From: Polyangia bacterium | GTDB lineage: Bacteria; Myxococcota_A; Polyangia; JAAYKL01 | Reading direction: 5' to 3' | Assembly (NCBI GenBank): GCA_046484285.1 | Contig: JAWOBP010000186.1 | Coordinates: forward strand, 10,178 to 74,177 | Length of the DNA stretch: 64,000 nt | Shown here: one piece after another, positions 1-64,000 of the stretch | Layout: every line of letters begins with the position of its first letter | How positions within the stretch are numbered: position 1 is the first letter of the stretch | Notes under the pieces: model-generated | The model's database searches: none | The model's input: the letters and a program-made list of their open reading frames with translations, nothing else | What the model was told of the DNA's origin: nothing | Program-made: the position numbers and the translations under genes

Positions 1-601
1 AGCCCATCCCCGCGGTCCTGGGCGTGGTGAACTTGCGCACCGCGGCGTAGGCCGCCGGCTGGTACATGCCGTAGCCGATCACCACCAGCAGGATCCCGCC
101 CATGGTGACCAGGTGCAGCGGCGACCACAGCCCGGCCGGCTCCAGGCCCAGCAGGTTGGGCGAGCCCGAGATCAGGACCCGTCCGCCCAGCATCAGGATG
201 AAAGAGCCGACCAGCGCGAAGCGCACGCCCTTCTTGTCGACAACGAAGCCGAGGAAGAACATCGAGATCGTGATCCCCGCGGTCAGCGCGCCGACCATCC
301 GGTGCGACCAGACGTCGGCGTTCTCCACTCCCTGGAAAACGAAGTCGGAGAAGTGGATCGCCAGGTAGCCCAGCATCCCGAAGTAGACCATCCCCTCCAG
401 CAGGTAGGAGAGGTTGACGCCCCACAGGGCGCGCGGGGCGCGCACCAGGTCAATGAACGGCTGGACCAGCTCGCGCGCCGGGCTAGGCTTGTGCTGCGCC
501 GGTGCGCCCTGATCTCCGGAGCTTTCGGGAGAGTCTCCTCCACCTCCCGCGGGCTGGCCGGTCTCGATCTCGGAATCGGAATCGCGCGTCTCGTTGCTCA
601 T
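1..601 (-). CDS. MFS-type membrane transporter, N-terminal part (gene runs off the window start)
   Basis: Reverse translation from ATG (599-601) gives MSNETRDSDSEIETGQ... followed by hydrophobic helices and an MFS motif-A-like loop (GFVVDKKGVRFALVG); no stop before position 1. Not in ORF track because it is open-ended. Confidence 0.5.
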   Translation of the reverse strand, partial: MSNETRDSDSEIETGQPAGGGGDSPESSGDQGAPAQHKPSPARELVQPFIDLVRAPRALWGVNLSYLLEGMVYFGMLGYLAIHFSDFVFQGVENADVWSHRMVGALTAGITISMFFLGFVVDKKGVRFALVGSFILMLGGRVLISGSPNLLGLEPAGLWSPLHLVTMGGILLVVIGYGMYQPAAYAAVRKFTTPRTAGMG

Positions 602-716
602 CTGTCTCGTGCTCCTCGAAGGTCGGGGGCTCGTCGAAGCACAATTGATCCCCACGAAAAGGGCCCGGCGTCAAGCTGTCCGAACCCCTTCATCCCCTAC
701 GCCTGCTCGCAGACCG

Positions 717-2039
717 TCAGTTGCGGGGCGAGCGGTCGGAGATCTGGAGCGCCCACTTCCACGCCGGTACGACCTCGATGCGGGCGCTGCCCTCCTGGAC
801 GGTGTCCTCCTCCTCGAGCGTGACGAGCGTCGCGGTGCGCAGCCCGAGCTCGGCCATCGCCTCGCTGAGCGCCCGCCGCTCGCGGGTCGCGGTCTCGCGG
901 TCGGAGAGGGACGCGGCGACCCCGACGAGCGCCGGATCGCCGCCGTCGAAGCTCGCGATGAAGTCCACCTCGAAGCCGCCCCGCGTCTGATAGTACGAGA
1001 TCGCGCTCGAAGACCGCCGCAGGTGGTCGAAGACGAAGGTCTCGAGCTGGCGTCCGAGATCCGCCGACGGGCTCGAGCGGTAGGCCGTCGCCAGGCCCGG
1101 ATCCACGGGGTAGACCTTGCGCGGATTCACGCGGCGGACGCGCTCGGAACGGGAGTGGATCGCGATAGCCGAAACGAGGTACGCGTCGACGAGCTGATCG
1201 AGATGCTCGTAGATCGCGTTCTTGGTGCACGTGACCCCCTGCGACCTCAGGTCGTTGTAGAACTTGTTCACGCTGAAACGCGAAGCCGGCTCGGCCAGGA
1301 GCTTGTGCGTCAGGATCCGCAGCGGCAGGACGTTGCGCACGAGGTGGCGCTCGACCACGTCTTTGTACACGACCAGGTCCACGTATTCTTGCAAGATACG
1401 CGTGCGCAGGTGGCCGGCGACTCCCTGGACCTCGGGGAAGCCGCCGACCGCGAGGTACCCGCGCAGCGCGTTGGTGAGTCGGGCGCGCGCGCGGGAGCCC
1501 GCTGGTCGTCTTCCGGGCGGCTCGACGCCGCCGTGGGCCAGCGCCTCGGCGAAGTCGAAGGGGAATATCTCGGTCGCCAGCGAGCGCCCCCGCAGCGAGG
1601 TGGCGATCTCGCGGCTCAACAGCTTGGCCGAGGATCCCGTGATCGCTATCTGGGCGTTTTCGGTGTCGAGGAGGCGCCTGGCGAAAGCCTCCCAGCCGTC
1701 GATATTCTGAATCTCGTCGAAGAAGAAGTGACAGCGGCGGTCCTTGAGCTCGGGGTAGAGCCGGTAGTAGACCTCGGTCACCCGGCCGAGCTCCTCGAGG
1801 CGCATCCGCCTCAGGCGGTCGTCGTCGAAGTTGACGTAGAGGAGAGATTCCTTGGGAACCCCCTCTTCGAGCAGCTCCCGCATCCGCTGGAAAAGGAAAG
1901 TGGTCCTTCCGCTGCGGCGCATGCCGATGATCGAGTCGATCTTCCCGTAAAGCGCCGGCAGGACGGTCGAGCGCGGCGTCAGCGCCGGGAGCTCTCGCTC
2001 GTGAAAGTCGCCGATCAGTTTCTCGATGAGAGCGTCCAT
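717..2039 (-). CDS. AAA+ ATPase, DUF4143-type (archaeal-ATPase-like) ATP-binding protein
   Basis: 440-aa ORF; Walker A GMRRSGRTT, conserved HFFFDEIQ (Walker B-like) and C-terminal DUF4143-like region; AT-rich leader just upstream (2040-2110). Confidence 0.8.
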   Translation of the reverse strand: MDALIEKLIGDFHERELPALTPRSTVLPALYGKIDSIIGMRRSGRTTFLFQRMRELLEEGVPKESLLYVNFDDDRLRRMRLEELGRVTEVYYRLYPELKDRRCHFFFDEIQNIDGWEAFARRLLDTENAQIAITGSSAKLLSREIATSLRGRSLATEIFPFDFAEALAHGGVEPPGRRPAGSRARARLTNALRGYLAVGGFPEVQGVAGHLRTRILQEYVDLVVYKDVVERHLVRNVLPLRILTHKLLAEPASRFSVNKFYNDLRSQGVTCTKNAIYEHLDQLVDAYLVSAIAIHSRSERVRRVNPRKVYPVDPGLATAYRSSPSADLGRQLETFVFDHLRRSSSAISYYQTRGGFEVDFIASFDGGDPALVGVAASLSDRETATRERRALSEAMAELGLRTATLVTLEEEDTVQEGSARIEVVPAWKWALQISDRSPRN

Positions 2040-2252
2040 ATCAAGCTTTTATCACTTTTTTAAAGATAAACAAGCGCTTTTTTCGGGTTAAAAGAAAGAA
2101 AGTTGTACCCGCGAGCCCTGGGGGAGCGACCTGTCTCCCTACTCGAAGTGCTTCGCTGTCAGACCAGCTCGTAGCCGCGCGTGGAGAAGCGCCAACAGGG
2201 CCGACGTGTCCACGCAGACAGCGCTCAAGAGCACCATTAGTCAGACCTGTTG

Positions 2253-2657
2253 TCAGGCATCGTGACGGTCGAGATGCTCCGTTGCTCCGTGAATGGGGAT
2301 TCCCTGGTACGAGCCGAGAGCCTTCAGGTGGTGGTCGCCCGAGACGATTACATCGGCTCGACCCTTCACGGCACAGGCGAGCACCACGTCGTCGTCCGGA
2401 TCCTCCGCGATGACAGCCGGTACCAGGCCGGGTTCGGCACGATCGGCGATCTGGAGCAACTCAGAGGTGATCATCCGAGCCTCTCGCTCAAAGAAGCCGA
2501 ACCTGGGGCGGGCGAGGACCGCTTCGATCTCGGCGACGAGAGCGGAGCAGGTCACGAGCAGATCCTGGCCCCTGATGCACCGTCCGAGGACCGCGCGCGG
2601 TTTGCCGCCGAACACCACCGCGGAGACGATGACGTTCGTGTCGAGCACGACCCTCAC
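2253..2657 (-). CDS. PIN-domain toxin of type II TA module
   Basis: 134 aa, MRVVLDTNVIVSA... with the acidic residues typical of PIN nucleases (D6, E43-like, D98-like); start overlaps upstream antitoxin stop by 4 nt (ATGA). Confidence 0.8.
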   Translation of the reverse strand: MRVVLDTNVIVSAVVFGGKPRAVLGRCIRGQDLLVTCSALVAEIEAVLARPRFGFFEREARMITSELLQIADRAEPGLVPAVIAEDPDDDVVLACAVKGRADVIVSGDHHLKALGSYQGIPIHGATEHLDRHDA

Positions 2658-2905
2658 GAACGTTGCCGCTTTTCGGCGCGGTGAGCCGCAATCTCGCTTT
2701 CGACCTCCTCCTCCGTGAGGTTCCCTGCCTCGCGTCGCGCGTCACCGAGCCCGAAGACGGCGTCCCAGCGGAGCCGCCGGTCGAGGTATGCGCGCAGAGC
2801 CTCACGGACCAGCTCGCTGCGGCTGCGCGATTCCCTCTTGGCGACGCGATCGGCCTGCTCGAGGAGCTCCCTCGGGAACGAGATGTTGACGGTGCTGGCG
2901 CCCAT
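2654..2905 (-). CDS. ribbon-helix-helix (CopG/Arc-type) antitoxin
   Basis: 83-aa C-terminal part of a long artefactual ORF: MGASTVNISFPRELLEQADRVAKRESRSRSELVREALRAYL (RHH fold signature); AGGAGG 4-5 nt upstream of ATG; 4-nt overlap with PIN gene. Confidence 0.7.
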   Translation of the reverse strand: MGASTVNISFPRELLEQADRVAKRESRSRSELVREALRAYLDRRLRWDAVFGLGDARREAGNLTEEEVESEIAAHRAEKRQRS

Positions 2906-2975
2906 GATGCCTCCTGCGCTACACGACATAGTATATACAAGCTTTGTATGTGCGTCAAGGAAAACCGCCTCCGTC

Positions 2976-3002
2976 GGGCTCGGTGGGCTCGGTGGGCTCG
3001 GG
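2976..3002. repeat. tandem 9-bp repeat (GGGCTCGGT x3)
   Basis: Read directly: gggctcggtgggctcggtgggctcggg, intergenic between RHH gene and four-helix-bundle gene. Confidence 0.8.
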
Positions 3003-3081
3003 TGTCCCCATGTCGAGCTGCCGAGGCTCCTTTCGCGACCGGTCCTCCTCCTCGGCAGACCATGGTCCGACCGTCCAACCC

Positions 3082-3125
3082 TCCGACCCGTCCGACCCGT
3101 CCGACCCGTCCAACCTGTCCAAACT
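3082..3125. repeat. tandem 9-bp repeat (TCCGACCCG x3 plus two degenerate units)
   Basis: tccgacccgtccgacccgtccgacccgtccaacctgtccaaac, immediately 3' of the four-helix-bundle gene stop (3129). Confidence 0.8.
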
Positions 3126-3128
3126 CTT

Positions 3129-3677
3129 CTATCCCCTACTGCGTCGCCTGGTGCGGTACAGCCGCTCTGTGAAGCCGCCGCCCCGAACCAGCCTGAGCTC
3201 CAGGCCGCGGATCTGCCGGCCGAGAAGGTAGCTGGCCTGGTTGGCCAGGCAGAGCAGGACGTTGGCCGCCGGCTCGGGAGGAAGAGTGGACAGGTCCGAC
3301 CTGTCCGACCTGTCCGACGCCCTGTACCACCCCCGGACCGCGAGGGCCTGTTCGGACTCGGGCGCCCACTGCCGCAGGCCCCGCTGCCGCAGAAAGTCCT
3401 CGTAGTCCAGGATAAGCTCCTCGATGCTGGCGCGGGCCACGCCGGTGAGCTTGATCTCCATCTTCTGCGAGGTGGCCGACGCCATGCTGCCCTCGGCGAT
3501 GTTCTGTACCCCCGAGCGGGCGGCCTGGACCATCTGGTCGCGGGTTCGCGAGAACCTGTCGACGAAGCGGTCGCAGAAAACGACGGTGCCGTCGTATACC
3601 AGCCGGGCGCAGCGAAAGCTGAGCAGCTTGCGGTAACCCCCGTGGGGCAGGACGAGCTTCGGAGAATCGGTCGACAT
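3129..3677 (-). CDS. four-helix-bundle protein (23S rRNA intervening-sequence protein family) with internal SDR-repeat insertion
   Basis: MSTDSPKLVLPHGGYRKLLSFRCARLVYD...AARSGVQNIAEGS...IEELILDYEDFL matches the conserved core of this family; GGAGG 6 nt upstream of ATG (3675-3677); CDS contains the 9-bp x3 repeat coding SDRSDRSD. Confidence 0.6.
   Translation of the reverse strand: MSTDSPKLVLPHGGYRKLLSFRCARLVYDGTVVFCDRFVDRFSRTRDQMVQAARSGVQNIAEGSMASATSQKMEIKLTGVARASIEELILDYEDFLRQRGLRQWAPESEQALAVRGWYRASDRSDRSDLSTLPPEPAANVLLCLANQASYLLGRQIRGLELRLVRGGGFTERLYRTRRRSRG
3294..3320. repeat. tandem 9-bp repeat (GTCCGACCT x3) inside CDS
   Basis: gtccgacctgtccgacctgtccgacgc; same GTCCGACC core as the 3082-3125 repeat; encodes SDRSDRSD on minus strand. 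Confidence 0.8.
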
Positions 3678-4338
3678 GAAAAACCTCCTTTGGAGGTAGA
3701 TATCGACCGTTCGGGCCGAAGAGTTGCAAAAAAGATCGTCTTCGCGGTGCTGGTGCTGCTGGCCAGCTCGCCGGGAAAGCGGCGGAGCGTCGATGAGATA
3801 GAGGAGTGGCTGGCGGGCATCGGCGCCTCGCTGCCGGCGGAGCTGTCCAACGAGTGGGTTCTGCGCGACAGGTTGCTGCAGCCGTTTCGGCGATCGCTCG
3901 ACGGCGGGGCGGAGACGACCAGCGGCGAGATCGAGAGGCTGGTGGCGATCGATTCCAAAGGCGGTCTCGAGCTGTCCCTCGACCCGGCGAGAGTCGCGAT
4001 CGTGGGCTTCGAGCGTCCCGCTCCGGCCTGCTGACATCCCGGACCCCATCCGGCGAAATCCTTTCGCCAGAGGAGGCCCGGCAACCACGGCTGGACGAGA
4101 CCTCCGGCGCTGTACCGCGGGGACGAGCCCCGCGGCCACGAGGCCCGCCTTCGCCCGGGCGCAGGCGGGCAGCCCCTGCGGGCAAGGCCCCCCGGCCCCC
4201 TTTCCCGCCAGCGGAAAAGGGGGAGTCTGTGTGCCGGGAATCCGAGGGAGGGGAATGGGCCCGCGGGGGAGGGCCGGGGGAGGGCCGAAGAGACGGGCGG
4301 ACGGAAGGCTCCTTTCGCAGTGGCGCCGGCTTCCGACC

Positions 4339-6450
4339 TCAGGCGGCGGAGACGTCCTTTGCCTCCTTGGACCAGACGCGCACCTGGTTGCGGCCGCTCT
4401 GCTTGGCCACGTACAAGGCGGCGTCGGAGCGCTCGATCAGGGTCTGCTTGTCGCGCGCCATCTCCGGGAAGGTGGCGACGCCCATCGACATCGTGACGCG
4501 CAGCTCTCCGTTTTCGGTGTGGAAGACCTGCGACTCGAAGTCGGCGCGAATCCGCTCGGCTAGCTTGAGCGCTCCCTCGGTGCCGGTCCCGCCGCAGACC
4601 ACGGCGAACTCCTCTCCGCCGTACCTCGCGGGCAGGTCGGTGTCGCGCACCACGTTGCGCCGCAGCACGTCGGCCAGGCCGCGCAGCACCACGTCGCCCA
4701 CCGGGTGGCCGTGGGTGTCGTTGACGCTCTTGAACTTGTCCACGTCGCCGAGCACGATCGAGACCCGGTTGCCGAAGCGGTTGGCCGCCGCCAGCTGGCG
4801 GTCCAGCTCCTCCTGGAAGACGCGGTGGTTGGGCAGCCCGGTCAGGCCGTCGGTGGTCGCCATCTCCTCGAGGCGCTGCACCATGCGGGCGTTTTGCAAG
4901 GCGATCCCGAGCTGGTTGGTCATCACCTGCATGGTGGTGCGGATCGCCTCTCCGTAGGCCGACGGCTCGGCCGTGGCCAGCGCCAGCACGCCGACCGGAC
5001 GATCGCCGGATATCAGCGGCAGCACCAGCGCCGAGCGCATCTTGGAAAAGACGCGCTGGGTCTTGCGGGAGAAGACCACCTGCCGGGTGGGATCGAGCTG
5101 GCCGCGATACGGCAGGAAGTGGCGGTTCTTCAGCGCGCAGGCCGCCAGGCTGGAGCCCGCCGTCGGCCGCACGCCGACGAGCGCCTCGGCGCCCTCGCCC
5201 GCGGCCTTGCGCACTCTCAGCTTGCCGTTTTCCTCCAGCGCCACGGCCGCGACGTCGAACGAGGCGATCTGGGCGGCCGCGTCGAGCGCGGCGTCGACCA
5301 CGTCGTCCTCGTTCAGGGCCCGGGACAGCGAGCTGGAGGCTCCCAGCAGCTTGGACTGCTCGGACTTGGCGCGCTGAAGCTGGGAGAAGAGACGCTCGTT
5401 GGCGATGATCTGCAAGATGCCGTCCACCGCGGCTCCGAGCGTCTCCACGTCGCTCTTGTCGAACTTGCAGTCGCCCAGCCGGTCGGCGCACAAGACGCCG
5501 CGCAGGCTGCCCGACTCCAGGACCGGCACTCCCAAAAAATCGGTCGCGGTCGAGCCGCCGTCGTAGTAGGCCAGCCCTGAGAAACCGGGCTTGAGCCTGT
5601 CCAGCACCACCGGCGAGCGGCGCTGCAAGACGGCGCCCGGCGCTCCCGCGCGGGCATCGAGGCGCCTGGGCGCGATGTTGTCCGCGTCGGTGACGCACTC
5701 CAGGATGCGCAGCTCCGTGCCGCCGGCGTCGAGCCACAGCAAAAGGCAGGTGTGCAGCCTCATCGTGCTCTTCAACAGGTCGATGTGCTGGTACATCGCG
5801 CGGCGCACCTCGCCCACGGTGCAGCGCGAGAGCCGGGCCTCCTCTTCGGCGCGGCTCGAGGCGGCCGACTGGCCGCTGGCCGGAGCGGTGAGACGGAAGT
5901 CGCGGGCGTCCGCGGCGATGTCGCTCTCGGCGCGCGCGATTTGGGCGGTGGCGCGGCGGCGCATTCTCGACAGCTCGGTGCGGGTGAAGACCAGGTTGAT
6001 CACGGCGAAGGCGACCACGAACAGGGCGTGGATCGACGACTGCACGATCGCGCCCTCGGTCGGATCGATCGCGACCATCGCCGTCTCGATTCCGATCGTG
6101 ACCGCCACCAGCGTGAAGCCGACCCACTGGCGCGTGTAGACCACCAGGAAGGCCACCAGCACGAACACGACCGGGTAGACGGTGGAGGAAAGCCCGCCGA
6201 GAATCTGAACGCCGGCGTGCACGGCCGCGACCAGCAGCAGACCCAGCTCGAGCTCCCCCTTGCCCGCCTGTGTCTCGCACTCGGGCGGCGAGCCGAAGCG
6301 GCGCCAGGCGCGCAGGCCGAACACCAGCGCCCAGAGGCCGAGCAGGATCAGCGCCGCCGGCAGGCGCCGCGGGTGATCCGCCGCCTCGGAGAAGACCCCG
6401 CCCACCACTGCGGCGGCGAAGGCGCCGGCGAACAGGAACGTTCGCGACAT
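4339..6450 (-). CDS. membrane-anchored diguanylate cyclase (N-terminal TM region, two GAF-like domains, GGDEF domain)
   Basis: C-terminal RYGGEEF motif with preceding LTGLPN/DVDKFK; central GAF-like segments; start chosen at MSRTFLF (ATG 6448-6450) where TM helices begin; ORF is open up to 6606 so start is uncertain. Confidence 0.8.
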   Translation of the reverse strand: MSRTFLFAGAFAAAVVGGVFSEAADHPRRLPAALILLGLWALVFGLRAWRRFGSPPECETQAGKGELELGLLLVAAVHAGVQILGGLSSTVYPVVFVLVAFLVVYTRQWVGFTLVAVTIGIETAMVAIDPTEGAIVQSSIHALFVVAFAVINLVFTRTELSRMRRRATAQIARAESDIAADARDFRLTAPASGQSAASSRAEEEARLSRCTVGEVRRAMYQHIDLLKSTMRLHTCLLLWLDAGGTELRILECVTDADNIAPRRLDARAGAPGAVLQRRSPVVLDRLKPGFSGLAYYDGGSTATDFLGVPVLESGSLRGVLCADRLGDCKFDKSDVETLGAAVDGILQIIANERLFSQLQRAKSEQSKLLGASSSLSRALNEDDVVDAALDAAAQIASFDVAAVALEENGKLRVRKAAGEGAEALVGVRPTAGSSLAACALKNRHFLPYRGQLDPTRQVVFSRKTQRVFSKMRSALVLPLISGDRPVGVLALATAEPSAYGEAIRTTMQVMTNQLGIALQNARMVQRLEEMATTDGLTGLPNHRVFQEELDRQLAAANRFGNRVSIVLGDVDKFKSVNDTHGHPVGDVVLRGLADVLRRNVVRDTDLPARYGGEEFAVVCGGTGTEGALKLAERIRADFESQVFHTENGELRVTMSMGVATFPEMARDKQTLIERSDAALYVAKQSGRNQVRVWSKEAKDVSAA

Positions 6451-6692
6451 GCGCCAGCCGCGCCTGATGCCGTAGATGGTGTGCTCCAGGGTCGTCACTC
6501 GGGCGCTCCGAGCATCAAGGTATCGCTCGCGCCCCGGCGCGGTCAAAAATTCGGCCGTGTTGGGACAGATGAGCTCTATGTGGCGTCGGCGACACAAGAC
6601 GCTCATGGGTTTTTGTCTGGTTGAATTTTTTTGACACCAACGACCGTCTTTTTGGCTATACTACGGGTCGGGGCAGTGGGTGAGGAGGTCTC

Positions 6693-8447
6693 GTGGACAG
6701 CCCGAGCAAGAGGATCGAGCTGGTTCGCAGTGATTCGGAAGCCGCCGGGGAGCACGAAGGCGGCGGCCGCGAGACGGCTAGTTACAGCTTCCGCATTCTC
6801 CAGTCGGCGGCTCGCTACGTGAAAGAGAGCTTCGGCGCCGACGAGCTGGAACGCATCGCCCGGGAGGCCGGAATCTCCGCGGATCAGCTTGATGGGGGAG
6901 ATTACTGGGGCACTGTCGAGCAGCTGAACGAGTTCAACAAGAAACTACGCGCGCTGGTGGATTCTGACGAGGAGTACCGGCGGGCCCATACATACAAGCT
7001 CAAGGAATCGTACGGACCGCTGCGGTTTTTCTTGCGAGCGCAGGCGCCGGCTCGGGTCTACGAGATGGCGGCGCGTCATTTCGGCGCAATATCGACAGTC
7101 AGCAGCGGAGAGGTGGATTTGGATTCGGGGCGGAACCGCATCGTGTTGAGGTATCGATCGACCGAGCCGGAGAGCCGCCTGATGTGCATCAGCCGCCAGG
7201 CCCAGAGCGCGGCGCTGCCGACCCTGTGGGGATTGCCCCCGGCGCACCTGGAGGAGCGCTGTTGCATCTGCAACGGCGATGATCGCTGCGAGTACGTGTT
7301 GAAAATCTACGAAGCCCGCCGCTGGCTGCCGCAGCTGGCCGGGGCCGCGCTGGGCGCGCTCGGCGCCCTGGCAGCCGTGGCGGCCGGCGCGCAGGCGGTG
7401 CCGGTCGGCGTGCTGTGGGCGGCGCTGCCCTCGATCGGCCTGCTCGTCGGTCACCTCTACGAGTTGCGCCGCACCAACAAGGTCAATTTCGAGATGGGCG
7501 AGGAGATCGGCGACGAGCTGCGGCGGCTGCTGCGCGAGCACGTCGGCGCCCGGCGCGAGATCTACGAGCTGCACCAGCGCCAGCGCGAGTGGAGCCTGGA
7601 GCTGGAGAAGCAGGTCGCCGAGCGCACCGGCGCGATGCGGGAGGTGCTCTCCCGCCTGCGCAATCTCAAGGTCGAGCGCCAGTCCACGCTGCGCGGCTTC
7701 TCCCACGACCTGCGCAACCCCTTGCAGACGCTGACCGCGACCAACCAGCTGCTGACCGAGGAGGCCGCCGGCGCGGGCGAGGAGACCCGCGCGCTTCTGG
7801 AGGAGCAGCGGATCGGGATCGAGTCGCTGACCGTGATGCTCGACGACCTGGTCCAGTTCGCCTCGGCCGAGGGCGGGCTGCGCCTCAAGCCCAAGACGAT
7901 CGAGATCCCTCCGCTGGTGGACTCGCTGCGCCGCCGGCTGCGCGCGCTGGTGCAGGGGCGGGACATCCGGGTCAGCGTGATGTCGAACCGCGAGGCGCCG
8001 GATCGAATCGAGATGGATCAGATGGTGCTCGATCGGGTGGTCGACAACCTGCTGACCAACGCGGCCAAGTACACGTCGCGCGGCAGCATCGTGGTGGAGC
8101 TGGACGGCAAGCCCGGCTTTCTGACCCTCAAGGTCTCGGACACCGGGCGCGGGATCGACAAAAATCAGATCGAGCAGGTCTTCCACCCGGGCGGATCGCC
8201 GCCCGAGCTGCGCGCCTCGCGCAGCCTGGGCGTCGGCCTCTCGGTGGTGGTGCGCCTGCTGGCCCAGATCGGCGGCAGGCTGGAGGTGATGTCCCTGCCC
8301 GACAAGGGCACCACCTTCTGGGCCCATTTTCCGGTCGAGGTGGAGGCCGCCGTCGTGCAGACCGGCGCCGAACAGCCCCGCGGAGAGGCGGCCGCCGATG
8401 ACCCGGTGGCCGAGGTGGTCACGATCCGCCGCGCGGAGGGCGAATGA
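6693..8447 (+). CDS. sensor histidine kinase (HisKA + HATPase_c) with unusual N-terminal Cys-containing sensor domain
   Basis: H-box FSHDLRNPL, N/G boxes (DNLLTNAAKYT, DTGRGID, GVGLSVV); N-terminal approx 200 aa with CCICNGDDRCEY; GAGGAGG 6 nt before GTG start; TM segment mid-protein. Confidence 0.85.
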   Translation: MDSPSKRIELVRSDSEAAGEHEGGGRETASYSFRILQSAARYVKESFGADELERIAREAGISADQLDGGDYWGTVEQLNEFNKKLRALVDSDEEYRRAHTYKLKESYGPLRFFLRAQAPARVYEMAARHFGAISTVSSGEVDLDSGRNRIVLRYRSTEPESRLMCISRQAQSAALPTLWGLPPAHLEERCCICNGDDRCEYVLKIYEARRWLPQLAGAALGALGALAAVAAGAQAVPVGVLWAALPSIGLLVGHLYELRRTNKVNFEMGEEIGDELRRLLREHVGARREIYELHQRQREWSLELEKQVAERTGAMREVLSRLRNLKVERQSTLRGFSHDLRNPLQTLTATNQLLTEEAAGAGEETRALLEEQRIGIESLTVMLDDLVQFASAEGGLRLKPKTIEIPPLVDSLRRRLRALVQGRDIRVSVMSNREAPDRIEMDQMVLDRVVDNLLTNAAKYTSRGSIVVELDGKPGFLTLKVSDTGRGIDKNQIEQVFHPGGSPPELRASRSLGVGLSVVVRLLAQIGGRLEVMSLPDKGTTFWAHFPVEVEAAVVQTGAEQPRGEAAADDPVAEVVTIRRAEGE

Positions 8448-10207
8448 GGCAGGCCCACTCATTGCCGCCGCCTCCCGTCGAGGGGACGCCGGAGCGCAGA
8501 GCGGTCGACGTCTTTCTCCGCTACCTGGAGGCCGAGGGCGCCTCGGTGGTGTTCGGGATTCCGGGCGGCCTGCTGCATCCCCTGTTCGAGGCGATCGAAT
8601 CTTGCGAGTCGATCGAGATGGTCGTGACCAAGCACGAGGAGGGAGCGGCCTTCATGGCCGACGGCTTCGCGCGCGGCGGTGGCCGGCTGGCGGTCTGCGC
8701 CGGCACCTCCGGTCCGGGGTCGACCAATCTGCTGACCGGTGTCTCGTGCGCCTTCGCCGACGGCGTGCCGCTGCTGGTGGTCACCGGCCAGGCGGCCAGC
8801 GGCGCGATCGGCAAGGGCGCCGCCCAGGAGACCGGGCGCGAGGACATGGACATCGTGGCGATGTTCCGCCCGATCACCAAGTACTCGGCGATGGTCACCT
8901 CTCCGGAGCAGCTCGCCGCGCACCTGCGGCGCGCGCTGCGGCGGGCGCTCAACGGCAGGCCCGGCCCGGTGCACCTCAACGTGCCGGTCGATTTCTGGGA
9001 AAAGCCGGTGCTGGAGGACTGGTTCGCCCCCGAGAGCTACCGCCCGATCTCGCAGGCGTTCGATCGGCGCGCGGTCCAGCGCGCCACCGAGGTGCTGCTC
9101 GGCGCGCGGCGCCCCTTGATCCTGGCCGGGGCCGGGGTCGGCGTGGCCGGGGCGCGCGATCACCTGCTGGCGCTGGCCGAGCTGCTGCCGGCGCGGGTCG
9201 TCACCTCTCCGCGGGGCAAGGGCCTCTTTCCGGAGAACCACCCGCTCTCGCTGGGAGTGCTGGGCTTCGCCGGACACCGCGAGGCCCGGGAGACGGCGCT
9301 CGGCCCCGATATCGACGTGCTGTTCACGATCGGGGCCTCGCTCAACGAGACCACGACCCTCAACTGGCACCCCGACCTGCGGCCCTGCGAGGCCTTGATC
9401 CAGCTCGACATCGACGCCGACCGGGTGGGGCGCAACTACCCGGTCGACGTCCCGTTGGTGGGCGACGCCCAGGCGATCCTGCTCGAGCTGATCTACCACG
9501 CCCATCGCTCGATCCGGGAGGGCAACAACCCGCGCTCGAGCTGGGGCTCGGCGCCCGAGCCGCTGCGCGGCCACGAGCGCTACCTGAGCTCCGAGCTGCG
9601 GGTCTCCGAGGAGCTGCCGCTCAAGCCGCAGCGCTGGCGCGCCGACCTGGAGCGGGCGCTGCCTCCCGACACCGTGATCTTCTCGGACATCGGCGGCCAC
9701 ATGCTGTTCAACATCCAGCACCTCTGCGTGCAGGACGAGCAGCGCTTCGTGCTCAACCTCGGCTTCGGGTCGATGGGGCACGGCACCGCGGCGCCGATCG
9801 GAGCGGCGCTGGCCGAGCCGCAGCGGCCGGTGGTGGCGATCGTGGGCGACGCCTGCTTCACGATGAACGGGATGGAGCTGCTCACCGCGCGCGAGTACGG
9901 GGTGCCGGTGGTCTGGATCGTGGAGAACAACAACATGCACGGGATCACCTGGCACGGCAGCCAGAAGGTCGGCCGCAAGCAACCCCTGGAGGCGATCCGG
10001 TACCGCGAGCCGCTGGAGGTGGCGGCGATCGCCAGGGCGATGGGGCTCGAGGCCTGGGTGGTGGATCGCCCCGGCCAGATCGAGGAGGTGCTGGCCCGCG
10101 CCCTGGAGCGGCGAGGGCCGGCGGTGATCGAGGTACGCGTGGACGGCTCGGTGGCGCCGCCGATCGGGGATCGGGCGCGCTCGGTGGCGGGCTTCGTCAG
10201 GAGGTGA
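8444..10207 (+). CDS. thiamine-pyrophosphate-dependent enzyme (acetolactate synthase / benzoylformate decarboxylase superfamily)
   Basis: 587 aa; TPP motif IVGDACFTMNGMEL...NN; N-terminal Pyr domain GIPGG; start overlaps HK stop (ATGA). Confidence 0.85.
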   Translation: MRQAHSLPPPPVEGTPERRAVDVFLRYLEAEGASVVFGIPGGLLHPLFEAIESCESIEMVVTKHEEGAAFMADGFARGGGRLAVCAGTSGPGSTNLLTGVSCAFADGVPLLVVTGQAASGAIGKGAAQETGREDMDIVAMFRPITKYSAMVTSPEQLAAHLRRALRRALNGRPGPVHLNVPVDFWEKPVLEDWFAPESYRPISQAFDRRAVQRATEVLLGARRPLILAGAGVGVAGARDHLLALAELLPARVVTSPRGKGLFPENHPLSLGVLGFAGHREARETALGPDIDVLFTIGASLNETTTLNWHPDLRPCEALIQLDIDADRVGRNYPVDVPLVGDAQAILLELIYHAHRSIREGNNPRSSWGSAPEPLRGHERYLSSELRVSEELPLKPQRWRADLERALPPDTVIFSDIGGHMLFNIQHLCVQDEQRFVLNLGFGSMGHGTAAPIGAALAEPQRPVVAIVGDACFTMNGMELLTAREYGVPVVWIVENNNMHGITWHGSQKVGRKQPLEAIRYREPLEVAAIARAMGLEAWVVDRPGQIEEVLARALERRGPAVIEVRVDGSVAPPIGDRARSVAGFVRR

Positions 10208-10211
10208 GCGG

Positions 10212-10916
10212 ATGAGCCGAAAAGAGGACCCGCTCGAGGACTGCCGCGGGCCGATGGACGAGCCGATCTGGCCCGAGCGGCTGGCGGCCAGGGTGATCTC
10301 GCCGGGACGCCCGCCGCGGATTCGCGGCTACGATGTGGAGGGGGACCTGGCGAGGCACTACTCCTTCGCCGAGGTGGTGCTCGCTGCGCTGTGCGGCGAG
10401 GCGCCGGATCGCGCCGCGGGCCGGGCTTTCGAGATCGCGCTGGTCTGGCTGAGCCCGCTTTCCGCGGCGCACGCGCCGGTGCACGCCGCCGGGCTGGCGA
10501 GACTCTGCGGGGCGGACACCACGGGCATCGCGGGAGTGGCGGCGATCGGGCTGGCCGAGCTGGCGCGAGAGGTCGCCGCACAGCACGCCGAGCTGCTGAG
10601 CTGGCTGGACGAGGCGCGGGGAGCGCCGCCGGACGGCTTCGCGCCGGCCGACGGCGAGGATCGGCGCCGCTCGGCGCTGTTTCGCGGACAGATCGGGGAG
10701 GCCGGCCTGGAGCTGCCGGACGGAGATCTGGGCCCGACGGCGCTGGCGCTGTGCGTCCTGCACCGCTGCGGGCTGCGCAGCCGCGAGCTGATCGAGGCGG
10801 CGCTGGTCGTCTCCCGGCTGCCGTGCGCCGCGGCCGAGGCGCTGGAGGTCCCGCCGCTGCGCTTCGACCAGTACCCGATCAACCTGCCGCGGTTTCGCTA
10901 CGTGGAGGACGAATGA
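10212..10916 (+). CDS. citrate-synthase-like protein, N-terminal half (split gene)
   Basis: IRGYDVEGDLARHYSFAEVVLAALCGEAPD resembles the citrate synthase LRYRGYDIEDL...FEEVAYLLL segment; AGGAGG 8 nt upstream of ATG. Confidence 0.5.
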   Translation: MSRKEDPLEDCRGPMDEPIWPERLAARVISPGRPPRIRGYDVEGDLARHYSFAEVVLAALCGEAPDRAAGRAFEIALVWLSPLSAAHAPVHAAGLARLCGADTTGIAGVAAIGLAELAREVAAQHAELLSWLDEARGAPPDGFAPADGEDRRRSALFRGQIGEAGLELPDGDLGPTALALCVLHRCGLRSRELIEAALVVSRLPCAAAEALEVPPLRFDQYPINLPRFRYVEDE

Positions 10917-11734
10917 CGCGGCGCGGACCGGAGCCGATCCCCACGCGCGTCGGGCTCAGCGGAGAGCGGGGAAACAGGTTTTGCGGGAAGTCCGTAGAGC
11001 GCGATCTGGTCGGCTGTTCGACTCCTTTGGATCTGGTCGCGCTCTGCTCGTTGGGACGACCAATCGATGAGGCGGAACACCGTTCGTTGAGCGATTTGTC
11101 CGTTGTGCTCACGGCTGCCGATCCCCGCATCTGGCCGCTCAAGCTGACAAGGCTGTTGGCATGCTACGGAAGATCCTTTTGCGGTATCGCCGGTGGGGTG
11201 CTCGGTCTGGTGGGCAATTCGCTTGGGCCTCAGTCGACTCAGGATGCCGCCGAGATGTTATGGAAGGTCTCTCGAGCACGCGAAGTGATCAGCGACGATG
11301 AAGGGGAGCTGCGCCGTTTGGTCGAAGAAGAAATCGGGAAACGTGGATACGTTCCCGGGTTCGGGATTCCGTATCGAAGCGTCGATGTGCGCTTGTCGGC
11401 TCTCGATCGCGAGATGGCCGAGCTCGAGAGAGATCGGCTGCCCTTCTACCGCTTGAAAGGATTGTTCCAACAGGTCGCATCAACCAGCTTCCCCAAGCTG
11501 ATACCGAACGTATCGCTGGGCGGGGCGGCGCTTTGCCTGGACATCGGTTTTCGCCCGGACCAGATAGCGCCGCTGGTGCTGTGGCTGGTTTCGCACACCT
11601 ATTTTTGCAACGCCGCCGAGGAGGCCTCCTCCAAGACGCCAGTCGGGCGGTCATTGCTGGAAACATCGATTGACTACGTGGGAAGATCTCCGCGTCGTTC
11701 CTCGCGGGAGGTCGAAGCCTCGACAAGCCGCTGA
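10913..11734 (+). CDS. citrate-synthase-like protein, C-terminal half (split gene; catalytic His apparently replaced)
   Basis: GYVPGFGIPYRSVDVRLSAL aligns with the citrate synthase VPGYGHAVLRKTDPR loop but has I in place of the catalytic His; ATGA overlap with upstream half. Confidence 0.5.
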   Translation: MTRRGPEPIPTRVGLSGERGNRFCGKSVERDLVGCSTPLDLVALCSLGRPIDEAEHRSLSDLSVVLTAADPRIWPLKLTRLLACYGRSFCGIAGGVLGLVGNSLGPQSTQDAAEMLWKVSRAREVISDDEGELRRLVEEEIGKRGYVPGFGIPYRSVDVRLSALDREMAELERDRLPFYRLKGLFQQVASTSFPKLIPNVSLGGAALCLDIGFRPDQIAPLVLWLVSHTYFCNAAEEASSKTPVGRSLLETSIDYVGRSPRRSSREVEASTSR

Positions 11735-12133
11735 CGTGCTGGAGCTTCGGAGTTTCTCGCCGCCGGCAAGCGACCACATGTCGGCTCTTGCCGGCTTCGG
11801 ACGGGATGGCGGGCATCGAAAACAGCGCGGTCCAGTGGACGCACCGTGCCGGTGATGTGAGCGCACCGGCCGTTTCGATTTTGTTGCAGGGGTAAAGAAC
11901 TCTTACATCCCCCTGTTTGGGGCCGAAAAGATCGGCTCACCCGCTTCGAGTCGGGTTATCGCGATCAATCTCCGCCCACCGGACGGCCCCCCGGCCCGAA
12001 ACGATTTACTCTCAGCGCGGATGGCTCTCGGCGACAGCGGGGTTTACTGGAGAGCGCTGCCGGGTTATTTATTGATATAGCTTGATTTTCGGAGCCTTGG
12101 CGGCTTCGGGGTCTTCTTGGCGGTCGATTGTCG

Positions 12134-13762
12134 ATGAGAGTATTGGCACATAGTTCTTGCTTGCGCTTGGTCACGCTGTTTCTTTTTCTCTTCGTTTTTG
12201 CCGGATCGGGCTGCGAGTCGACCATGACCGCGGTCTCCGGCGGGGGAGACGGAGGCGGCGATTACTCGGATCTGGGCTCGATCGAGGTCTACCCCCAGGG
12301 ACCGGTCACGCTCGGCTTCTTCGAGGAGCAGGTCTTCGATGTGCTGCTCCTCGACGGCGCGGGATACCCGCTGGCCGACGAGCCGGTGCAGGCGAGCCTG
12401 ATCGGTCCGGCCCACAACGGCCATCTGACGCCGTTCGAGCTGAGCACCGACTCCCAGGGCAGGGGTCAGATCGTCTTCTCCGCGCCCGACCAGGAGGCCC
12501 AGCTCGAGATTCGTTTCTCCAGCCCGGCCGCCTCGTCCGACGTCGCGGTCGATGTCCTGGTGGAATCGGAGCAGCTCTCGATCACGGCCGACGTCTCCTA
12601 CGGCGGGCAGCGCGAGCTGGCTCTCTTCGAGGCGCGGCTGTACCGCGACATCTCCTGCGAAGAGGTCGCCGGATCCGAGCCGGTCGCCCAGCAGTCCGCG
12701 CAGCAGCCGGCCAGCTTCGATTTCACCGGATTGCTCTCCGGCAGCACCTACGCGCTGCTGGGCGCGGGGAGCAACGAGGCCGGAGCGCCGAGAGCCGAGG
12801 CCTGCGTCGACGGGCTGGCGCCGGACGGATCGTCGGTGAGCCTGGCGCTCGAGGATCTGGCGCTGGAGCCGGCCGGGGTGTTCGAGGTGGAGATCGCGGT
12901 CGAGACCGACGGGGCCCTCTCGCCGGCGATCGGGGAGCTGGCCGGGAGCATGGACGATTTCGCCGGCGACGTCTCCGGAGCGATCCTCGACGCGATCCGC
13001 GACGAGCTGTCCGATTCGATCGCCGAGCAGCAGTTCGACGAGGTGCGCGCCACCGATAATCTCGACGCGGTGGTCGCCGATGATCTCGACGCGCGCGGCG
13101 TGGACGTGGCCGCCGAGCTGGATGCCGCCCGGAGCGGAATGGCTCAGCGCCTGGCCGAGACGACCATGCTCTCCACGCTGGAGATCGGGGCCGAGTCGGC
13201 CGGCGAGCGGGACTTCTACCACCGGATCGACGCGCTGGAGTTCCAGGGCCTGGACAATCCCTTCCAGGCGGCGCTGCCGGATACCGGCGAGGGGACGGCC
13301 TGGCTCGACGAGGACAATCTCGATACGCTCGTTCTCGGCCAGCACCAGGTCGGGTTGGCCCTGGGAACGCCGTTGCGCCACCTGCTGGAGGTCGAGCTGG
13401 CCGGCGGCGAGCCGGCGCCGGAGCTGGCCGCCTCGCTCGAGCAGATCGTAGATTGCGACGCCGTCTCTGCGGTGCTGGTTTCTCCGCTGGAGGGCGTGGC
13501 CACCCCGACGACGATCCTCGCCGGCTGCGAGGCCGCGATGATCGAGGCCCAGACCACGGCCGACCAGCAGCAGGCCCTGATCAGCGCCTCCTACGGCCAG
13601 GTGTTCTTCGCGCAGGGAAGCTGCGCGCTGTCAGATCCCGGCGCGGGCGACCAGGTCCAGTCGCTGGTCGACGGCGATTTGCAGATCGTGTGGGGCGGCG
13701 GAGCGTCGCTCGGTCCGATGTCCGCCACCTTCGGCGGAGAACGGATCGCGGACGAGCAGTGA
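12134..13762 (+). CDS. acidic secreted lipoprotein, unknown function
   Basis: MRVLAHSSCLRLVTLFLFLFVFAGSGC lipobox; very acidic, Ala/Asp/Glu-rich body; high third-position GC. Confidence 0.6.
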   Translation: MRVLAHSSCLRLVTLFLFLFVFAGSGCESTMTAVSGGGDGGGDYSDLGSIEVYPQGPVTLGFFEEQVFDVLLLDGAGYPLADEPVQASLIGPAHNGHLTPFELSTDSQGRGQIVFSAPDQEAQLEIRFSSPAASSDVAVDVLVESEQLSITADVSYGGQRELALFEARLYRDISCEEVAGSEPVAQQSAQQPASFDFTGLLSGSTYALLGAGSNEAGAPRAEACVDGLAPDGSSVSLALEDLALEPAGVFEVEIAVETDGALSPAIGELAGSMDDFAGDVSGAILDAIRDELSDSIAEQQFDEVRATDNLDAVVADDLDARGVDVAAELDAARSGMAQRLAETTMLSTLEIGAESAGERDFYHRIDALEFQGLDNPFQAALPDTGEGTAWLDEDNLDTLVLGQHQVGLALGTPLRHLLEVELAGGEPAPELAASLEQIVDCDAVSAVLVSPLEGVATPTTILAGCEAAMIEAQTTADQQQALISASYGQVFFAQGSCALSDPGAGDQVQSLVDGDLQIVWGGGASLGPMSATFGGERIADEQ

Positions 13763-14142
13763 GCGCGTCCCGTCAACGCGAGCGGGCGCTGCGCGCGGTG
13801 CGGCGGCGCGATCGGGCGGCGGCCGAGCGCGAGCTGGTCGCGGCCGAGCGCGGCCTGCGGCTCCAGGAGAGACGCCTCGAGCGGCTCCACGAACGCGTCG
13901 CCAGGCTGCGCAGGCGGGCCGCCGGGCCGCGGGAGGGAAGCGTCTTTCCGGCCTGGGCCCTGGCCTCGGGAGACGAGGCTCGGCGCCTGTGCCGCGCCGA
14001 GCTGGAGCGCGTCGAAGCCGAGCTGGAGCGAGTCTCCGGGCAGCGCGACCGGGCGCTCGATCGCCTGGAGAGGGCTCGCCAGGAGGCGGTCCGGGCCGCC
14101 CGCGCGCTGTCGGCGATCGACGGCAGAGACTTCAGAACCTGA
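13759..14142 (+). CDS. small Arg/Glu-rich coiled-coil protein (FliJ/YscO-like composition), hypothetical
   Basis: GTG start overlapping previous stop (GTGA); RERALRAVRRRDRAAAERELVAAERGL...; low confidence, GC-rich frames are easily open. Confidence 0.3.
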   Translation: MSASRQRERALRAVRRRDRAAAERELVAAERGLRLQERRLERLHERVARLRRRAAGPREGSVFPAWALASGDEARRLCRAELERVEAELERVSGQRDRALDRLERARQEAVRAARALSAIDGRDFRT

Positions 14143-15184
14143 GCAGCGCGGTCCCCCACAGGTAGCCGGCGCCGAACGCGGCCAGCACGCAGAGGTCGCC
14201 TCGCCGCAGGCGGCCGGCCCGCCGTTCCTCGTCCATCAGGATCGGGATCGAGGCCGCGCCGGTGTTGCCGATCCGTTCGATATTGGAGGGGGCTTTCTCC
14301 TCGGGGATGCGCAGCAGCTCCGAGAGCTTGTTGTTGATCCGGGCGTTGGCCTGGTGGAAGAAGAAGTGATCGACATCCTCCACCCTCAGGCCGGCCTCCT
14401 TGAGCACGCTCCGCGCGCTGCGCACGAGCCTCTTGACCGCGTTGCGGAAGACCTCCTGGCCGATCCAGAACGGGAGCTTGGTCTGGCCGGGCGGAAACCC
14501 CCGCTCGCTCCAGTACTGGCGGCACTTCTCGAGCTCCGGCGGCCAGGCGGCCTCGCCCGCGGCGAGACCGACGATGCTGTCGCTCGTCATCACCAGGTCC
14601 GGCACTCCCGATCCGTCTCCCTGCAGGTCGGTGATGATCGTTCCGCGCTCTCCGGCGGAGGGGCCCACCACCGCGGCGCCGGCTCCGTCGCCGAAGATGA
14701 CTCCGACCTGTCGATCAATCTTGAAATGATCGAACTCCTTCTCGGAGAAGACGCACAGCACGTGACGCGCCTGCCCCGACGAGATGTAGAGGTCGGCCAG
14801 CGACAGCGAGTAGACGAAGCCGGAGCACTGCTGGCGGATATCCAGCACCGGAATCGTGCGATCGATCCCCAACCGGAGCTGCACCACCATCCCCGGACCC
14901 GGGTACGAGAAGTCGGGAAACATCGTCCCTGCGATGATCATGTCTATCCGAGACGGCTCCAGGCCGGCGTCCTCGACGGCTCGGCGCGCCGCTTCCGCGG
15001 CCAGCGAGGCGCTCGTCTCCTCCGGCGCGGCGCGGCGCCGAGAGCCTATCCCCGTGCGCGTCCTGATCCATTCATCCGAGGTGTCCATCATCTCGGACAG
15101 CTCGTCGTTGCTCACCTCTCGCTCGGGTAGGTACGAGCCGATGCCGAGGATCCCGGATGTGATTTTTTTCCTGTTGTGAAGCAC
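14132..15184 (-). CDS. fabH: 3-oxoacyl-ACP synthase III (KAS III, FabH-like)
   Basis: 350 aa; active-site triad context QQCSGFVYSL, FHQANARI, GNTGAASIP; GTG start per ORF track. Confidence 0.85.
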   Translation of the reverse strand: MLHNRKKITSGILGIGSYLPEREVSNDELSEMMDTSDEWIRTRTGIGSRRRAAPEETSASLAAEAARRAVEDAGLEPSRIDMIIAGTMFPDFSYPGPGMVVQLRLGIDRTIPVLDIRQQCSGFVYSLSLADLYISSGQARHVLCVFSEKEFDHFKIDRQVGVIFGDGAGAAVVGPSAGERGTIITDLQGDGSGVPDLVMTSDSIVGLAAGEAAWPPELEKCRQYWSERGFPPGQTKLPFWIGQEVFRNAVKRLVRSARSVLKEAGLRVEDVDHFFFHQANARINNKLSELLRIPEEKAPSNIERIGNTGAASIPILMDEERRAGRLRRGDLCVLAAFGAGYLWGTALLRF

Positions 15185-15425
15185 GAAATCCTCTCGCCCG
15201 AACGCGCCGGCATGCTGCCTCGCTTTGGAGCGCCGGCGCCTGGCGCTTGTTTACCCGCCTTGGGCGCCGCGTGTAAACAGAAAAGGCGATCTTTGCGAAA
15301 TCGTTGAGGTAATCGACCAAATCACGGTTTCGTCACGATTCCGCCGGGTTCGCTTTCCCAGCGGGTTGACCGCCGGCGACCCGGCGCGCAACAATCGGCG
15401 GACTCGAAGCGGAACGAAAGAACGC

Positions 15426-16844
15426 ATGGACGCAATCAGCGAACAGATCGGCGCGGCCCTCGACGCCTACAACACCTACGTCGGCACCTATGCGCTGATG
15501 ATCCTGCTGGTTCCCGTGGGCCTGATCTTCACCGTCTGGCTCAAGGGGATCCAGATCCGCAAGTTGGGTCACTCGCTGGCGATCGTCCGCGGCAAGTTCG
15601 ACAACCCGGAGGACACCGGCGACATCAACCATTTTCAGGCGCTGTGCGCCGCGCTGTCGGCCACGGTCGGAACGGGCAACATCGCGGGCGTGGCGCTCGC
15701 GATCTACTTCGGCGGGCCGGGCGCGATGTTCTGGGTCTGGGTGACCGGGTTCGTCGGGATGGCCACCAAGTACGCCGAGTGCACGCTGGCCCAGCGCTAC
15801 CGCGAGGTGCACGAGGACGGATCGGTTTCGGGCGGGCCGATGTACTACATCGAGCGCGGCTGCCGGAAGGTGCTGGGACCGCTGACCAAGCCGGTCGCCG
15901 TCCTCTTCGCGGTGGGCGGCGTGCTCTGCTCGCTGGGGACCGGCAACATGGCGCAGAGCAACTCGATGGCCGACGCGATGCACCAGCTCGAGATTCCGCT
16001 GGCGGGCGGCTTCCAGATCCCCCACTGGGTCGTGGGGCTGTTGCTGGCGGGGCTGGTGGCGATCGTGATCCTGGGAGGAATCAAGCGCATCGCGCACGTC
16101 GCCGAGAAGCTGGTCCCGCTGATGGCGCTTCTGTACGTCACCGCCGGTATCTTCGTGGTCTTCATGCACATCGAGCGCGTGCCAGCGGTCTTCGCCATGA
16201 TCTTCGAGCAGGCCTTCACCGGCACCGGCGCGACCGGCGGGTTCATCGGTTCGACCTTCATCCTCACCGCGCGCTTCGGAATCGCGCGGGGGCTGTTCAG
16301 CAACGAGGCCGGACAGGGATCGGCGCCGATCGCTCACGCCGCGGCCAAGACGGAGTACCCGGTCCGCGAGGGTCTGGTGGCGCTGATGGAGCCGCTCGTG
16401 GACACGCTGATGATCTGCACGCTGACCGCGCTGGTGATCCTGACCACCGGAGCCTGGACCTGCGGCCGGATGGGGGCGGCGATGACCTACCGCGCCTTCG
16501 AGACCGGGATCGATGTGCAGCTGGGCTCGGTGCAGGTCGGCGGAGCGGTGGTCTCGCTGGGCCTCTTGCTGTTCGCCTTCACCACCACCATCTCCTGGTC
16601 GTACTACGGCGATCGCTGCGTGGGCTACCTGTTCGGCCGGCGCTGGGTGTTCCCCTACCGCCTGCTGTTCTGCGTGTTCGTCTTCATCGGAGCGGTGTGG
16701 GGCAAGGACCTGGTCTGGAAGTTCGTCGACGCGGTGATCACCGTGATGGCGGTGCCCAACCTGATCGCCTTGATCATCCTCTCGCCGGTGGTGGCTCGCA
16801 TGACACGCGAGTACTTCGACCAGCAGCACCGCCCGACGAGCTGA
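15426..16844 (+). CDS. alanine/glycine:cation symporter (AGCS family)
   Basis: MDAISEQIGAALDAYNTYVGTYALMILLVPVGL... approx 11 TM helices, AGCS signature GPGAMFWVWVTGFVGMATKYAE. Confidence 0.85.
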   Translation: MDAISEQIGAALDAYNTYVGTYALMILLVPVGLIFTVWLKGIQIRKLGHSLAIVRGKFDNPEDTGDINHFQALCAALSATVGTGNIAGVALAIYFGGPGAMFWVWVTGFVGMATKYAECTLAQRYREVHEDGSVSGGPMYYIERGCRKVLGPLTKPVAVLFAVGGVLCSLGTGNMAQSNSMADAMHQLEIPLAGGFQIPHWVVGLLLAGLVAIVILGGIKRIAHVAEKLVPLMALLYVTAGIFVVFMHIERVPAVFAMIFEQAFTGTGATGGFIGSTFILTARFGIARGLFSNEAGQGSAPIAHAAAKTEYPVREGLVALMEPLVDTLMICTLTALVILTTGAWTCGRMGAAMTYRAFETGIDVQLGSVQVGGAVVSLGLLLFAFTTTISWSYYGDRCVGYLFGRRWVFPYRLLFCVFVFIGAVWGKDLVWKFVDAVITVMAVPNLIALIILSPVVARMTREYFDQQHRPTS

Positions 16845-16852
16845 GGCGCTCG

Positions 16853-19800
16853 TCACTCGGTGCGGCGCTCCTGCCTGCGGTCGCCCTCGAAGCGGCTCAC
16901 GTTGTGGGCGAAGATCTCCATGCGCGCCATCACGTTGGGCGGGTAGGGCTGCCCGTCGTTCTCCAGCGCGATCACCGGGTAGCCGTGGCGTCGCGCCCAG
17001 GGCGCGTAGACCCCTTCCACGAGGCGCCCGGGCAGGCAGGCGAACGGGGCGATGATCGCGATCCCCGAGTAGCCGTCCTGCATCGCGGTCGCGGCCACTC
17101 CCGACGAGACCGAGGCCTCGCTCTCCAGCTCGGGGTCGATGAAGTAGCGCTCCGTGTTGCCGACGATTTCGTCCATGTCGTGGGGCACCGGCGGGATCAA
17201 CCCGGTGGGCAGCAGGTGCCGCGCGACCTTGTGCTCGACCATGCCCTTGTAGAAGCTCTCGACGTGGTGCCAGGCCCGATCGCGCAGCGCCGCGGGGCGC
17301 AGCGATCCGAACCGGCCGTTTCGCTGCCGCTCCTGCCGCAGGCGGTGCCTGCGCGAGTGGTCGGTGTAGGAGACCCACTCGGTGATTCCGGTTACCTTGG
17401 GAAGGATCCCCTTGGAAACCAGAAAGTCGGTGATCTCGGCGACCGAGAAGGTGTCCCGGCGGACGTAGATCTCGCCGACGACCAGCACGCGCGGCAGATC
17501 CTGGATATCGCGCTTGCGCGGCACGGCGGACAGCTCGCGCCCCGCCGCCGCGACCGCCGCCTCCACGTCGCCGCCCTCTCTCGTGGCGTCGACGATTCTG
17601 CGCCAGCAGCGATCGAAGACCCGCATCGCGCTTTGCTCGTCGCGCGCGACCAGGCGCAGCGCTGTTCGCACGTCGGTGAAGTAATCACCCAGCACCAGCG
17701 CCCACCAGATTTCGCGGCTGAAGCTCGGGCCCATCTCCCGGTAGGAGTTGGACGAGTCGGCGACCAGGATCCGCACGTTCTCCCAGCCGAGCTCGGCGAA
17801 GAGGTTCTCGTAGAAGACGTGGTACTGCCCGGTGCGGCACGGGCCGAGCGTCGAGGGCACGAAGAACAGCAGGATCTCGTCGGGCCGGTTGGGCGGATGC
17901 TTCTGCATGTACTGCAGGATCAGCCCCAGCACCAGCAGCGCCGGGATGCACTCCTTGCCCGAGGCCACGTTGCGCGCCAGCTGCGTGGTCTGGACGTCGG
18001 GGACGGGGAGGTGGTGCGAGTTGACGCCGGCCTTGCGGGCCGCCGCCGAGGTCATCTCGGTGGAGAGGTCGCCCATCGAGGGCCAGATCAGCTTGACCCG
18101 CGGATCGCGGATGTCGATCCGCTCTCCGGTCAGCCGGTCGACGACGTCCAGGTACTCCTCCTTCGGCTCCAGCTCGTAGCGGCGCGGCGGACGCGGCGCG
18201 GGCTCGCTCAGCCCGGCCCGGCGGTAGCTCTCCACGATGTCGAGGAACGCCTCGATCCGCGTATCGATTCCGGCGTCGGCGGTGTGGGAGTCGATCTCGA
18301 GCACGAGGTACGGCTTCTGCCCCATCATCCAGCGCAGGTAGTGGATCATGAACGAGTCGGGCGCGCAGGAGAAGTTGGTCATCCAGGTGACGTACAGGTT
18401 GGGGATCTCCCGCGCGCGGCTCACGGCCTTCATGTCCTGCTGGCCGTAGTACCAGTACATGTTGGGGAAGACCCGGCTGTCGGGGCGGTAGAGCATGTCG
18501 AACGGCACCACCGTCACCTCCCGGGTGACCAGCTTGCGCGGAATCCCCATGTTGGCGTCGCCGGTGAAGGCGTTGTACGGCCGGCCGAGCAGCGCCACGA
18601 AGATCCGATCCGGCTGCGAGACGATCTCCTCCACCACACGCTCTCCGAGCTCGCGATACTCGCGCTGGAAACGGCGCTGCTCGTCGAGGCCGCGCTCGAA
18701 CGCGGCGGCTCCCTCGGCGCGGGTGAAGCCGAGCCGCTGGGCGACCTTCTCGAACTGCTCGCGGGTCACCTGCACGCCGCTCTTGAACGAGATCATCGGT
18801 CTGAGCACGCGCGAGTCGTCCAGATCGAAGGCCTGCCGTGCGAAGAAGGGCAGACCCTGGGTCAGCGGACAGGCGCAGGCGTGCACCGGCTGGCGCTCGG
18901 TGGAGGGCATGTCGCGGAAGAACGGCAGGAACAAAAAGTCGGGATCGCGATCGAGCGAGTCCTGGATCGCGCCGTGGGCGATCTCGGCGGGGAAGCAGTA
19001 GTTGCTCTCCAGCTTGGCCAGCCCCTTGGACGAGATATCTCGCGAGGGCGCGATCTCGACGCCCAGCGTGTGGAAGAACCAGGAGTAGAGCGGCCACAGC
19101 GAGTGCACCGAAAAGGCCATCGGCACGCCGACCACGGCCTCGCTGCGCTTGACCAGCGCCGCGGGATCGGGAGCGAAGCGCTCGAAGAGCATCTCGGAGC
19201 GGATCCGGGTGTAGTCCGCGATCTCGCCACCGCCTTGGTCGCGGTTCTTCTTGCGCCGCACGCCGGTGAAGCGGGAGCAGCGCCCGCCGAACGGGTAGCG
19301 CCGCCCGTCGATCTCCAGTCGGCGGATCTCGCAGCGGTTGTCGCACGCCTTGCAGGTGAACGTGCCGCAAGAAACGATTTCACGGTCGATGATCCCGGCC
19401 AGATCGAGCTCGCCGCGCTCCAGCAGTCCCTCGCGGTGCTTGGCGGCCGCCAGCAGGGCCACGCCAAAGCATCCCATCAGCTCCGGATCGGGCGGAACGA
19501 TCACGCGCTTGCCCGTCAGCCTGGCGAAGGCGAGCGGCACGGCGCGGTTCTTGGCCACGCCGCCTTGCAGCACCACCCGCTCGCCGACGAAGCGGTTGCC
19601 CACCACGCGGTTGAGGTAATTGGAAACGATCGAGCAGACCAGGCCGGCGGCGATGTCTTCGCGCGTGGCGCCCTGTTGGATCGCCTTGCGGATGTCGGAG
19701 TTGATGAACGCCGAGCAGTGCTCGCCGAACTTGAGGGGCGCCGCGGCCCGGATCGCGACGGGCGCGATCTTTGCCGCGTCGTCGATGTTCAAATCTCCCT

Positions 19801-21124
19801 GGGCCGACTCCTCGAGAAAGGAGCCCGTGCCGGCCGAGCAGGCCTCGTTCATCGCATAGTCGATCGGGACGGAGTTGTTCAGATGGACGTACTTGGCGTC
19901 CTGGCCGCCGATCTCGAAGATCGTCTCCGCGTCCTGCTCGAAGTAGGTGGTGCCGACCGTGTGCGCGATGATCTCGTTGTAGACTCCGGCGGTCTCGAGA
20001 AACACGCCGAGCAGCTCGCGCGAGGAACCGGTGGTCGCGGCCAGCGAGATGCGCGGGCGTGCGCCGCCGATCCGCTCCAGCACGCGGCTCAGACACAGCT
20101 TGAGCGCCCGCACCGGGTTGCCGTGCGTGCGGCCGTAGTGCTCGGCCACGATCTCGCAGGTCTCGGCGTTGACCAGCGCGGCCTTGGTCGTGGTCGATCC
20201 GCCGTCGACACCCAGGATGTACTCGGCGTCGGGGTCGAACTCTCCCCGCATCGACGGCAGGTACTGCACGCGGCCGCGCATCTCGTCGAGCGGCGGATAG
20301 GTGGAGAACGAGAGGCTGTTCTCGCCGCGGACGAGGCGGTCCGCAGCCGGGAGGGGAGCACCCTTCTCGGCCGCGATCAGCGCCGCGCCCCAGGCTTCGA
20401 AGTAGGGGCTCTGCCCGGCGACGACGAACTCTATCGACGGCCACTGCCGCCGCAGGAACTCGACCATGTGGCGGTTGCGCGTCACCCCGCCGATCAGGAC
20501 CACGCGGCCCGAGTCCACCCGACCCTTGACCAGGAACTCGGAGACCTTGTCCGCCATCAGCTTGCTCAGCGACAGCGCGATGTCGCCCACCGTGCACTCG
20601 CCCTTGTTCAGGCGGTGCGTGCAGTCGGATTTCATGAACACCGAGCAGCGGGCGGAGATCCTGTGCACCTCGGCGTCGCGCACCACCTCGTCCAACTGCT
20701 CGAGTCGCAGGTCCATGCGGCCCAGCTGTTGGCGGAAGAACTCGCCAGTGCCCGAGGCGCATTTGTTGCCCGAGTAGGTGCTGGCGATCCGGCCCCGTCC
20801 GTCCAGCACGTGGACGACCAGGTCCTCGCCGCCCATCGAGACCACGGCTCGCGGCGAGATTCCCAAAGCGTCCAGCCCGCGCTCAGCGGCCACGGGGGCG
20901 ATCACCTCGGGCAGATCGAGGCGGAATCTTCCCTCGGTTCCGGTCACCACGGCTCGCGGCGGCGAGCCCGGATCGATCTCCAGCCCTTCGAGGGTGCGTC
21001 TCAACGTCCCGGGCACGTCGCCGTCGTGCGCCTCGACCCGGTGTGCGATCTCGGTTGCTCCCTCGAGCAGACAGGCCTTGACCGTGGTCGATCCGATGTC
21101 AATTCCCAGCGTCCCGTCAGTCAT
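16853..21124 (-). CDS. large fused CoA-substrate-specific enzyme activase (two BadF/BadG/BcrA/BcrD ATPase modules) plus 2-hydroxyacyl-CoA-dehydratase-like (HgdAB/DUF2229) domain
   Basis: 1423 aa; two acetate/sugar-kinase-fold modules (GIDIGSTTVKA, GVDGGSTTTKAAL) each with downstream Cys cluster, followed by large C-terminal Cys-rich domain; convergent with symporter (8-nt gap). Confidence 0.8.
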   Translation of the reverse strand: MTDGTLGIDIGSTTVKACLLEGATEIAHRVEAHDGDVPGTLRRTLEGLEIDPGSPPRAVVTGTEGRFRLDLPEVIAPVAAERGLDALGISPRAVVSMGGEDLVVHVLDGRGRIASTYSGNKCASGTGEFFRQQLGRMDLRLEQLDEVVRDAEVHRISARCSVFMKSDCTHRLNKGECTVGDIALSLSKLMADKVSEFLVKGRVDSGRVVLIGGVTRNRHMVEFLRRQWPSIEFVVAGQSPYFEAWGAALIAAEKGAPLPAADRLVRGENSLSFSTYPPLDEMRGRVQYLPSMRGEFDPDAEYILGVDGGSTTTKAALVNAETCEIVAEHYGRTHGNPVRALKLCLSRVLERIGGARPRISLAATTGSSRELLGVFLETAGVYNEIIAHTVGTTYFEQDAETIFEIGGQDAKYVHLNNSVPIDYAMNEACSAGTGSFLEESAQGDLNIDDAAKIAPVAIRAAAPLKFGEHCSAFINSDIRKAIQQGATREDIAAGLVCSIVSNYLNRVVGNRFVGERVVLQGGVAKNRAVPLAFARLTGKRVIVPPDPELMGCFGVALLAAAKHREGLLERGELDLAGIIDREIVSCGTFTCKACDNRCEIRRLEIDGRRYPFGGRCSRFTGVRRKKNRDQGGGEIADYTRIRSEMLFERFAPDPAALVKRSEAVVGVPMAFSVHSLWPLYSWFFHTLGVEIAPSRDISSKGLAKLESNYCFPAEIAHGAIQDSLDRDPDFLFLPFFRDMPSTERQPVHACACPLTQGLPFFARQAFDLDDSRVLRPMISFKSGVQVTREQFEKVAQRLGFTRAEGAAAFERGLDEQRRFQREYRELGERVVEEIVSQPDRIFVALLGRPYNAFTGDANMGIPRKLVTREVTVVPFDMLYRPDSRVFPNMYWYYGQQDMKAVSRAREIPNLYVTWMTNFSCAPDSFMIHYLRWMMGQKPYLVLEIDSHTADAGIDTRIEAFLDIVESYRRAGLSEPAPRPPRRYELEPKEEYLDVVDRLTGERIDIRDPRVKLIWPSMGDLSTEMTSAAARKAGVNSHHLPVPDVQTTQLARNVASGKECIPALLVLGLILQYMQKHPPNRPDEILLFFVPSTLGPCRTGQYHVFYENLFAELGWENVRILVADSSNSYREMGPSFSREIWWALVLGDYFTDVRTALRLVARDEQSAMRVFDRCWRRIVDATREGGDVEAAVAAAGRELSAVPRKRDIQDLPRVLVVGEIYVRRDTFSVAEITDFLVSKGILPKVTGITEWVSYTDHSRRHRLRQERQRNGRFGSLRPAALRDRAWHHVESFYKGMVEHKVARHLLPTGLIPPVPHDMDEIVGNTERYFIDPELESEASVSSGVAATAMQDGYSGIAIIAPFACLPGRLVEGVYAPWARRHGYPVIALENDGQPYPPNVMARMEIFAHNVSRFEGDRRQERRTE

Positions 21125-21244
21125 CTTCTTCGCAGCTCGCAGGTCTGCCGGCTCGTATCCGGATTCGGAGAGCCCCGGGCTCGATTCGGCTGTTTTCTAA
21201 CTCCGGGCGGAGAGGGGAGCAACGTTTTTGTTGCCGGGTCTCGT

Positions 21245-22498
21245 TCACTCCTCCGGCGGAAGGTTCTCCATCTCGCCGCGGGCCCGCGCGTTCCACTGCG
21301 GGTACTCGGCCAGCAGCTCGAGCGTTTCCCTGGCCCGATCGATCCTGCCCAGTCGCCGGTAGCAGCTCGCCGCCTCCCACAGAACCCGCGGGCGCTTCGA
21401 GTAGCCGGGGTGCTCGTCGAGCAGCTTCTCGTAGCGGCCCACCGCCTCGCCGCAGCGTCCGCTCCGGCGCTGGCAGCCGGCGATGTGGTGCAGCGCGGCG
21501 GCGACCCGATGTGGTGCGGCGCCCGGCGTGGAGAGCACGCGCTCCAAAAGGCGCGTGGCGGTTTCACAGTCTCCGCGATCGTAGGCCGAGATGCCTCGCG
21601 AGAAGAAAGAGGCGGCACCGTCTCCGACCATTCCCAAAGAACCGGCGCCCGGCGCTGCCTGCCGCTCGGCCCGGGCCGGGCCCGATGCGGCCGAGCCCGA
21701 AAGATCGTCGCTCTCCTCGAGGGCGTCGTCGAGAGCGGCCGCGGCGGATTTCTTCGATTCGAGAGCCTGCTCAGACTCGCGGCGCCTGGAGTCGGCCGCG
21801 GCGGTTTCGTCGACGGTTTGCGAGGCGGGACCGCTCGTGCCGATCCCGCTTCCGGGGCGTTCCATTCCGCCTTTCGCGCGACCGCCGCCGCCGCGACCCG
21901 TGCCCAGCGGTGCCGCCGGCGCCGGCTCGCTCTCCGCCGTTCGGACCGGTCGGCCAGCCTCTCGTCTCTCTTCGGCCTCGCCGTCCGGCCTCTCCGCCGT
22001 CGAGCGCGCCACCGGCACCGCCGGGCCGCGGAACGGAGCGCCCGAGCTCTCAACCTGCTCGAGGTCCGGCGGCGCGGACGACTGTCGAAAGACGGCGAAG
22101 GTGACGGCGAACACCACGGCCGCCACACCCGCCGTGACCAGCGCCGGCCGCAGCAGCACTCCCGCGATCCGCTCCAGCAGCCCCGCTCGCCTTTCCGGGG
22201 CGTGCGCGAGCTCTCCGATCGAGTCCGAGCTCGAGCGGATCTCTTCGGATGATTCGCGCTGCCTGTCCGCCGTCCGGGCGGCCAGCTCCAGGATCCGCTC
22301 GTCTCCGCTCGGGTCGTAGTCGGGGCGGGGCAGCTGGGCCGCCAGCTTGCGCGTCAGCAGTATCTCCTCGAGCGACGACCGGCAGGCCTCGCAGTCCGCC
22401 GCGTGGCGGCGAAGCCGATCGGCCTCGGCGTCGTCGAGCTCGCCGTACGCCAGCTCGAGCAGCTGGTCAGAAAACCGTTCGCAGTCGTCGGCGCTCAT
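21245..22498 (-). CDS. anti-sigma factor: zinc-finger (HxxxCxxC) N-domain, one TM helix, periplasmic TPR-containing domain
   Basis: MSADDCERFSDQLLELAYGELDDAEADRLRRHAADCEACRSSL; TM LVTAGVAAVVFAVTFAVF; ATGA overlap with sigma gene stop. Confidence 0.65.
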   Translation of the reverse strand: MSADDCERFSDQLLELAYGELDDAEADRLRRHAADCEACRSSLEEILLTRKLAAQLPRPDYDPSGDERILELAARTADRQRESSEEIRSSSDSIGELAHAPERRAGLLERIAGVLLRPALVTAGVAAVVFAVTFAVFRQSSAPPDLEQVESSGAPFRGPAVPVARSTAERPDGEAEERREAGRPVRTAESEPAPAAPLGTGRGGGGRAKGGMERPGSGIGTSGPASQTVDETAAADSRRRESEQALESKKSAAAALDDALEESDDLSGSAASGPARAERQAAPGAGSLGMVGDGAASFFSRGISAYDRGDCETATRLLERVLSTPGAAPHRVAAALHHIAGCQRRSGRCGEAVGRYEKLLDEHPGYSKRPRVLWEAASCYRRLGRIDRARETLELLAEYPQWNARARGEMENLPPEE

Positions 22499-23121
22499 GG
22501 CAGCGTCCTCGCGTAGCTCTCGTAGTCCTCGAGGCTTCTTCTCAGAGAAGCCAGCGCGTAGCGCATCCGGCTCTTGACGGTCCCCACCTTGGAGTCGACC
22601 ACCGACGCGATCTGTTCGAACGTGAGCCCGTGGTACTCGCGCATCAGGAAGACCTCGCGCTGATCCTCGGGCAGCCGATCGATGCCCTCGACGATCGCCT
22701 CGCGCAGCCTGCCCGCCGCGGCCGACCTGTCCGGCCCCGGATTTCCGCCGGCCAGCCGCTCGCCCAGCGCCGGGCCGTCCTCGCGAGGTCGTTCCTCCAG
22801 CGAGCGGTGCCTGCGGTGCCTCGCGCGCCGGGCGGCGTCGATCGCGGCGTTGCGGGCGATCGCGTAGATCCAGGTCGAGAAACGCGAGCGATGATCGAAC
22901 GTGACGGCCTTGCCGATCACCTTGGCGAAGGTGTCCTGGCGCAGGTCCGCGGCCAGGTCGCGGTTGCCGCACTGAAGCACGAGGAAGGAGAATATCGGCC
23001 CTTTGTACCTCTCGAACAGGGTCTCGAATGCACGAGCGTCGCCGGCCTGGAAGCGCGTCATCAGCTCCTCGTCTGTGTATCGCGGCTCGTTCATCCGGGG
23101 CGTCACCATCCGCCGCGACAC
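22495..23121 (-). CDS. ECF-subfamily RNA polymerase sigma factor
   Basis: 208 aa; region 2 (FETLFERYKGPIFSFL...DLRQDTFAKV) and region 4 (LPEDQREVFLMREYHGLTFEQIASVVDSKVGTVKSRMRYA). Confidence 0.85.
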   Translation of the reverse strand: MSRRMVTPRMNEPRYTDEELMTRFQAGDARAFETLFERYKGPIFSFLVLQCGNRDLAADLRQDTFAKVIGKAVTFDHRSRFSTWIYAIARNAAIDAARRARHRRHRSLEERPREDGPALGERLAGGNPGPDRSAAAGRLREAIVEGIDRLPEDQREVFLMREYHGLTFEQIASVVDSKVGTVKSRMRYALASLRRSLEDYESYARTLP

Positions 23122-23378
23122 GCTCCGCGCTCACGGCCGGGTCCGATTCGCCCGGCCACGGAGCTGAGACGCACGGCGAGCAGCAAGGATCTCTCAGGCC
23201 GTTGCGATTTCGAGATTATCATTGGCGGTCGAAGTGTAAAGAGGTCACCCGACCAATATCGAGCATGATCTAGTTTGGTTTGACAGCCTTTTGAATATGG
23301 ATATAAGGTGGTTCGGCCGTGAGACAGAATTCCTTTTTCAGGGGGAGCAATCCACTGTCAATCGAGGAAGGATTGACC

Positions 23379-24206
23379 ATGAATCGACCGAAACTCTGGG
23401 CATTGTTCTCGTGTGTCGCCGTGGCTCTTCCCGGGGCGCTGCTGGCCCAGGACGCGGCTCAGCCCGACGAGGGCGAGGTCGGGGCTCAGGCCGGCGCCGA
23501 GAGCGGAGAGGCCGCCGGCGGCGAGGAAGCCGGTGACGAGGCCGCGGCGGGAGAGTCCGGCCAGGAGGCCGCCGGCCAGGAGGCCGCGGCCGAGCAGCCG
23601 GCGGCGGGCGCGGGAGAGCCCGGAATGGACAAGGGAACCTACACCGTGAGGCTGCGCGATCTGGAGGATCGCATCAACCGTCTCAAGGAGCAGATCTTCC
23701 GCTCCAAGGCCCGTCTCAGCCTGCTGGCGGAGACGGTGCTCGACCGCAAGATCGCCGGGGCCAAGGCCGCGATCTCTTTCCGCAACGAGATGGGGGGATC
23801 GTTCCGCTTGACCAAGGCGACCTTCCTGCTCGACGGAGGGCCGATCTTCAACAAGAGCGACGAGGCAGGGAGCCTGTCCGATCGCGAAGTGATCGATCTT
23901 TTCGACGGGCCGGTGATGCCGGGCGACCACACCTTGAGCGTGGTGCTTCACTATCGGGGTCACGGCTACGGGATCTTCTCCTACTTGAAAGGCTATTCGT
24001 TCAAGGTCCGCTCCAGCCGCACCTTCACGGTCGGCGAGGGCAAGGCGGTCGAGGTCGAGGTCGTCGGCTTCGAGAAGGGCGGGGTCACGACACCCCTGGA
24101 GGAGCGCCCGGCCGTTCGGTATGTCGAGGACGTGGGTGAATACGAGGGCAAGGCCGCCGCCGAGAAGGGCGAGCCGATCGCCGAGGGAGCCGGAGAGGGT
24201 CTGTGA
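23379..24206 (+). CDS. secreted protein with acidic low-complexity N-terminal region; first gene of Agl/Glt-like cluster
   Basis: Signal peptide MNRPKLWALFSCVAVALPGALLAQ; GAGGAAGG RBS; stop overlaps next gene start (GTGA). Confidence 0.5.
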   Translation: MNRPKLWALFSCVAVALPGALLAQDAAQPDEGEVGAQAGAESGEAAGGEEAGDEAAAGESGQEAAGQEAAAEQPAAGAGEPGMDKGTYTVRLRDLEDRINRLKEQIFRSKARLSLLAETVLDRKIAGAKAAISFRNEMGGSFRLTKATFLLDGGPIFNKSDEAGSLSDREVIDLFDGPVMPGDHTLSVVLHYRGHGYGIFSYLKGYSFKVRSSRTFTVGEGKAVEVEVVGFEKGGVTTPLEERPAVRYVEDVGEYEGKAAAEKGEPIAEGAGEGL

Positions 24207-26485
24207 TTTTGCGATTCGCTGTCCACCACGGCGCGACGGCCGCGCTGGCGCTGGCGCTGGTGATTTCCGTCTCGAGTGCGGGCGCGGACGAGATCCGCGA
24301 CGTTCGGATCGAGGCGGAGGACATTCGCGACAGAGCGGCGACGTTGTCCACTCAGTTCTTGGGCCATGATGGTTTCCGCGGCGAGAACTACGCCGAAGAG
24401 CGCCTGATCGACGGCGAGAATTTCTACCGCATGAAGGACTACCAGCGGGCCGCGATCATCTTCATGGACATCATCGAATCCTATTCCGACAGCCCGGCCT
24501 ATCCGGACGCCCTGTTCTATTTCGCCGACGCCCTGTTCCTTTCTCGAGATTATTACGGTGCGCGCGAGTGGTTCCGCCACGTGCTCGACGAGTCCCACAA
24601 ACCGGGGATGGCGCGGTTCCGCACGCAAGCAATCGAGCGCCTGATCGAAATAGCGATTCACCTCGACGAATTCGAGGGGGTCGAGGCCTATTTCGACCAG
24701 CTCGGGCAGACGCCCGGTCCGGAGGCCCGCTACATCAAGGGCAAGTACCTGTACTTCCGCGAGGACCACGAGGCCGCGCTTCGCGAGTTCGGCGGCGTCA
24801 GCGGCGACAAGACCCTGGAGCTCAAGGCGGCCTACTTCACCGGCGTGATCCACACCGAGGCGGAGCGCTACGACCGGGCGATCGCCATCTTCTCCGAAGC
24901 AGCCGAGCGGCAGCCGGAGTCTCCCGAGGACCAGGAGGTGATCGACCTGCTGAATCTCGCCTTGGGGCGCCTCTACTACGAGAAGGATTTCGTGGAGAAC
25001 GCGTCGGCGGCCTACCAGCGCATCGGCCAGAGGTCGAAGTACTTCGACGCCGCGCTGTACGAGGCCGCTTCGGTTCTGATCAGGGCCGGCGACACGATCC
25101 GGGCCGAGCGCACGCTGGAGGTGCTCACGCTGGCGATGCCCGACAGCCAGTACATTCCCAAGGCCAAGCTGCTGCGCGGCAACCTGTTGCTCCGCTCCGG
25201 TCGCTACGACGATGCCGAGGAGGTGTTCGAGGAAACGATCGGGGAGTTCACGCCGGTCAAGGAGAAGCTCGAAGAGCTGATGGTCGAGCAGCAGGACATG
25301 CGCAAGTTCTTCTCCGGTCTGATCGAACGCAGCATGACCACGCTCGACGTGTCGGGCATGCTGCCCTCCCTGGTGGTCAAGTGGGTCACCGAGGAGAACG
25401 AGGTGCAGCGCGCTCTGGAGCTGACCTCCGATCTCGGCGTGGCCCGCGAGTACGCCAGGGAGACCGAGCGGCTGGTGCGGCTGCTGGAGGCCGTGATCGA
25501 CGGGCCGAGCCGGATCAACGCGATTCCCAACCTGCGCTCCGCGACGCGCAAGTCGCAGCAGATGAGCAACCAGCTCAGCCAGCTGCGCGGGCGCCTGCTG
25601 TCGGTCGAGCAGCGCAAGCTGGGCGGCTCGGATCCCAGGCTCGAGGAGCTGCGTCGCGAGCGAAAGCAGCTGCAGGACGACCTGGATCGGCTGCCCACCA
25701 GCGGAAACGAATTCGACAAGCGCGAGGAGAAATCTCGTTCGGTCCACAGGCGCATGCGCCACGAGCTGGCGCGCAACGAGATTCGACTCGACAAGCTGCA
25801 GGCGATGATCGTGGCGCTCGAGCGCTTCGTCGAGGATCCGCGCTACACCGAGGGGGCCTCGAAGGATAGCCTCGACGCTCTGCGCTCCGAGCTGCTGCGG
25901 CACCGCCGCGGCGTCGAGGAGATGCGCGAGAAGGTCGGCTCGATTCGCGAGAGCGTGGAACGGGCCAGGTATCGGGTCGGTGTCGGAGACAGCGCCGACG
26001 AGCGGGACCGGAAGCTGCGCGAGCGTATTCGCGAGCTGAGCCGCCGCGAGCGGGAGCTGTTGCGCGGACGCGGGGGCGAGACCGGCAGGCGGCTCGACGG
26101 CGCCTACGCAGTGATCGACCAGGCCGAACAGCAGCTGTCCGCCTTTCAGCGCAAGGTGCGGGCCGAGGCGGATCGGCGCATCGAGGAGATGCGCGCCCAG
26201 GTCAAGAGGGAAAAGGATCGATTGAAAAGATATCGTTCCGAGATCCAGGCGCTCAACGACGAGGCCGAACAGGTCGTGGGCGGGGTGACCTACGAGAACT
26301 TTTCGAGCGTTCGCAAGAGGTTCCACGATCTGCTCCTCAAGGCAGACGTCGGTATCATCGACGTGGCGTGGATGCGCAAGGAGGAGCACTCCGATCGCAT
26401 CAGCGAGCTGACCAAGGCACGCCTGTCCGAGATCAAGAGGTTGGACGAGGAATTCCAGGAAGTGCGCGACAAAGAAAAGGAATGA
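24203..26485 (+). CDS. TPR-repeat protein with long C-terminal coiled-coil
   Basis: 760 aa; signal-like N-terminus; multiple 34-aa TPR-like repeats (AYFTGVIHTEAERYDRAIAIF, LGRLYYEKDF...) then approx 350 aa of heptad-rich sequence. Confidence 0.65.
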   Translation: MILRFAVHHGATAALALALVISVSSAGADEIRDVRIEAEDIRDRAATLSTQFLGHDGFRGENYAEERLIDGENFYRMKDYQRAAIIFMDIIESYSDSPAYPDALFYFADALFLSRDYYGAREWFRHVLDESHKPGMARFRTQAIERLIEIAIHLDEFEGVEAYFDQLGQTPGPEARYIKGKYLYFREDHEAALREFGGVSGDKTLELKAAYFTGVIHTEAERYDRAIAIFSEAAERQPESPEDQEVIDLLNLALGRLYYEKDFVENASAAYQRIGQRSKYFDAALYEAASVLIRAGDTIRAERTLEVLTLAMPDSQYIPKAKLLRGNLLLRSGRYDDAEEVFEETIGEFTPVKEKLEELMVEQQDMRKFFSGLIERSMTTLDVSGMLPSLVVKWVTEENEVQRALELTSDLGVAREYARETERLVRLLEAVIDGPSRINAIPNLRSATRKSQQMSNQLSQLRGRLLSVEQRKLGGSDPRLEELRRERKQLQDDLDRLPTSGNEFDKREEKSRSVHRRMRHELARNEIRLDKLQAMIVALERFVEDPRYTEGASKDSLDALRSELLRHRRGVEEMREKVGSIRESVERARYRVGVGDSADERDRKLRERIRELSRRERELLRGRGGETGRRLDGAYAVIDQAEQQLSAFQRKVRAEADRRIEEMRAQVKREKDRLKRYRSEIQALNDEAEQVVGGVTYENFSSVRKRFHDLLLKADVGIIDVAWMRKEEHSDRISELTKARLSEIKRLDEEFQEVRDKEKE

Positions 26486-26534
26486 GCCCCGTGTCGGCTT
26501 ACGGGGAGATGCTACGGTCGAGCGACTGGAAGAG

Positions 26535-29500
26535 GTGCTGGTCTTGACGCAGAGGCACGGGAGACATCTTTCGTTTTGGGACGCCGCGCTGGCGGCGGTC
26601 CTCGCGGGGTTGCTCGTCGCGGCGCCGAGAGTGTCGCGCGGGCAGGAGCGCTCGGACGAGCGCGCCTCGGGTCCGGTCGAGCCGGGCGGCGCGGCTGCGC
26701 CGACGGTCACCAGCTCCATGGAGCGCGCTCCCGAGGGAGAGGAGGAGCTGACGCTCGGCGAGATCCGGGAGCACGATCTGCAGATCTTCATCGAGCGGAG
26801 CGGCGATTTCAAACAGATAGTGGACGGGATGGTGCGCCGCGTCTACGAGATGCGGCGCAGCTTCGTGGACGAGAACTACGAAAGCAAGATCAAGGCCGAG
26901 GAGGAGCGCGCCAAGCAGGCCCGGCGAGACGCGATTGCTTACTTCGAGGCTTTTTTGGAAAAGTACCCCAGCGATCCGCCCTACACCCCGGACGCGATGT
27001 TCAGGCTGGCGGAGCTGTACTACGACGATTCCTATATCAAGTACCTGGACAGCTTGGACGCCTATCACGAGGCACAGGAACGCGGTGAAGGAGCGACCGC
27101 CCAGCTGCCGGTCAAGGAATTCGAACGCACGATCAATCTCTTCCGCGAGCTGGTCCAGCGCTATCCCGATTATCGCAACGTGGACGGAGCGTACTACCTG
27201 CTCGGTTACACGCTCAACGACACCGGTCACGAGAAAGAGGCGAGGCTGGCCTGGCTGAACCTGGTCTGCGCCAACAAGTACACCTACGAGCCGGGAGCGA
27301 CCGGGCGGGAGAAGACGAACGAGGCGGCGGCCGCGGACGATCGCCCCTCTGCGAGCCTCGATACCGGCGCCGAGGAAGAGCTCCGGACGGGATTCGTCAA
27401 CCCGTTCGCCGACTGCGAGCCGGTCGCCGACAACAGTCGCTTCTTCTTCGAGGCGTGGTGGCTGATCGGCAACTACCACTTCGATTACGACACCAGCAAG
27501 TACGGCGTGGAGACCGCGATCGCGGCGTACAAGAAGCTGGTCGAGGATCCCGAGCACCGGTTCTACGACAAGGGCCTCTACAAGCTGGCCTGGAGCTACT
27601 TCAAGGCCGACATGTACCACGAGGCGGTGCGCACCTTCGCCGAGGTGGTCGAGTACTCGGACACGCACGGCGTGGGCAAGCAGTCGGGAATGCGCCCCGA
27701 GGCGATCCAGTACCTGGCGGTCTGCTTTTTCACCGATGATTGGAACGTCGATCTGGTCCCGGACGAGACCACCGGCATCGAGCGCCTCCAGGACCCGGAG
27801 CTGATGCCCCAGGACCGCGGCTGGACGCGCGAGGTCTACGCCCGGCTCGGCGACATCTACTACGACAACGAGAAGCACAAGGAGGCGATCCGCGTCTGGG
27901 AGCTGTTCCTCGAAAAATGGCCGCTCGACGTTCAGGCCCCCTTCATCCAGGACAAGATCGCCGATGCGTACAACCGGCTGCGGCTGTTCGACAAGGAGAT
28001 CACCGAGCGCTCCGAGCTGGACGACTACGGGCCGGGCAGCGAGTGGTGGGAGGCCAACGACGACCACCCCGGCGAGCAGGCCGAGGTCTCGGACATGGCG
28101 CGCGACGCGCTGATCAACTCGGCGCTGATCCACCACCGCAACGCCCAGGCGCTGCGCAAGCGCGGGGTGACGACCGAAGATCCCGAGGTTTTGCAGCTGG
28201 CGCTCGGGGAGTACAACCTGGCCGCCGAGGCCTACCGCAAGTACATCGACCTGTACCCCGACACGCCGGACGCCTACGAGCTCAACTTCCAGATGGCGGA
28301 CGCGCTGTTCTGGTCCGGCCAGTACGCCGAGGCCAAGCAGGAGTACATCCGGGTCCGCGACTCGAACCTGGACGACAAGTACCGCGACGAAGCCGGGCAC
28401 ATGGTGATCCTCTGCATCGAGAAGCAGCTCGAGGAGAAGCAGGCGGACGGCGAGCTGGTGATCCGCGAGGAGTCGCCTCCGCTGGAAGGGGATCCCCCGG
28501 CGCCCAACCCGCTGCCGCTGCCGCCGCTGCTGCTCGAGCTGATGAACGAGCGCGAGGCGTTCCTCGAGGCCGCGTCGGATTCGGAGCAGGCGGCGACCTT
28601 CGAGTACCAGGCGGCCCAGACCTACTACCGTTACGGGCACTGGGACGAGGCCTTGCCGCGTCTGGAAAAAGTCTACGAAAAATACTGTAATGAGAGCGAG
28701 GTCTCGATCATCGCGTGGAAGACCCTGATGAAGGTCGCCACGGATCGCAACGACCTCGACGAGAAGGAGCGCCTCGCGCTGCTGGAGAAGGACCAGCAGT
28801 GCGCGGTCGAGGGAATGGAGCTGGACGAGGACGAGTCGATCGACCTCGGAACCCTGCTCGGCGACGTGGCCGTGCAGCGCTCGATGAACAAGTTCAACGA
28901 GTGCCAGGAGACCAAGGAGGCCGAGATCTGCACCGAGGCCGGAGAAGATCTCGTCGCCGCGGTGGGCAAGGCTCCGCAGCACCAGAGCGCGGACGCCGCC
29001 CTGCACAACGCGGCGCTGGCCTACGAGCACGCGCAGCGCTTCGACACGGCGATGAAGATCTACGGCCGAATCGTCGACGAGTACCCGGAGAGCCGCTGGG
29101 TGGACAAGTGCCTGTTCAAGCAAGCCTACGCGGCCAACAATTTCTTCGAGTACGAAAAAGCGCTCGATAACTACAAGATCCTGGCCGACGAGAAACGCTT
29201 CGAGGATTCCAAGTATCGGGTCGATTCGATTTACAATACGGCCTACATCCTGACCAACTTGCAGTCGTACGAGCAGGCCGTTCCCTACTGGGAGCGCTAC
29301 GCCGCCGAGGTCGACGATCCGGAAAAGCGCATCGAGGCGAGGTTCAACGCCGCCGACATGCACTTCCGCGCCGAGCGCTGGCGCACGGCGATCAAGGCTT
29401 ACGAGAGCTTCATCAGGCGCTACGAGCGCAACTCCGAGGCCGGCATCTATGTGGTCAAGGCCTCCTACCGCGCCGGGATCGCCAACCAGAAGAGCAACCG

Positions 29501-30155
29501 GCCCAAGCGCAGGATCACGGCGGCCTGGAACCGCACGGTGGAGCTGTACAAGCGGCTGGTCAACGAGCCGGGATCGATGTCGGCGGAGTACGCGGCCGAG
29601 AGCCATTTCCTCCTGATCGAGGAGGACATGCGCGATTTCGAAAAATTCGAGATCAAGGGGTCGGAAAAGCAGATCGAGCGCAAGATCAACGAGGGTGCCG
29701 AGAGGGTCAAGGAATTCGAGGAGCGCTACCGCAAGATCCAGAAGTACCGCCGTCCGGTCTGGTCGCTGGCCGCCGAGTTCCGCATCGGCTACGCCTACGA
29801 GGTCTACGCCAAGGCGATCTACAACATTCCCCCGCCGCCGCTCGACAGGGAGCTGAGGCGACAGCTCAAGCAGCTTCCACCCGAGGATCGCGAGCTGGTG
29901 ATGCTCGAGTACGAGGACAAGTTCCGCGCCGCCATGCAGCAGAAGGTCGAGAAGATGGAGGACCGCGCCAAGGAGGAGTACAGGATAGCGGTCGAGCTCG
30001 CGCGCGAGGGCAACATCTCCAACGAGTGGACTCTGCTGGCGCTGGAGAGGATGAACGCCTACGAGCCCGACAACTACCCGCGACAGCACAACGGCGTCGT
30101 CGAGAAACGCGTCGACACGGTCTCCGCGCCGCCGTTCGCTTCCGAGGTCCAGTGA
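26535..30155 (+). CDS. large (approx 1200 aa) periplasmic TPR-repeat protein, GltD/AgmU-like
   Basis: Signal peptide; TPR-like repeats throughout; size and position (upstream of smaller TPR lipoprotein and TolQR-like genes) parallel M. xanthus gltD (agmU); assignment by architecture only. Confidence 0.65.
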   Translation: MLVLTQRHGRHLSFWDAALAAVLAGLLVAAPRVSRGQERSDERASGPVEPGGAAAPTVTSSMERAPEGEEELTLGEIREHDLQIFIERSGDFKQIVDGMVRRVYEMRRSFVDENYESKIKAEEERAKQARRDAIAYFEAFLEKYPSDPPYTPDAMFRLAELYYDDSYIKYLDSLDAYHEAQERGEGATAQLPVKEFERTINLFRELVQRYPDYRNVDGAYYLLGYTLNDTGHEKEARLAWLNLVCANKYTYEPGATGREKTNEAAAADDRPSASLDTGAEEELRTGFVNPFADCEPVADNSRFFFEAWWLIGNYHFDYDTSKYGVETAIAAYKKLVEDPEHRFYDKGLYKLAWSYFKADMYHEAVRTFAEVVEYSDTHGVGKQSGMRPEAIQYLAVCFFTDDWNVDLVPDETTGIERLQDPELMPQDRGWTREVYARLGDIYYDNEKHKEAIRVWELFLEKWPLDVQAPFIQDKIADAYNRLRLFDKEITERSELDDYGPGSEWWEANDDHPGEQAEVSDMARDALINSALIHHRNAQALRKRGVTTEDPEVLQLALGEYNLAAEAYRKYIDLYPDTPDAYELNFQMADALFWSGQYAEAKQEYIRVRDSNLDDKYRDEAGHMVILCIEKQLEEKQADGELVIREESPPLEGDPPAPNPLPLPPLLLELMNEREAFLEAASDSEQAATFEYQAAQTYYRYGHWDEALPRLEKVYEKYCNESEVSIIAWKTLMKVATDRNDLDEKERLALLEKDQQCAVEGMELDEDESIDLGTLLGDVAVQRSMNKFNECQETKEAEICTEAGEDLVAAVGKAPQHQSADAALHNAALAYEHAQRFDTAMKIYGRIVDEYPESRWVDKCLFKQAYAANNFFEYEKALDNYKILADEKRFEDSKYRVDSIYNTAYILTNLQSYEQAVPYWERYAAEVDDPEKRIEARFNAADMHFRAERWRTAIKAYESFIRRYERNSEAGIYVVKASYRAGIANQKSNRPKRRITAAWNRTVELYKRLVNEPGSMSAEYAAESHFLLIEEDMRDFEKFEIKGSEKQIERKINEGAERVKEFEERYRKIQKYRRPVWSLAAEFRIGYAYEVYAKAIYNIPPPPLDRELRRQLKQLPPEDRELVMLEYEDKFRAAMQQKVEKMEDRAKEEYRIAVELAREGNISNEWTLLALERMNAYEPDNYPRQHNGVVEKRVDTVSAPPFASEVQ

Positions 30156-31555
30156 TGCGTAGAATTTGGACGAGGATCACGCTTTCATCGCTGTTGCTCT
30201 GCTCACTGGCGGTGGCGTGCGGCGGCTCGCAGAAGAAGAAGGACGAGACTGCGGCCGGAGCCGAGCAGCCAGCCGTGCCCGGCGAGCCCGACTCCTACGA
30301 CGTCCCGCAGGGCGGCGACGACCAGAGCACCGGGGACGCCGTGCCCACCGGGCCCGGAGAGCAGGCGCCGGAAGAGCACCAGATGAGCGCCGACGCGCGC
30401 GGTACTTACAACGACGGGGTCCGGGCGGCCGCGGAGGGAAACCTGGATCGGGCCCGCCAGTCCTTCGAGCGAACCTTGCAGATCGATCCCAGGGCACACC
30501 AGGCGCTCTACAACCTGGGAGTGATCGCCGATCGCAAGGGGGACGAGGAGGGATCTCGCAGCTACTACCGCCAGGCGCTGGCGGCGCAGCCGAACTACCT
30601 GCCCGCGATCCGCGCGCTGTCCAACCTGGAGGTGCGCCGAGGCAATGTAGACGCGGCGGTGGGAATGATGCGCGATCTGGTCGGCAGGTATCCCAAGGAC
30701 ATCGGGATCCTCAACCAGTACGCGGAAGTCCTGATCGTGGCCAGCCGCTACAAGGACGCGATCGACGTGGCCAAGCAGGCCCTGCGCGTCGACGAGCGCA
30801 ACGCCGAGGCGATGCTGCGAGTGGGCAAGGCCAACCTGCGGCTGGGGCGCACCGAGCTGGCCGAGGCGGTTTTCGAGAACGTTTTGTCCATCAACCCCGA
30901 CGAGGCGGAGGTGTTCTTCCTGCGCTCGTTCATCTACCTGGAGAGGGGACACAAGGTCGAGGCGATCAACAGCCTGAAAAAGACGCTGGAGAAACGGCCC
31001 ACGCACGTCGAGGCGATGAACAACCTGGCCGTGCAGTACATCCTGTCCGGCAACTACGAAGAGGCGATCGCGCAGCTCGAGAAGGCCTTGGAGCTGGCTC
31101 CCTCCTGGGGCGTCCTGCACCTGAACCACGGCAACGCGCTGCGCGGAGCGGGACGCTGGCAGGAGGCCAAGCAGGAGCTGGAGCGCGCCCGCCAGCTCGA
31201 TCCCTCTTTGACCGGGGTGCTGTTCAACAAGGCCATTCTCTACTACGTGGCCGAGGGGTTGGACGATCTGGAGCGCCTCGAGCGCTACAAGAAGGCCAAG
31301 CGGCTGTTCGCCGACTACAAGGCCGAGATGGGCTCGGCCCTGGAGAAGGACGATCCGGTCCATGATTATCTCAAGGAGTTGGATCGCGTGATCGACAGAG
31401 AAGAGCGGAGGCTGGAGCAGATTGCCGAGCGCGAGAAGCGCGAGGCCGAAAGGGCCGCGGCCCGGGAAGCCGAGGGGGACGCGGGCGCGGCGGACGAAGG
31501 TTGGGAGGACGAAGGCGGCGAAGACGAAGGCTGGGAGGACGAGGGATGGGAGTAG
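30155..31555 (+). CDS. TPR lipoprotein (GltE/AglT-like) with C-terminal GWEDEG repeats
   Basis: MRRIWTRITLSSLLLCSLAVACGG lipobox; canonical TPR run (AHQALYNLGVIADRKGDEEGSRSYYRQALAAQPNY...); ends GWEDEGGEDEGWEDEGWE; TGATG overlap with previous gene. Confidence 0.7.
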   Translation: MRRIWTRITLSSLLLCSLAVACGGSQKKKDETAAGAEQPAVPGEPDSYDVPQGGDDQSTGDAVPTGPGEQAPEEHQMSADARGTYNDGVRAAAEGNLDRARQSFERTLQIDPRAHQALYNLGVIADRKGDEEGSRSYYRQALAAQPNYLPAIRALSNLEVRRGNVDAAVGMMRDLVGRYPKDIGILNQYAEVLIVASRYKDAIDVAKQALRVDERNAEAMLRVGKANLRLGRTELAEAVFENVLSINPDEAEVFFLRSFIYLERGHKVEAINSLKKTLEKRPTHVEAMNNLAVQYILSGNYEEAIAQLEKALELAPSWGVLHLNHGNALRGAGRWQEAKQELERARQLDPSLTGVLFNKAILYYVAEGLDDLERLERYKKAKRLFADYKAEMGSALEKDDPVHDYLKELDRVIDREERRLEQIAEREKREAERAAAREAEGDAGAADEGWEDEGGEDEGWEDEGWE

Positions 31556-31586
31556 ATCGCCCGCCGGCAGCGATCGGACCGGGGGA

Positions 31587-31652
31587 CGGAAACGGCTCGT
31601 CTCCGAGCGCGTCGCCGGGCCGTTTCGGGGCGCCGGAAGCGGTTTTCTCTTT
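31587..31652 (+). terminator. candidate rho-independent terminator after TPR lipoprotein gene
   Basis: Inverted repeat cggaaacgg...ccgtttcgg followed by ttttctctttt. Confidence 0.3.
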
Positions 31653-31818
31653 TCGTGAAAAGTGTTCGATTTTTGACTTGGTGATGAGCAAAACACTGTG
31701 GTAGGATGCTCTCCGCTCGGCTGCGGTTCGTCAGCCGAAGAGAGGTAACGGACGAAGACGGGACGGAGCATTCGAGCGCCAGAAACGGGCGCCATTCCCG
31801 ACGAAGGAGGAGTCGAAG

Positions 31819-32460
31819 ATGCAGGCAATCGCAGAGGCATTCTCAGCGGGCGGAGGCTGGATGTACGTGATCGCGTTCGCGTCCGTGATCGGTCTCGGCA
31901 TCATTGTGGAACGGTTCATTTTCCTGTTCTTCAAGTACAACATCAACGCCAACGCATTCATGGGGCAGGTGCAGAAGTTGGTGATGGCGAACAACATCGA
32001 CCGCGCCATCAAGCTGTGCAACGCCGCGCCCAACGCCGCGCTCCCCAAGGTGATCAAGGCCGGGCTGACTCGGGCCAACAAGGGCGAGCTCGAGATCTCG
32101 AACGCGATCGAGGAGGCTACCCTCGAGGTGGTGCCGATGGTGAGCAAGCGCACGCCGATCCTCGGCGGCGTGGCCAACATCGCAACGCTGATGGGACTGC
32201 TCGGAACGATCGTCGGTCTGATTCAGGCGTTCGCCGCTCTAGAGTCGGCGGCGCCCGACGCCCGCGCGGCCGCGTTGGCCAAGGGTATCTCGATGGCGAT
32301 GAACACCACGGCCTTTGGTCTGATCGTGGCGATCCCGTGCATGGCGGCGCAGATCTTCTTGCAGTCCGTGACCACGAAGATCCTCAACGAGATCGACCAG
32401 TACTCGGTGAAGCTGGAGAACCTGCTCGTTTCGAGGTACCGCGCCGGCGGTTCGCAGTAG
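31819..32460 (+). CDS. MotA/TolQ/ExbB-family proton channel (AglR-like)
   Basis: 213 aa, three TM helices, conserved C-terminal TM with ...TTAFGLIVAIPCMAAQIF; AAGGAGGAG RBS. Confidence 0.85.
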   Translation: MQAIAEAFSAGGGWMYVIAFASVIGLGIIVERFIFLFFKYNINANAFMGQVQKLVMANNIDRAIKLCNAAPNAALPKVIKAGLTRANKGELEISNAIEEATLEVVPMVSKRTPILGGVANIATLMGLLGTIVGLIQAFAALESAAPDARAAALAKGISMAMNTTAFGLIVAIPCMAAQIFLQSVTTKILNEIDQYSVKLENLLVSRYRAGGSQ

Positions 32461-32548
32461 CACCGAGCGGGTCGAAGCTCCCAGGCGGCGCCCTCGATGA
32501 GCGCCGCCCGGGGCAAGGTCGGCTCGGTTCGATTGGAGGTCAACGCTC

Positions 32549-33058
32549 ATGGCGATCAAGCGACGCGAAACGGGGGGATACGAAGGGGATCCGCTGATTC
32601 CGATCCTCAACCTCGTGTGCATGCTGATTCCGTTGCTGCTCTACGGGGCCGTTTTCGTCCGATTCATGACGTTGACGGTCAACGCCCCGAAGATCTCGAG
32701 GGCGCCTTCTCAGCAGAAGCCGAAGGAGCAGGACGCGCTGAACCTGACGGTGATGATCACGGACCAGGGGTTCCACTTCAAGGTGAATCCCAAGCATCGT
32801 CTCCCCTGGATGTCCCAGGCGACCGAGACGGCGTCCTCCGGTCCGGACATTCCCAAGAAGGACGACGACTGGGACTTCAAGGAGCTGAACCGCAAGCTCA
32901 AGGAGATCAAGGACAACCATCGGGAGGAGCAGAACCTGATCCTGGGCGCCGAGGACGACATCAAATACGAGGTGTTGATCAAGGCGATGGATTTCTCCCG
33001 CGGGACGCCGGAGGATCCCCTCTTCCCAGTGGTGACATTGACCAGGGGCGTGGTCTGA
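32549..33058 (+). CDS. ExbD/TolR-family protein (AglQ/AglS-like)
   Basis: 169 aa; N-terminal TM with ILNLVCMLIPLLLY, periplasmic ExbD fold segment. Confidence 0.85.
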   Translation: MAIKRRETGGYEGDPLIPILNLVCMLIPLLLYGAVFVRFMTLTVNAPKISRAPSQQKPKEQDALNLTVMITDQGFHFKVNPKHRLPWMSQATETASSGPDIPKKDDDWDFKELNRKLKEIKDNHREEQNLILGAEDDIKYEVLIKAMDFSRGTPEDPLFPVVTLTRGVV

Positions 33059-33164
33059 CGCGGACCCGCCGGGACGACCGCGTCGCCGAGGTGAACGCCG
33101 TCGGCCAGCGGTTGCCCAACAGTTTGCACGACGCGAAGCGTACACCGTTTCGACGGAGGAAACG

Positions 33165-33746
33165 ATGAACCAGACTTCGAGCAACGCCGAAGCCGTTGAC
33201 GCCCTCTGGGCGCAAAAGAGGAAGGAACGCAAGGAGAAGCGTCGCCGCAGGGAGTCCGAGCGGGGCAAGCTGCTGATCAACTCCCTGATGGACGCGTTCA
33301 CGATCATCCTCTGCTTCCTTCTCAAGCAGTTCGGCGCGGACCCGGTCCAGATCCGGGAGTCCGACGAGATGCAGCTGCCGCGCACCAGCTCGGAGCAGCC
33401 GCTCGAGGACGCGGTGGTGATCGGTATCTCTTCCAAGTCGATCCAGGTGGGCGATCAGAAGGTGGCCGATCTGCGCAACGGAGCGGTCGACGAGAGCATG
33501 AAGCGCGACGGCCAGGAGGGTCTGCTGATCAACCCGTTGCTCGAGCGGCTCAAGGAGAGGGTGCAGCACCTCAAGATGATCGCCGCGCGGACCGGGAGCC
33601 AGTTCGAGGGCATGGCGCTCGTAGTGGGTGACAAGGATACCAGTTATCGGTTGATCACCGAGGTTCTGTATACGGCTGGACAAGCGGAGTTCGAGAAGTT
33701 CAAGTTCGTGGCGGCCGAGGGCGGGGAGGACTCCGAGAAGGAGTAG
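33165..33746 (+). CDS. second ExbD/TolR-family protein
   Basis: 193 aa; Lys/Arg-rich N-terminus, TM LMDAFTIILCFLL, ExbD-like periplasmic domain. Confidence 0.7.
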   Translation: MNQTSSNAEAVDALWAQKRKERKEKRRRRESERGKLLINSLMDAFTIILCFLLKQFGADPVQIRESDEMQLPRTSSEQPLEDAVVIGISSKSIQVGDQKVADLRNGAVDESMKRDGQEGLLINPLLERLKERVQHLKMIAARTGSQFEGMALVVGDKDTSYRLITEVLYTAGQAEFEKFKFVAAEGGEDSEKE

Positions 33747-33842
33747 GAGCGAGGACCGCAGCGTTCCGGCAACGTCAGGGGGGCCTCGGGGTCCGGTTGT
33801 CGTCGAAATGAGAACCCGGGCCTTTCGAAGGGATACCCAAAG

Positions 33843-35327
33843 ATGGGCACTGCCAAGAAGCCACCTTCAGCAAGACCCCGATCCCCGGGCGGTCGTCCGC
33901 CCGGCCGTCCGCCCGGACAGGACCGGAGCAACCTGCCGAAGGTCTTGAGGATCGGCATAATCCAAGGGGGCAAGATCATCGAGGAGCGGATCGTGCGCCG
34001 CCGAGAGACGGTCACCGTCGGTTCCTCGGAGAAGAACCATTTCATCCTCACCGCGCAGGAGTTCCCCGTCTCCCGTTTCGAGATGTTCGAGACGCGCGGC
34101 GGTCCCTACATTCTCAATTTCGACGAGAAGATGAGCGGCCGCGTCTCGCTCGAGGGCGAGGTCGTGGAGCTGGCGGAGATGCGCGCCAGCGGCAAGGCGC
34201 GCAAGAAGGGGAAGGTCTACCAGCTTCCCTTGAGCGACAAGTCGCGGGGCAAGGTCGTGATCGGGGAGACCACGATCCTGTTCCAGTTCGTGGCTCCGCC
34301 TCCGATCAGGCCCAGGCCGCAGCTCCCGGCGGCGGTGCGCGGCGGCGTGTTCCGCAGCATGGACTGGTTCATCACCACGCTGTGGGTGGTCTCCTTTTTG
34401 CTGCATGGCGGAATCATCTTCTGGTGGGAGACCACGGACTGGCCCAAGCGCGATCAGTGGGACAAGTTCATGGAGCTCCAGGAGCTGATCGCCTCCGACA
34501 CGGATGCCACCTTCGAGAAGAAAAAGAAGTCCGAGGTCGAGGAGGGCGAGGGAGACGAGGAGGAGCTCGAGGACGAGGGCGAGGTGGAGGACGAGTCGCA
34601 GAAGAAGGCCAGGGCGTCCAAGCAGGCGGCGGCGGATACGGGGCCCAAGAAGTCGGCCGAGGAGATAGCGCGGGAGAGGGCGGAGAAGCGCGCTCAACTG
34701 GCCGAGAAGCTGGCCGAAAAGGGTATCAACAAGATTCTGGGCACGCTCGGAGGCGAGGGTGCCGACGGCGCGATCGCCGACGTTCTAAAGGGCGGCGACG
34801 TGGGCGCCGACCAGGACGATCTGCTCGAGCAGGTGGGCGGCGTGGGAGTCGCCACCAGCGAGAAGGGCGGATCGCTCAAGGGTCCGGCAGGCGGCAAGGG
34901 AAGCGGCGAGGCCGAGAACGTGGACCAGGTCAAGGTCAAAGGGGGAGACAAGACGGTCAAGACCGAGGGCCCCGGACAGGAGCGCAAGGTCAAGGGAAGG
35001 GTGAGGAAGAAGCAGCCGATGAGCTCGGGCGGCACCGGGATGCTGAAGCAGTCCGATGTGGCAAAGGTGATCAACCGCCGCATCGGCGCGATCAAGGGAT
35101 GCTACGAACGGGCTCTGAAGCGCGATCCGTCTTTGCAAGGCAAGGTCACGGTGCAGTTCACGATCTCCGGCAGCGGGCGGGTGACCAACGCCAGGGCCAC
35201 GAGCTGCGAGGTCGGAGCAGCGGTCTGCAGCTGCATCACCTCCTCTTTCAAGCGGTTCCGTTTCCCGCCGCCGGAAGGAGGATCGGTGACCTTCCAGATG
35301 CCGTTCCTGTTCACGCCGTCGGGTTGA
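33843..35327 (+). CDS. membrane protein with cytoplasmic beta-rich N-domain, one TM helix, Lys/Glu-rich linker and TonB-C / AgmX-PglI-type C-terminal domain (GltG/GltJ-like)
   Basis: TM FITTLWVVSFLLHGGIIFWW; C-terminus VTVQFTISGSGRVTNARATSCEVGAAVCSCITSSFKRFRFPPPEGGSVTFQMPFLF resembles TonB C-terminal domain. Confidence 0.6.
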   Translation: MGTAKKPPSARPRSPGGRPPGRPPGQDRSNLPKVLRIGIIQGGKIIEERIVRRRETVTVGSSEKNHFILTAQEFPVSRFEMFETRGGPYILNFDEKMSGRVSLEGEVVELAEMRASGKARKKGKVYQLPLSDKSRGKVVIGETTILFQFVAPPPIRPRPQLPAAVRGGVFRSMDWFITTLWVVSFLLHGGIIFWWETTDWPKRDQWDKFMELQELIASDTDATFEKKKKSEVEEGEGDEEELEDEGEVEDESQKKARASKQAAADTGPKKSAEEIARERAEKRAQLAEKLAEKGINKILGTLGGEGADGAIADVLKGGDVGADQDDLLEQVGGVGVATSEKGGSLKGPAGGKGSGEAENVDQVKVKGGDKTVKTEGPGQERKVKGRVRKKQPMSSGGTGMLKQSDVAKVINRRIGAIKGCYERALKRDPSLQGKVTVQFTISGSGRVTNARATSCEVGAAVCSCITSSFKRFRFPPPEGGSVTFQMPFLFTPSG

Positions 35328-35551
35328 TCCGGCAGGTGGGCTCGAAGAGGGGAGACAGTCCAAAAGAAATCGGGAGGGATTCAGATACTCGAAATGAACG
35401 ATCGTCATCCTCGATGTAACCAAATCTTCGGATGTGATTGCGGCGGGAAAGTGTCGTTATCCGGAGGTGGAAGTGAAAAGAAAAAATTTGGTGGCATACG
35501 ATCGTTTTTCCGAGTAAAACAGTAGTCCATTTTGATCGAAGGGTTGGAAAG

Positions 35552-36142
35552 ATGCGACGAATTCGAAGTACGAAAATCCTGGCCCCAGCGGCTGCCGTCG
35601 GAGTGGTCGTGCTCCTTTTCGGAGACGTACGCGCCCAGGAGGCTCGTCCTACCGGAGACATGCCCGACATAGATGTGACCGTCGACAGTTCGTCGCAGGG
35701 GCTCAGCGGAGCTCAGATGATCGCCTGGGTCGAGGAGCAGAAGAAGGTCTGCAAGGGGATCTACCGTCGCGTGCAGAACATGCTCGACCAGGCGCGCAAG
35801 GAGAAGGACACCCTGAAGATAACTTGTCTCGATGACAAGCTGACTCAGATACACGTGAACCTGCGGGGCATCGAGGAGCGGCAGGCCGCCTTGGAGACTG
35901 CGGTCAAGGGGGGCGACATGTCCTCGGCCAACCAGCAGTTCACGATTCTCAAGATATACGTGTCGCGGGTCCAGGGATTGATGGCCGAGGCCGAGGGTTG
36001 CATCGGAGATTCCGACGTGGTGATCGGGGAGACCGAAACGGTCGTCGAGATCGATGAGGACATCACCATGGAGGACCCGACCGAGACGCCGGACGTAGAA
36101 GTGGGTGTGGAGCAACCCCCGCACGCGAGCGGGTTTTACTAG
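35552..36142 (+). CDS. periplasmic coiled-coil protein, hypothetical
   Basis: Signal peptide MRRIRSTKILAPAAAVGVVVLLFGDVRAQ; preceded by AT-rich 220-nt region carrying two ACGATCGT palindromes. Confidence 0.45.
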   Translation: MRRIRSTKILAPAAAVGVVVLLFGDVRAQEARPTGDMPDIDVTVDSSSQGLSGAQMIAWVEEQKKVCKGIYRRVQNMLDQARKEKDTLKITCLDDKLTQIHVNLRGIEERQAALETAVKGGDMSSANQQFTILKIYVSRVQGLMAEAEGCIGDSDVVIGETETVVEIDEDITMEDPTETPDVEVGVEQPPHASGFY

Positions 36143-36230
36143 CAGGGGGAAAGGTATCGAACGCGCCGGATCGCGGGAAGTGCGAGCGGAGCGACTTTTC
36201 CTTTTTTCGAGAAGAGAACAGCGATAGCCA

Positions 36231-37553
36231 ATGAGGAAGTGGTCAGCCGGTCTGGTCGTATGTGTCGTTTTCTTGTTGCCCGTATCTGCGGCGGCGCAGC
36301 TGTGGCTACAGGACCGCGCCTCTTCCGAGGGGCCGGGGTTCAAGCTGGGAGACTCGATGGTGCTCCACCTCGGTCTGGGTGCCGAGGGCGGATACGATAC
36401 CAACGCCGTCTACCGATCCGACGACGTGGTCGATGCGGGGCGGCTGCGCATCACGCCCTACATCGATCTCGCCACGCGCGGCGACCAGCGCAGGGTCAAG
36501 GACGAGGGCGTGGTGGACGCCACGCCTCCCAAGGCCAGCTTCAAGCTGGGCGTGGCCGGCTTCTGGGACCAGTACTTCGCCGAGGAGCAGCGGGTCAAGG
36601 ACGTCAGCGATTTCGGGATCGACACCCACCTCGATTTCGTCCTCTTTCCCGAGGGCAACTTCAGCCTGCTGCTGGACGCCGTGTACCTCAGGACGCTGCA
36701 GCCGTACGAGAGCGCCTCCGACGCCAGAGCCAGGCAGCAGGTGGAGCCGGGCATCGGCGTGCGCGTGCGGCCCGGCGGCGGCACGCTCAGCCTCGAGCTC
36801 GGATACCGCCTGAGGTTCATGTACTTCGAGGACGACGTGCTGGGGGACCAGAACAACCGCCACGGGCACGAGGCGCGCTTCGAGACGCGCTGGAAGGTGT
36901 TTCCCAAGACCGCTTTGATCGGCCGGGTGACCTTCACCCCGACGGTCTACTACGAGAGCGACTCGATGAACGAGAACTCGCTGCCGGTCCGATCCTGGGC
37001 CGGGCTGCAGGGGCTGTTCACCGATCGCTTCGGCCTGATGCTGCTCGGCGGCTACGGCGCCAGCTTCTACAACGCGGGTCCCAACTTCGACAGCTTCCTG
37101 GCGCGCGGAGAATTGATGTTCTTCATCACTCCGTTTTCGCAGATACGGCTCGGCGGACAGCGCGATTTCGTCGACTCGTTCTACGCCAACTTCTACGTGA
37201 AAAACGGCGGCTATCTCTCCTACCAGCAGATGATTGGAGGGGTGGTGATGCTGACGCTCAAGGGCGACGTATTCTACCGCGACTACGCTCGCTTCGACGG
37301 ACCCACTTTCAACGGTGCGATTCCCAGCCACCAGGAGCGAAACGACGTGTGGGCCGAGGGCTCGCTGCTGGTGGAGTGGCGCGCCACCGATTGGCTCTCG
37401 TTCCACGCCTCGGGCAAGTACACCGGCGACATCACCGACTTCTACTACCAGAGCACCTACGAGGATCCGTCCACCGGAACGCAGACCACGGTCGAAACCG
37501 ATGCGGGCTTCCACAAGTTCGTCGTGCTCGGCGGCGTGCGCGGGCACTACTAG
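36231..37553 (+). CDS. outer-membrane beta-barrel protein
   Basis: Signal peptide; alternating amphipathic strands; C-terminal ...VVLGGVRGHY (terminal aromatic). Confidence 0.55.
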   Translation: MRKWSAGLVVCVVFLLPVSAAAQLWLQDRASSEGPGFKLGDSMVLHLGLGAEGGYDTNAVYRSDDVVDAGRLRITPYIDLATRGDQRRVKDEGVVDATPPKASFKLGVAGFWDQYFAEEQRVKDVSDFGIDTHLDFVLFPEGNFSLLLDAVYLRTLQPYESASDARARQQVEPGIGVRVRPGGGTLSLELGYRLRFMYFEDDVLGDQNNRHGHEARFETRWKVFPKTALIGRVTFTPTVYYESDSMNENSLPVRSWAGLQGLFTDRFGLMLLGGYGASFYNAGPNFDSFLARGELMFFITPFSQIRLGGQRDFVDSFYANFYVKNGGYLSYQQMIGGVVMLTLKGDVFYRDYARFDGPTFNGAIPSHQERNDVWAEGSLLVEWRATDWLSFHASGKYTGDITDFYYQSTYEDPSTGTQTTVETDAGFHKFVVLGGVRGHY

Positions 37554-37566
37554 CCCGCGCGGATCG

Positions 37567-38187
37567 ATGACACCTCTTTCTCCCGCGGGAACGAGACGGG
37601 CCATCCGAGCCTGGCTGGCCGCGCTGTTGCTGCTCGCCTCGTGCGGGTCGAAGGATCCCGCGACGACCATTCCGATCCAGTCTTCTCCCCAGCCGGACAC
37701 CACGCTGGGAGCGGGCGACCTGTTCGACGTGCGCGTCTTCGGCGAGAAGGACCTGACCGGCGCCTATCGCGTCGACTCGAACGGCACGATCGACTTCCCG
37801 CTGGTGGGTACGATCGAGGTCAAGGGATTGACCGCGACCGACGTGGCCGACAAGCTGGAGAGGCTGCTCGAGGAGGGGGAGTTCCTGTTCAATCCCCAGA
37901 TCTCGATCCTTGTCAAGGAGTACAACAGCAAGAAGGTCTCGGTCTTTGGCCAGGTCAAGAAACCCGGCACCTTCCCCTACCATAACAGAATGACCGTGGT
38001 GGAGGCGATCTCGCTGGCCGGCGGGTTCACCTCGATGGCCAAGACGGACAATACGACCGTGATTCGGGGCGAGGGCGATGCACAACAACGTTACAGCGTG
38101 CCGGTCGAGGATATCGGCCGGGGTCGAGCTGCCAACTTCCTGCTGAGATCGGGCGATATCGTGTTCGTGCCCGAGCGCATCTTCTGA
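37567..38187 (+). CDS. short Wza-type polysaccharide-export (PES + SLBB domain) lipoprotein
   Basis: LLLLASCGS lipobox; LGAGDLFDVRVFGEKDLTGAYRVDSNGTIDFPLVGTIEVKGLT (PES motif) and SLBB-like segment; lacks the Wza C-terminal helix. Confidence 0.7.
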   Translation: MTPLSPAGTRRAIRAWLAALLLLASCGSKDPATTIPIQSSPQPDTTLGAGDLFDVRVFGEKDLTGAYRVDSNGTIDFPLVGTIEVKGLTATDVADKLERLLEEGEFLFNPQISILVKEYNSKKVSVFGQVKKPGTFPYHNRMTVVEAISLAGGFTSMAKTDNTTVIRGEGDAQQRYSVPVEDIGRGRAANFLLRSGDIVFVPERIF

Positions 38188-38289
38188 ATTTCCCACGACC
38201 TCTGTTGACCGCGGGCTTAGTGTAGCATAGGGTGCCCGGTGTAGGTTGTACTCTTACAGAATCGCCGATCCAGGCAGGAGTGACGAGCG

Positions 38290-38478
38290 ATGGCAAAGAG
38301 CGACAAGAGAAAGCAGAGCCTGTACTTCCCCGAAGAGATGCTTCGGGAGATCACGGACGAGGCCGCGCGGCAGGATCGTTCCCTGTCGTGGATCGTGCAG
38401 AAGGCCTGGAAGATTGCCCGAACGGAGATCAAGAAGTATCCGTCGGTCAACGAGCCCGAGACCGCCGGCGGCGGCTGA
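38290..38478 (+). CDS. standalone ribbon-helix-helix (CopG-family) protein
   Basis: 62 aa, KQSLYFPEEMLREITDEAARQDRSLSWIVQKAW. Confidence 0.6.
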   Translation: MAKSDKRKQSLYFPEEMLREITDEAARQDRSLSWIVQKAWKIARTEIKKYPSVNEPETAGGG

Positions 38479-38484
38479 GCAGCG

Positions 38485-39399
38485 GTGGGAGGCTCCACTG
38501 CGCGACCTCTGGGCTCCGCCGCCGAGACGTTCACCGCTCTCGGCGGCGACGGGGTCGAGCTTCACTGCGAGAGGGTCGGAAGCGGTCCGCCGCTGCTGCT
38601 CAGCGACGGTCTGCTCTGCGAGGGGCACGTCTGGAAGTACCTCGTCCCAGAGCTCTTTTCGGACTGGGAGTGCCTGCACTGGCATTACCCGGGCCACGGC
38701 GAGTCCGCAGAGCCGCCGCCCTGGTCCGAGCTCTCACCCGAGAGGCTGGCCGACGACGCGGCGGCCGTGGCCGAGAGCGCCGGCGCCGAGAGCCTGGTGG
38801 CGGTGGGGCACAGCCTCGGCGTGCAGGTCTCGCTGGAGCTGTGGCACCGCCATCCCGAGCTGGTGCGAGCGCTGATCCTGGTCTGCGGCGCTCCGGGCAG
38901 GATTGTCGAGAGCTTTCATCAAAGCGCGTTGCTCGAGCACTTGATACCGCTGCTGGGAGTCGCGGCGCGCTTTCTTCCGGAGCAGACCTCGACGTTGTGG
39001 CGCAAGATACCGTTCGGCGCCCTGATGAGGCCCGCCCTGTTGACCGGAGAGGTCAATCCGCGCTTGGTTCGCACCCGCGATCTCGCCGACTACTTCGCGC
39101 GGTTGGGGCGAGTCGATTTTCGCGTCGCGCTGAGCCTGCTGGAGAGCTTCGGCCGCCACGACGCCACTCCTTACCTGGAGAGGATAGACGTTCCGACCCT
39201 GGTGGTGGCCGGCGCCGAAGACAGCTTTACCCCGCCGGCGCGCTCCAGTGAGATGGCGCGTGAGATACCGGGCGCCGAGTTGATGCTGGTTCCGGGCGGC
39301 ACGCACTCGCTGCCGATCGAGCGTCCCGAGCTGGTCAATCTCCGGATCGAGCGGTTCTTGAACGAGCGCCTCCCTTCCACCAACCGGCCACCCCGCTGA
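38485..39399 (+). CDS. alpha/beta-fold hydrolase
   Basis: GHSLG nucleophile elbow, HGESA, C-terminal DS...GGTH triad context; 3' end overlaps convergent helicase gene by approx 65 nt. Confidence 0.75.
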   Translation: MGGSTARPLGSAAETFTALGGDGVELHCERVGSGPPLLLSDGLLCEGHVWKYLVPELFSDWECLHWHYPGHGESAEPPPWSELSPERLADDAAAVAESAGAESLVAVGHSLGVQVSLELWHRHPELVRALILVCGAPGRIVESFHQSALLEHLIPLLGVAARFLPEQTSTLWRKIPFGALMRPALLTGEVNPRLVRTRDLADYFARLGRVDFRVALSLLESFGRHDATPYLERIDVPTLVVAGAEDSFTPPARSSEMAREIPGAELMLVPGGTHSLPIERPELVNLRIERFLNERLPSTNRPPR

Positions 39400-41287
39400 T
39401 CTCGTCGGTCACCGGACAGCTGGGCAGGGAGGCGAAGAACGTCCTGGCATACCCGCGCGATCGCAGCCTGCGGTCCAGCACGGCGACCACCCCGCGGTCC
39501 TTGCGTGATCGAATCAGTCGCCCGAAGCCCTGCTTGAGCGCCAGCGCGGCGCGGGGAAGCTGATAGTCGACGAACGGCCGACCGTCGTGCTCTGCGATGT
39601 GCTCGAGGCGGGCGGAGGTGATCGGATCCCCGGGAGGGTCGAACGGCAGCTTGTCGATCACCACCAGTCGCAGCGCGTCGCCCGGCAGGTCGACTCCCTG
39701 CCAGAAGCTGGTGGTGGCGACCAGCACCGAGCCGCGATCGGCGACGAAGCGCTCGAGCAGCACCGACTTGGGAGCCGAGCCCTGCACGAGCAGCGGGCCG
39801 GGTGTTCTGCCCTCCAGCCGCTCGTGGACGCCGCTCATGTTGCGCAGCGAGGTGCACAGCACCAGCGCGCCGCCGCCGGTGACCTCGATCAGGGCGGCCG
39901 CCTCGTCCGCGGCCTGATCGACGAACGCCGGCGATCGCGGATCATCGATCTCGTGCGGGATGTACAGACATGACTGGCTGCGGTAGTCGAACGGGGCGGG
40001 CAGCGAGATCTCCTCGACGTCGAAGTCGATGCCCAACCGCGACTCGAGGTAGTCGAAGTCCCCTCCTGTCGAGAGCGTGGCGCTGGTCAGCACCACCGCG
40101 GGTACGCGGAAGAAGACGCTTTCGCGCAGCCGCTCCGACACGTCGATCGGAGAGCAGCCCAGCACAGTGGAGCGCGGGCGGCGGTCGACCCAGTGGACCT
40201 GGCCCGGCTGCCGGGAGTCGAGAATCGTCGCCAGATCCCCGCGCAGGGCGACGTGGCGATCGGCGAGCTGGTCGAGGACCGCGTCGCGCCCCCTGTGCGT
40301 CTCGAGCGATAGCTGCAGCGCCTCGAGCGTGGAGTCCAGGCGGTGATAGGCGGCGCGGCAATTCTCGTCCAGGGCGCGCGGCTCCAGTGCGCTGCGTCCG
40401 GGCGACCGATTGCGGAAAAAACCGAACAGCGCCCTGGTCAGCGCGCGCGATTTTTCGATCGTCGCGACGCGCCGCGCGGCGTCCCGGTCGTCTTCCAACT
40501 CGGTTGCGTCGAGAGTCGCGCGCGTGTCGTCCAGCAGGCGCAGCACGCGCCCTGAGGGCACCTTGACGCTGAAGAACTCGGTGGCGATGTCCTCCACCAG
40601 GTGGGCCTCGTCCAGGATCAGGACGTCGTGCTCTGGAAGCAGGGTTCCTCCCCTCTCGCGCGTGGCGCAGTCCGCGAAGTAGAGGTGATGATTGACCACG
40701 ATCACCGAGGCCTGCATGGCCTGCTTGCGGGCGCGGGTCACGTGGCAGCTGTCGAACAAAGGGCAGCGCTGGCCGATGCGTGTCTCGCGAGTGGAGCAGA
40801 CCTCGCGCCAGAGAGGATCGTCGTCCGCCAGCGAGTCCAGCTCCATGCGGTCGCCGGAGGCGGTCTCCCCGCCCCAGGCGACCAGCCGCGCAACGTTCTC
40901 GGCGGGGTGCGCCAGCGACTTGGGCGAGTGCGAGAAGGCATGCAGGCGCCTGCGGCACAGGTAGTTGTCCTGTCCCTTGAGGTAGGCCGCGTCGACATCC
41001 ATCTCGAGCGCCTCGCCGATGAAGGCCAGGTCCTTGAAGAATATCTGCTCTTGCAGGTTGCGGGTTCCGGTAGAGACGATCGCCCGCAGCCCGGACAGGA
41101 TCGAGGGCAACAGGTAGGCCAGCGTCTTGCCGGTTCCGGTGCCTGCCTCGGCGAGCAGCACGCCGCCTCGCTCGATCGTCCTTTCGACCGCCAGCGCCAT
41201 CTCGACCTGTGCCGGGCGCGGCTCCCAGCGGGGATGCGAGGAGGCGATCGGGCCTTCTCGTGAAAAAATCTCGTCCAGCTCGCTCAA
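39335..41287 (-). CDS. dinG: ATP-dependent DNA helicase, DinG/Rad3 family
   Basis: 650 aa; AGTGTGKTLAYLLP (motif I), LILDEAHLVED (DEAH), C-terminal helicase_C_2 motifs (ATTSFWQGVDLPG, VVIDKLPF). Confidence 0.85.
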   Translation of the reverse strand: MSELDEIFSREGPIASSHPRWEPRPAQVEMALAVERTIERGGVLLAEAGTGTGKTLAYLLPSILSGLRAIVSTGTRNLQEQIFFKDLAFIGEALEMDVDAAYLKGQDNYLCRRRLHAFSHSPKSLAHPAENVARLVAWGGETASGDRMELDSLADDDPLWREVCSTRETRIGQRCPLFDSCHVTRARKQAMQASVIVVNHHLYFADCATRERGGTLLPEHDVLILDEAHLVEDIATEFFSVKVPSGRVLRLLDDTRATLDATELEDDRDAARRVATIEKSRALTRALFGFFRNRSPGRSALEPRALDENCRAAYHRLDSTLEALQLSLETHRGRDAVLDQLADRHVALRGDLATILDSRQPGQVHWVDRRPRSTVLGCSPIDVSERLRESVFFRVPAVVLTSATLSTGGDFDYLESRLGIDFDVEEISLPAPFDYRSQSCLYIPHEIDDPRSPAFVDQAADEAAALIEVTGGGALVLCTSLRNMSGVHERLEGRTPGPLLVQGSAPKSVLLERFVADRGSVLVATTSFWQGVDLPGDALRLVVIDKLPFDPPGDPITSARLEHIAEHDGRPFVDYQLPRAALALKQGFGRLIRSRKDRGVVAVLDRRLRSRGYARTFFASLPSCPVTDEISGVAGWWKGGARSRTARSGD

Positions 41288-41544
41288 AGGACGTACCGCA
41301 GGATCAGGAAGGCCAGCAGAGCCGCCGTCGCGCCGAACAGAACCGCGGCGACCGGATCGATCCCGGTCGCCCGCAGGATGCGCCTGGCGCGTACCGCGAT
41401 GCCGTGGTCGTCCGAGATTTCCCGCGCCCGCCGCGCCGAAGATCGCGCCAGCTTGAAGTCGCCGGCGCGGTAGGCGCGCTCGGCGCGTTCGATTGTCTCT
41501 CGTGCGCTCGTCACGCAGCGGATTCTACGGCCGACGCGTCCCAA
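41284..41544 (-). CDS. small C-terminally membrane-anchored protein, hypothetical
   Basis: 86 aa ending AAVLFGATAALLAFLILRYVL; 4-nt overlap with helicase start; weak support. Confidence 0.3.
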   Translation of the reverse strand: MGRVGRRIRCVTSARETIERAERAYRAGDFKLARSSARRAREISDDHGIAVRARRILRATGIDPVAAVLFGATAALLAFLILRYVL

Positions 41545-41623
41545 CGGTCAATCTTTCACAGCGCAGGCGGTGAGACGAAAACAAAGGTGGATGCCGCAGA
41601 AATTTGACATGCCGACAAGATAT

Positions 41624-41639
41624 CTTACTATATAGTAAG
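41624..41639. promoter_or_regulatory. perfect 16-bp palindrome CTTACTATATAGTAAG in AT-rich leader (putative VapB operator)
   Basis: Read directly, 27 nt upstream of the vapB ATG inside an AT-rich stretch (41600-41665). Confidence 0.45.
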
Positions 41640-41665
41640 ACTTTTTTATTTGTAAGGAAGAGCAT

Positions 41666-41914
41666 ATGTCAGTAGCTACCATGACGAGCAAAGGGCAGAT
41701 AACGGTACCTCGGGCGATCCGAAAGCGACTGGGTTTGAGGCCCGGTGACAGGCTGGATTTCGTGATCGAGCGGGACGGCAGGATCCTGATCAACCCCGAG
41801 AACAAGCGATTGGAGGATGTTTTCGGTCTTCTCGCTCATCGGGCGGGGCGCGCCGTGTCGGTGGAGGAGATGGACGAGCGTGTGGCCGCGCGAATGCGCG
41901 AGGATAGGCAGTGA
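41666..41914 (+). CDS. vapB: AbrB/MazE/SpoVT-family antitoxin (VapB-like)
   Basis: MSVATMTSKGQITVPRAIRKRLGLRPGDRLDFV (swapped-hairpin signature). Confidence 0.75.
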   Translation: MSVATMTSKGQITVPRAIRKRLGLRPGDRLDFVIERDGRILINPENKRLEDVFGLLAHRAGRAVSVEEMDERVAARMREDRQ

Positions 41915-42315
41915 AGGCTCTCGATACCAACATTCTGGTTCGCCTCCTCCTCGACGACGATCCGGCTCAGAGCAAGACGGTTCGTCGTCTGTTCCAGACG
42001 GCGGAGCAAAACCGATCGAAGCTGCTCGTTTGCGATCTGGTGGTGCTCGAGCTGATCTGGGTGCTCGAGGCGGTGTACGGTTGCACGAGAGACGAGGTGG
42101 TCTCGGCCCTGGAGAGCCTTCTTTCGTTGGCGGTCCTGGAGTTCGAGCACGCGGACAGGTTACGCGAGCTCGGCTTGTTGGCCAGACAAGAGAAGACAGA
42201 GCTGGCGGACCTGCTGCTAGGGATTGCCGGCAGGCATGCCGGGGGTGAGACGACGCTCACATTCGACAAGCGCGCGAGTCGGTCCGAGCTCTTTGCCGCC
42301 GCCTCTTCCGGATGA
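41911..42315 (+). CDS. vapC: PIN-domain toxin (VapC-like)
   Basis: MKALDTNILVRLLLDDD...; ATGA-type overlap with vapB. Confidence 0.8.
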   Translation: MKALDTNILVRLLLDDDPAQSKTVRRLFQTAEQNRSKLLVCDLVVLELIWVLEAVYGCTRDEVVSALESLLSLAVLEFEHADRLRELGLLARQEKTELADLLLGIAGRHAGGETTLTFDKRASRSELFAAASSG

Positions 42316-42394
42316 AGGCGAACCGTTCTTGCAAGTCGGAGCTTGACGTTCAACGAGCTTTGAGGCTATTGGCCGGTGTTGCTCTTTTTCAATT

Positions 42395-42590
42395 TTTGCC
42401 GTCGGGCAAGGGTGGATAACCGCCCTGGGAAGCCGGTGCGAATCCGGCGCGGCCCCCGCCACTGTGACCGGGGACGAAAACGGCGAGACCACTGGACGGA
42501 AACCATCGCTCGAGCGGGTGGGCCGTCTGGGAAGGCGCCGCGAGTAGGACGATCCGGAAGCCAGGAGACCTGCTCGTCGGCACCTCGAGT
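42395..42590 (+). ncRNA. cobalamin (B12) riboswitch
   Basis: Contains hallmark blocks GGGAAGCCGGTGCGAATCCGGCGCGGCCCCCGCCACTGTGA, GGGAAGGCG and B12 box GCCAGGAGACCTGC; lies in the 5' leader of 42733 gene. Confidence 0.8.
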
Positions 42591-42732
42591 CCGCGGGGTG
42601 TGCGGCTTCACGGTTCCCCGGCGTCGTCCTTGGAAGCGGCGTCCGAGACGCTCTCTTGCAGGTTCGAGGAAAAACCAGCCCGGCTCCGGTGCGGGATACG
42701 GGCGAAAGAGAGGGGAACCCGGAGGTGCTTCC

Positions 42733-43080
42733 ATGAAGACTCAAAAGCTGTTCCTGTTTTCGTTGCTGATGATGCTGGCGGTCACCGCTGCCGCCTGCTC
42801 GGACGACGACGACGACGACGGTTCCGGTTCCGACGCGGACACCGACGCGGACACCGACGCGGACACCGACGCGGACACGGACGCGGACACGGACACCGAC
42901 ACGGACACCGACACGGACACCGACACCGACACGGACACGGACACCGACACCGACACGGACACGGACACCGACACCGATACGGACACGGACACCGACACGG
43001 ACACCGACACCGATACGGACACGGACACCGACACCGATACGGACACGGACACCGACACCGATGGCGACGCCGGACCGTAA
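42733..43080 (+). CDS. mini-lipoprotein consisting of lipobox plus (Asp-Thr/Asp-Ala)n tail only
   Basis: MKTQKLFLFSLLMMLAVTAAAC-SDDDDDDGSGS(DADT)n(DTDT)n...GDAGP; GGAGGT RBS; downstream of B12 riboswitch. Confidence 0.55.
   Translation: MKTQKLFLFSLLMMLAVTAAACSDDDDDDGSGSDADTDADTDADTDADTDADTDTDTDTDTDTDTDTDTDTDTDTDTDTDTDTDTDTDTDTDTDTDTDTDTDTDTDTDTDGDAGP
42826..43070. repeat. tandem 12-bp-periodic GACACC/GACGCG/GACACG repeat (coding for DT/DA repeats)
   Basis: Read directly; same repeat family recurs at 48780-48960, 54610-54800, 60240-60330. Confidence 0.8.
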
Positions 43081-43167
43081 CCCGGTAGCAGATTGATTGA
43101 TGAGACCGAAGGGCGAGGCGATCGATGATCGCCTCGCCTTTTTTCTCCCGGGCCGATTTCTCTAGCG

Positions 43168-44616
43168 ATGAGAATGCGCCGACTCGATAGCTTTCGCCTC
43201 GAGCTGAGGCGGCGAGGCTCGATGAAGACCGGTGCCCTGGTCTATCTCCACGAGCGGATGGAACCGGAGCGCGAGGCATTGTCGCAGCTTTGCGACGCCG
43301 CCTCGCTGGACGGGGAGGCGATCGTGCTGGCAACTCCGGATATCCACACCGGGTACGGAGTCCCGATCGGCTCGGTGATCGCCTCTCCGAGCCTGATCTC
43401 GCCGGCGGCCGTGGGTTACGACGTGAGCTGCGGAATGCGGCTCTTACTATCGCCGCTCGACGCCGTGGAAGCTCCGTTCGGAGAGATCTGCCGCGCGATC
43501 AGAGAAGAGCTGCCTCTGGGCGAGGGGAAACGCAACAGGCGTTTCGAGCTGAAAGAGCGCCAGCTGAAGCTGGTTCTGGAGCGGGGGGTGGCCGGGCTGG
43601 TCGACGTGACCGCGAATGACGCCGAGCTGGCGCGAGTGGTCGACCCGGAGAGGACCGGGATCGACAGGCGTCGAATCGAGGACGGCGGAGCGCTGGAAGG
43701 AGAGCCTGGCGAGGTGTCGTCGAGGGCCGTTCGGCGGGGGCTGTCCCAACTCGGCACGCTGGGGGGCGGCAATCATTTCGTCGAGATACAAAAAGTGGAG
43801 GAGCTGCCGGACGAGTCGGCCGGGCGAGCGCTGGGCATGCGCCAGGGACAGCTGGCGGTCATGATCCACACCGGATCGAGGGGGCTCGGTCACCAGGTCG
43901 CCGGCGATCACATGCGAATCGCGAACGACGCGGCCGGGCGCTACGGGATTCCCCGGCCCAGTCGCCAGCTCTCCTGCATGCCGGCCGACTCGCCGGAGGG
44001 GATCGCCTACCTCGGCGCGATGCGGGCCGCCGCCAACTTCGCCTCGGCCAACAGGCAGGTGATAGCCGAGATCGTGCGCGGTGCTTTCGCGCGGGTCCTG
44101 GAGAGCCGGGCCGGGCTGAGCACGGTCTACGACGTCTCGCACAACGTGGCCAAGCGCGAGAAGCACGGCGGGCGGTGGTTGTACGTGCATCGCAAGGGGG
44201 CGACCCGCGCCTTTCCGCCGGCACGGATGCGCGGATCGGACTTCGCGCGAATTGGACAGCCGGTGCTCGTGCCCGGGTCGATGGGCACGGCGAGCTACGT
44301 GCTGCTTCCCGGCGAGCGGGTCGACGAGTCGCTGTGCTCGGTCAACCACGGCGCGGGCCGAGCGATGAGCAGAACGGCGGCGGCGGGCAAGATTCGCAGG
44401 CGCGATGGCAAGGTGATCCGTCCGGGAGCGATTTCGCAGAGCCGTTTTCGAGAGTCGATGCGCGGTGTTTACTTGGAATGCGAGGACCGGCGAGCGATAG
44501 TGGAGGAGGCGCCGGATGCCTACAAGGACATCGACTTGGTGGTCGAGACCGTCGAGGGCGCCGGGCTGGGAAGAGCCGTGGCGCGGCTGGTGCCGTTGGG
44601 AGTGTTGAAGGGCTGA
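43168..44616 (+). CDS. rtcB: RNA-splicing ligase RtcB
   Basis: 482 aa; ATPDIHTGYGVPIGSV, GGGNHFVEIQ, SVNHGAGR motifs; start may be internal Met at 43222. Confidence 0.85.
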   Translation: MRMRRLDSFRLELRRRGSMKTGALVYLHERMEPEREALSQLCDAASLDGEAIVLATPDIHTGYGVPIGSVIASPSLISPAAVGYDVSCGMRLLLSPLDAVEAPFGEICRAIREELPLGEGKRNRRFELKERQLKLVLERGVAGLVDVTANDAELARVVDPERTGIDRRRIEDGGALEGEPGEVSSRAVRRGLSQLGTLGGGNHFVEIQKVEELPDESAGRALGMRQGQLAVMIHTGSRGLGHQVAGDHMRIANDAAGRYGIPRPSRQLSCMPADSPEGIAYLGAMRAAANFASANRQVIAEIVRGAFARVLESRAGLSTVYDVSHNVAKREKHGGRWLYVHRKGATRAFPPARMRGSDFARIGQPVLVPGSMGTASYVLLPGERVDESLCSVNHGAGRAMSRTAAAGKIRRRDGKVIRPGAISQSRFRESMRGVYLECEDRRAIVEEAPDAYKDIDLVVETVEGAGLGRAVARLVPLGVLKG

Positions 44617-45491
44617 TGAAGACCTACATCGAGTGTGTTCCGTGCATCGTCGAGCAGGCCGTGGAGGCCCCGCGTCGTTTCACCGGGGACGAGCAGCTGA
44701 TCGAGCGCGTCGTCAAGCGGACGATCGCCGAGCTGGTCGATTTCGATTTCGCGCGTTCTCCTCCCGAGATGGGCGGGGTGCTGCACCGCATCATGTCCGA
44801 CGAGTTGGGCGACGAGGATCCCTACCTGGAAGACAAGCGGCGCGCCAACCGCCTGGCGATCGAGCTGCTGCCCGAGCTGAGGAGGTTCGTCGAGAGCGCC
44901 GACGATCCGTTCGAGGCCGCGGTGCGGTTGGCGATCGCCGGGAACGTGATCGACTTCGGCGCTCCGGGCGGGCTGCGCGACGATCGGATCGAGTTGGCCT
45001 TCCGCGACACGGCCGACGTTTTGCTGCGCGGGGACGGCGCGGCCGGCGTGGAGCGTCTGCGCCGGCAGGCCGCGCGGGCCGAGAGGATCTTGTTCCTGGC
45101 CGACAACGCCGGCGAGATCGTGGTCGACCGTCTCTTGATCGAGCGGTTTCCCCGGGGCAGCGTGACCGTCGTGGTGCGCTCGGGGCCTGCGATCAACGAC
45201 GCGTTGCTCGAGGATGCCGAGCAGGCGGGGTTGGGCGAGGTGGCCGAGGTGATCGAGAGCGGAGCGGATCTGCCGGGGACTCCGCTTGCGTTCTGCTCCG
45301 CGGATCTGCGCGAGAGGTTCGCCGCGGCCGATTTGGTCGTCTCCAAGGGGCAGGGCAACTACGAGACCCTCTCGGACGAGCAGCGCCGGATGTTCTTCCT
45401 GCTGCGCGCCAAGTGCCCGGTGGTCGCAGGTCACATGAGCTGCGAGGTCGGGGATTACGCGGTGGCGGAGTTTCCCAGGAGCGAAAGATGA
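44616..45491 (+). CDS. DUF89 / ARMT1-like (damage-control phosphatase family) protein
   Basis: MKTYIECVPCIVEQ..., LADNAGEIVVDRLL, VSKGQGNYETL motifs typical of DUF89; TGATG overlap with rtcB stop. Confidence 0.6.
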   Translation: MKTYIECVPCIVEQAVEAPRRFTGDEQLIERVVKRTIAELVDFDFARSPPEMGGVLHRIMSDELGDEDPYLEDKRRANRLAIELLPELRRFVESADDPFEAAVRLAIAGNVIDFGAPGGLRDDRIELAFRDTADVLLRGDGAAGVERLRRQAARAERILFLADNAGEIVVDRLLIERFPRGSVTVVVRSGPAINDALLEDAEQAGLGEVAEVIESGADLPGTPLAFCSADLRERFAAADLVVSKGQGNYETLSDEQRRMFFLLRAKCPVVAGHMSCEVGDYAVAEFPRSER

Positions 45492-45655
45492 GCGGAATCT
45501 TCAACGTGATCGTGGGCTTGATCATGCTGGTGGGAGGGCTGTCGGGCAGGCTGGCTTTCTTCGGCACGAGCAGCTCCGGGATCCTGGCCGCGGTCGGAGT
45601 GGTGGTCACCGGGGTGGGGGTCTACCAGCTGGTCAAGAGTCGCCGGGGGCGATAG
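45488..45655 (+). CDS. small two-TM membrane protein, hypothetical
   Basis: MSGIFNVIVGLIMLVGGLSGRLAFFGTSSSGILAAVGVVVTGVGVYQLVKSRRGR; ATGA overlap with previous gene. Confidence 0.35.
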   Translation: MSGIFNVIVGLIMLVGGLSGRLAFFGTSSSGILAAVGVVVTGVGVYQLVKSRRGR

Positions 45656-45710
45656 ACTCGCCACCCCGAGCCCTGATGGCCTTACTACTGCTGCTGATCT
45701 TACCCCCTAA

Positions 45711-46562
45711 ACGGATCGCGTTGGCGCCTGGCTGGCCAAGAGCCTCGAGGAGCACGGCGACGGGATCGAGCTTTTCGCCTTCATCTTCCTGTCCAACCAC
45801 TTCCACCTGCTGCTGCGCGACACCAAGGGGCAGCTGGCCGAGTTCATGTACTACTTCCAGCTCAACCTGGCCAAGTCGGTCAACGAGCTGCTGGGCCGCC
45901 GCGGCCACTTCTTCGCTCGAAAGTACGACGCGGCGCCGGTGCTGACCGACGAGGACTTCGAGAACCGCTGGGCCTACATCGCGACCAACGCGGTCAAGGC
46001 CGGGCTGGTGGAGCGGGCGTCGTCGGGGCCGTTCTTCTCCTCGCTCGGGATGGCGCTCGACGGCAAGCCGCGCTCTTTCGAGTGGACGGACCGCACCGCG
46101 CTTCACAACCGGAGCCGTCGGGGCCAGCGGGTTGGTCGCGAGGAGGTGACGAGGAGGTACTCGCTCGAGCTGACGGTGCCGCCGCAGTGGCGCAAGCTGA
46201 GCAAGCGAGCGAGGCGGGAGCGGATGAAGGGTCTGGTCAGGGCCAACGAGGTACGCTACGGCCGCGAGCGTCGCGCCGAGGGTCGGAGCGTTCTGGGAGC
46301 GCGGCGAGTGTTGGAGCAGTCGCCGCTGATGCGACCGCGCAATCCTTCTCGCAGCCCGCGGGTCAAGGTGTTCTGCCGCGACCGGGAGCTGGAGGCAGCG
46401 CATCTTGAGATGGAGAAACAGACGGCGGGCCTGTACCGCGAGGAGCTCGGAGCGTTTCTCAAAGCGGCGCTGATGGGCAGGCGCACGCCTGCAGACTGGC
46501 CGCCGGGTACGTACCCGCCGTCCTCGCTGTGGCCGGTGGGCGCCCCGGCGGCGCCCTGCTGA
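45711..46562 (+). mobile_element. IS200/IS605-like (Y1, HuH) transposase gene, 5'-truncated remnant
   Basis: Frame opens right after an in-frame TAA (45708-45710) with no start codon; contains HuH motif LSNHFHLLL and conserved downstream region but lacks the usual approx 50-aa N-terminal part. Confidence 0.55.
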
Positions 46563-46849
46563 GGAGAGCTCGAATCAAGGCCGAGGCAAAAAGAAATGGC
46601 GCAGGCGAGCTGGATCGCAAGCGGCCGGCGCACCGCTGCATTTATTAGAACGACTATTGGCGAGAACGTCCGCCGGCCGGTCGGCGCGGCGAGTGAGTCT
46701 CGAGTGACCACCGGGCAAAAAGGGTCAAAAGGAGCCGACTCTGCCCACCTTGGAGTCGAACGCGCGCTGCAGAAACGTCAAACCGTCGGGAGAGATTGAG
46801 GTCAACGCCAAAAACAACAACGATTACAATTTGATCCGTGTAGTCCTTG

Positions 46850-46873
46850 TTCAAATTTGGGTTCAAATTTGGG
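46850..46873. repeat. tandem 12-bp repeat GTTCAAATTTGG x2 in AT-rich intergenic region
   Basis: Read directly, approx 45 nt upstream of the 46916 lipoprotein gene. Confidence 0.7.
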
Positions 46874-46915
46874 GCGCCAGCGCGCGGGGGCCAATTTTGT
46901 GCTAGGCTGCCGGCC

Positions 46916-47644
46916 ATGAGGATCTTCACGCGAATCGCGACGTTGCCGCTCGCGGCGCTGCTGGCCGCCTGCGGCGGGGACGAGGAGAGCGGAAAGCGGC
47001 CGGCGGAGAAGGAGCCGGCCGCGGCCGCCAAAGAGCCGGATCTTTCTGCCGACGAGCCCGAGCGGCCTGCTTCCGACAGGAAAGCCCCCAGCCCGGCCGA
47101 GCCCGCCCGGGCCGGAGCCGAGGTGCTCGACCGGCTGCCCAAGCCCCCGCCCGACCACGAGAAGACCGGCGCGGAGGATCGCGCGGCGCTGGCCGAGCTG
47201 TACGTGACCTTCGCCCAGAGCCCGGAGAAGTTCGTCGAGCGGGCGCGGGCGCTGTCCGACGAGCGGCGCCGCCAGCTGGCTGGCTACCTTTTCTGCGCGG
47301 CGCCCAAGCTCTCCGCGGCCGGAGCTCCCGGATCTGCGGCCGGCGCCCCGCGCGAGCTAGACCTGCCGCCGGGAACCTCGGATCTGATCGCCTTCGGCGG
47401 CTCGGAGAAGCACAAGCGCCAGATGTTCCTGCAGCAGCTGGCCGGCGAGTTTCTCGTGCTCGGACGCTGCTTGCAGTCGTTGGACGAGGACGGGGGAGAG
47501 ACGATCGAGAAGGTGATGCGGCGCCAGGGGCGAAATCTCCGGATGATGAAGGCGACCCGCGGAGCCGACGAGGTCGCCGCCTGGGAAGAGCGGATCGAGA
47601 AGGTGTTCCCCGAACTGCTGGCCGGCCTGATCCCGGAGTGCTGA
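46916..47644 (+). CDS. lipoprotein, hypothetical
   Basis: MRIFTRIATLPLAALLAACGG lipobox; Pro/Ala/Glu-rich linker then approx 150-aa domain. Confidence 0.5.
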   Translation: MRIFTRIATLPLAALLAACGGDEESGKRPAEKEPAAAAKEPDLSADEPERPASDRKAPSPAEPARAGAEVLDRLPKPPPDHEKTGAEDRAALAELYVTFAQSPEKFVERARALSDERRRQLAGYLFCAAPKLSAAGAPGSAAGAPRELDLPPGTSDLIAFGGSEKHKRQMFLQQLAGEFLVLGRCLQSLDEDGGETIEKVMRRQGRNLRMMKATRGADEVAAWEERIEKVFPELLAGLIPEC

Positions 47645-47724
47645 CGGCCTGAATCGCGGTTTGTAGATGCTGCCGGCGGTGTTGTGCGATTTCTGTGCGC
47701 GGCCGACGCCGGGGCGCTCGCGGC

Positions 47725-49041
47725 TCAGTCGACCGGCACGGAGGGACAGCCGAACTTGGCCGAGATCGTGTCGACGAAGCCGCCCTGGATTTCGGCGCAG
47801 GCATCCTCGCAGAAGGTGATCTCGGTGTGCTCTGCGTTGGCCCAGGTCCAGCCCGTGCCCACCAGGCAGTCCGGGTCGTAGGGGACCACGTCGCCGTCGA
47901 AGTAGAAATTGACGTTGTCCGGGTCGGCCGAGGCGTCGGGCTCGTCGAGTTCGAAGGTGCAGCTGATGATGCTGGCCGCGATCGTGTCCAGCGCGTTCTC
48001 CAGCGCGGCCTGGTCGAGCGCCTCGACGAACGAGGTGAACTGGGTGCCGCCCGCGGCCGCGATCGCGTTCAGCGCGGTCTCGTCGGCGTTCTCGGTGTAG
48101 CCGATCACCATCGTCTTGATCCCCGCGGTCAGCAGCGACTCGGTGCGATCGCTGAGCTCGTCGACCCAGCTGTTGGAACAGCTGTAGTTGCCCGAGGGGC
48201 CGCAGCAGTCGTCGCCGTCGGCCACGACCAGCAGGTAGGGATCGCCGGGCTGGGCGTCGGTGGTGAAGTTGGGCGCGTAGCTCGGATCGTCGAGCAGCTT
48301 GTCCATCTCCATCACCAGCGGATCCCCCGAGCCGGACTGCGGCGCGTGGGTGTCGAGCCAGCCGGAGATCGCGCTCTCCTGGCCCGCGGCGGTGTCGAAC
48401 CAGACCGGGTTGTCCACCGAGCAGCTCTGCGAGTACCAGTCGTCCGGGTAGGAGTCGAAGCCGAACAGGAAGTTGTCGGCGTAGTCGACCAGCCAGCTCT
48501 GGATCGCGGCTCTGGCGTGGTCGTACTTGGACGACGGGATCACCATCGAGCCGGACATGTCGAGCAGGATCATCAGCTTGACCGGTACGTACTCGATCGC
48601 GAAATCCTGCTCCGAGCAGACGGTGTCGGTGTCCGGCGTGACGTCGATCTCGTCGGTCTGCCCGTCGCAGTCGTCGTCCTCGCCGTTGTAGGGATCTTCC
48701 TGGGCGCCGGGGTGTTGATCCGGATCGTCGTCGTCGCAGTCGAAGTCGGCGCACCACCAGTCGCCGTCCTGGTCCACGCAATCCGGATCCGAGTCGCTGT
48801 CCGCGTCGGAATCGGAATCAGCGTCGGAGTCGGCGTCGGAGTCTCCGTCCGCGTCGGTATCTGAATCGGAATCAGCGTCGGAATCGGCGTCCGAGTCTCC
48901 GTCCGCGTCCGTGTCGGCATCGGAATCGGAATCGGCGTCCGCGTCCGTGTCCGTATCGGCGGGCTGATAGTCCGCGTCGCCGTTTTCGCAGGCGGCCGCG
49001 AGCAGAGCAACAGAGAACATCACCATTGGTCGTGAGATCAT
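47725..49041 (-). CDS. VWA-domain lipoprotein with Asp-rich repeat linker and Cys/Asp-rich (calcium-binding-like) module
   Basis: Lipobox LLAAAC; (DSDA/DTDA)n linker; DQDGDWW.. Cys-Asp module; MIDAS-like [11 protein letters not shown]. Confidence 0.7.
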
Positions 49042-49066
49042 CGTTTCACCTCCAGGGCCCGACTAC

Positions 49067-49079
49067 AATCATAACACAA
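49067..49079 (-). promoter_or_regulatory. extended -10-like motif TTGTGTTATGATT (minus strand) upstream of VWA lipoprotein gene
   Basis: Plus strand aatcataacacaa approx 26 nt upstream of start codon at 49041; identical 13-mer at 50914-50926. Confidence 0.35.
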
Positions 49080-49107
49080 AGGCGAGGCCCGTGGCGGTGT
49101 CGCGGCC

Positions 49108-50865
49108 TCAGTCCGGGGCGAACTGGAAGGTGTGCACGGGACGCTGCTCGAGCTCGGCCAGCGCCGCGGTCGTCTCCGGCGGGAACGCCACGCGCAGGAT
49201 CACGTTGCGGTCGTTCTCGGTTCCCGAGCCGTTCTCGCCGCTGCCGTCCTGTACGTCGTAGAGTCCATAGAAGCGACCTCCCGCCAGCACGGGCATCTCG
49301 CCGGGAATCTGGTAGTCGAGCATCGTGCAGTAGATGCTCCCGGTGCCGTCGCGCTCGTCCACCAGCTCCACGAGCCGCGTCTGCTGCGGCCAGATTGCGG
49401 TGGCCGAGGTCTCGATTTCCCAAAAGCCGTGCTCCGGGGGCAGACCTTCGGGAGCAGGGTGGGGCGTTACGCGGTTGAAGTGCGAGTGGCCTCCTACGTG
49501 CGCCACCACGCCCGGGTGGTCGATCAGCATCGCCGACAGCGCCTGGCGCTCGTCCTGGTCGTCGATGCTGTTCAAGCTGTGGTGAGCGGCGACGATCACC
49601 GGCCTGCCTTGGTTCTCCGCCGCGTCCAGCGCGGCCAGCAGCCACTCCTGGCGGGGCGCGTCGAACGTGCCCCACTGGCCGGAGTCGGAGACCGTGTCCA
49701 TCACGATCAGCGCAAGGGGCGAGCCCGGGAACGGTTCCTCTACCACGTAGCTCCCCCAGCCGGTGTCCAGATTCGACTGCTGGTAGCCGTGCCCGACCGG
49801 AGAGGTGATCGTGTCGAAGAAGACCGAGGTCCAGTCGTAGCGCCCGAAGAACGCGCGGTCGTAGTCCGGGATCACCTCGCTGCCGTCGAAGTACGCCTTG
49901 GGAGGCATGTAGCAGCGCTCGGGAATGAGCGACTCGGTCTGGTACCAGGGCTGCTCGAGGCAGACCGCGGTCACCGCGTCGTTCAGCCAGGACAGCGTCT
50001 GGTTCTTGTTGGCCGAGTCCCCGGCCGGATCGGCCAGCATCCACGAGACCAGCGGTCCATTGCCCAGCTCGAGCAGATCGTGGTTGCCGGGAGTCACGTA
50101 CCAGGGGATGTCCGCGGGGAATCCCTGGGCGATGAAGGGGTCGTGCGGGTCGTTGCCCGCGCCCGGGATCGGGTCGTCGTCGTCCCCGGAATCTGGATCG
50201 ACGATGCCCCCTTCGAACACGGTGTAGAACCATTCCAGCTCGTTGTGCTGGATGTTGTCCACCATGTCGCCGGTCAGCAGCGCGAAGTCGAAGCGGTGGT
50301 GGGCCGAGAACAGCCCGGCGGTGCGGACCGCCGCCTCGAGGAGTTGGGCGGTCAGGTTCTCCTGGTAGCGGTAGGAGGACTCGTAGAGCATGTCGCCGTG
50401 GATCAGGCGCGCGGGCGACTCCTCGTCGATGATCTGCGAGTCGGTGACGTGCCAGACGAACGCCAGCGACGACGGATCGCCGAGCGGATCGGCCTCGCTC
50501 TCACCGACGTCCAGGTCGTCGCGCTGCACGAACGGCTCGCCGGCTCCGATCTCGGTCAGGCCCCACTCGGAGCGATCCGGTCCTGCCAGGGGCTCGGCGG
50601 GCAGCAGCGGAAAGATCGTCTCTTCGAGAGTGGTGGGCGGACACGGAGGGAGCTCGCCGGTATCGGTGTCGGTTTCCGTGTCGGTCTCGCTCGCCGAGTC
50701 GCTCGAGGTGTCGCCGAAGGTGTCGCTGTCGAGCTGGGTGCCGGTCTCCGACGACGTGTCGTCCTCGGCAGAGCCCGACCCGCCCGATCCGCGGCAGCCG
50801 GAGATCGCCGTGATCGCGGCGAGAGAGAGAACGGCTGCGAGAGGGGAGGATGACGCTTTGGACAT
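49108..50865 (-). CDS. calcineurin-like metallophosphoesterase lipoprotein
   Basis: Lipobox AITAISGC; GDMVDNIQHNELEWF, GNHD, GHSH metallophosphatase motifs; Asp/Ser/Thr-rich linker after lipobox. Confidence 0.75.
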   Translation of the reverse strand: MSKASSSPLAAVLSLAAITAISGCRGSGGSGSAEDDTSSETGTQLDSDTFGDTSSDSASETDTETDTDTGELPPCPPTTLEETIFPLLPAEPLAGPDRSEWGLTEIGAGEPFVQRDDLDVGESEADPLGDPSSLAFVWHVTDSQIIDEESPARLIHGDMLYESSYRYQENLTAQLLEAAVRTAGLFSAHHRFDFALLTGDMVDNIQHNELEWFYTVFEGGIVDPDSGDDDDPIPGAGNDPHDPFIAQGFPADIPWYVTPGNHDLLELGNGPLVSWMLADPAGDSANKNQTLSWLNDAVTAVCLEQPWYQTESLIPERCYMPPKAYFDGSEVIPDYDRAFFGRYDWTSVFFDTITSPVGHGYQQSNLDTGWGSYVVEEPFPGSPLALIVMDTVSDSGQWGTFDAPRQEWLLAALDAAENQGRPVIVAAHHSLNSIDDQDERQALSAMLIDHPGVVAHVGGHSHFNRVTPHPAPEGLPPEHGFWEIETSATAIWPQQTRLVELVDERDGTGSIYCTMLDYQIPGEMPVLAGGRFYGLYDVQDGSGENGSGTENDRNVILRVAFPPETTAALAELEQRPVHTFQFAPD

Positions 50866-50913
50866 GAACGGCTCCGCGAGGCGCGATCGTCCGAGGACCG
50901 CGAATCTTCACCA

Positions 50914-50926
50914 AATCATAACACAA
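50914..50926 (-). promoter_or_regulatory. extended -10-like motif TTGTGTTATGATT (minus strand) upstream of metallophosphoesterase gene
   Basis: Plus strand aatcataacacaa approx 50 nt upstream of start at 50865. Confidence 0.35.
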
Positions 50927-50978
50927 GAGGCCCGCCGGACGCGCGACGGACCGGAGAAATCTCGGGAAATCGAGCTGC

Positions 50979-51449
50979 TCAGTCGGCCAGGACCTGCTCG
51001 ATCGCCAGCTCTCCCAGGCGCGGCAGGCGAGCGGCGACGAGGTCGGAGAGCTTTTCTCCGATCTCGACCCGCAACGGCTCGATCCCGACCACGGTGGTGC
51101 GGGGACGGCGGCCGACCAGCTCGACGAAGTGCAGGATCTCGAGGATGCCGACCTGGTGCAGCGAGGTCTGGTAGCGGTCCGGCGCGGCGGTGACGTCCTC
51201 GGCCTCGAAGCGGTAGATCGTTCCGGGCTCCTCGCCGCCGCGCACGCAGTCGATCACCACCAGCCGATCCTGCTCGGCGACGATGTCCATCAGTCCGAAG
51301 CCCTCGATTCCGCCGTCGAAGAGGCTGATGCCCGGCGGCGCTCCCGAGCGTTCCAGGCGGCGCACGGCGTGCACTCCGGCGCCCTCGTCGCAGAGCAGAA
51401 CGTTTCCCACGCCGAGGATGCCGCGGCGTTGCTTGGGTCGGTCGCTCAT
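50979..51449 (-). CDS. hupD: [NiFe] hydrogenase maturation endopeptidase (HyaD/HupD/HynC family)
   Basis: GVGNVLLCDEGAGVHAV N-terminus and overall 156-aa length typical of the family. Confidence 0.8.
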   Translation of the reverse strand: MSDRPKQRRGILGVGNVLLCDEGAGVHAVRRLERSGAPPGISLFDGGIEGFGLMDIVAEQDRLVVIDCVRGGEEPGTIYRFEAEDVTAAPDRYQTSLHQVGILEILHFVELVGRRPRTTVVGIEPLRVEIGEKLSDLVAARLPRLGELAIEQVLAD

Positions 51450-51471
51450 GACAGGAGAGCCTACCTCGAGA

Positions 51472-53037
51472 TCAGGTTCCGGTCACCGGGTCGACCACGT
51501 AGCGCCTCAGCTCGTTGGTGCGGGGGTGGATCATGTGGATCGCGCAGGCCAGGCAGGGATCGAAGGAGCGCACCACGCGCACCACGTTGATCGGGTTGTC
51601 CGTGTCGGGCACCGGGATCCCGATCAGCGACTCCTCGTATTGCCCGCGCACCCCGGACTCGTCGCGCGGAGAGGCGTTCCAGGTGGAGGGCACCACCGCC
51701 TGGTAGCGCTTGGTCTTGCCGCCCTCGATCGTTATCCAGTGACCGAGCGCGCCGCGCGGAGCGTCGTAGAAGCCGGCTCCCTCGCCCTTGTCCGGCGGAT
51801 CCCAGTGCTGCGTGTCGTGGATTTCGAAGCCCTTCTTGCCCATCTGGGATTCGAGCTGGTCGAGCCAGCCCTGCATCGCCTCGACCAGCAGCAGGTTCTC
51901 GAAGGCGCGGCTGGCGTGGCGCGCCACCACGCCCGGCTTGGCGCCTTTCTCGACCAGGCCCATCAGGTCCTTGTTCTTCATCACCAGCATCCGTGCCAGG
52001 GGACCGACCTCCATCGGCTTTCCGTCGTAGCGCGGCGCCTTGACGAAGCTGTAGGCGTTCTCCCTGTCGCGGTTGACTTCCTGCGTTCCCCGCGAGGGGT
52101 GGACCGGGTCCGCCTCCTCGTACCAGGCGTGCTCCACCGACTCGGTGATCTTCTTCTGATCGAACTTCCCTATCTTGGCCAGATCGCCGGTGATCACGCC
52201 CGGAGTGAAGAACGGATCGCCGCCGTCCTTCTGGTCGAACGCTCCGTAGGCCAGGTAGTTGGGATGTCCCTTGCCGAAGCCACTTTTTGCCAGCCCGAAG
52301 AGCGGGCCGGTGCCCAGCGCCACGACGTCCTTGGCGTAGACGTCGCGGGTGAAGGCGGCCGCCTTTGCGAGCAGCTCGCGGAACTGCTTGATCCGATCCT
52401 TGGTCGGGAGCTGGGTCACGCCGCCGGGCACGATGCTCTGGTAGTGCGGTGCGCGCCCGCCGAAGATCGCGCCCATCTTCTTGCAGAGCATCTGCATCTC
52501 GAGTGCGTCGAGGTAGTGCTTGACCAGCGTGGTGACCGTCTCCGGGTCCTTGACGCAGTGCTCGTCGGGCTCGTAGCGCGGCGTGAGCGGATGGGTGTCC
52601 TTGCTCTCGACCAGCGCGACGATCTTTTTCTTGACCGCCTCGAGCTTGGGATCCTTGCCCTTGTAGTCGGCGACCGCCATCACGTCGATGTAGTCGAGCG
52701 CCGAGAGGTGGTAGAAGTGCAGGATGTGGTCGTAGAGGTACTGGGCGCCCATCACCAGGTTGCGCAGCAGGCGTCCACCGCTCGGCACCTCGGCGCCGAA
52801 CGCCGAGTCGAGCGCCAGCGAGGACGCCATCGTGTGCACGCTGAAGCAGACGCCGCAAAAGCGGCTGGTCACGTAGGCGGCGTCGCGAGGATCCTTGCCT
52901 TCCAGCATCTTCTCGAAGCCGCGGTACATCGTGCCACTGCTCCAGGCGTCCTTGACCTTGCCGTCCTCCACCTCGACCTCAATGCGGAGATGGCCCTCGA
53001 TGCGCGTTACGGGGTCGATTGCGATCTTCTGGCTCAT
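51472..53037 (-). CDS. [NiFe] hydrogenase large subunit
   Basis: N-terminal SRFCGVCFSVH (RxCGxC) and C-terminal DPCLACAIH nickel-binding motifs; ATGA overlap with small subunit. Confidence 0.9.
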   Translation of the reverse strand: MSQKIAIDPVTRIEGHLRIEVEVEDGKVKDAWSSGTMYRGFEKMLEGKDPRDAAYVTSRFCGVCFSVHTMASSLALDSAFGAEVPSGGRLLRNLVMGAQYLYDHILHFYHLSALDYIDVMAVADYKGKDPKLEAVKKKIVALVESKDTHPLTPRYEPDEHCVKDPETVTTLVKHYLDALEMQMLCKKMGAIFGGRAPHYQSIVPGGVTQLPTKDRIKQFRELLAKAAAFTRDVYAKDVVALGTGPLFGLAKSGFGKGHPNYLAYGAFDQKDGGDPFFTPGVITGDLAKIGKFDQKKITESVEHAWYEEADPVHPSRGTQEVNRDRENAYSFVKAPRYDGKPMEVGPLARMLVMKNKDLMGLVEKGAKPGVVARHASRAFENLLLVEAMQGWLDQLESQMGKKGFEIHDTQHWDPPDKGEGAGFYDAPRGALGHWITIEGGKTKRYQAVVPSTWNASPRDESGVRGQYEESLIGIPVPDTDNPINVVRVVRSFDPCLACAIHMIHPRTNELRRYVVDPVTGT

Positions 53038-54050
53038 GCCGCACTCTCCTTCTTGTTGTTGATGAGATGAAGGTTATTCGCGTACAGCGGCGAGTGTTTC
53101 TCGTAGAAGGTCGGCTCGGCGCATCCCTGGCACGGAGAGCCGCACTCGATGCAGTAGTTGACGCCCCCGTTGTACTTCCTGGTTGGGCAGTCCGAGTAGG
53201 TCTCGCCTCCCTTGCAGCCCTTCTCGGCCAGGCACCACTCGGCCTGCTTGGGGTCGTTCCAGTCTTGCAGGTAGTTGCCCTCGTCGTAGTGCTTCTTGCG
53301 CTCGCACTGGTCGTGGATCGTCTTGGCGTAGAACATCTTGGGCCGGCCGTGCTCGTCCAGCGGCGGCGCCTTTTCGTTGGTCAGGTAGTAGACCAGGGTC
53401 TGCACCAGGTGATCGTGGTGTGCCGGGCACATCGGCAGGTTGATCACCGGCTTGTCCTTCACCATCTGGTTCACGCCCATTCCGCGGCTCGGCGTGGCGC
53501 CCGGAATGCCGCCGTAGGTCGCGCAGGCTCCGAGGGCCACGATCGCCGAGGCCTGCTCGGCGCACTCGAGCACGATCTTCTCGAAGGGCTTGCCGCCCAC
53601 CGTGCAGAAGCGGTCGTCGGCGCCGGGGATCGATCCCTCGACCACCAGGATGTAGCCGCCCTCGGCCAGCGTGTTTTCCAGCGCCTTCTCGCTGACGTGA
53701 CCGGAGGCGGCCATCACCGCCTCGTGGTAGCGAAGCGAGATCTTGTCCAGCAGGATCTCGGCGATCGGCGGGTCCTCGGCATTGAGGAACGAGATGCTGC
53801 AACCCGCGCAGTCCTGCCCCTGGAGCCAGATCACCGGCGGCTTGCCCGCGGCCTTCTCCAGCTTCTCGGCCACCTTCTCGGCGCTCGGGCCTTTCTTCTT
53901 CTCGTCGCCCGGCGCGCCCTCATCGTCGCCTCCGCAACCGACTAGCGCCAGCGATCCGGCCAGCCCGCCGCAGTAGTAGAGGAAGTCCCGCCGCGAGACA
54001 GAGCCGAAGACCAGCTTTTCACCGTCGTGCTCTTTTTTCTTGCGCCCCAT
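53034..54050 (-). CDS. [NiFe] hydrogenase small subunit with Tat signal peptide
   Basis: SRRDFLYYCGGLAGSLALVGC twin-arginine leader; FeS-cluster Cys ligands (GCSISF..., CIECGSPCQGC). Confidence 0.85.
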   Translation of the reverse strand: MGRKKKEHDGEKLVFGSVSRRDFLYYCGGLAGSLALVGCGGDDEGAPGDEKKKGPSAEKVAEKLEKAAGKPPVIWLQGQDCAGCSISFLNAEDPPIAEILLDKISLRYHEAVMAASGHVSEKALENTLAEGGYILVVEGSIPGADDRFCTVGGKPFEKIVLECAEQASAIVALGACATYGGIPGATPSRGMGVNQMVKDKPVINLPMCPAHHDHLVQTLVYYLTNEKAPPLDEHGRPKMFYAKTIHDQCERKKHYDEGNYLQDWNDPKQAEWCLAEKGCKGGETYSDCPTRKYNGGVNYCIECGSPCQGCAEPTFYEKHSPLYANNLHLINNKKESAA

Positions 54051-54139
54051 CTTTTTTCCTCCCGTGCGTCATTGTAGCTGTGTAGCTGTTCGTCGCTCAC
54101 CAGTAATAATAGATGGCAAGCACTATAGTATACAATTGT

Positions 54140-54190
54140 GAAAAATGAAACAGGAGAATGCGAGCCTTGCCCGGGCTGCTTGCGAGGAAG
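54140..54190 (-). terminator. candidate rho-independent terminator after lipoprotein gene / before hydrogenase promoter
   Basis: Minus-strand GC-rich inverted repeat (gcccgggc core) followed by U-rich tract (plus strand gaaaaatgaaa); sits in 170-nt AT-rich gap. Confidence 0.3.
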
Positions 54191-54219
54191 TGTAACAGGC
54201 TTGAGATAAAGAGTTTTTT

Positions 54220-54900
54220 TTACATCGGCATGTTCATGTTGAAGTCGATGCTGACCCCGGAGACATCGTTTCCGTCGTAGGTGAACTCCGGGCACTGGCC
54301 GGTGCCGAAGGCGACCGGGTCGCCCTGAGCCGGGCCGTCCGTGCTGCAGTCTCCGCCGGCCTCCTGCAGGAAGCCCGAAACCACGTAGGCCTCGTCCACG
54401 GTCAGCGCCTGCATGACGATGAACTCCATGTCGAACGGCTCGGGACCGCCTCCGGACAGGTCGAAGCCGGTCTCCTGGCCGCCGGCGAAGGTGGTGATCT
54501 GTCCCATGTTGGACATCGCGGGGCACTCGTCCGAGATCGCCAGGCAGAGAGTGCCGACTCCGTCTCCGCCGCTCGGGATGTCGGCGGACTGCGAGACCGT
54601 GCCCGAGACGTTGATTGTATCGAGCCAGGTTCCGGTCTCGGTGTCGGAGTCCGCGTCGGTGTCTGTGTCGGCGTCGGAGTCCGCGTCTGTGTCGGCGTCG
54701 GAGTCCGCGTCGGTGTCCGCATCGGCGTCGGTGTCGGCGTCGGTATCGGCGTCCGAGTCCGAGTCCGAGTCCGAGTCGGTGTCCGAGTCGGTGTCCGCGT
54801 CGGTACCGCCGCCGCTGTCGTCGTCGCCGCAGGTCGCGGTCCCGAGGGCGCACAGCGCCACGATTGCCAGCAGGGTGATCGATTTGGAGAGAATCTTCAT
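54220..54900 (-). CDS. lipoprotein with (Asp-Thr/Asp-Ser/Asp-Ala)n linker and C-terminal Cys-containing domain of unknown function
   Basis: [32 protein letters not shown](TDAD..)n; strong RBS GGAAGGAGGCGGAAG before ATG. Confidence 0.55.
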
Positions 54901-54983
54901 CTTCCGCCTCCTTCCATGGTGTTCACGGCCATTGTGAGTCTTTTTGATGAGAAGTACACCTTGAGACAAAAAAGGACGGACGA

Positions 54984-56045
54984 TCAGTGGGTATGGCAGA
55001 TGCGGCACATCTTGTGCGAGGTGCGCTCGCCGGCCGGAACGGGCGGGGTCCAGCCCGGAGGGTGCGGGTCGACGCCGCCGGTGCTGTGGCAGCGCAGACA
55101 GTTGGAGGCCGGGCCCTGGTCGTGGCAGGCGGCGCACTCGTTGATCCTGCGGCGCGCGGCCCTGCTGTGCGAGTCGGCCGCGCCCGGCGTCATCCAGCTC
55201 GGCGGATGCGGGTTGCGTCGGCCGAGCCGGCCGCCGACGCCGTGCTGCTCGTGGCACGAGGAGCACGACGATCTGCCGTGGCACTTCATGCAGCTCGTAT
55301 CGCCGGTCCGCGCCTCGAGCGAGTGGCGCGTCATCCAGTCGCCCTGGTGCATGAAGCTGCGGTCCACGCGCTCTGGAAAGCGCAGCGAGGGACGCTGGGT
55401 CATCGTGCGGGCGTGGCAATCGGCGCAGTAGGCCTGGTCGTGGCAGACCGCGCAGGTCTGCTCGCCGCCGGCCGCGGCCCTGGCGCCGTGGCGATCGAAG
55501 AAGCCCTTCTCGTGCGAGTAGATCTCGCCCGACGGCACGCGCTGGTAGAGGTCGAGGCGGTGGTGGCAAAGCTTGCAGTCGCCGGAATCGAGATCATCCT
55601 GGTGGCAGGTATTGCACTCGACGTGGCCGGGCAGCAGGCGGTTCTCCGGGGTAACGTCCACCGCGTGGGCGGCGTCGCCGTGGCAGTCGGCGCAGTCTCC
55701 CGAGCGCTCCTGGTGGAGCTGGTGCGAGAAGACCAGGTGCGTGGGCTCGAGCCGATCGTAGCTGTCGGGAGCGTCGGTGTTGGTGTGGCAGGTGCCGCAT
55801 TCCTCGGCGCTCTCCACGTCGTGGCAGTCCGCGCAGCCGGACATCGCGGGCAGCGCCTCGGCCTCGCGATCGACGTCCTCGGCGATCCCGGCGTGGCAGT
55901 AGTCGCAGTCGACCCCCATCTCGGAGTGCACGTGGTGGGAGAACAGGATCGTGTCCGGGGCGTCGCTGGTGGCCGCCGAGCACGCCACCACCGCGGCCGT
56001 GACGGCCGAGAGCAGCAGTCCCTTGTTGCGCGAGAGTCTTGTCAT
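54984..56045 (-). CDS. multihaem cytochrome c lipoprotein (13 CxxCH motifs)
   Basis: [22 protein letters not shown] lipobox; CDYCH, CADCH, CGTCH, CADCH, CNTCH, CKLCH, CAVCH, CADCH, CMKCH, CSSCH, CAACH, CLRCH, CRICH. Confidence 0.75.
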
Positions 56046-57574
56046 TGCTCGTACCCCCGCTCGACGAAGTTCACGTCGAAGTTGTAGCTGAGCTTTAGCA
56101 TTCCGCGGACCTCGTGCTCGGCGTAGGGAGTGATGCCGGCCGCCACCGAGCCGCCGGTCTCGATGGTCCCGTTGCCGTAGAACAGCCCCACGTCGCCCAG
56201 AAAGCCCAGGTCGGTGTTTTCGATCTTCTGGTCGTAGAGATCGAGATAGGCGTTGGCCGCTGCCCGCAGGCCGGGCAGGGCGATCGGCACGATCGCTCCC
56301 AGCCGCAGCGAGTGGGCACCCAGCTCGTCCTGTCCCAGGCGGTGGTAGTCGAGCCGCACCAGCCCGTCGTTCCTTTCTCCGTAGCGCAGCAGCGCGCCCG
56401 CTTCGATGTCGTAGCCCAGCTCGGTCTCGGCGCCGTACCCGCTGGAGCTCCCAGCGTCGAAGCGCTCCTCGACGTAGCTGTAGAAACGATGGTGATATCC
56501 GGCCGAGAAGCTCAGCCAGGCGAGCGGGTCGACCCGCACGGCGCCGCCCACCGAGTCGTACTCCTCCATCGAAAACACAGAGAAGATTGACATCTTGGAC
56601 AGGTAGAGGGTCGGATCCGCGTGCCGGTAGTCTGCGGCGATCGAGACCATCTCGTGAGGATAGAGGTCGACCGCGAAGTTCGCCTCCTGGAGGCGCTTGG
56701 CCACCAGGTCGAGCGCCGCGTTGCCGCTGGCGCCCAGCCAGCTGAGCGGAGTCACGTCGAGGTCGACGCCGAGCAGCTGCCTGTCTATTTCGTCGAGCTC
56801 GGTGACGTGCAGCATCGAGACGCCGGCCGAGATCTTGCCTGTCATGCGGTAGAAGACGCGGCCGCCGACCGCGTAGTCGCCCTCGCGCTCCCAGTCGCTC
56901 AGGCCTCCGCCGAAGTCGCCGTAGCTCGGGTTGGCCGGCTGCTCGCGGTACCACTCGGGTCCGAGGTAGGGAGAGACGACCAGCCCGCCGTGCGCCTCGA
57001 TCCCGAGGTGGATCGGCGATTCGTACGAGGCGTAGAGGCCGTCGATGTGCAATCCGCGCGTGGCGCCGGTGTAGATCTGCTGGCGACCCAGCCGGACGTC
57101 GGCCCCGTAGTCCCTGAACTGCACGTAGAGGTAGGTCGGGTCGGCGACCGCCCGCTGATCGAAATACACGTCGGCCAGATCGACTCCGGCCCACCCCTGG
57201 AAGTGGACCGACAGGCCCGGGTGACCCAGCTCGTCTGCGCGCAGCTGAACGGTCTCGTAGAAGGGGAAGACCTTCATCGACCGCACGCCGTAGGCGCCGC
57301 CGCCCAGGTTGCGCATCCGGGCGCGCCGGGTGAAGAACATCTCCGAGCGCAGGCTGCCCGAGACCATCGGCCTGGGAGCGTCCGGGTCGTAGGGCTCGGG
57401 CTCGACCTCGGGAGGATCGGAAGCCGGGTCGACCTCGTCGCCGCCGTCTTCGCCTTCGGCGTCGCCGGTCTCTTCCGTCGCCGCCTCTTCTGTCTCTTCC
57501 TCGTCTTCCGCCTGGGCAAAGACCGAGCCCGGGGACGCGACGAGCAGGCCGATGGAAATCAAAACGGCGCGCAC
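56042..57574 (-). CDS. outer-membrane beta-barrel (porin-like) protein with acidic N-terminal extension
   Basis: Signal peptide MRAVLISIGLLVASPGSVFAQA; Glu/Asp-rich approx 60 aa then beta-strand-rich body ending ...NFVERGYEQ; 4-nt overlap with cytochrome gene. Confidence 0.6.
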   Translation of the reverse strand: MRAVLISIGLLVASPGSVFAQAEDEEETEEAATEETGDAEGEDGGDEVDPASDPPEVEPEPYDPDAPRPMVSGSLRSEMFFTRRARMRNLGGGAYGVRSMKVFPFYETVQLRADELGHPGLSVHFQGWAGVDLADVYFDQRAVADPTYLYVQFRDYGADVRLGRQQIYTGATRGLHIDGLYASYESPIHLGIEAHGGLVVSPYLGPEWYREQPANPSYGDFGGGLSDWEREGDYAVGGRVFYRMTGKISAGVSMLHVTELDEIDRQLLGVDLDVTPLSWLGASGNAALDLVAKRLQEANFAVDLYPHEMVSIAADYRHADPTLYLSKMSIFSVFSMEEYDSVGGAVRVDPLAWLSFSAGYHHRFYSYVEERFDAGSSSGYGAETELGYDIEAGALLRYGERNDGLVRLDYHRLGQDELGAHSLRLGAIVPIALPGLRAAANAYLDLYDQKIENTDLGFLGDVGLFYGNGTIETGGSVAAGITPYAEHEVRGMLKLSYNFDVNFVERGYEQ

Positions 57575-57575
57575 G

Positions 57576-58145
57576 TCACACTCCTCCGTCGCCGGACGCG
57601 AGGTCCACGTTGCCGTTGAGGTGGATCTCGGAGCTCAGTCCGCCGTCCAGGTAGGCCGAGGCGTGGCAGCTCGCGCAAGCCGAGTCGTCGGGGTGCGGAT
57701 CGAGCGGGGGCAGCCCGTGGCAGTCGCCGCACGAGACCTGCTCGGTGTCGTCCCAGCGGGGCGCCGGGTTGCTTCCGCCGCTCAGCGTCCCGCCGTGGCA
57801 GTAGACGTTCACGCAGCTAGCACCGTCGAAGTACGGCTCGGCTCCGCCGGCCGTGGCCAGGCCGCCGTCGGCGAACACGACGTCGACCACCGCGTCGAGG
57901 TGATCCTGGGAGAACCACTCACCGGGAATCCGGTGGCAGTCCTCGCAGGTCATGCCCGGAGCGCCGAACGGGCCGCCGGTGCTCATGTGGAGCTGATGGG
58001 CTCCGGAATCGGGGTTCATCGAGTGGCACATCTCGCAACCGTCTCCGCCCGCGTCGCCCTCGTCGTCCCTGACTTGCAGGCAGGAAGTCGAGGCAATGCA
58101 TATCAATGCGATCGGTACCAAGCGCCATTGCTTTTCGGGGATCAT
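57576..58145 (-). CDS. secreted/lipoprotein multihaem cytochrome c (about 5 haem sites)
   Basis: MIPEKQWRLVPIALICIASTSC leader; CEMCH, CEDCH, CHGG, CGDCH, CASCH. Confidence 0.6.
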   Translation of the reverse strand: MIPEKQWRLVPIALICIASTSCLQVRDDEGDAGGDGCEMCHSMNPDSGAHQLHMSTGGPFGAPGMTCEDCHRIPGEWFSQDHLDAVVDVVFADGGLATAGGAEPYFDGASCVNVYCHGGTLSGGSNPAPRWDDTEQVSCGDCHGLPPLDPHPDDSACASCHASAYLDGGLSSEIHLNGNVDLASGDGGV

Positions 58146-58441
58146 CGGCCGGGACCTCCTGGGGCTTCGACCCGCGTGTAAACGCCGGTCTCTGACTGAT
58201 TTCTCCAGAGCGTCAACGCATGTTTTTTTTGTAACGGAGCACCGAACCGGGGCGAGTGTCGCCAATCCAGGCCACAAAATCAAGAGCTTGCTGACAAAAA
58301 GGGCAATATCAAACTGACTGAACGAAAACTAAAGATACAAATTCAATGTATACCATAAAAGTGCTGAATAGCCCATTCTATATTACACCAAACTACTGCT
58401 ATATAAGTTGTTGTCAATTGGCCAGTTTTTTACTTGAATTG

Positions 58442-58480
58442 ATAGCCTAGCGGCTATAAAAAAGGCGTGTCTTGTGACAC
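58442..58480. promoter_or_regulatory. two adjacent palindromes (ATAGCC-N4-GGCTAT and GTGTC-N4-GACAC) in AT-rich divergent control region
   Basis: Read directly, 40-80 nt upstream of the 58522 cytochrome gene; surrounding 58290-58520 is conspicuously AT-rich. Confidence 0.3.
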
Positions 58481-58521
58481 GGGTAACAATTCCGGTATCG
58501 ACTCGATTCTCGGAGATCGAA

Positions 58522-60069
58522 ATGAATGGAGCAGGGAAATTGAAAAGAGTCTCGTTGCATTTGGTATTTTGGGCCTCGAACGCCTTTTTTCTGGCGGCCG
58601 TGCTCGCGATCGGTTGCGACGGCTCCTCGGGCGCCTCGAGCTCGGCCGACGCGGGCGACACGGACAGCCAGACGGACGGGGCCGACACCGAAGCGGCCGG
58701 CCCGTCAACCTGCCTCGAGTGTCACCTCGATGAAGATGCCCTGATCGCCAGCCTGGAGGCGGATCCGCTGCCCGAAGAGGAAAAGGAGGAGGAGGAATCC
58801 ACCGGCGAAGGGTGAGGCGGAGAGTTGCCTCCGTTGGAGGCATGGGAGAAGGTCCTGGTCTCCGAGGATTTCCTCGCGGATCGCCACTTCGCGGAGTTCT
58901 TCTTTTCGGACTGCACTTGGTGCCACGGCGGAGATGATTCCGCCGAGGCGCGCGCCGCGGCGCACGAGGGAATGGATCCCTACCCCTCGCTGGCCGACAG
59001 CGAGATGTGCGGCGGAGCCTGCCACGGCGACGAAACCGAGATGTTCCACACCGGCCTGCACTACGACAACCGCGGGATAGTCCACCCCGAGCGCAGCCAG
59101 ATCGCGCTGCGCGCCGGAGAGGAGACGCTGCCGGCGATCCAGGAGGCGCTCGGCAACCACTGCGCCGACTGTCACTCCAAGGCCTGCGGAGACTGCCACA
59201 TCACGCGGCCTCGCTACTCCGAGGGCGGGTTCGTCAAGGGGCATGTCTTCTATTCGACCCCCAAGGCGACGCTCAACTGCACCGGCTGTCACGGCAGCCG
59301 GGTCGAGAAGGAGATGCTGGCCAAGGGCGGGTTGGATTTCGAAGGCGAGGTGGTCGAGACGAAGTACGACGTGCACTGGAACCCGAACGCGATGTCGTGC
59401 GACGTGTGCCACGGGGGCCACGACGCCGACCTGGCCGAGGTCTACCACCGCTACGACCGGCCCGACGCCCCGCGCTGCGAGGACTGCCACCAGCAGCAGA
59501 TCACCGACGCGGGCAACCAGATGCACGCCGTCCACGCGCTGGCCGGAGGCGAGGCCCCGATGCTGCAGTGCCAGGTCTGCCACTCGCAGCCCTACAACAA
59601 CTGCCGCGGGTGCCACCTGAAGCAGTCCGAGCAGGGCAGCTGCTATTACGATCTCGACAAGTCGTGGTTCGATTTCAAGATAGGCAAAAATCCGCTCGAG
59701 AGCGCAGAGCGGCCGTACGACTACGTGGTGTTGCGCCACGTTCCGGTGGACCGCGACACCTTCTCGCACTACGGCGACGATCTGCTGACGAGGTTCGACG
59801 ATCTGCCCACGTGGAAGTACGCCACGCCGCACAACGTGATCAAGGAGATCGATGTCGACGGCGAGCCTCAGCCGCCGCCCCAGGCCAGGGGATGCAACAG
59901 CTGTCACGGGCACCCGGAGCTGTTCCTCACCGCCGAGGTGGTCGAGCAGGTGGATCCCGAAGAGCTCGAGGCCAACTCCGAGGTTATCGTGGACTCGATT
60001 CCCGGGCCACTCGAGGGAGACGGAGGGCCGGGGCCCGGTCCGGACGGCGGTCCGGACGGCGGGGTGTAG
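58522..60069 (+). CDS. multihaem cytochrome c lipoprotein (11 CxxCH) interrupted by a single in-frame TGA at 58813-58815
   Basis: ORF1 58522-58815 (signal + lipobox LAIGC, DS/DT linker, CLECH) and ORF2 58825-60069 (10 CxxCH, no signal peptide, TTG 'start') are in the same frame separated only by TGA; stable hairpin TGCCTCCgttGGAGGCA 11 nt downstream of the TGA. Confidence 0.6.
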
Positions 60070-60143
60070 CAGCGCGGTGAAGAAGAGGTGATTCGTTTTT
60101 TCAATTGCCGGCCGCGGCCGGCCAAGAAAAGGAGAGAGAAGAC

Positions 60144-61250
60144 ATGAAGAAGAGCTTTTTGTTGTGCTTGCTGGCTGTGGGACTGCTCGCGTTTCCACTG
60201 TTGACGGCGGGATGTGGCGACGATGACGACGGCGGATCCGGAGACGCGGACACGGACGCGGACACCGACGCGGACACGGACGCGGACACCGACGCGGACA
60301 CCGACGCGGACACTGATTCCGACTCCGACACCGACGGCGACGCCGACCTGCTGGGCGATGTGTTCGGTCCGCTCGACGGATATGTGGACGACGAAGAGAT
60401 CAAACCGGTGATCGCTCCCGATTCGATTTACAATGACGTGGTCGTGGGCGGCAGCGAGGACTACCAGCTGATCGACGTGCGCCCGGCGGACCATTTCTCC
60501 GGCGGCCACATCGAGGGCGCGGTCAACTTGCCGTGGGGAGAGGACTGGGCCACGAGCACGGTGCTCGACGAGATCGACGACTCGCTGGCGCAGGTCATCA
60601 TCTGTCACACCGGCCACCGGGCAAGCTACCTGACCGCCTATCTGCGCCAGCTCGGATACGACGCCTACGCGATGAAGTTCGGCATGATGGGCTGGACCGG
60701 CGACCTGGACGTGATCGGGCTCGACGCCACCTACTGCAGCAGCTCGGCTCTGCCCGGCGACTACGCCACGGTCAGCGAGGCGACCGAGGCTACGACCGGA
60801 GATCTGCCCACGATCGAGTCCGACAACAGCGGCGACGACCTGATCATGGAGCTGGCCGGAGCCTACTTCGGCCTCGATGGCCAGCCCCCGGTGGTCAAGC
60901 CCCCCGACATCTACAACGACGTGATCGTGGGCGGCTCCGAGGACTACTACATGGTCGACGTGCGCAAGGCCGAGCACTACGAGGCCGACCACATCGAGGG
61001 AGCGGTGAGCATTCCTTACGGCACGTGGAACGACGAGATCGTCCTCGAGTCCATTCCAATGGACAAGAAGATCGTGACGATCTGCTACACGGGCCACACC
61101 GCCAGCCAGATGGCGATGATCCTGAGCGAGGTGGGCTACGAGGCCTACGCGATGGCCTACTCGATGATGGGATGGCACTCGGACACCGAGATCATCGGCA
61201 GCGAGGGCATCTGCTCCTGCGACGCCGATTACCCGGTGGTGACCGACTGA
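60144..61250 (+). CDS. tandem-rhodanese (sulfurtransferase-like) lipoprotein with (DADT)n linker
   Basis: Lipobox LLTAGC; two rhodanese modules with active-site loops CHTGHRA and CYTGHTA. Confidence 0.7.
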   Translation: MKKSFLLCLLAVGLLAFPLLTAGCGDDDDGGSGDADTDADTDADTDADTDADTDADTDSDSDTDGDADLLGDVFGPLDGYVDDEEIKPVIAPDSIYNDVVVGGSEDYQLIDVRPADHFSGGHIEGAVNLPWGEDWATSTVLDEIDDSLAQVIICHTGHRASYLTAYLRQLGYDAYAMKFGMMGWTGDLDVIGLDATYCSSSALPGDYATVSEATEATTGDLPTIESDNSGDDLIMELAGAYFGLDGQPPVVKPPDIYNDVIVGGSEDYYMVDVRKAEHYEADHIEGAVSIPYGTWNDEIVLESIPMDKKIVTICYTGHTASQMAMILSEVGYEAYAMAYSMMGWHSDTEIIGSEGICSCDADYPVVTD

Positions 61251-61377
61251 AGAGGAAGAAATCGAGCAGGAGCCGAGCCGGCAGAACCAAATCTGACATT
61301 GAATACGGTGCCGGCTCGCTCCGTCGATGAAGTAGAAAGGGAAGGGAACGAGTTTCGTTCACAAACGGAGGTGAGCA

Positions 61378-61599
61378 ATGAAAAAGCTACTCGTCGGCTT
61401 GGCGGCTGTTTCCATGCTGGTCAGCACGGTCGTGATGGGCAGCGTCTCGCTGAACAAGCCCCACAAGGGGATGGAGGGCAAGGACGGCGACAAGATCAAC
61501 TGCGTCTATTGCCACAACAAGGCGGGCAACCCCAAGGAGGGCAAGGACTACGACAAGTACAAGAAGGGCCCGTACTGCAAGAAGAGCGGCTGCCACTGA
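61378..61599 (+). CDS. small secreted Lys-rich cytochrome c (CVYCH plus CKKSGCH sites)
   Basis: Signal peptide MKKLLVGLAAVSMLVSTVVMG; 73 aa; one CxxCH and one CxxxxCH. Confidence 0.5.
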   Translation: MKKLLVGLAAVSMLVSTVVMGSVSLNKPHKGMEGKDGDKINCVYCHNKAGNPKEGKDYDKYKKGPYCKKSGCH

Positions 61600-61711
61600 G
61601 CGGTTCGGCTTCCATTTCCACCTTCGCGCCTCGCAACAACCACCGAACGGCGCCGGCGTTCCGATGTTGGGATCGCTTGGAGCTCGCCGGTTGAAGCGCT
61701 AAGCTTCGCCC

Positions 61712-63076
61712 GTGGCCTACTGCCCGAACTGCGGTTACGAGACGGAACTCAAAAGGGGCATCTGTCCCCAGTGCGGGGCCGATCTGGTTTCGAGCGATCG
61801 GCCCGAAGGGGACGGTGCGAAGAGCAAGACGTTGTCGTCGGCCGGGTTCGCCGGAGCCGACATCGATCTCGGCGACGCCGGAGGCGAGAGCGGCCTGGAG
61901 CTCGCGGTTGATCCCCGTGCCGCGGAGCCCTCTCCGGTCGACGCGGGGCTCGATACGGCACCGGCCGAGCCGGACGGTCCGCGCGAGGGTTCTGACACGA
62001 GAGAGCCGCCCTTGGGGGATTTTCCCGAGATGGAGGTGCGCGCGGCGTCCGGTTTCGGCTCGCCCGTCGAGGGACTGCGCGGAACGCTGCGCTACGGCTG
62101 GTGTGTCTACCGGCGGCGGCGCGAGCTGGCCCGCGAGCTGGGGCAGGCGCTGGAGGAGAGACGCGAGGCGGAGCTGGGGCTGCTGGAGTCGCGCGCCGCG
62201 CTGGGCAGGAGGGTGCCGCGAGTCCTGGACGGCAACCCCGAGCTCGACGAGGCGGTGGGGCTGGCGTTGCGCGCCGACGGAGAGGTCTCCGGCGCGGCGC
62301 GCAGGTGCGAGCGGATCGATGCCGATCGGCAGCGTGAGCTGGGCGGGCTGGATCGAAAGGCAGGGGAGCTGGAGGCCGAGCGCCGCGCTCTCGAGTCGAA
62401 AAGAGAACAGGCCGAAGACCTGTTCGATCGCGCCGACACGGATCACAGGAGGGCTGCGGCTGTCCTGGATCGCGCCGAGATCGAGCTGCGCAATCTGCGG
62501 GAGCTGATCGAGCGCAGGCAGAAGGACTACGCCGACCTGGAGCGGCCCGACGAGGAGCGCAGGCGACTTCTGGACGAGATCGCCCGCTACGACAAGCAGC
62601 AGTCGCCGGTGATCGAGCGGATAAAGACTGCGCGCGAGGAGGTGCGTCGGCTCGAGGAGCCGGCGTCGCGAGCCCGGGAGCGGGTGGCCGGGGCGCGGGA
62701 GGAGCTGGAGCGCTGCCGGCGTCGCATCTCGGAGCTGCAACGCGAGCGGCGGCATGGGGAGCGCAGGTTCGACAAGGAGCTGGAGAGCGCCTCGGCCGAG
62801 CTGGAGGGGGAGGCACACCAGGCCAGCGAGGCCTGGGCCGCGGTGGGAGATCTGGCCGGCGGCGCGGATCTGAGAGGCACTCCAGCCGAGCCGGCGGCGA
62901 ATCGCGTGGCGGCGGCGCGGGAGCGCTTCGGTGGAGCCGCGAGGAGAGAGGCGCTACTGGCGCGGGCCAGGGACTCGCACGACGCGCGAGCCTACCGCAA
63001 GGCCGAGCTGACGGCCGCGGCGCTGGCGGCCGGCCTGCTGGCGCTGGTCGTGGCCACAATCGTCTTGCTGAGCTGA
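61712..63076 (+). CDS. zinc-ribbon / coiled-coil protein with C-terminal TM anchor
   Basis: MAYCPNCGYETELKRGICPQCG zinc ribbon; long Arg/Glu-rich coiled coil; C-terminal LTAAALAAGLLALVVATIVLLS. Confidence 0.5.
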   Translation: MAYCPNCGYETELKRGICPQCGADLVSSDRPEGDGAKSKTLSSAGFAGADIDLGDAGGESGLELAVDPRAAEPSPVDAGLDTAPAEPDGPREGSDTREPPLGDFPEMEVRAASGFGSPVEGLRGTLRYGWCVYRRRRELARELGQALEERREAELGLLESRAALGRRVPRVLDGNPELDEAVGLALRADGEVSGAARRCERIDADRQRELGGLDRKAGELEAERRALESKREQAEDLFDRADTDHRRAAAVLDRAEIELRNLRELIERRQKDYADLERPDEERRRLLDEIARYDKQQSPVIERIKTAREEVRRLEEPASRARERVAGAREELERCRRRISELQRERRHGERRFDKELESASAELEGEAHQASEAWAAVGDLAGGADLRGTPAEPAANRVAAARERFGGAARREALLARARDSHDARAYRKAELTAAALAAGLLALVVATIVLLS

Positions 63077-63088
63077 AGAAGACTCGTT

Positions 63089-64000
63089 CTACTCGACGGT
63101 GTAGTCGCCCTCGCAGACCCCGACTTCGAGGATGATGTACAAAAGGACGTACTCCTGGGGGATCAGCTGGTCGCCGCTGTCCGGCGAGGTCTCGTAGACC
63201 GAGTAGAAGATCTTGCCGCAGTCGTAGTTGTAGGTCGCCATCAGCGGCGAGCCCTGGTACTCGTCGCCGGCGCTGCCGTCCACCCAGGAGTAAGGCGTGA
63301 CCACGAAATCGTCCTCTTCCAGGCCGTGACCGTCGTCGGTCGGCACCAGCGCGTCGATCTTGGTGTAGCCGTTGACGAACGGCACGTGGTCCGGGTCTGA
63401 GCTGGGGAGCACCACCTCCAGCCACTCGCGCAGATCCGGGTCGTTGATCGTTCCGGTGGAGTCGTGCGCGGTGCTGAACAGCCGGCCCACGTCCCACCTC
63501 GATTCCTCGTCCGACCCGTACAGATCGATGTAGGCGGGGAAGGGCCGCTCGGTCCAGTAGGAGACGCAGCAGGAGTTGTAGATCTTGCCGCCCGCCGACA
63601 CGTAGCTGCGGATCATCTCGGCGTGCTGGTCGACGAACGCCACGCCGGTCGCGCTGGCGTAGCAGGGCAGGAAGATCATGTGGTAGTGGTCGAGCGTCTC
63701 CTGGTCGTAGAAGAGCTCGGTGGAGTTGGGGTAGCCGGACTGCGCGACATCGTCGTTGAAGGCATCGAACTTCTCGGTGCCGAACACCAGGTCGCCGCCC
63801 GAGGTCTCGCCCAGGCCGAACTTGGCCAGCAGGTTGAACGCCTCGTCCGGGTAGGAGAGCAGCACGGCGTAGTTGGGAATCTGGTCCAGGCCGTCGGAGC
63901 TGTTCTCAAAAGGCAGCGTGGTGTGCTCGAGCGGTACCTGGAGGTCCTGGTCGGCTTCGACGTTGATCGCCCGCTGGCGCTGGAAGAATCCCTTGCGCAC
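63089..64000 (-). CDS. secreted protein of unknown function, C-terminal part (gene continues past window end)
   Basis: Open reverse frame to the window edge; stop at 63089; no recognised motifs. Confidence 0.4.
   Translation of the reverse strand: MRKGFFQRQRAINVEADQDLQVPLEHTTLPFENSSDGLDQIPNYAVLLSYPDEAFNLLAKFGLGETSGGDLVFGTEKFDAFNDDVAQSGYPNSTELFYDQETLDHYHMIFLPCYASATGVAFVDQHAEMIRSYVSAGGKIYNSCCVSYWTERPFPAYIDLYGSDEESRWDVGRLFSTAHDSTGTINDPDLREWLEVVLPSSDPDHVPFVNGYTKIDALVPTDDGHGLEEDDFVVTPYSWVDGSAGDEYQGSPLMATYNYDCGKIFYSVYETSPDSGDQLIPQEYVLLYIILEVGVCEGDYTVE

Follow-up and report, generated by a model that had tools for sequence, protein, structure and literature searches.

The window, by which we mean the whole 64-kb stretch of DNA analysed, comes from an NCBI 'Polyangia bacterium' MAG, i.e. 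from an uncultured myxobacterium of the class Polyangia. An earlier note had proposed that at least six of its lipoproteins carry acidic repeat linkers after the lipobox, encoded by one shared nucleotide repeat. A scan of all six frames for (D[TASG])n tracts of at least 4 units identified exactly four tracts in the window, and TRF recovered the same four arrays; 200 codon shuffles of the window yielded no such tract. The relevant features are:

42387..42591, forward strand: cobalamin riboswitch aptamer (Rfam RF00174)
42733..43080, forward strand: 'linker-only' lipoprotein of 115 aa (ORF and sequence), Cys22 at 42796-42798
42832-43071, forward strand: tract 1, 80 aa (six-frame scan), a copy number that is possibly unreliable if the assembly is built from short reads
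43109..43146, forward strand: intrinsic terminator hairpin with U6 tail, closing the mini-lipoprotein unit (RNA fold)
47725..49041, reverse strand: VWA-like lipoprotein, Cys18 starting at 48990
48790-48957, reverse strand: tract 2, 56 aa, (D[TASG])28 (six-frame scan)
49108..50865, reverse strand: metallophosphoesterase lipoprotein (Pfam PF00149, TIGR03767), Cys24 starting at 50796
54220..54900, reverse strand: lipoprotein of 226 aa without assigned function, Cys24 at 54829-54831
54640-54801, reverse strand: tract 3, 54 aa, (D[TAS])27 (six-frame scan)
58522..60069, forward strand: multihaem cytochrome lipoprotein (Pfam), Cys starting at 58615
60144..61250, forward strand: double-rhodanese lipoprotein (Pfam PF00581, two copies), Cys24 at 60213-60215
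60243-60344, forward strand: tract 4, 34 aa, (DADT)n-type (six-frame scan)

All four tracts were preceded by a signal peptide and a Cys (codons starting at 42796, 48990, 54831 and 60213, the second and third on the reverse strand), and the lipobox was canonical in three of the four genes. The exception was the gene at 54220, the start of which we corrected to 54900, with Thr at -1 (GTATC; GTAAC in its orthologs). The tracts thus link, as proposed, the lipobox Cys to the functional domain, but the repeat is present in four of the six genes, the linker at 49108 being degenerate and that at 58522 non-repetitive. Similarly, the poly-Asp run expected straight after the Cys was found in the 42733, 54220 and 60144 genes only (CSDDDDDD, CGDDD and CGDDDD, respectively); the VWA-like gene has 11 other residues at this place. 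At the DNA level, every tract follows the coding pattern GAY-NCN, because Asp is encoded by GAC and Thr, Ala or Ser by ACS, GCS or TCS in this genome of 66 % GC. The sharing of a nucleotide repeat goes no further than this pattern, since each tract has its own mix of units and codons, and the longest exact string common to two tracts is 35 nt (tracts 1 and 4), or 15-18 nt for the remaining pairs. The longest perfect arrays in the tracts spanned 27 nt with a 6-nt unit and 47 nt with a 12-nt unit, and periods of 24-54 nt, perfect over 59-77 nt, represent recent block duplications.

The domains assigned in the earlier note were upheld by Pfam for the metallophosphoesterase, cytochrome and rhodanese genes. 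Pfam made no VWA call on the window's VWA-like protein, in which the tract leads into a Cys-rich MopE-like motif and, beyond it, a VWA-type domain; this assignment comes from homologs, which bear PF00092 or PF11617, and the match to CglB was weak (30 bits, cut-off 200). In the VWA-lipoprotein family, the segment from the Cys to the conserved VCDEQDF motif ranges from ~20 to >100 aa and is non-repetitive, (D[SAGT])n or poly-Asp/Glu-Gly. The metallophosphoesterase linker (~50650-50793) is acidic and Ser/Thr/Gly-rich, with ETDTETDTDT as its sole short run and a short imperfect repeat at 50658-50727 (TRF), within which the ortholog of a ~90 %-identical relative differs by a 6-nt indel. In the 226-aa protein, Cys24 is followed by GDDDSGGGT, the tract and a very acidic C-terminal domain of 139 aa. 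The rhodanese protein continues after Cys24 with GDDDDGGSG and its tract, and AlphaFold2 predicted no secondary structure and a pLDDT <50 for residues 25-63, with a pLDDT of ~90 for the two domains; linkers of its Firmicutes orthologs are non-acidic. The cytochrome contains 10 CxxCH motifs and 1 CxxxCH motif behind an acidic, Ser/Gly-rich linker (58618-58710). An in-frame TGA at 58813-58815 interrupts its gene. Of 12 homologs with a complete N-terminus, 7 have a Cys aligned with this codon, which therefore probably encodes selenocysteine.

The globular parts of the tract proteins are extremely poor in Lys and Arg (pI ~4) as compared to the other window lipoproteins, two of which (Cys at 30218 and 46970) have long Lys/Pro/Ala/Glu-rich linkers, so that the acidic repeat is not this organism's sole solution. 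The repeat may therefore mark a lipoprotein subclass with a separate destination. Inner-membrane lipoproteins of M. xanthus are marked by Lys at +2 (PMC3222651); inspection of the sequences showed no +2 Lys in any of the six proteins.

The linker-only lipoprotein consists of a signal peptide, Cys22, Ser, Asp6 (42802-42819), GSGS, a (DADT)5(DT)n tract and DGDAGP before the stop codon. Its gene, with GGAGG 7 nt 5' of the ATG, lies 142 nt downstream of the cobalamin aptamer, which matched RF00174 over the full-length model (1-189) with 96.5 bits (gathering score 31.5; E 8e-23). The region of the ribosome-binding site and start codon was predicted to pair with a segment upstream in the folded leader, and the terminator has a 16-bp stem (-33.4 kcal/mol; z = -5.3 vs shuffles). 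Among 72 further loci with a tract (~490 kb scanned), a single one had a cobalamin riboswitch. In another Myxococcota MAG, such a riboswitch is followed by a TonB-dependent receptor and then by a lipoprotein that has a tract and a His-rich spacer. True linker-only proteins were rare among the 120 matches listed, and the mini-gene could thus be a decayed remnant.

We then asked how the tracts are distributed, taking as our sample at least 117 genome stretches matching a (DADT)3 DNA pattern. Among the 117 matches listed, 72 were labelled Myxococcota, Polyangia or Deltaproteobacteria, 33 had vague Proteobacteria-type labels, and 12 belonged to other phyla, where the tract was mostly not behind a lipobox; high-GC Actinomycetota contributed few of the tracts listed, none behind a lipobox. 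This agrees with the suggestion that the linkers are typical of the lineage. In species-representative genomes, 83 of the 168 tracts listed lay within 45 aa after a lipobox, a further 19 near an N-terminus and 52 between domains or near C-termini. (Asp-X)n tracts 8-57 residues past a lipobox Cys were common in Myxococcota MAGs, in unrelated families, and reached 146 aa in other genomes. A stricter re-scan gave 72 ORFs with signal peptide, Cys and tract (median spacer 15 aa, median tract 42 aa). Across 72 independent tract lipoproteins Asp was enriched at +3 to +8, with no strict motif at +2 to +9. When two window proteins were used as phmmer queries, hundreds of unrelated proteins were retrieved, the matches being confined to signal peptide, Cys and tract. 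The tract is, as judged from sequence, no local 'system' but a habit of linker building seen across the genome and the lineage, attached to dozens of unrelated domains and also placed between domains.

Changes between relatives were surveyed in ten protein clusters at >=90 % identity. Tract length varied in seven and was invariant in three, and every within-tract indel was a multiple of 2 residues, bearing out, for close relatives, the predicted multiples of 6 nt. The change was 2 aa in five of the seven clusters that varied and 8-38 aa in cluster 5, although such differences in metagenome assemblies may in part be assembly errors, several short-read contigs ending within a tract. Two protein pairs were identical save for one two-residue unit in the tract. 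In two near-identical strains (L002 and L120), 16 of 150 nt differed in a tract of the same length as compared to 2 of 417 elsewhere in the gene, ~20-fold more change, affecting 12 of 25 X codons and no Asp codon. Orthologs at 75-90 % identity keep the tract length: the tract of the 54220 gene is 54 aa in the window and 50 aa in both L002 and L120, and VWA-like orthologs have 56 vs ~54 aa.

Taken together, these results make it probable that the tracts represent the N-terminal lipoprotein tether in a polyanionic and disordered form, in this Polyangia bacterium and in many other Myxococcota. The segment between a presumably lipidated Cys and the folded domain would be built from Asp alternating with a small residue (Thr, Ala, Ser or Gly). 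Lacking hydrophobic residues and being very strongly negatively charged, the chain should stay unfolded, extended, soluble and non-adhesive; it would hold its domain some nanometres off the membrane and supply the disordered stretch of >20 residues needed in Lol-type outer-membrane sorting, which may be of advantage in hypersaline, cation-rich mats. GAC-NCN DNA would expand, contract and reshuffle by in-frame slippage or unequal exchange, in units of 6 nt as well as in larger, 12-54-nt blocks. With nearly every small residue tolerated at X, tracts would drift quickly while the alternating Asp and rough length persist, and the Asp conservation could be explained by repeat-unit turnover alone, without selection.

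A pure spacer role does not account for a linker-only protein encoded downstream of a B12 riboswitch. The tracts, chiefly this protein, might instead bind Ca2+, Mg2+, or Co2+/corrinoids at the surface, buffering ions, blocking carbonate encrustation in mats or feeding uptake, roles compatible with that of a spacer. Carboxylates make up about half of the tract residues, hypersaline Atacama mat metagenomes (mineral-precipitating mats) are among the source samples of the ~90 %-identical relative's contigs, and the anchor-plus-tract protein forms its own unit from riboswitch to strong terminator, recalling the receptor locus in the other MAG. However, the tracts hold no binding motif, TSP_3 and other Ca-binding repeat families gave no Pfam match even at E <= 10, and the riboswitch is nearly confined to this locus among those scanned; we consider such binding unlikely.

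Somewhat less likely still is that the post-Cys acidic cluster and tract direct lipoproteins to the surface or vesicles. Asp3-6 from +3 onward in three genes, the Asp enrichment across the lineage, the unusual composition of the globular parts and cargoes plausible at the surface (VWA adhesin-like, phosphoesterase, cytochrome, rhodanese) are consistent with sorting, and the LES of Bacteroidota, where charge is critical, is a precedent (PMC5080379; PMC10319031). Yet the host is not a member of the Bacteroidota, the Lys or Gln-Ala that precedes the acidic pair in the LES is missing, no strict motif recurs across the lineage, and the interdomain and C-terminal tracts cannot be N-terminal signals.

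It is improbable, too, that the tracts are neutral by-products, with slippage-prone GAC-NCN growing in tolerant linkers of only generic function or being distorted by assembly. Free drift at X, ortholog linkers that are sometimes short and non-repetitive, short-read contigs breaking within tracts and a 240-nt tract longer than typical reads fit this proposal; but many independent assemblies, protein families and species share the architecture, which is never out of frame and keeps its topological position, length is preserved among orthologs, and expansion is tied to one lineage and not to general GC content, given the few actinomycetotal tracts listed. Least probable by our estimate is the contingency locus of the earlier note, in which hypermutable repeats adaptively vary stalk length or evade phages and predators: copy-number steps of 6 nt between identical or near-identical proteins, the hotspot between two strains and the block duplications favour it, but synonymous and non-synonymous variation breaks the repeats into short perfect arrays, length changes are mostly small, ortholog lengths are alike, three clusters are invariant, and changes that are all in frame allow no on/off switching. 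What emerges is a widespread, fast-evolving style of linker in a bacterial group and not a special genetic switch.

The tether we propose resembles several known systems in part. Procyclins of Trypanosoma brucei (EP/GPEET) are lipid-anchored surface proteins made almost wholly of an acidic dipeptide repeat; they are eukaryotic, with a C-terminal GPI anchor and Glu-Pro repeats. The 115-aa lipoprotein is similar in composition, matching the procyclin model PF05887 below threshold (20 bits, cut-off 100), without homology. The sole library models touched by the tracts were staphylococcal Ser-Asp stalk regions (35-40 bits vs cut-offs of 999-2500). The SD-repeat 'R region' of staphylococcal MSCRAMMs (ClfA/B, SdrC/D/E) likewise joins anchor to domain through dipeptides of Asp and a small residue, Ser there and mainly Thr or Ala in our tracts; SD repeats are glycosylated by SdgA/SdgB (PMC3794999), and those of SdrC were experimentally found to be disordered and highly extended by charge repulsion (PMC9881980). 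Those stalks lie on the C-terminal side, where an LPXTG sortase anchor holds them in the Gram-positive wall, whereas the tracts are N-terminal, behind a lipobox, in a diderm. The Bacteroidota LES, K-(D/E)2 or Q-A-(D/E)2 (PMC5080379; PMC10319031), is also an acidic cluster that some lipoproteins carry a few residues past their lipidated Cys, but it is a short motif proven sufficient for surface exposure, unlike the long repeat without fixed motif described here, from sequence, in a different phylum. A disordered linker of >22 residues at the N-terminus is found in about half of the outer-membrane lipoproteins of E. coli and is required for Lol trafficking (10.1101/2021.01.05.425367). Those linkers (RcsF, NlpD, Pal) share with our tracts the post-Cys position, a length above 22 residues and predicted disorder; they are non-repetitive and mixed in composition, while the tracts are dipeptide repeats of ~50 % Asp, up to 80 aa long in the window and encoded by slippage-prone DNA. 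Both precede unrelated folded domains, and in both length and disorder outweigh the exact sequence.

The whole 64-kb window was scanned in six frames for (D[TASG])n repeats of at least four units, and exactly four Asp-X tracts were found, each within a lipoprotein-like gene.

Asp-X tracts of the window and the genes that carry them
42832-43071, plus strand: tract, 80 aa
48790-48957, minus strand: tract, 56 aa
54640-54801, minus strand: tract, 54 aa
60243-60344, plus strand: tract, 34 aa
42733-43080, plus strand: linker-only gene, N-terminus MKTQKLFLFSLLMMLAVTAAA-C-SDDDDDD-GSGS-tract
47725-49041, minus strand: VWA-like gene, hydrophobic N-terminus, Cys, then tract
54220-54900, minus strand: gene of unknown function, hydrophobic N-terminus, Cys, then tract
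60144-61250, plus strand: double-rhodanese gene, N-terminus ...PLLTAG-C-GDDDDGGSG-tract

Tandem Repeats Finder recovered the identical four arrays (periods 6-54 nt, 66-94% matches), and 200 codon shuffles of the window produced no tract. All four ORFs have a high GC3, and in each a hydrophobic N-terminus ending in a Cys precedes the tract. The earlier note had counted six lipoproteins with Asp-X linkers; four of these genes hold up, but the remaining two are weak cases without a real repeat. The gene at 49108-50865 (minus strand) is lipoprotein-like with an acidic Ser/Thr/Gly linker in which the repeat is limited to a short ETDTETDTDT run, and the lipoprotein-like gene at 58522 (plus strand) has an acidic Ser/Gly linker that is non-repetitive. 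The start of the 54220 gene also had to be corrected, to 54900. With sequence pattern as the sole criterion, the hydrophobic N-termini are followed by the lipoboxes AAAC, LAAAC, ISGC, AIGC and TAGC, the 54220 gene having a non-canonical GTATC (GTAAC in its orthologs), and a signal peptide and lipobox with the invariant Cys are predicted for the window lipoproteins. The metallophosphoesterase, cytochrome and double-rhodanese domains assigned earlier were confirmed for the respective genes; the VWA assignment of the 47725 gene is based on homologs bearing PF00092 and a weak CglB match. In this VWA-like lipoprotein, a Cys-rich MopE-like motif (...CDGQTDE) lies at 48640-48786 (minus strand), between tract and domain. 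The motif is absent from the closest homolog, P0120 (89% identity), indicating gain or loss of an N-terminal module.

The window genes carry the locus tags R6V85_* and the protein accessions MFO80736xx, and an exact-sequence look-up of the four tract proteins, made with several alternative start codons, found none of them in the protein collection. The relative GCA_964530995.1 shares about 90% amino-acid identity, and contigs near-identical to it come from metagenomes of hypersaline, mineral-precipitating mats at Laguna Brava and Tebenquiche in the Salar de Atacama. phmmer matched the rhodanese lipoprotein to 36 rhodanese homologs, the nearest full-length ones being Firmicutes lipoproteins with ordinary, non-acidic linkers, as well as to 72 unrelated proteins that were alike only in the signal peptide, a CGDDDD-type start and the tract. 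These unrelated matches include FGE-sulfatase, beta-lactamase-fold, CotH, FG-GAP, cytochrome and many unknown proteins, and their named hosts are Polyangia, Deltaproteobacteria or Myxococcota. With the 115-aa linker-only protein as query, 684 matches of the signal peptide/Cys/tract kind were obtained.

We then scanned GTDB, taking a single genome for each species, for DNA encoding (DADT)3D, which gave at least 117 stretches. Among the 117 matches listed, 72 were labelled Myxococcota, Myxococcales, Polyangia or Deltaproteobacteria, 33 had vague Proteobacteria-type labels and 12 came from other phyla. The suggestion of a lineage-typical polyanionic tether is borne out to the extent that the tract-encoding stretches mostly carry Myxococcota-type labels among the matches listed. 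In these listed loci, 83 of 168 tracts lay no more than 45 aa past a lipobox Cys, a further 19 were near the N-terminus (most of them lipoboxes missed by the pattern) and 52 were internal or inter-domain; in the other-phyla loci listed, the tract was mostly without a preceding lipobox. A stricter re-scan of the listed loci yielded 72 ORFs with signal peptide, Cys and tract, in which the non-repetitive spacer measured 8-57 aa (median 15) and the tract 16-146 aa (median 42). Since the tract is spread across species and unrelated proteins, it represents a lineage-wide linker style and not a local surface-tether system of the 18-kb stretch that carries the genes. In the open literature, searches by literal string and by keyword gave no description of this Asp-X lipoprotein linker type; strings such as DTDTDTDT and DADTDADT retrieved oligonucleotide papers only.

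We used AlphaFold2 (31-sequence alignment) to model the rhodanese lipoprotein. Both rhodanese domains had a pLDDT of about 90. The stretch that starts at the Cys and takes in the whole tract (residues 25-63) stayed under a pLDDT of 50, with no secondary structure. The model thus predicts disorder over more than about 22 residues between Cys and domain; it covers the rhodanese lipoprotein only, whose tract the other window tracts resemble in composition. A Lys at +2, which marks inner-membrane lipoproteins in M. xanthus (PMC3222651), is absent in all six window proteins. We favour, with some confidence, the interpretation of the tract as a disordered tether or stalk of polyanionic character, which would be a variation on a known principle. 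It would be the local form of a disordered N-terminal stalk between lipid anchor and domain, and in-frame slippage would both create and remodel it.

The tract-bearing lipoproteins have a pI of about 4 and are extremely poor in Lys and Arg, even outside the tract. In the exported proteins encoded at 12086-13762 (plus strand), 47725-49041 (minus strand), 54220-54900 (minus strand) and 60144-61250 (plus strand), Lys/Arg content is 1-4% and the pI about 4 outside the tracts, a pattern that would fit brine-exposed exported proteins. Because the cytoplasmic proteins of the window have an ordinary pI, the acidity being extreme in exported proteins only, a halophilic 'salt-in' proteome was rejected as its source.

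The acidic segment might double as a sorting signal, in the manner of the lipoprotein export signal (LES) of Bacteroidota. The LES reads K-(D/E)2 or Q-A-(D/E)2 close to Cys+1 (PMC5080379), whereas the window proteins continue after the Cys with S-D6, G-D3, G-D4 or E-N-G-D, and the Lys or Gln-Ala context is absent. In the 72 re-scanned ORFs among the matches listed, position +2 was most often Gly and Asp was enriched from +3 to +8, but no fixed motif followed the Cys, which argues against sorting of the LES type. The tract might also bind cations; no Ca-binding repeat family, TSP_3 included, was found on the window tracts with Pfam at E <= 10, and the Pfam matches to the tracts were sub-threshold and compositional (procyclin, PARP, Mucin). 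Tract residues might be modified as well. We think it rather improbable that the acidic (Asp-X)n stretch does more than space and serves a separate class of Myxococcota surface lipoproteins as a functional module, acting as an outer-membrane-crossing address or as a polyanionic brush that captures cations or corrinoids, with the 115-aa lipoprotein as its free-standing, B12-regulated version. If the favoured tether interpretation is correct, a lipobox, a short spacer and (Asp-[Thr/Ala/Ser])n would form a simple signature by which many exported lipoproteins of uncultured Myxococcota could be recognised as one large class. The tracts would also provide a test case for the part that charge and disorder, rather than sequence, play in lipoprotein sorting or spacing, in a diderm from outside the two model groups, Proteobacteria and Bacteroidota. 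As it stands, the tract amounts to a compositional variation on a known principle, and nothing points to a new mechanism.

The window has ∼66% GC, and all tracts take the form GAY-NCN, which Asp followed by Thr, Ala or Ser dictates in a genome with a GC3 near 0.9. The codons are GAC-ACC and GAC-ACG in the linker-only gene, GAT-TCC-rich in the VWA-like gene, a mixture of GCS, ACC and TCG in the 54220 gene, and (GACGCGGACACS)n in the rhodanese gene. The longest exact string common to two tracts is 35 nt (linker-only and rhodanese genes), other pairs sharing 15-18 nt. The shared nucleotide repeat described earlier is therefore true only trivially, in that GAY-NCN is found in all tracts, but each tract has a codon mix of its own and not a single sequence. 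Periods of 24-54 nt are perfect across 59-77 nt in the window tracts, indicating past block duplications.

Tract length in the orthologs of the 54220 gene is 54 aa in the window and 50 aa in each of L002 and L120, two loci from other assemblies. Between L002 and L120, the tract differs at 16 of 150 nt and the C-terminal domain at 2 of 417; no Asp codon has changed, 12 of 25 X codons have, and the length is equal. The metallophosphoesterase gene differs from its ortholog by one 6-nt unit within the degenerate repeat. In the VWA-lipoprotein family, the segment from the Cys to the conserved VCDEQDF motif spans about 20 to more than 100 aa and is non-repetitive, (D[SAGT])n or poly-Asp/Glu-Gly, and the 75%-identical ortholog of the window protein has a tract of about equal length with different X residues.

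We also compared full-length members of ten clusters of tract lipoproteins sharing at least 90% identity. Three clusters were invariant in length and seven varied; the copy-number differences, in these seven clusters and in two window genes, are between metagenome assemblies, where assembly error is possible. Indels within the tracts were all multiples of 2 aa (2, 4, 8, 12, 30 or 38), so the predicted length steps of 6 nt hold. Outside the tracts there were 1-aa and 2-aa gaps in the pre-tract spacer of two clusters, the sole other indel being a 40-column N-terminal difference in one cluster member, P0192. The otherwise identical proteins P0040 and P0197 are one DA unit apart, and P0190 and P0193 a single two-residue unit. 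Short-read contigs (Logan and others) break inside the Asp-X tract, with contig starts there in four loci from other assemblies (L121, L123, L124 and L048); because the repeats act as assembly break points, tract copy numbers in MAGs are uncertain. In practical terms, the tracts break short-read assemblies, make MAG gene lengths unreliable and give spurious low-complexity 'homology' among unrelated proteins. The earlier idea of a simple-sequence contingency locus, with length-variable 6-nt units, is unlikely, as perfect arrays reach only 27 nt for 6-nt and 47 nt for 12-nt units, and the length changes are small, occur in imperfect repeats and are all multiples of 3 nt that leave the ORF intact with no frame switching.

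The linker-only gene is flanked by two regulatory elements.

42387-42591, plus strand: cobalamin riboswitch (RF00174, 96.5 bits, full-length), 142 nt 5' of the linker-only lipoprotein ATG
43109-43146, plus strand: terminator (folding, z = -5.3), 3' of the linker-only gene 42733-43080

The terminator was missed by a consensus terminator scan and is clear on folding. With the riboswitch upstream and this strong terminator downstream, the gene looks monocistronic and B12-controlled. Its 115-aa product consists of signal peptide, Cys, Asp6 and a (DADT/DT)n tract and nothing else, the stop lying six residues past the tract without any domain; 42733-43080 would encode a polyanionic lipopeptide under B12 regulation, or be what is left of such a gene after decay. 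When 72 further tract loci (about 490 kb, among the matches listed) were scanned with Rfam, a single riboswitch was found, in L048, and nhmmer found no cobalamin riboswitch across the 117 tract loci listed; with 1 of 72 other loci by the Rfam scan, a link between riboswitch and tract lipoprotein was rejected as a general rule. In L048 (1-2601, minus strand, of the Myxococcota MAG contig JAQXDW010000121.1), a cobalamin riboswitch (122.7 bits) precedes a 685-aa ORF resembling TonB-dependent receptors. Behind that ORF comes a lipoprotein, truncated by the contig end, whose spacer is His-rich (CGDKGDTEEHEHDSHEA) and which carries a (DADT)n tract. In JGI metagenomes, reached via the neighbouring RtcB gene, none of 80 loci had tract or riboswitch, the best relative being 64% identical. 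Linker-only lipoproteins are likewise not supported as a conserved family, since nearly all phmmer matches listed for this protein have a C-terminal domain, small and Cys-rich or other, and true linker-only proteins are rare among them.

As a further correction to the earlier note, the cytochrome gene is interrupted by a stop codon.

58813-58815, plus strand: in-frame TGA within the cytochrome lipoprotein gene 58522-60069 (plus strand)

A Cys occupies the TGA column in 7 of 12 homologs with a complete N-terminus, the context G-[U/C]-G-G is conserved, and there are hairpins downstream of the UGA. The best homolog matches are gene calls that begin four residues past the TGA ('MPPLEA...'), and many homolog calls begin shortly past it. 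Judged from the sequence, the TGA probably codes for selenocysteine. The lipoprotein has 10 CxxCH and one CxxxCH haem motifs (11 in total), and its gene adjoins the rhodanese lipoprotein gene.

Some other features of the window are recorded here. The NiFe hydrogenase small subunit encoded at 53034-54050 (minus strand) has a twin-arginine motif, SRRDFL, then a lipobox-like ALVGC and a linker rich in Lys and Glu; it would be a Tat-exported lipoprotein that lacks an Asp-X tract. Adjoining the hydrogenase operon are three adjacent genes (54984-58148, minus strand) resembling a porin-cytochrome electron conduit.

Within 54984-58148, minus strand: lipoprotein multihaem cytochrome, 353 aa
Within 54984-58148, minus strand: 510-aa protein, no family match, acidic N-terminal region
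Within 54984-58148, minus strand: 190-aa cytochrome with the Geobacter CxxxxCH...CxxCH motif
22091-22186, minus strand: tRNA-Arg (anticodon GCG; ARAGORN), 96 nt, unusually long for this tRNA type

Among known systems, the pairing of a multihaem cytochrome, probably with Sec, and an adjoining rhodanese lipoprotein is reminiscent of Geobacter MccSep/ExtH, extH presumably lying within the same gene cluster as the MccSep genes in Geobacter. MccSep (gsu2937-2936, also extKL) is a selenoprotein and a five-haem polysulfide reductase, and the reference list of the paper describing it includes work on the rhodanese-like lipoprotein ExtH (PMC13510729). A Sec/Cys site, as in MccSep, is supported in the window cytochrome. 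However, MccSep has five conserved CxxCH motifs and a PDGUPT context (PMC13510729), unlike the 11 haem motifs and GEGUGG of the window protein, and phmmer of the latter against the PDB gave no match; membership of the MccSep family is therefore not supported.

The only curated models touched by the window tracts were the Ser-Asp regions of the staphylococcal adhesins SdrC, SdrD, ClfA and ClfB. In the NCBIfam MSCRAMM models the SD-region part alone matched, at 14-41 bits (28-41 bits for the three longest tracts) against cut-offs of 999-2500, and membership was rejected, as no whole-protein match (A domain, B repeats, SD region) was obtained. The adhesins carry a C-terminal LPXTG sortase signal, whereas the six window proteins have neither an LPxTG motif nor a hydrophobic, positively charged C-terminal tail. 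Experiments show SD repeats to be disordered and highly extended, charge repulsion keeping them from compacting (PMC9881980). Roughly half of the E. coli outer-membrane lipoproteins carry a disordered N-terminal linker longer than 22 residues, and linker length and disorder are required for Lol trafficking (10.1101/2021.01.05.425367). The window tract would follow the same principle of a disordered N-terminal linker after the Cys, from which it differs in composition.

Follow-up and report, generated by a model that had tools for sequence, protein, structure and literature searches.

The closest described systems to the locus reported here are the porin-cytochrome (Pcc) clusters, i.e., the two-gene type of Anaeromyxobacter and Ca. 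Kuenenia and the ExtEFG and ExtABCD clusters of Geobacter, which it resembles by architecture. Pcc porins have 18–22 predicted strands, and in the two-gene clusters the porin is accompanied by a 12–14-haem cytochrome of 338–344 aa (PMC4245776). Geobacter extEFG lies within a transcription unit that includes hydrogenase genes (PMC6148476). In addition, periplasmic formate dehydrogenase (FDH) and hydrogenase have been described as able to replace one another in supplying electrons to c-type cytochromes (PMC5539420).

We have analysed a stretch of 64,000 nucleotides from a Polyangia bacterium (hereafter the window), in which an initial annotation had proposed an H2-driven outer-membrane electron-transfer pathway. 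Our results indicate that the region consists of two separable modules, which most likely share electrons by way of c-type haems located beyond the cytoplasmic membrane.

Gene array and junctions

Gene coordinates and motif checks agree on seven co-oriented minus-strand genes between 50979 and 58145 (Table 1), as had been predicted. The small cytochrome gene is followed by the barrel gene after a 1-nt gap (TGA-C-GTG), and the barrel gene overlaps the 13-haem cytochrome gene by 4 nt (ATGA); both junctions, as well as the count of 13 haem motifs, are those given in the initial annotation.

Table 1 Features of the locus, with positions in the window.
Feature	Position	Strand	Characteristics
Terminator-like hairpin	50929..50952	-	9-pair stem with 7 G-C pairs, then a T-rich tail; directly after the protease gene
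HyaD/HybD-type maturation endopeptidase	50979..51449	-	PF01750; TIGR00072 at 128.8 bits; HycI/HybD protease in the family search
[NiFe] hydrogenase large subunit	51472..53037	-	521 aa; NF033181, PF00374; nickel ligands CGVC and DPCLACAIH
[NiFe] hydrogenase small subunit	53034..54050	-	Tat motif SRRDFL, then lipobox LVGC and a ~35-residue linker
Conserved block, candidate promoter/operator	54111..54157	-	From the alignment of the window with L001; inside the 169-nt spacer 54051-54219
D/T-linker lipoprotein	54220..54900	-	~60-residue D-T/D-S linker; ~135-aa C-terminal domain with cysteines; no haem site
13-haem c7/c3-type lipoprotein cytochrome	54984..56045	-	353 aa; 13 CxxCH; lipobox VVAC
Outer-membrane beta-barrel	56042..57574	-	510 aa; Sec signal; ~45-residue acidic disordered N-terminal extension; ~22 strands
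Small lipoprotein cytochrome	57576..58145	-	189 aa; 4 CxxCH and 1 CxxxxCH; lipobox
Divergent multihaem lipoprotein cytochrome	58522..60069	+	Two parts in frame across TGA 58813-58815
Tandem-rhodanese lipoprotein	60144..61250	+	Two PF00581 domains; D-T linker; lipobox LTAGC
Small secreted lysine-rich protein	61378..61599	+	73 aa; one CxxCH and one CxxxxCH

The barrel and its cytochromes

In the profile search, a check that had been suggested for the barrel, no curated family model matched. The structure model gives a beta-barrel of roughly 22 strands, that is, a large barrel rather than a generic outer-membrane protein of fewer than 16 strands, which the initial annotation had named as the contrary outcome. 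Judged by its homologues, the barrel is a member of a large, widespread and uncharacterised family, whose genes are almost always directly followed by that of a ~350-residue, 12–14-haem lipoprotein cytochrome. This pairing is present in all of the 20-odd loci examined and holds even in a 30%-identical relative (L019). Upstream of the barrel, a small lipoprotein cytochrome of the CxxxxCH type is usual (14 loci), and the cytochrome-barrel-cytochrome trio recurs as a unit across the related loci examined. We have also found a natural fusion, P0253, in which one part is homologous to the barrel (E 5e-34) and the other to the 13-haem cytochrome (E 1e-62, 40% identity). Its cytochrome portion lies at the barrel C-terminus, replacing the lipoprotein signal, which points to a physical complex in which the cytochrome N-terminus is at the periplasmic rim.

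The barrel might instead be an ordinary porin or transporter, flanked by cytochromes that are periplasmic rather than membrane-crossing; in favour of this, its sequence could not be matched to that of a characterised conduit protein. This reading is very improbable given the constant 12–14-haem partner with its start/stop overlap, the P0253 fusion, and the position of the L019 and L028 barrel loci within multihaem-cytochrome islands.

The small cytochrome is assigned by TIGR01904 (55 bits, cutoff 27) and PF09698 to the CxxxxCH/CxxCH domain family, and its homologues keep the lipobox and five haem sites. The atypical fifth site (CxxxxCH) had been missed before. We consider this protein a candidate for the surface-side cytochrome of the conduit. 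The 13-haem cytochrome contains Cytochrome_C7 domains, and its PDB matches are ActA and multi-c7-domain cytochromes; the homologues keep the lipobox and carry 12–14 haems. It is the obligate partner of the barrel and a candidate for the trans-barrel haem wire. For the D/T-linker lipoprotein, family libraries give low-complexity matches only, and the single-sequence AF2 model has a pLDDT of 36, too low to use. Among the related loci its orthologue occurs in L001 only, i.e., the gene is lineage-specific.

A periplasmic hydrogenase without cytochrome b

The large subunit matches the NiFeSe_Hases model NF033181 at 754 bits (cutoff 600), with Cys, not Sec, in the nickel ligands. Its nearest solved structures are the periplasmic [NiFe] and [NiFeSe] enzymes of Desulfovibrio and Desulfomicrobium (E ~1e-118 to 1e-112). 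By these matches the three genes at 50979–54050 encode a complete group-1 periplasmic [NiFe] hydrogenase.

In the small subunit the Tat motif is followed by a lipobox, and there is no C-terminal membrane helix. The same lipobox after the Tat motif is found in L001, L013, L014 and L015, while the small subunit of the cytochrome-b-linked relative L017 has a hydrophobic C-terminal tail instead. From these signals the hydrogenase is predicted to be Tat-exported and lipid-anchored via its small subunit. The lipobox had gone unnoticed in the initial annotation.

The family search gives zero matches to Ni_hydr_CYTB among the operon genes, and the cytochrome b of L017 has no tblastn match anywhere in the 64-kb window, as expected from the earlier statement that a membrane cytochrome b is lacking. 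Cytochrome b is also absent beside the hydrogenase in the four closest sampled relatives (L001, L013, L014 and L016). A hydrogenase without cytochrome b or another quinone-reducing subunit must pass its electrons to a periplasmic redox protein. Together with the nearest solved relatives, this bears out the comparison with Desulfovibrio HynAB, although no tetrahaem c3 gene lies within the 64-kb window.

What adjoins the conduit in related loci

The window and its 92%-identical relative L001 are the only loci in which the hydrogenase adjoins the conduit; of the others, 10 extend for 2 kb or more past the conduit on the downstream side, and none of these has a hydrogenase there. One metagenome-assembled genome (MAG) has both modules on different contigs, the conduit with FDH (L007) and the hydrogenase with hyp genes (L014). 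The neighbours of the hydrogenase relatives vary, including hyp genes, an [FeFe]-hydrogenase-like gene and a GFO/IDH oxidoreductase. On the other hand, the trio directly follows FdhA-FdhB-FdhE in seven loci (L002, L004, L006, L007, L020, L021 and L023; gaps of 13–25 nt), which span at least three lineages. None of these seven has FdnI, the FDH cytochrome b, and their FdhA is Sec-containing, with a Tat signal and lipobox, and scores 1099 bits on TIGR01553. That is, the conduit is again paired with a low-potential periplasmic dehydrogenase, but the enzyme is another one. This recurring pairing, seen in gene order, supports in part the H2-to-outside model of the initial annotation.

These patterns could also mean that an independent three-gene hydrogenase cassette has come to lie beside a conduit operon with no functional link to it, its true acceptor cytochrome being encoded elsewhere. 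Such a history would fit the restriction to one lineage, the unrelated contexts of the hydrogenase relatives, and the presence between the modules of two AT-rich spacers and of a lipoprotein gene that is confined to this lineage. Synteny with L001 stops directly upstream of the small cytochrome, so the area has been rearranged. We regard such a history as unlikely, since the conduit family recurs beside another cytochrome-b-free periplasmic dehydrogenase in at least three lineages, and all seven genes are co-oriented with no terminator-like site until past the protease gene. In L015, moreover, a same-clade hydrogenase comes immediately after a lipoprotein cytochrome with a D/T linker, which is a relative of the 5-haem cytochrome (cytA5-like).

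The shared lipid anchors raise another arrangement, analogous to Shewanella DmsEFAB with its Tat-exported molybdoenzyme outside the outer membrane: the hydrogenase (FDH in relatives) would sit at the cell surface and the conduit would carry its electrons inward. Both enzymes have a Tat signal and lipobox followed by flexible linkers, many lipoproteins in the window bear long acidic linkers, and there is an established precedent in conduits that end in a DMSO reductase outside the cell (cited in PMC6148476). We hold this arrangement to be most unlikely, because the genes beside the cluster include none for a secretion system, because H2 and formate should cross the outer membrane freely, leaving no evident advantage, and because the P0253 fusion places the 13-haem cytochrome, not the enzyme, at the barrel.

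Spacer and transcription signals

The 169-nt spacer upstream of the small subunit (54051–54219) has a G+C content of 44%, compared with ~66% for the window. Within it, ~47 nt are near-identical between the window and L001 while the rest has diverged, and a consensus scan of the spacer found no sigma-70-like or terminator-like site. The AT-rich spacer and the conserved block, a candidate promoter or operator, suggest that the hydrogenase has a separate control region. The hairpin past the protease gene, the sole terminator-like site on the minus strand in 50900–57300, likely marks the end of the hydrogenase transcript. Overall, of the seven-gene unit first proposed, the trio stands as conserved, but the hydrogenase adjacency does not.

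Separate control would also fit independent use of the modules. The conduit might import electrons from minerals, partner cells or electrodes, with hydrogenase or FDH as an alternative donor, both feeding a common periplasmic cytochrome pool and, through it, an unlinked inner-membrane complex. There would be no flow between hydrogenase and conduit, and the genes would cluster through shared regulation as electron-donor systems. Energy would be conserved, unlike in a purely periplasmic H2-to-outside route, and the same reasoning has been put forward for sulfate reducers that can alternate between hydrogenotrophy and cytochrome-c3-mediated uptake of extracellular electrons (PMC5539420). Among the relatives, several belong to MAGs labelled CSMAG, which is also in line with it. 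Nevertheless, a single working unit would account more readily for the operon-like spacing of FDH and conduit genes in seven loci, and no inner-membrane cytochrome or quinone-reductase genes are nearby in the window; we thus give this scheme a minor chance, perhaps one in five.

Divergent plus-strand genes

The divergent cytochrome and rhodanese genes begin 330–380 nt upstream of the small cytochrome, in accordance with the distance of about 380 nt reported earlier; both are missing from L001. The divergent cytochrome comprises a part with signal, lipobox and one haem site and a 9-haem part without its own signal peptide, split by the in-frame TGA, which had been overlooked. Past the UGA, at a distance of 20 nt, is a 6-bp hairpin whose loop is GUU; such hairpins occur at 0.11% of window positions, by criteria set after this one was seen. 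The gene is possibly a selenoprotein gene or a pseudogene. The rhodanese lipoprotein has the active-site loops CHTGHR and CYTGHT. A 38%-identical homologue of the 73-aa protein adjoins a barrel module in L010, and we consider this protein a candidate periplasmic dihaem carrier.

Proposed route

Our working model is that hydrogenase and conduit act in series, passing electrons from H2 to the cell exterior via haems, and we see the chances for and against it as about even. More generally, the module probably wires periplasmic hydrogen or formate chemistry to the outside of the cell. The barrel would form the pore of a porin-cytochrome conduit. Next to it, on the periplasmic side of the outer membrane, the 13-haem cytochrome would be anchored N-terminally and presumably threaded into the barrel, and the 5-haem cytochrome would be at the cell surface. 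Electrons from H2 would pass from the Ni-Fe site through the three Fe-S clusters of the lipid-anchored small subunit to the 13-haem cytochrome, either without an intermediate or by way of a small cytochrome, for example the 73-aa dihaem protein. They would then cross the barrel, reach the 5-haem cytochrome and be passed on to an extracellular acceptor. In relatives a cytochrome-b-free FDH would take the place of the hydrogenase. The haem chain is reversible in principle, and the outward direction is our reading. Such a route would bypass the quinone pool. By itself it would be an electron sink or exchange path, not proton-pumping respiration.

Several observations speak against the series route. 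The hydrogenase adjacency is confined to one lineage, and the L007 and L014 modules are on separate contigs; the spacer and its conserved block point to separate hydrogenase control; and the window has no tetrahaem c3 gene. By chemiosmotic bookkeeping, a purely periplasmic path should conserve no energy by itself. In addition, the 13-haem cytochrome is a lipoprotein, whereas the Mtr and Pcc models have soluble periplasmic cytochromes. The H2-driven model of the initial annotation keeps its conduit architecture and its cytochrome-b-free enzyme and gains the FDH analogue, but has neither a conserved hydrogenase linkage nor a sequence likeness to Mtr.

Comparison with known systems

The divergent genes recall the selenite/tellurite-linked cluster ExtHIJKL(M-S) of Geobacter, where a barrel and multihaem cytochromes likewise have a rhodanese-family lipoprotein as neighbour. 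One cytochrome of that cluster also has an in-frame TGA, possibly for selenocysteine (PMC6148476). In the window, however, the corresponding genes are on the opposite strand and absent from L001, and the ExtM and ExtN models score at chance level (14–17 bits, cutoffs 200–800).

With Shewanella MtrCAB and DmsEFAB, the locus would share a cytochrome wire within a barrel and a lipoprotein redox protein at the surface, and DmsEFAB is an example of a Tat-exported enzyme being wired to a conduit of this kind. MtrB is larger, with 26–28 strands and ~650–700 residues against ~22 and 510 here, and the MtrA/DmsE decahaem model reaches 16 bits (cutoff 192), in the small cytochrome only. The conduit fits the Pcc architecture but is not Mtr-like in sequence.

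The hydrogenase resembles Desulfovibrio HynAB, the [NiFeSe] enzyme Hys and FdhAB in being two-subunit and Tat-exported, without cytochrome b; like them it has a dedicated protease. Its nearest solved relatives, the Desulfovibrio enzymes, reduce cytochrome c3. It differs in its lipoprotein small subunit and in the lack of a tetrahaem c3 gene nearby, and its neighbouring cytochromes form an outer-membrane module, not the inner-membrane Qrc, Tmc or Hmc.

In contrast to the Pcc clusters, where the many-haem cytochrome is soluble in the periplasm, that of the window is a lipoprotein; the gene order is small cytochrome, barrel, large cytochrome, and the barrel matches no curated model. The hydrogenase beside extEFG is a cytoplasmic Hox-type enzyme, in contrast to the periplasmic group-1 enzyme here, and relatives have periplasmic FDH in the same array. 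Several features are shared: the barrel is at the top of the 18–22-strand range, the adjacent cytochrome has ~340–350 residues and 12–14 haems, and a small lipoprotein cytochrome, with 5 haems and CX4CH sites of atypical form, is an optional addition (PMC4245776, PMC6148476). As in the Pcc and Ext clusters, it is the third component that varies, the porin-cytochrome pair being conserved (PMC4245776, PMC6148476).

Gene layout of the module and its surroundings

In this G+C-rich window (~66% G+C), the initial annotation had read seven co-oriented minus-strand genes as an outer-membrane or extracellular electron-transfer pathway driven by H2, or its reverse. All seven have been recovered at exactly the same positions (see the table), and the tight spacing claimed for the first three is seen in the sequence, i.e., a gap of 1 nt between the small cytochrome and the barrel gene, and an overlap of 4 nt (ATGA) between the barrel gene and that of the 13-haem cytochrome. 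These three are called the conduit trio below. The 13-haem cytochrome carries c7/c3-type domains and the small cytochrome a CxxxxCH/CxxCH domain (TIGR01904); the barrel protein and the following linker lipoprotein have no family match in Pfam or NCBIfam, and AF2, run on the single sequence of the lipoprotein domain, gave no usable model (pLDDT 36). Neither hyp maturation genes nor formate dehydrogenase (FDH) genes were found within the window.

Several unrelated lipoproteins of the window have long acidic D-T/D-S repeat linkers directly after the lipidated cysteine. Such linkers seem to be a habit of this organism, and they may indicate long tethers. One of these lipoproteins, the 438-aa protein first labelled 'vWA', has no Pfam match.

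Coordinates of the features discussed, in the window unless another locus is named
Feature	Locus	Position	Strand	Remarks
Small cytochrome, 189 aa		57576-58145	-	lipoprotein signal; 4 CxxCH and 1 CxxxxCH
Barrel protein, 510 aa		56042-57574	-	Sec signal
Large cytochrome, 353 aa		54984-56045	-	lipobox; 13 CxxCH
D-T/D-S-linker lipoprotein		54220-54900	-	long linker
Conserved spacer block, ~47 nt		54111-54157	-	
Counterpart of spacer block	L001	~11222-11268		
Hydrogenase small subunit		53034-54050	-	
Hydrogenase large subunit		51472-53037	-	
Hydrogenase endopeptidase		50979-51449	-	
D-T/D-S-linker lipoprotein, metallophosphoesterase		49108-50865		
D-T/D-S-linker lipoprotein, 438 aa		47725-49041	-	no Pfam match
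TGA-split cytochrome		58522-60069	+	TGA at 58813-58815
Hairpin after the TGA		58827-58841		
D-T/D-S-linker lipoprotein, tandem rhodanese		60144-61250	+	
Dihaem protein, 73 aa		61378-61599	+	lysine-rich; homologue beside barrel module in L010
Dihaem protein homologue	L010	8968-9204		
438-aa lipoprotein homologue	L010	7643-8827		
Tat-lipobox small subunit	L001	11298-12314		
Tat-lipobox small subunit	L013	~3067-4023		called start 3112 falls inside the signal peptide
Tat-lipobox small subunit	L014	7018-8004		
Tat-lipobox small subunit	L015	7000-8004		
Hydrogenase genes	L015	7000-10077		
Two genes upstream of hydrogenase	L015	4661-6963	+	
Ni_hydr_CYTB gene	L017	9570-10160		
P0253 gene	L028	7001-9325		barrel-cytochrome fusion

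The conduit trio in related genomes

We have recovered 7 related barrel loci from genomes and 8 from metagenomes, and several more through exact-protein look-ups. In every locus a homologue of the 13-haem cytochrome lies directly 3' of the barrel gene, with 12-14 haem motifs and the lipobox kept, and in 14 loci a small-cytochrome homologue, a lipoprotein of the CxxxxCH type, is found upstream of the barrel gene. The same trio surrounds a barrel of only ~30% identity (locus L019).

The large cytochrome has 13 CxxCH motifs within 353 residues, and its conserved lipobox points to a protein that is membrane-tethered and not soluble. For P0253, a distant barrel relative, the arrangement is different in form. 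It is a single 774-aa protein in which a barrel homologue (E 5e-34) continues directly into a 13-haem cytochrome homologue (40% identity, E 1e-62), a short linker standing in place of the lipoprotein signal. In this fusion the cytochrome N-terminus is placed at the barrel end that faces the periplasm. A lipid anchor, or fusion to the barrel C-terminus, would each keep the N-terminus on the periplasmic side of the outer membrane. We infer that the anchor and the fusion are equivalent in this respect, and regard the equivalence as the best available evidence for one complex of the barrel and the 13-haem cytochrome. The P0253 gene lies in a multihaem cytochrome island, together with a CxxxxCH-type cytochrome of 717 aa and a multihaem protein of 918 aa with collagen repeats. 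Overall, the porin-cytochrome reading of the trio is well supported by its conservation in relatives, by a barrel of ~22 strands, and by the P0253 fusion.

In another locus (L010), the 73-aa dihaem protein and the 438-aa lipoprotein each have a homologue next to the barrel-cytochrome pair, on the opposite strand. This likeness to the window hints at a wider conserved neighbourhood.

A large barrel family without a curated model

The AlphaFold2 model of the barrel, built with 28 homologues (pLDDT 75.5), has 22 beta-strands after an acidic disordered N-terminal stretch. This extension (residues 22-68, EDEEETEEAATEETGDAEGEDGGDE...) is acidic, proline-containing and of low confidence, stands ahead of the first strand, and differs in length between homologues.

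All 60 close homologues are unnamed or called 'hypothetical protein', and those with an organism given are MAG proteins annotated as Polyangia, 'Deltaproteobacteria', or other uncultured bacteria. An exhaustive profile search (E<=1e-3) enlarges the family to 894 clusters at 50% identity. Among 20 distant cluster representatives, none is named for a function or comes from a cultured organism, and almost all are 'hypothetical' or unnamed; P0253, which is one of them, bears the label 'cytochrome c7-like protein'. No curated Pfam or NCBIfam model matches the barrel or these distant relatives, the family profile retrieved nothing real from the PDB sequences, and when the word-indexed search was repeated with a broader alignment, it gave already known proteins only. 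To judge from these searches, the barrel matches no named family. Such a large unnamed family (~900 clusters at 50% identity) could be used to trace extracellular electron transfer among uncultured Myxococcota and lineages related to them, and current marker sets based on Mtr, Omb or Ext would overlook the organisms carrying it.

A probably lipid-anchored hydrogenase without cytochrome b

The large subunit has the nickel ligand motifs CGVC and DPCLACAIH, with Cys and not Sec, and is matched by NF033181 (754 bits, cutoff 600) and PF00374 (E 2.6e-149); the small subunit is matched by TIGR00391 (286 bits), PF01058 and PF14720. Among solved structures, the periplasmic [NiFe] and [NiFeSe] enzymes of Desulfovibrio and Desulfomicrobium come nearest. 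By motifs and family models, the enzyme is assigned to the group 1 periplasmic [NiFe] hydrogenases.

After its Tat motif SRRDFL, the small subunit has a lipobox (LVGC) and then a linker of ~35 residues; its hydrophilic C-terminus has no membrane helix. Tat motif and lipobox are also combined in the small subunits of four relatives (L001, L013, L014 and L015), the lipoboxes of the clade being LVGC, LMGC, LLGC and AQGC. This implies a [NiFe] hydrogenase that is probably exported by Tat and anchored by lipid. A twin-arginine lipoprotein signal is known on a periplasmic [FeFe] hydrogenase (PMC10924467).

The operon consists of small subunit, large subunit and protease only. The earlier claim that a HyaC/HupC-type cytochrome b is missing holds for the operon and for the rest of the 64-kb window, where a tblastn search for the cytochrome b encoded in a related hydrogenase locus (L017) found nothing. 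Actually, the closest sampled relatives, with 76-95% large-subunit identity, are all bare small-large-protease operons without cytochrome b. Since L017, at 68% identity, still has a cytochrome b gene (between large subunit and protease) and a hydrophobic tail on the small subunit, the loss arose within the family and is a feature of this subclade. Without a membrane partner, the hydrogenase must therefore reduce a periplasmic carrier. No tetrahaem c3 gene is found within the window; the candidate acceptors would be the conduit cytochromes and the 73-aa dihaem protein.

Possible linkage of the conduit to hydrogenase and formate dehydrogenase

The hydrogenase adjoins the conduit only in the window and in its relative L001 (barrel 92% identical), and it is absent near the conduit in all ten other loci that have at least 2 kb of downstream sequence. 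In the MAG JAUXHN01, the conduit (L007) and a hydrogenase with hypFCD (L014) are on different contigs. The suggestion that the seven genes make one unit is thus not borne out by co-occurrence in relatives. The 169-nt spacer ahead of the small subunit has 44% G+C and contains a block (TCTCCTGTT..TCACAA..TATACTATA.TGCTT.CCATCT) that is kept in L001, the rest of the spacer having diverged; this block looks like a separate control site for the hydrogenase, i.e., a candidate regulatory site. As the sole terminator-like hairpin on the minus strand of 50900-57300 is located 3' of the protease gene, with no other upstream, transcription may still read through into the hydrogenase. A sigma-70 consensus scan of 50500-59000 gave no promoter, such a consensus being uninformative for this kind of organism. 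One explanation, which concerns the hydrogenase only, is that it lies beside the conduit by chance; we consider this rather unlikely in view of the following parallels.

In seven loci (L002, L004, L006, L007, L020, L021 and L023), FdhA-FdhB-FdhE genes are directly upstream of the trio on the same strand, the gaps being 13-25 nt. The Fdh identities (94-98%, 65% and 45%) indicate that the seven loci come from three lineages or more. With 1099 bits on TIGR01553 (cutoff 814), the conduit-linked FdhA is an alpha subunit of the formate dehydrogenase-N type. Its in-frame Sec codon is at the canonical place, and it has both a Tat motif and a lipobox; no FdnI cytochrome b is present in the seven arrays. 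In addition, two genes lie directly upstream of the L015 hydrogenase, which is from another genome and belongs to the same clade (67% identity in the large subunit). One encodes a secreted protein of 529 aa whose C-terminal half is barrel-like, and the other a 190-aa D-S/D-T-linker lipoprotein cytochrome related to the 5-haem cytochrome of the window. Overall, this conduit family is repeatedly found beside what appear to be lipid-anchored periplasmic enzymes, free of cytochrome b, for two classic low-potential donors. The pathway from H2 to the outside is still plausible, and has been strengthened by the FDH parallel, though not as one seven-gene unit.

The divergent 'second cytochrome' consists of two in-frame ORFs joined by a TGA. 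The first part carries a single haem site along with the signal peptide and a lipobox; nine haem sites fall in the second part, which lacks a signal peptide. At a SECIS-like spacing, 20 nt after the UGA, lies a perfect 6-bp hairpin whose loop is GUU; comparable hairpins occur at 0.11% of window positions, by a criterion chosen after seeing this one, and the MFE fold around the TGA is weakly better than shuffles (z = -2.1). Mainly from the gene logic and the hairpin position, a selenocysteine-containing decahaem lipoprotein made by read-through is plausible, also because relatives use Sec in FdhA. Alternatively, the gene may be a pseudogene. Both this cytochrome and the tandem-rhodanese lipoprotein are missing from L001.

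A possible route of electrons

We favour a series circuit, whose contacts, protein locations and direction of flow are all deduced indirectly. Electrons would pass from the distal Fe-S cluster of the hydrogenase to the 13-haem cytochrome, directly or via a small carrier, possibly the lysine-rich dihaem protein, and then through the barrel to the 5-haem lipoprotein and an external acceptor; the haem chain would be reversible in principle. Since these electrons never cross the cytoplasmic membrane, the route alone cannot build a proton-motive force. It might be a sink for H2 or formate made inside the cell, or might exchange electrons with minerals or partners. That a lipid-tethered hydrogenase without cytochrome b (FDH in relatives) plugs into an outer-membrane conduit, giving a quinone-free circuit wholly outside the cytoplasmic membrane, is put forward tentatively. 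In the main competing scheme, the conduit and the dehydrogenases would deliver electrons in parallel to one common pool of periplasmic cytochromes, and this pool would feed an inner-membrane complex not linked to them. This scheme conserves energy and was earlier proposed for sulfate reducers (PMC5539420); it is rather unlikely in our estimation.

If the quinone-free circuit is true, it would allow uncultured Myxococcota to convert diffusible H2 or formate into extracellular currents of electrons, and the reverse. Reducing power from fermentation could then be passed on to minerals or to partner cells, or external electrons could be used to make H2 or formate.

Comparison with known conduits

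Part of the analogy drawn initially, with OmaB-OmbB-OmcB and MtrCAB, can be kept: the Pcc (porin-cytochrome gene cluster) architecture fits, and Mtr does not, either by sequence or by size. MtrCAB membership was rejected, as it calls for a 26-28-strand MtrB/PioB-type barrel and an MtrA/DmsE-family decahaem cytochrome, a pair that the window module does not have. Pcc porins have 18-22 predicted strands (Shi et al., PMC4245776), and the modelled window barrel would likewise be the integral outer-membrane beta-barrel of ~18-22 strands in its cluster. In the two-gene Pcc clusters of Anaeromyxobacter and Ca. Kuenenia, the porin is accompanied by a 12-14-haem cytochrome of 338-344 residues, and outer-membrane Pcc cytochromes are the variable component, often with atypical CX3-4CH sites (PMC4245776). 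With its lipobox and five haem sites, the 189-aa cytochrome corresponds to the outer-membrane redox lipoprotein of such clusters, its surface location being predicted.

Jiménez Otero et al. define a conduit as a periplasmic multihaem cytochrome, a barrel, and one or more redox lipoproteins (PMC6148476). In the Geobacter conduit ExtEFG these are a dodecahaem cytochrome, a 21-strand barrel and a pentahaem lipoprotein, and extEFG shares a transcription unit with a Hox-type hydrogenase, a looser precedent for the present case (PMC6148476). The tandem-rhodanese lipoprotein and the TGA-split cytochrome recall Geobacter ExtH and ExtKL, ExtH in that a rhodanese lipoprotein is present in the window too, but the Ext models match neither. 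Identity with ExtHIJKL was rejected, the ExtM and ExtN models scoring at chance level, and curated NCBIfam, Ext models included, gave no above-chance match to the barrel or the cytochromes.

Overall, the module closely matches the Pcc/Ext architecture. The Pcc definition places next to the barrel a multihaem c-type cytochrome (5-15 haems) predicted to be periplasmic. On the other hand, the module differs in gene order, in a barrel that matches no named family, and in a many-haem cytochrome that is a lipoprotein. Known conduits draw on the quinone pool via inner-membrane cytochromes. A conduit family found repeatedly beside periplasmic, quinone-independent H2 and formate enzymes would shorten the route from these central anaerobic intermediates to minerals, electrodes and syntrophic partners, and this matters for the connection of interspecies H2/formate transfer with direct electron transfer.

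Follow-up and report, generated by a model that had tools for sequence, protein, structure and literature searches.

The locus analysed here raises the question of whether a TGA at 58813-58815 ends a short monohaem lipoprotein or is read as an amino acid within a single, much longer multihaem cytochrome. The window, by which we mean the whole 64-kb stretch of DNA that was analysed, contains one frame running from an ATG at 58522 to a TAG at 60067-60069, in which this TGA (codon 98) is the sole internal stop. We compared this frame, the codon and the RNA that follows it with relatives from a genome collection, and conclude that this codon almost certainly encodes a conserved selenocysteine (Sec) and is equipped with its own RNA hairpin, and that the two annotated open reading frames therefore constitute one 515-residue haem lipoprotein.

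A single reading frame interrupted by one TGA

The features of the interrupted gene are as follows.

58522..60069, plus strand: lipoprotein multihaem cytochrome c of 515 residues with 11 haem motifs and a predicted Sec98 (single frame, comparisons)
58522..58617, plus strand: signal peptide with lipobox (…AVLAIG-C32), read from the translation
58711..58725, plus strand: haem-binding motif 1, CLECH, residues 64-68
58804..58821, plus strand: conserved Gly-rich motif G-E-G-U-G-G around the predicted Sec
58813..58815, plus strand: predicted UGA selenocysteine codon (TGA in 79/79 informative loci)
58816..60066, plus strand: main body with nine CxxCH and one CxxxCH motif and a beta-rich C-terminal part, without a signal peptide
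58826..58842, plus strand: SECIS-type hairpin with a 7-bp stem, a GUU loop and a 10-nt spacer after the UGA (pairing, covariation)

The protein sequence around the stop reads ...STGEG-TGA-GGELPPLEAWEKV..., and the layout first proposed for this locus, one frame split solely by the TGA with a lipoprotein signal and CLECH upstream, is confirmed. Ten haem motifs do follow the TGA as originally predicted, but not all of them are CxxCH: one is a CxxxCH (CGGACH, residues 163-168), at a site where relatives outside the clade carry CxxCH. Two close relatives, L089 and L090, likewise start with ATG and have a frame identical to that of the window gene. Lipoboxes also occur in other orthologues (LLLAGC, MGAC, LSGC), and a CxxCH(T/L)D..L motif lies upstream of the TGA in 76 selected loci.

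The TGA is conserved across four phyla

The family comprises at least 533 species loci in the genome collection and 95 clusters at 50% identity (E<=1e-30). We examined the best 80 loci, of which 79 were informative. TGA occupied the same motif position in every one of these (79/79), and TAA or TAG in none, with the motif sEGEG-TGA-GG in 76 loci and variants of it in 3 more. These 79 loci are spread over Chloroflexota, Bacillota, Actinomycetota and 'Deltaproteobacteria' MAGs, and most members of the family as a whole belong to Anaerolineae, other Chloroflexota, Bacillota or Actinomycetota sampled from sediment, digesters and microbial mats; a scan of viral contigs found no relatives. In Thermanaerothrix, for example, the site peptide, with TGA read as U, is ...SESEGVG-U-GGDVAPLEPWEK. 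G-E-G-U-G-G is the best-conserved motif of the N-terminal region, which makes the earlier description of the Sec as lying in a linker misleading.

A hairpin downstream of the UGA is under selection at the RNA level

The hairpin TGCCTCC-GTT-GGAGGCA has its first paired base at the 11th nucleotide after the TGA. Folding of the downstream sequence, as proposed at the outset, returned this hairpin as the minimum-free-energy structure of both a 38-nt and a 25-nt segment (-11.5 kcal/mol). A 60-nt segment folds preferentially into a competing structure, which we set aside because it is not conserved. Judged from the window sequence by itself, the hairpin stands out only moderately (z = -1.3 for the 38-nt and -2.9 for the 25-nt segment); its significance derives from the comparative data.

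The hairpin is kept in every TGA locus, with 93.3% of cells paired compared with 40-53% in slid controls. Pair 13-25 displays compensatory swaps (C-G in 39 loci, G-C in 36, a mismatch in 1), pair 12-26 occurs also as U-A, A-U and C-G, and covariation amounted to 0.200 versus 0.062, a level reached by 0/500 shuffles. Moreover, synonymous sites are frozen only inside the hairpin (CCT/GCT 76/76, CCG 71/71, TTG 70/70, GAG 75/75), at codons whose gene-wide frequencies are 13-52%, and the adjoining codons for E, K and V vary freely. The hairpin is also a clean case in which the structure of an RNA imposes coupled changes on the protein (LPPLEAW vs VAPLEPW). Among homologues with a sense codon at the TGA site it is broken or relaxed in 5 of 8, and it is retained in two TGT (Cys) forms and one Trp form (L083). 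The covariation, the frozen sites and the decay of the hairpin where a sense codon replaces the TGA together bear out the earlier suggestion of a possible SECIS. Rfam holds no family matching the hairpin, and over the whole window it reports a cobalamin riboswitch only.

The canonical bacterial SECIS, of the E. coli fdhF type, is a coding-region stem-loop directly after the UGA, and a minimal one starts about 11 nt after the UGA and has G/U in its apical loop. The hairpin here shares that placement, and its geometry fits the bacterial SECIS rules, with a 10-nt spacer, a G first in the loop and the loop 18 nt from the UGA. Unlike the fdhF-type element, it has a short, perfect stem of 6-7 bp, a 3-nt GUU/GGU loop and no bulged U. 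Since the hairpin is almost identical across four phyla, the data suggest that the gene and its SECIS spread together.

Residues replacing Sec, and the selenocysteine machinery

The orthologue alignment originally called for did reveal Cys or other sense codons at the site. Cys occurs often in divergent homologues, as GxGCGG or GECCGG; the 11 sequences with Cys, full-length homologues or representatives of clusters, are P0036, P0063, P0144, P0158, P0170, P0177, P0191, P0196, P0200, P0202 and P0218. Several other homologues carry Trp, Leu, Arg, His or Tyr, and in close homologues Trp is the most frequent of the sense replacements. These forms indicate that the protein can fulfil at least some of its role without the residue. 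A search for residues that co-vary with the loss of Sec found none.

A link to selenocysteine synthesis is provided by a Bacillota MAG (L005), in which the gene order is tRNA-Sec, selA, selB, LysR, cytochrome gene, rhodanese, selD. None of the ORFs scanned in the 64-kb window is a selA, selB or selD gene, and the window contains no tRNA-Sec, so that Sec machinery in the source organism is an assumption. The single ARAGORN call in the window, a 96-nt 'tRNA-Arg(gcg)', is probably false, as Rfam gives no confirmation of it.

Selenocysteine recoding, the reading that the original prediction named first, is thus upheld by the conserved TGA, a hairpin under RNA-level selection, the Cys homologues and the sel neighbourhood. 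As a whole, we consider it very probable that UGA encodes Sec, that the hairpin is its SECIS and that the gene specifies a single exported 11-haem lipoprotein with Sec98. The UGA at 58813-58815 would be decoded as selenocysteine by means of the hairpin at 58826-58842, which as a bacterial SECIS would recruit SelB and Sec-tRNA(Sec). The predicted product is one exported, lipid-anchored cytochrome c of ~515 residues and 11 haems, with Sec lying in a flexible loop, G-E-G-U-G-G, that comes after haem motif 1 and before haem motif 2.

Alternative readings of the TGA

The UGA might instead be read through by an ordinary tRNA (e.g. that for Trp), in a programmed or leaky manner, with the hairpin stimulating readthrough or pausing; the locus would then yield a short monohaem lipoprotein together with some full-length protein, and no selenium. 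Trp as the commonest replacement in close homologues, the hairpin kept in the Trp form L083 and a window lacking sel genes are all in line with this. However, frequent Cys in divergent branches is the classic Sec/Cys pattern, the L005 gene lies within a selC-selA-selB...selD cluster, the hairpin geometry conforms to SECIS rules, and the codon is TGA, never TAG or TAA, over four phyla. We regard ordinary readthrough as quite improbable.

Gene callers and RefSeq annotate two genes (WP_315624466.1, 78 aa; WP_315624465.1, 368 aa), and taken at face value this would mean a monohaem lipoprotein ending at the TGA followed by a 10-haem protein starting at TTG 58825. Attachment of c-type haem needs export, yet the downstream part lacks a signal peptide in all orthologues, and two separate genes each with a signal peptide, the counter-case named at the outset, were seen in none. 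Furthermore, the supposed starts (GTG/TTG) lie inside the conserved hairpin, the two parts always share a frame with no spacer between them, and homologues with a sense codon at the TGA site are single full-length proteins of 467-514 aa. The earlier argument that the downstream part is functional only if fused is borne out as well. Two real genes are very improbable.

The original prediction had rated a sequencing error, a nonsense mutation and readthrough as equally possible with selenocysteine, a ranking that no longer holds. A sequencing or assembly error is excluded because the TGA recurs in two metagenome assemblies of a close relative that are independent of each other, and a fresh pseudogene because the TGA is conserved across four phyla, being found in 79 other species. 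The frame 58522-60069 has a GC3 of 0.89, and downstream of the TGA both GC3 and haem-motif conservation are intact; the presence of the stop codon is the one observation that these readings would explain, and we give them hardly any probability. A genetic code with TGA as a sense codon (Gly or Trp), to which the Gly codons flanking the TGA might point, was rejected as having virtually no chance of being correct on stop-codon usage, since TGA is the normal stop of ~37/46 window ORFs, including a Pfam-complete hydrogenase large subunit and RtcB, in a window of 61-71% G+C in which a scan found no other convincing in-frame TGA gene.

Partner genes

The genes surrounding the cytochrome gene include the following.

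60144..61250, plus strand: partner lipoprotein with two rhodanese domains (Pfam PF00581, two stretches)
61378..61599, plus strand: secreted monohaem cytochrome of 73 residues (CVYCH; ORF list)
57576..58145, minus strand: divergent 5-haem lipoprotein cytochrome with four CxxCH and one CxxxxCH (TIGR01904/PF09698)
56042..57574, minus strand: secreted protein of 510 residues with a signal peptide (ORF translation)
54984..56045, minus strand: lipoprotein cytochrome of 353 residues with 13 CxxCH
50979..54050, minus strand: [NiFe] hydrogenase small subunit, large subunit and maturation protease (Pfam)

The cytochrome gene and the two-domain rhodanese gene, whose active-site loops are CHTGHR and CYTGHT, are probably co-transcribed. 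In 71 of 89 sequences a rhodanese homologue is encoded no more than 8 kb away, and one sequence (P0184) is a natural cytochrome-rhodanese fusion. The gene for the 73-residue cytochrome, which has no family match in Pfam or NCBIfam, likewise comes next in L089 and L090, and homologues of the 5-haem lipoprotein cytochrome were found in L001 and L002. The 510-residue secreted protein has no Pfam or NCBIfam match either; its gene is flanked by those of the 5-haem and 13-haem lipoprotein cytochromes, its stop codon and the start codon of the following cytochrome gene overlapping in ATGA, and from this position it may possibly be the outer-membrane barrel of a porin-cytochrome (Pcc/Ext-type) conduit. 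The hydrogenase large subunit is of the Cys type (DPCLAC), and we rejected a NiFeSe hydrogenase as a second selenoprotein.

Family assignment and predicted function

A PDB sequence search with the fused protein gave 0 matches at E<=10, with 9wt8 and 9wt9 within the searched set. A PDB profile search reached only generic multihaem matches, e.g. UndA, NrfB, OcwA (6i5b) and NrfA, and did not reach 1sp3. NCBIfam and Pfam yielded no family model, only generic domains of the cytochrome c3/c7 type; NF040886 (MccSep / ExtKL) gave no match, nor did TIGR04315 (OTR family) even at E<=10. With no listing found, this multihaem cytochrome family is apparently undescribed as a selenoprotein.

We predicted a structure for the Cys-type homologue P0063 rather than for the window protein, and in this model the loop of the Sec site has moderate confidence (pLDDT about 75). 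By count only, 10 His outside the haem motifs are conserved, compared with 11 haem motifs, and one haem therefore probably lacks a His distal ligand; no Cys outside these motifs is conserved. Rather than a pure electron wire, the protein may be a multihaem enzyme with a catalytic function that belongs to the OTR/HAO structural class, in which case the Sec loop would serve the His-deficient haem as a nucleophile, or possibly as a ligand.

To judge by the neighbouring genes and by analogy, the cytochrome likely works outside the cytoplasm as a reductase whose substrate, be it sulfane sulfur, polysulfide or selenium, would be delivered by the rhodanese. Electrons may come from quinol via NrfCD-type modules in Chloroflexota, and in this window from the adjoining porin-cytochrome-like genes and the [NiFe] hydrogenase.

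A more specific proposal is that the Sec98 selenolate is the distal axial ligand of the haem without a conserved His, giving a natural His/Sec c-type haem, in which case the chemistry on rhodanese-delivered sulfur or selenium would occur at the selenolate ligand. His/Cys haems occur in TsdA, SoxA, DsrJ and MccSep, and His/Sec would be their selenium analogue; we know of no natural selenolate-ligated haem described so far. The 10 His for 11 haems, the lack of a conserved non-motif Cys and the Cys in divergent homologues are compatible with this ligation, whereas the variants with Trp, Leu or Arg speak against a ligand that the protein cannot do without, and we consider the proposal unlikely.

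Discussion

The respiratory abilities of these groups of Chloroflexota, Bacillota and Actinomycetota are poorly understood. Every Sec member that we examined is publicly annotated as a 'hypothetical' protein of 75-100 aa plus a signal-less cytochrome, a split that conceals a selenoprotein and, with it, what is probably a terminal reductase acting on compounds of sulfur or selenium; the reconstruction of metabolism and the counting of selenoproteins in these phyla would therefore be affected. The TGA form is carried by Thermanaerothrix solaris (NZ_JAUHMF01) and T. daxensis, and with Thermanaerothrix strains in culture the prediction is open to direct testing.

Selenoproteins of the OTR family have been annotated in GenBank (TIGR04315; PMC13188914), WP_331457571.1 among them. 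Shewanella OTR (PDB 1sp3) has 8 haems compared with the 11 here, the match covers about half of the protein at only 18% identity, and the present protein additionally has an N-terminal lipoprotein extension with haem 1 and the Sec loop. In Wolinella, the rhodanese-type sulfur carrier Sud works with polysulfide reductase. Sud, ExtH (PMC5877670) and the rhodanese described here are each an extracytoplasmic rhodanese whose gene lies beside that of a terminal reductase, here a predicted one, acting on compounds of sulfur or selenium; unlike in the Sud system, the reductase here would be a haem selenoprotein and not a molybdoenzyme, and, in contrast to Sud and ExtH, the rhodanese is a lipoprotein with two domains and an active-site Cys in both.

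The closest parallel in kind is the Geobacter sulfurreducens protein MccSep / ExtKL (GSU2937-2936), a selenoprotein among the multihaem c-type cytochromes that reduces polysulfide and selenite (PMC13510729; PDB 9wt8, 9wt9). It was the first haem selenoenzyme to be characterised biochemically, in 2025-26. If our reading is correct, the family described here would represent a second type, unrelated to MccSep, richer in haems and widespread (at least 533 species). Each is an extracytoplasmic c-type multihaem protein carrying a single Sec, predicted in the present case, for which an in-frame UGA followed by a stem-loop codes. Both have been annotated as two genes, in the case of MccSep historically. 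The MccSep cluster, extHIJKLMNOPQS, includes the rhodanese-like gene extH (PMC13510729, PMC5877670) and codes for a porin-like protein and other cytochromes as well (PMC5877670), neighbours that resemble the rhodanese, cytochrome and possible porin genes found here. In each protein Sec resides in a Gly-containing flexible loop, D-G-U-P in MccSep and G-E-G-U-G-G here. The two nevertheless have no detectable sequence similarity. MccSep has 5 haems and the present family 11, and Sec follows all haems in a C-terminal Ig-like domain of MccSep but lies between haem motifs 1 and 2 here. MccSep also requires a conserved haem-ligating Cys239; in the present family no Cys outside the haem motifs is conserved. 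MccSep is soluble, periplasmic and tetrameric, whereas the window protein is a lipoprotein. Finally, MccSep occurs mainly in Desulfobacterota and Nitrospirota, and the family described here mainly in Chloroflexota, Bacillota and Actinomycetota.

An in-frame TGA conserved across the family

Translation of the multihaem cytochrome gene gave a single frame of 515 codons with one internal stop, and its GC3 of 0.89 matches that of the real genes of the window. The elements of the gene are as follows.

58522-60069, + strand: cytochrome frame
First 97 codons, + strand: lipoprotein signal, …AVLAIG-C32
Residues 64-68, + strand: haem motif CLECH, upstream of the TGA
58813-58815, + strand: in-frame TGA (codon 98)
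58826-58842, + strand: hairpin TGCCTCC-GTT-GGAGGCA, its first paired base the 11th nt past the TGA

The frame, TGA, lipoprotein signal and hairpin thus stand as originally described, and the haem count is amended: downstream of the TGA lie nine CxxCH motifs and one CxxxCH (CGGACH), not ten CxxCH. No signal peptide was found in the translated part 3' of the TGA, and TTG 58825 is the sole start codon close by. The genetic code is standard, since of 46 other ORFs predicted in the window about 37 terminate at TGA, some of them genes whose Pfam domains are complete.

Used as a protein query, the fused sequence returned more than 1100 relatives, most of them 360-390 aa long and starting exactly past the stop position (MAPLEPWEKV… or LEAWEKV…); roughly one in ten is 467-514 aa long, and these have a sense codon in place of the stop, along with haem 1 and a signal peptide. 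Scanning one genome per species turned up at least 533 relatives' loci, the best 80 of which were read. The site is present in 79 of these and is TGA in 79/79, within the motif s-E-G-E-G-TGA-G-G-x-(L/V)-(P/A)-P-L-E-(A/P)-W-E-K-V; one locus (L069) lacks the motif entirely, and another (L077) ends at a contig edge. In the 76 loci chosen for codon analysis, CxxCH is encoded upstream of the TGA in the same frame. Hosts of the best 80 loci are Chloroflexota (mainly Anaerolineae), Bacillota, Actinomycetota (Acidimicrobiia, Coriobacteriia) and two 'Deltaproteobacteria' MAGs, the latter being the nearest named relatives at 58-59% identity. A closer relative (about 90% amino-acid identity), recovered in two independent microbial-mat assemblies, has an identical ATG, TGA and hairpin. 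Sequencing error and recent nonsense mutation, both entertained in the original prediction, are opposed by these two assemblies and by the 79/79 informative loci: the TGA is conserved, and is therefore neither an error nor the mark of a pseudogene.

Two of three further TGA loci (L015 and L050, from long-read MAGs) have additional stops or breaks in the frame ahead of the TGA, within the N-terminal region, probably assembly indels rather than real disruptions.

A covarying SECIS-type hairpin

Of the folds open to the local 25-38 nt, the hairpin has the lowest free energy (-11.5 kcal/mol). Across 76 aligned TGA sequences, 93.3% of cells in the 7-bp stem were paired, versus 40-53% with the partner slid, and the covariation score of 0.200 (0.062 in shuffles) was reached by 0/500. 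Pair 13-25, counted from the UGA, is C-G in 39 sequences, G-C in 36 and mismatched in 1, while pair 12-26 is mostly G-C, with U-A, A-U and C-G also occurring. Codons +5 and +9 are correspondingly coupled, as Pro…Ala (LPPLEAW) in 39 loci versus Ala…Pro (VAPLEPW) in 36, with one mismatch, because the stem pair 13-25 swaps between C-G and G-C; this is a clear case of a protein motif shaped by RNA structure.

Synonymous sites were frozen solely within the stem-loop, codon choice being free at the conserved E, K and V of +11 to +13.

Table. Codon usage after the TGA in TGA loci (codon; count; gene-wide usage)
+5; CCT 40/40 or GCT 36/36; 13-15%
+6; CCG 71/71; 43%
+7; TTG 70/70; 20%
+8; GAG 75/75; 52%

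The spacer is 10 nt, the loop begins 18 nt past the UGA and the first loop base is G (GUU in 70, GGU in 6), a geometry that fits bacterial SECIS rules.

Replacement of the TGA by sense codons

Hairpin constraint is relaxed where the TGA is replaced, with an altered hairpin in five of eight sense-codon loci.

Table. Loci with a sense codon at the site (locus; codon; hairpin)
L081, L082; TGT (Cys); intact
L083; TGG (Trp); intact
L084; TGG (Trp); destroyed
L085; CGA (Arg); degraded
L086; CTG (Leu); loop G gone through synonymous changes
L087; TTG (Leu); stem broken by GAG to GAC
L088; TGG (Trp); broken

This is the expected look of a SECIS that would no longer be needed. The suggestion that a stem-loop 11 nt past the TGA might be a SECIS element is therefore borne out by covariation, frozen synonymous sites and decay without the TGA, and the hairpin appears to act like one.

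Aligning orthologues, as originally proposed, placed Cys at the TGA position in several homologues and other sense codons in others. Cys occupies it in the homologous proteins P0036 and P0063, and in the divergent 50%-cluster representatives P0144, P0177 (GECCGG), P0158, P0170, P0191, P0196, P0200, P0202 and P0218; in other divergent representatives the residue is Trp, Leu, His or Tyr, or the motif is missing. P0144 and P0177 carry a vicinal Cys-Cys (G-E-C-C-G-G) in place of G-E-G-U-G-G, an arrangement similar to that of thioredoxin reductase, whose redox tail is Gly-Cys-Sec-Gly. All haem ligands are kept in the Trp, Leu and Arg variants, which probably retain electron transfer alone.

TGA conservation, hairpin covariation and the Cys homologues together favour the recoding reading, and on this comparative evidence the UGA is very probably decoded as selenocysteine through the canonical mechanism of UGA plus SECIS. 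No sel genes or tRNA-Sec were found within the 64-kb window, so the Sec machinery of this organism is assumed. In a relative's locus, L005 (Bacillota MAG, JAMCWA010000094.1, 1184-12165), the order is tRNA-Sec, selA, selB, a LysR regulator (nearest NCBIfam model 'selenium metabolism-associated'), the cytochrome, a two-domain rhodanese, one ORF and selD, an arrangement in which the cytochrome-rhodanese pair could supply reduced selenium to SelD.

Protein family, gene neighbourhood and proposed role

The cytochrome matched only generic c3/c7 cytochrome domains in Pfam and no NCBIfam family model. An AlphaFold2 model of P0063, a Cys-type homologue, was confident (pLDDT 85, pTM 0.77) and placed the Sec-equivalent Cys116 within a coil of moderate confidence; a Foldseek search gave no matches. 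Because the family conserves 10 non-motif His for 11 haem motifs, one haem probably lacks bis-His ligation, and this haem may be the catalytic site; no non-motif Cys is conserved in the family.

50979-58283, - strand: [NiFe] hydrogenase (small subunit, Cys-type large subunit, protease) and cytochrome set
60144-61250, downstream of the cytochrome gene: two-domain rhodanese lipoprotein, loops CHTGHR and CYTGHT

Of 89 sequences, 71 have a rhodanese homologue no more than 8 kb away, and in P0184 the rhodanese is fused to the cytochrome; a LysR regulator adjoins in 49. Truncated family members (P0017, P0019, P0127 and others) are named 'thiosulfate/3-mercaptopyruvate sulfurtransferase' by JGI, probably by transfer from fusions such as P0184. 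Chloroflexota neighbours are NrfD, a 4Fe-4S protein resembling NrfC and a cytochrome of about 355 aa; together they form a quinol-oxidising module. The presence of ExbB and ExbD, together with a TonB C-terminal-domain match that is weak and below threshold, marks the window organism as diderm. Neighbours here are a 5-haem lipoprotein cytochrome (CxxxxCH/CxxCH), a secreted protein of 510 aa that matches no family, a 13-haem lipoprotein cytochrome whose start overlaps the 510-aa gene's stop as ATGA, and the [NiFe] hydrogenase operon; the set looks like a putative H2-fed porin-cytochrome conduit.

In the role we propose, the rhodanese would capture sulfane sulfur or selenium and pass it to the Sec loop as an Se-S or Se-Se adduct, and the haem chain would reduce that adduct, the Gly-rich loop serving the haem without bis-His ligation. 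We give this sulfur/selenium reductase route an even chance of being correct.

Other features of the window

2253-2657, - strand: PIN-domain gene
41666-41914, + strand: small ORF, possible antitoxin, ahead of the second PIN-domain gene
41911-42315, + strand: second PIN-domain gene
42387-42591, + strand: cobalamin riboswitch (96.5 bits)
About 42730-43080, + strand: small lipoprotein ORF (MKTQKLFLFSLL…AACSDDDDDD…) after the riboswitch

The small lipoprotein ORF is mostly a long (Asp-Thr)n repeat, with RtcB the next gene downstream. Lipoproteins of this organism have long acidic Asp-Thr or Asp-Ala-Asp-Thr linkers straight after the lipobox Cys, as at 60210-60340 and 42800-43060, and such repeats give rise to long ORFs on the opposite strand and in other frames that are spurious. 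A 96-nt tRNA-Arg(gcg) called by ARAGORN at 22091-22186 (- strand) is probably false, lying in a coding-like region with no Rfam tRNA at gathering score.

Comparison with known selenocytochromes

In the Geobacter cluster extHIJKLMNOPQS, genes for cytochromes and for one rhodanese-like and one porin-like protein accompany that of the Sec-cytochrome MccSep (ExtKL), a reductase of polysulfide and selenite (PMC5877670, PMC13510729), and the logic of the window cluster parallels it. MccSep nevertheless differs in haem number, Sec position, required Cys ligand and taxonomic range, and gave no match to the query at E<=10 in a PDB search that included its structure. A 2026 review of prokaryotic selenoproteins uses 'cytochrome' in two entries only, ExtKL and OTR-family (octahaem tetrathionate reductase) cytochromes, and its table also lists a CXXCH-containing GSU2204-family barrel protein; in family-model scans the GSU2204-family model did not match the window cytochrome, nor did the ExtKL and OTR-family models even at E<=10. 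No other Sec-cytochrome from Anaerolineae or with a rhodanese partner was found in the literature, and nowhere in the searchable literature is this cytochrome family recorded as one of selenoproteins. RefSeq splits the gene of cultured Thermanaerothrix solaris into 'hypothetical' proteins of 78 and 368 aa, and the one record found for T. daxensis is truncated, at 367 aa. What appears to be new is the family itself, a lipid-anchored selenoprotein with 11 haems, possibly OTR-like, whose Sec loop is N-terminal and whose rhodanese partner seems obligate; it is widespread and systematically mis-annotated.
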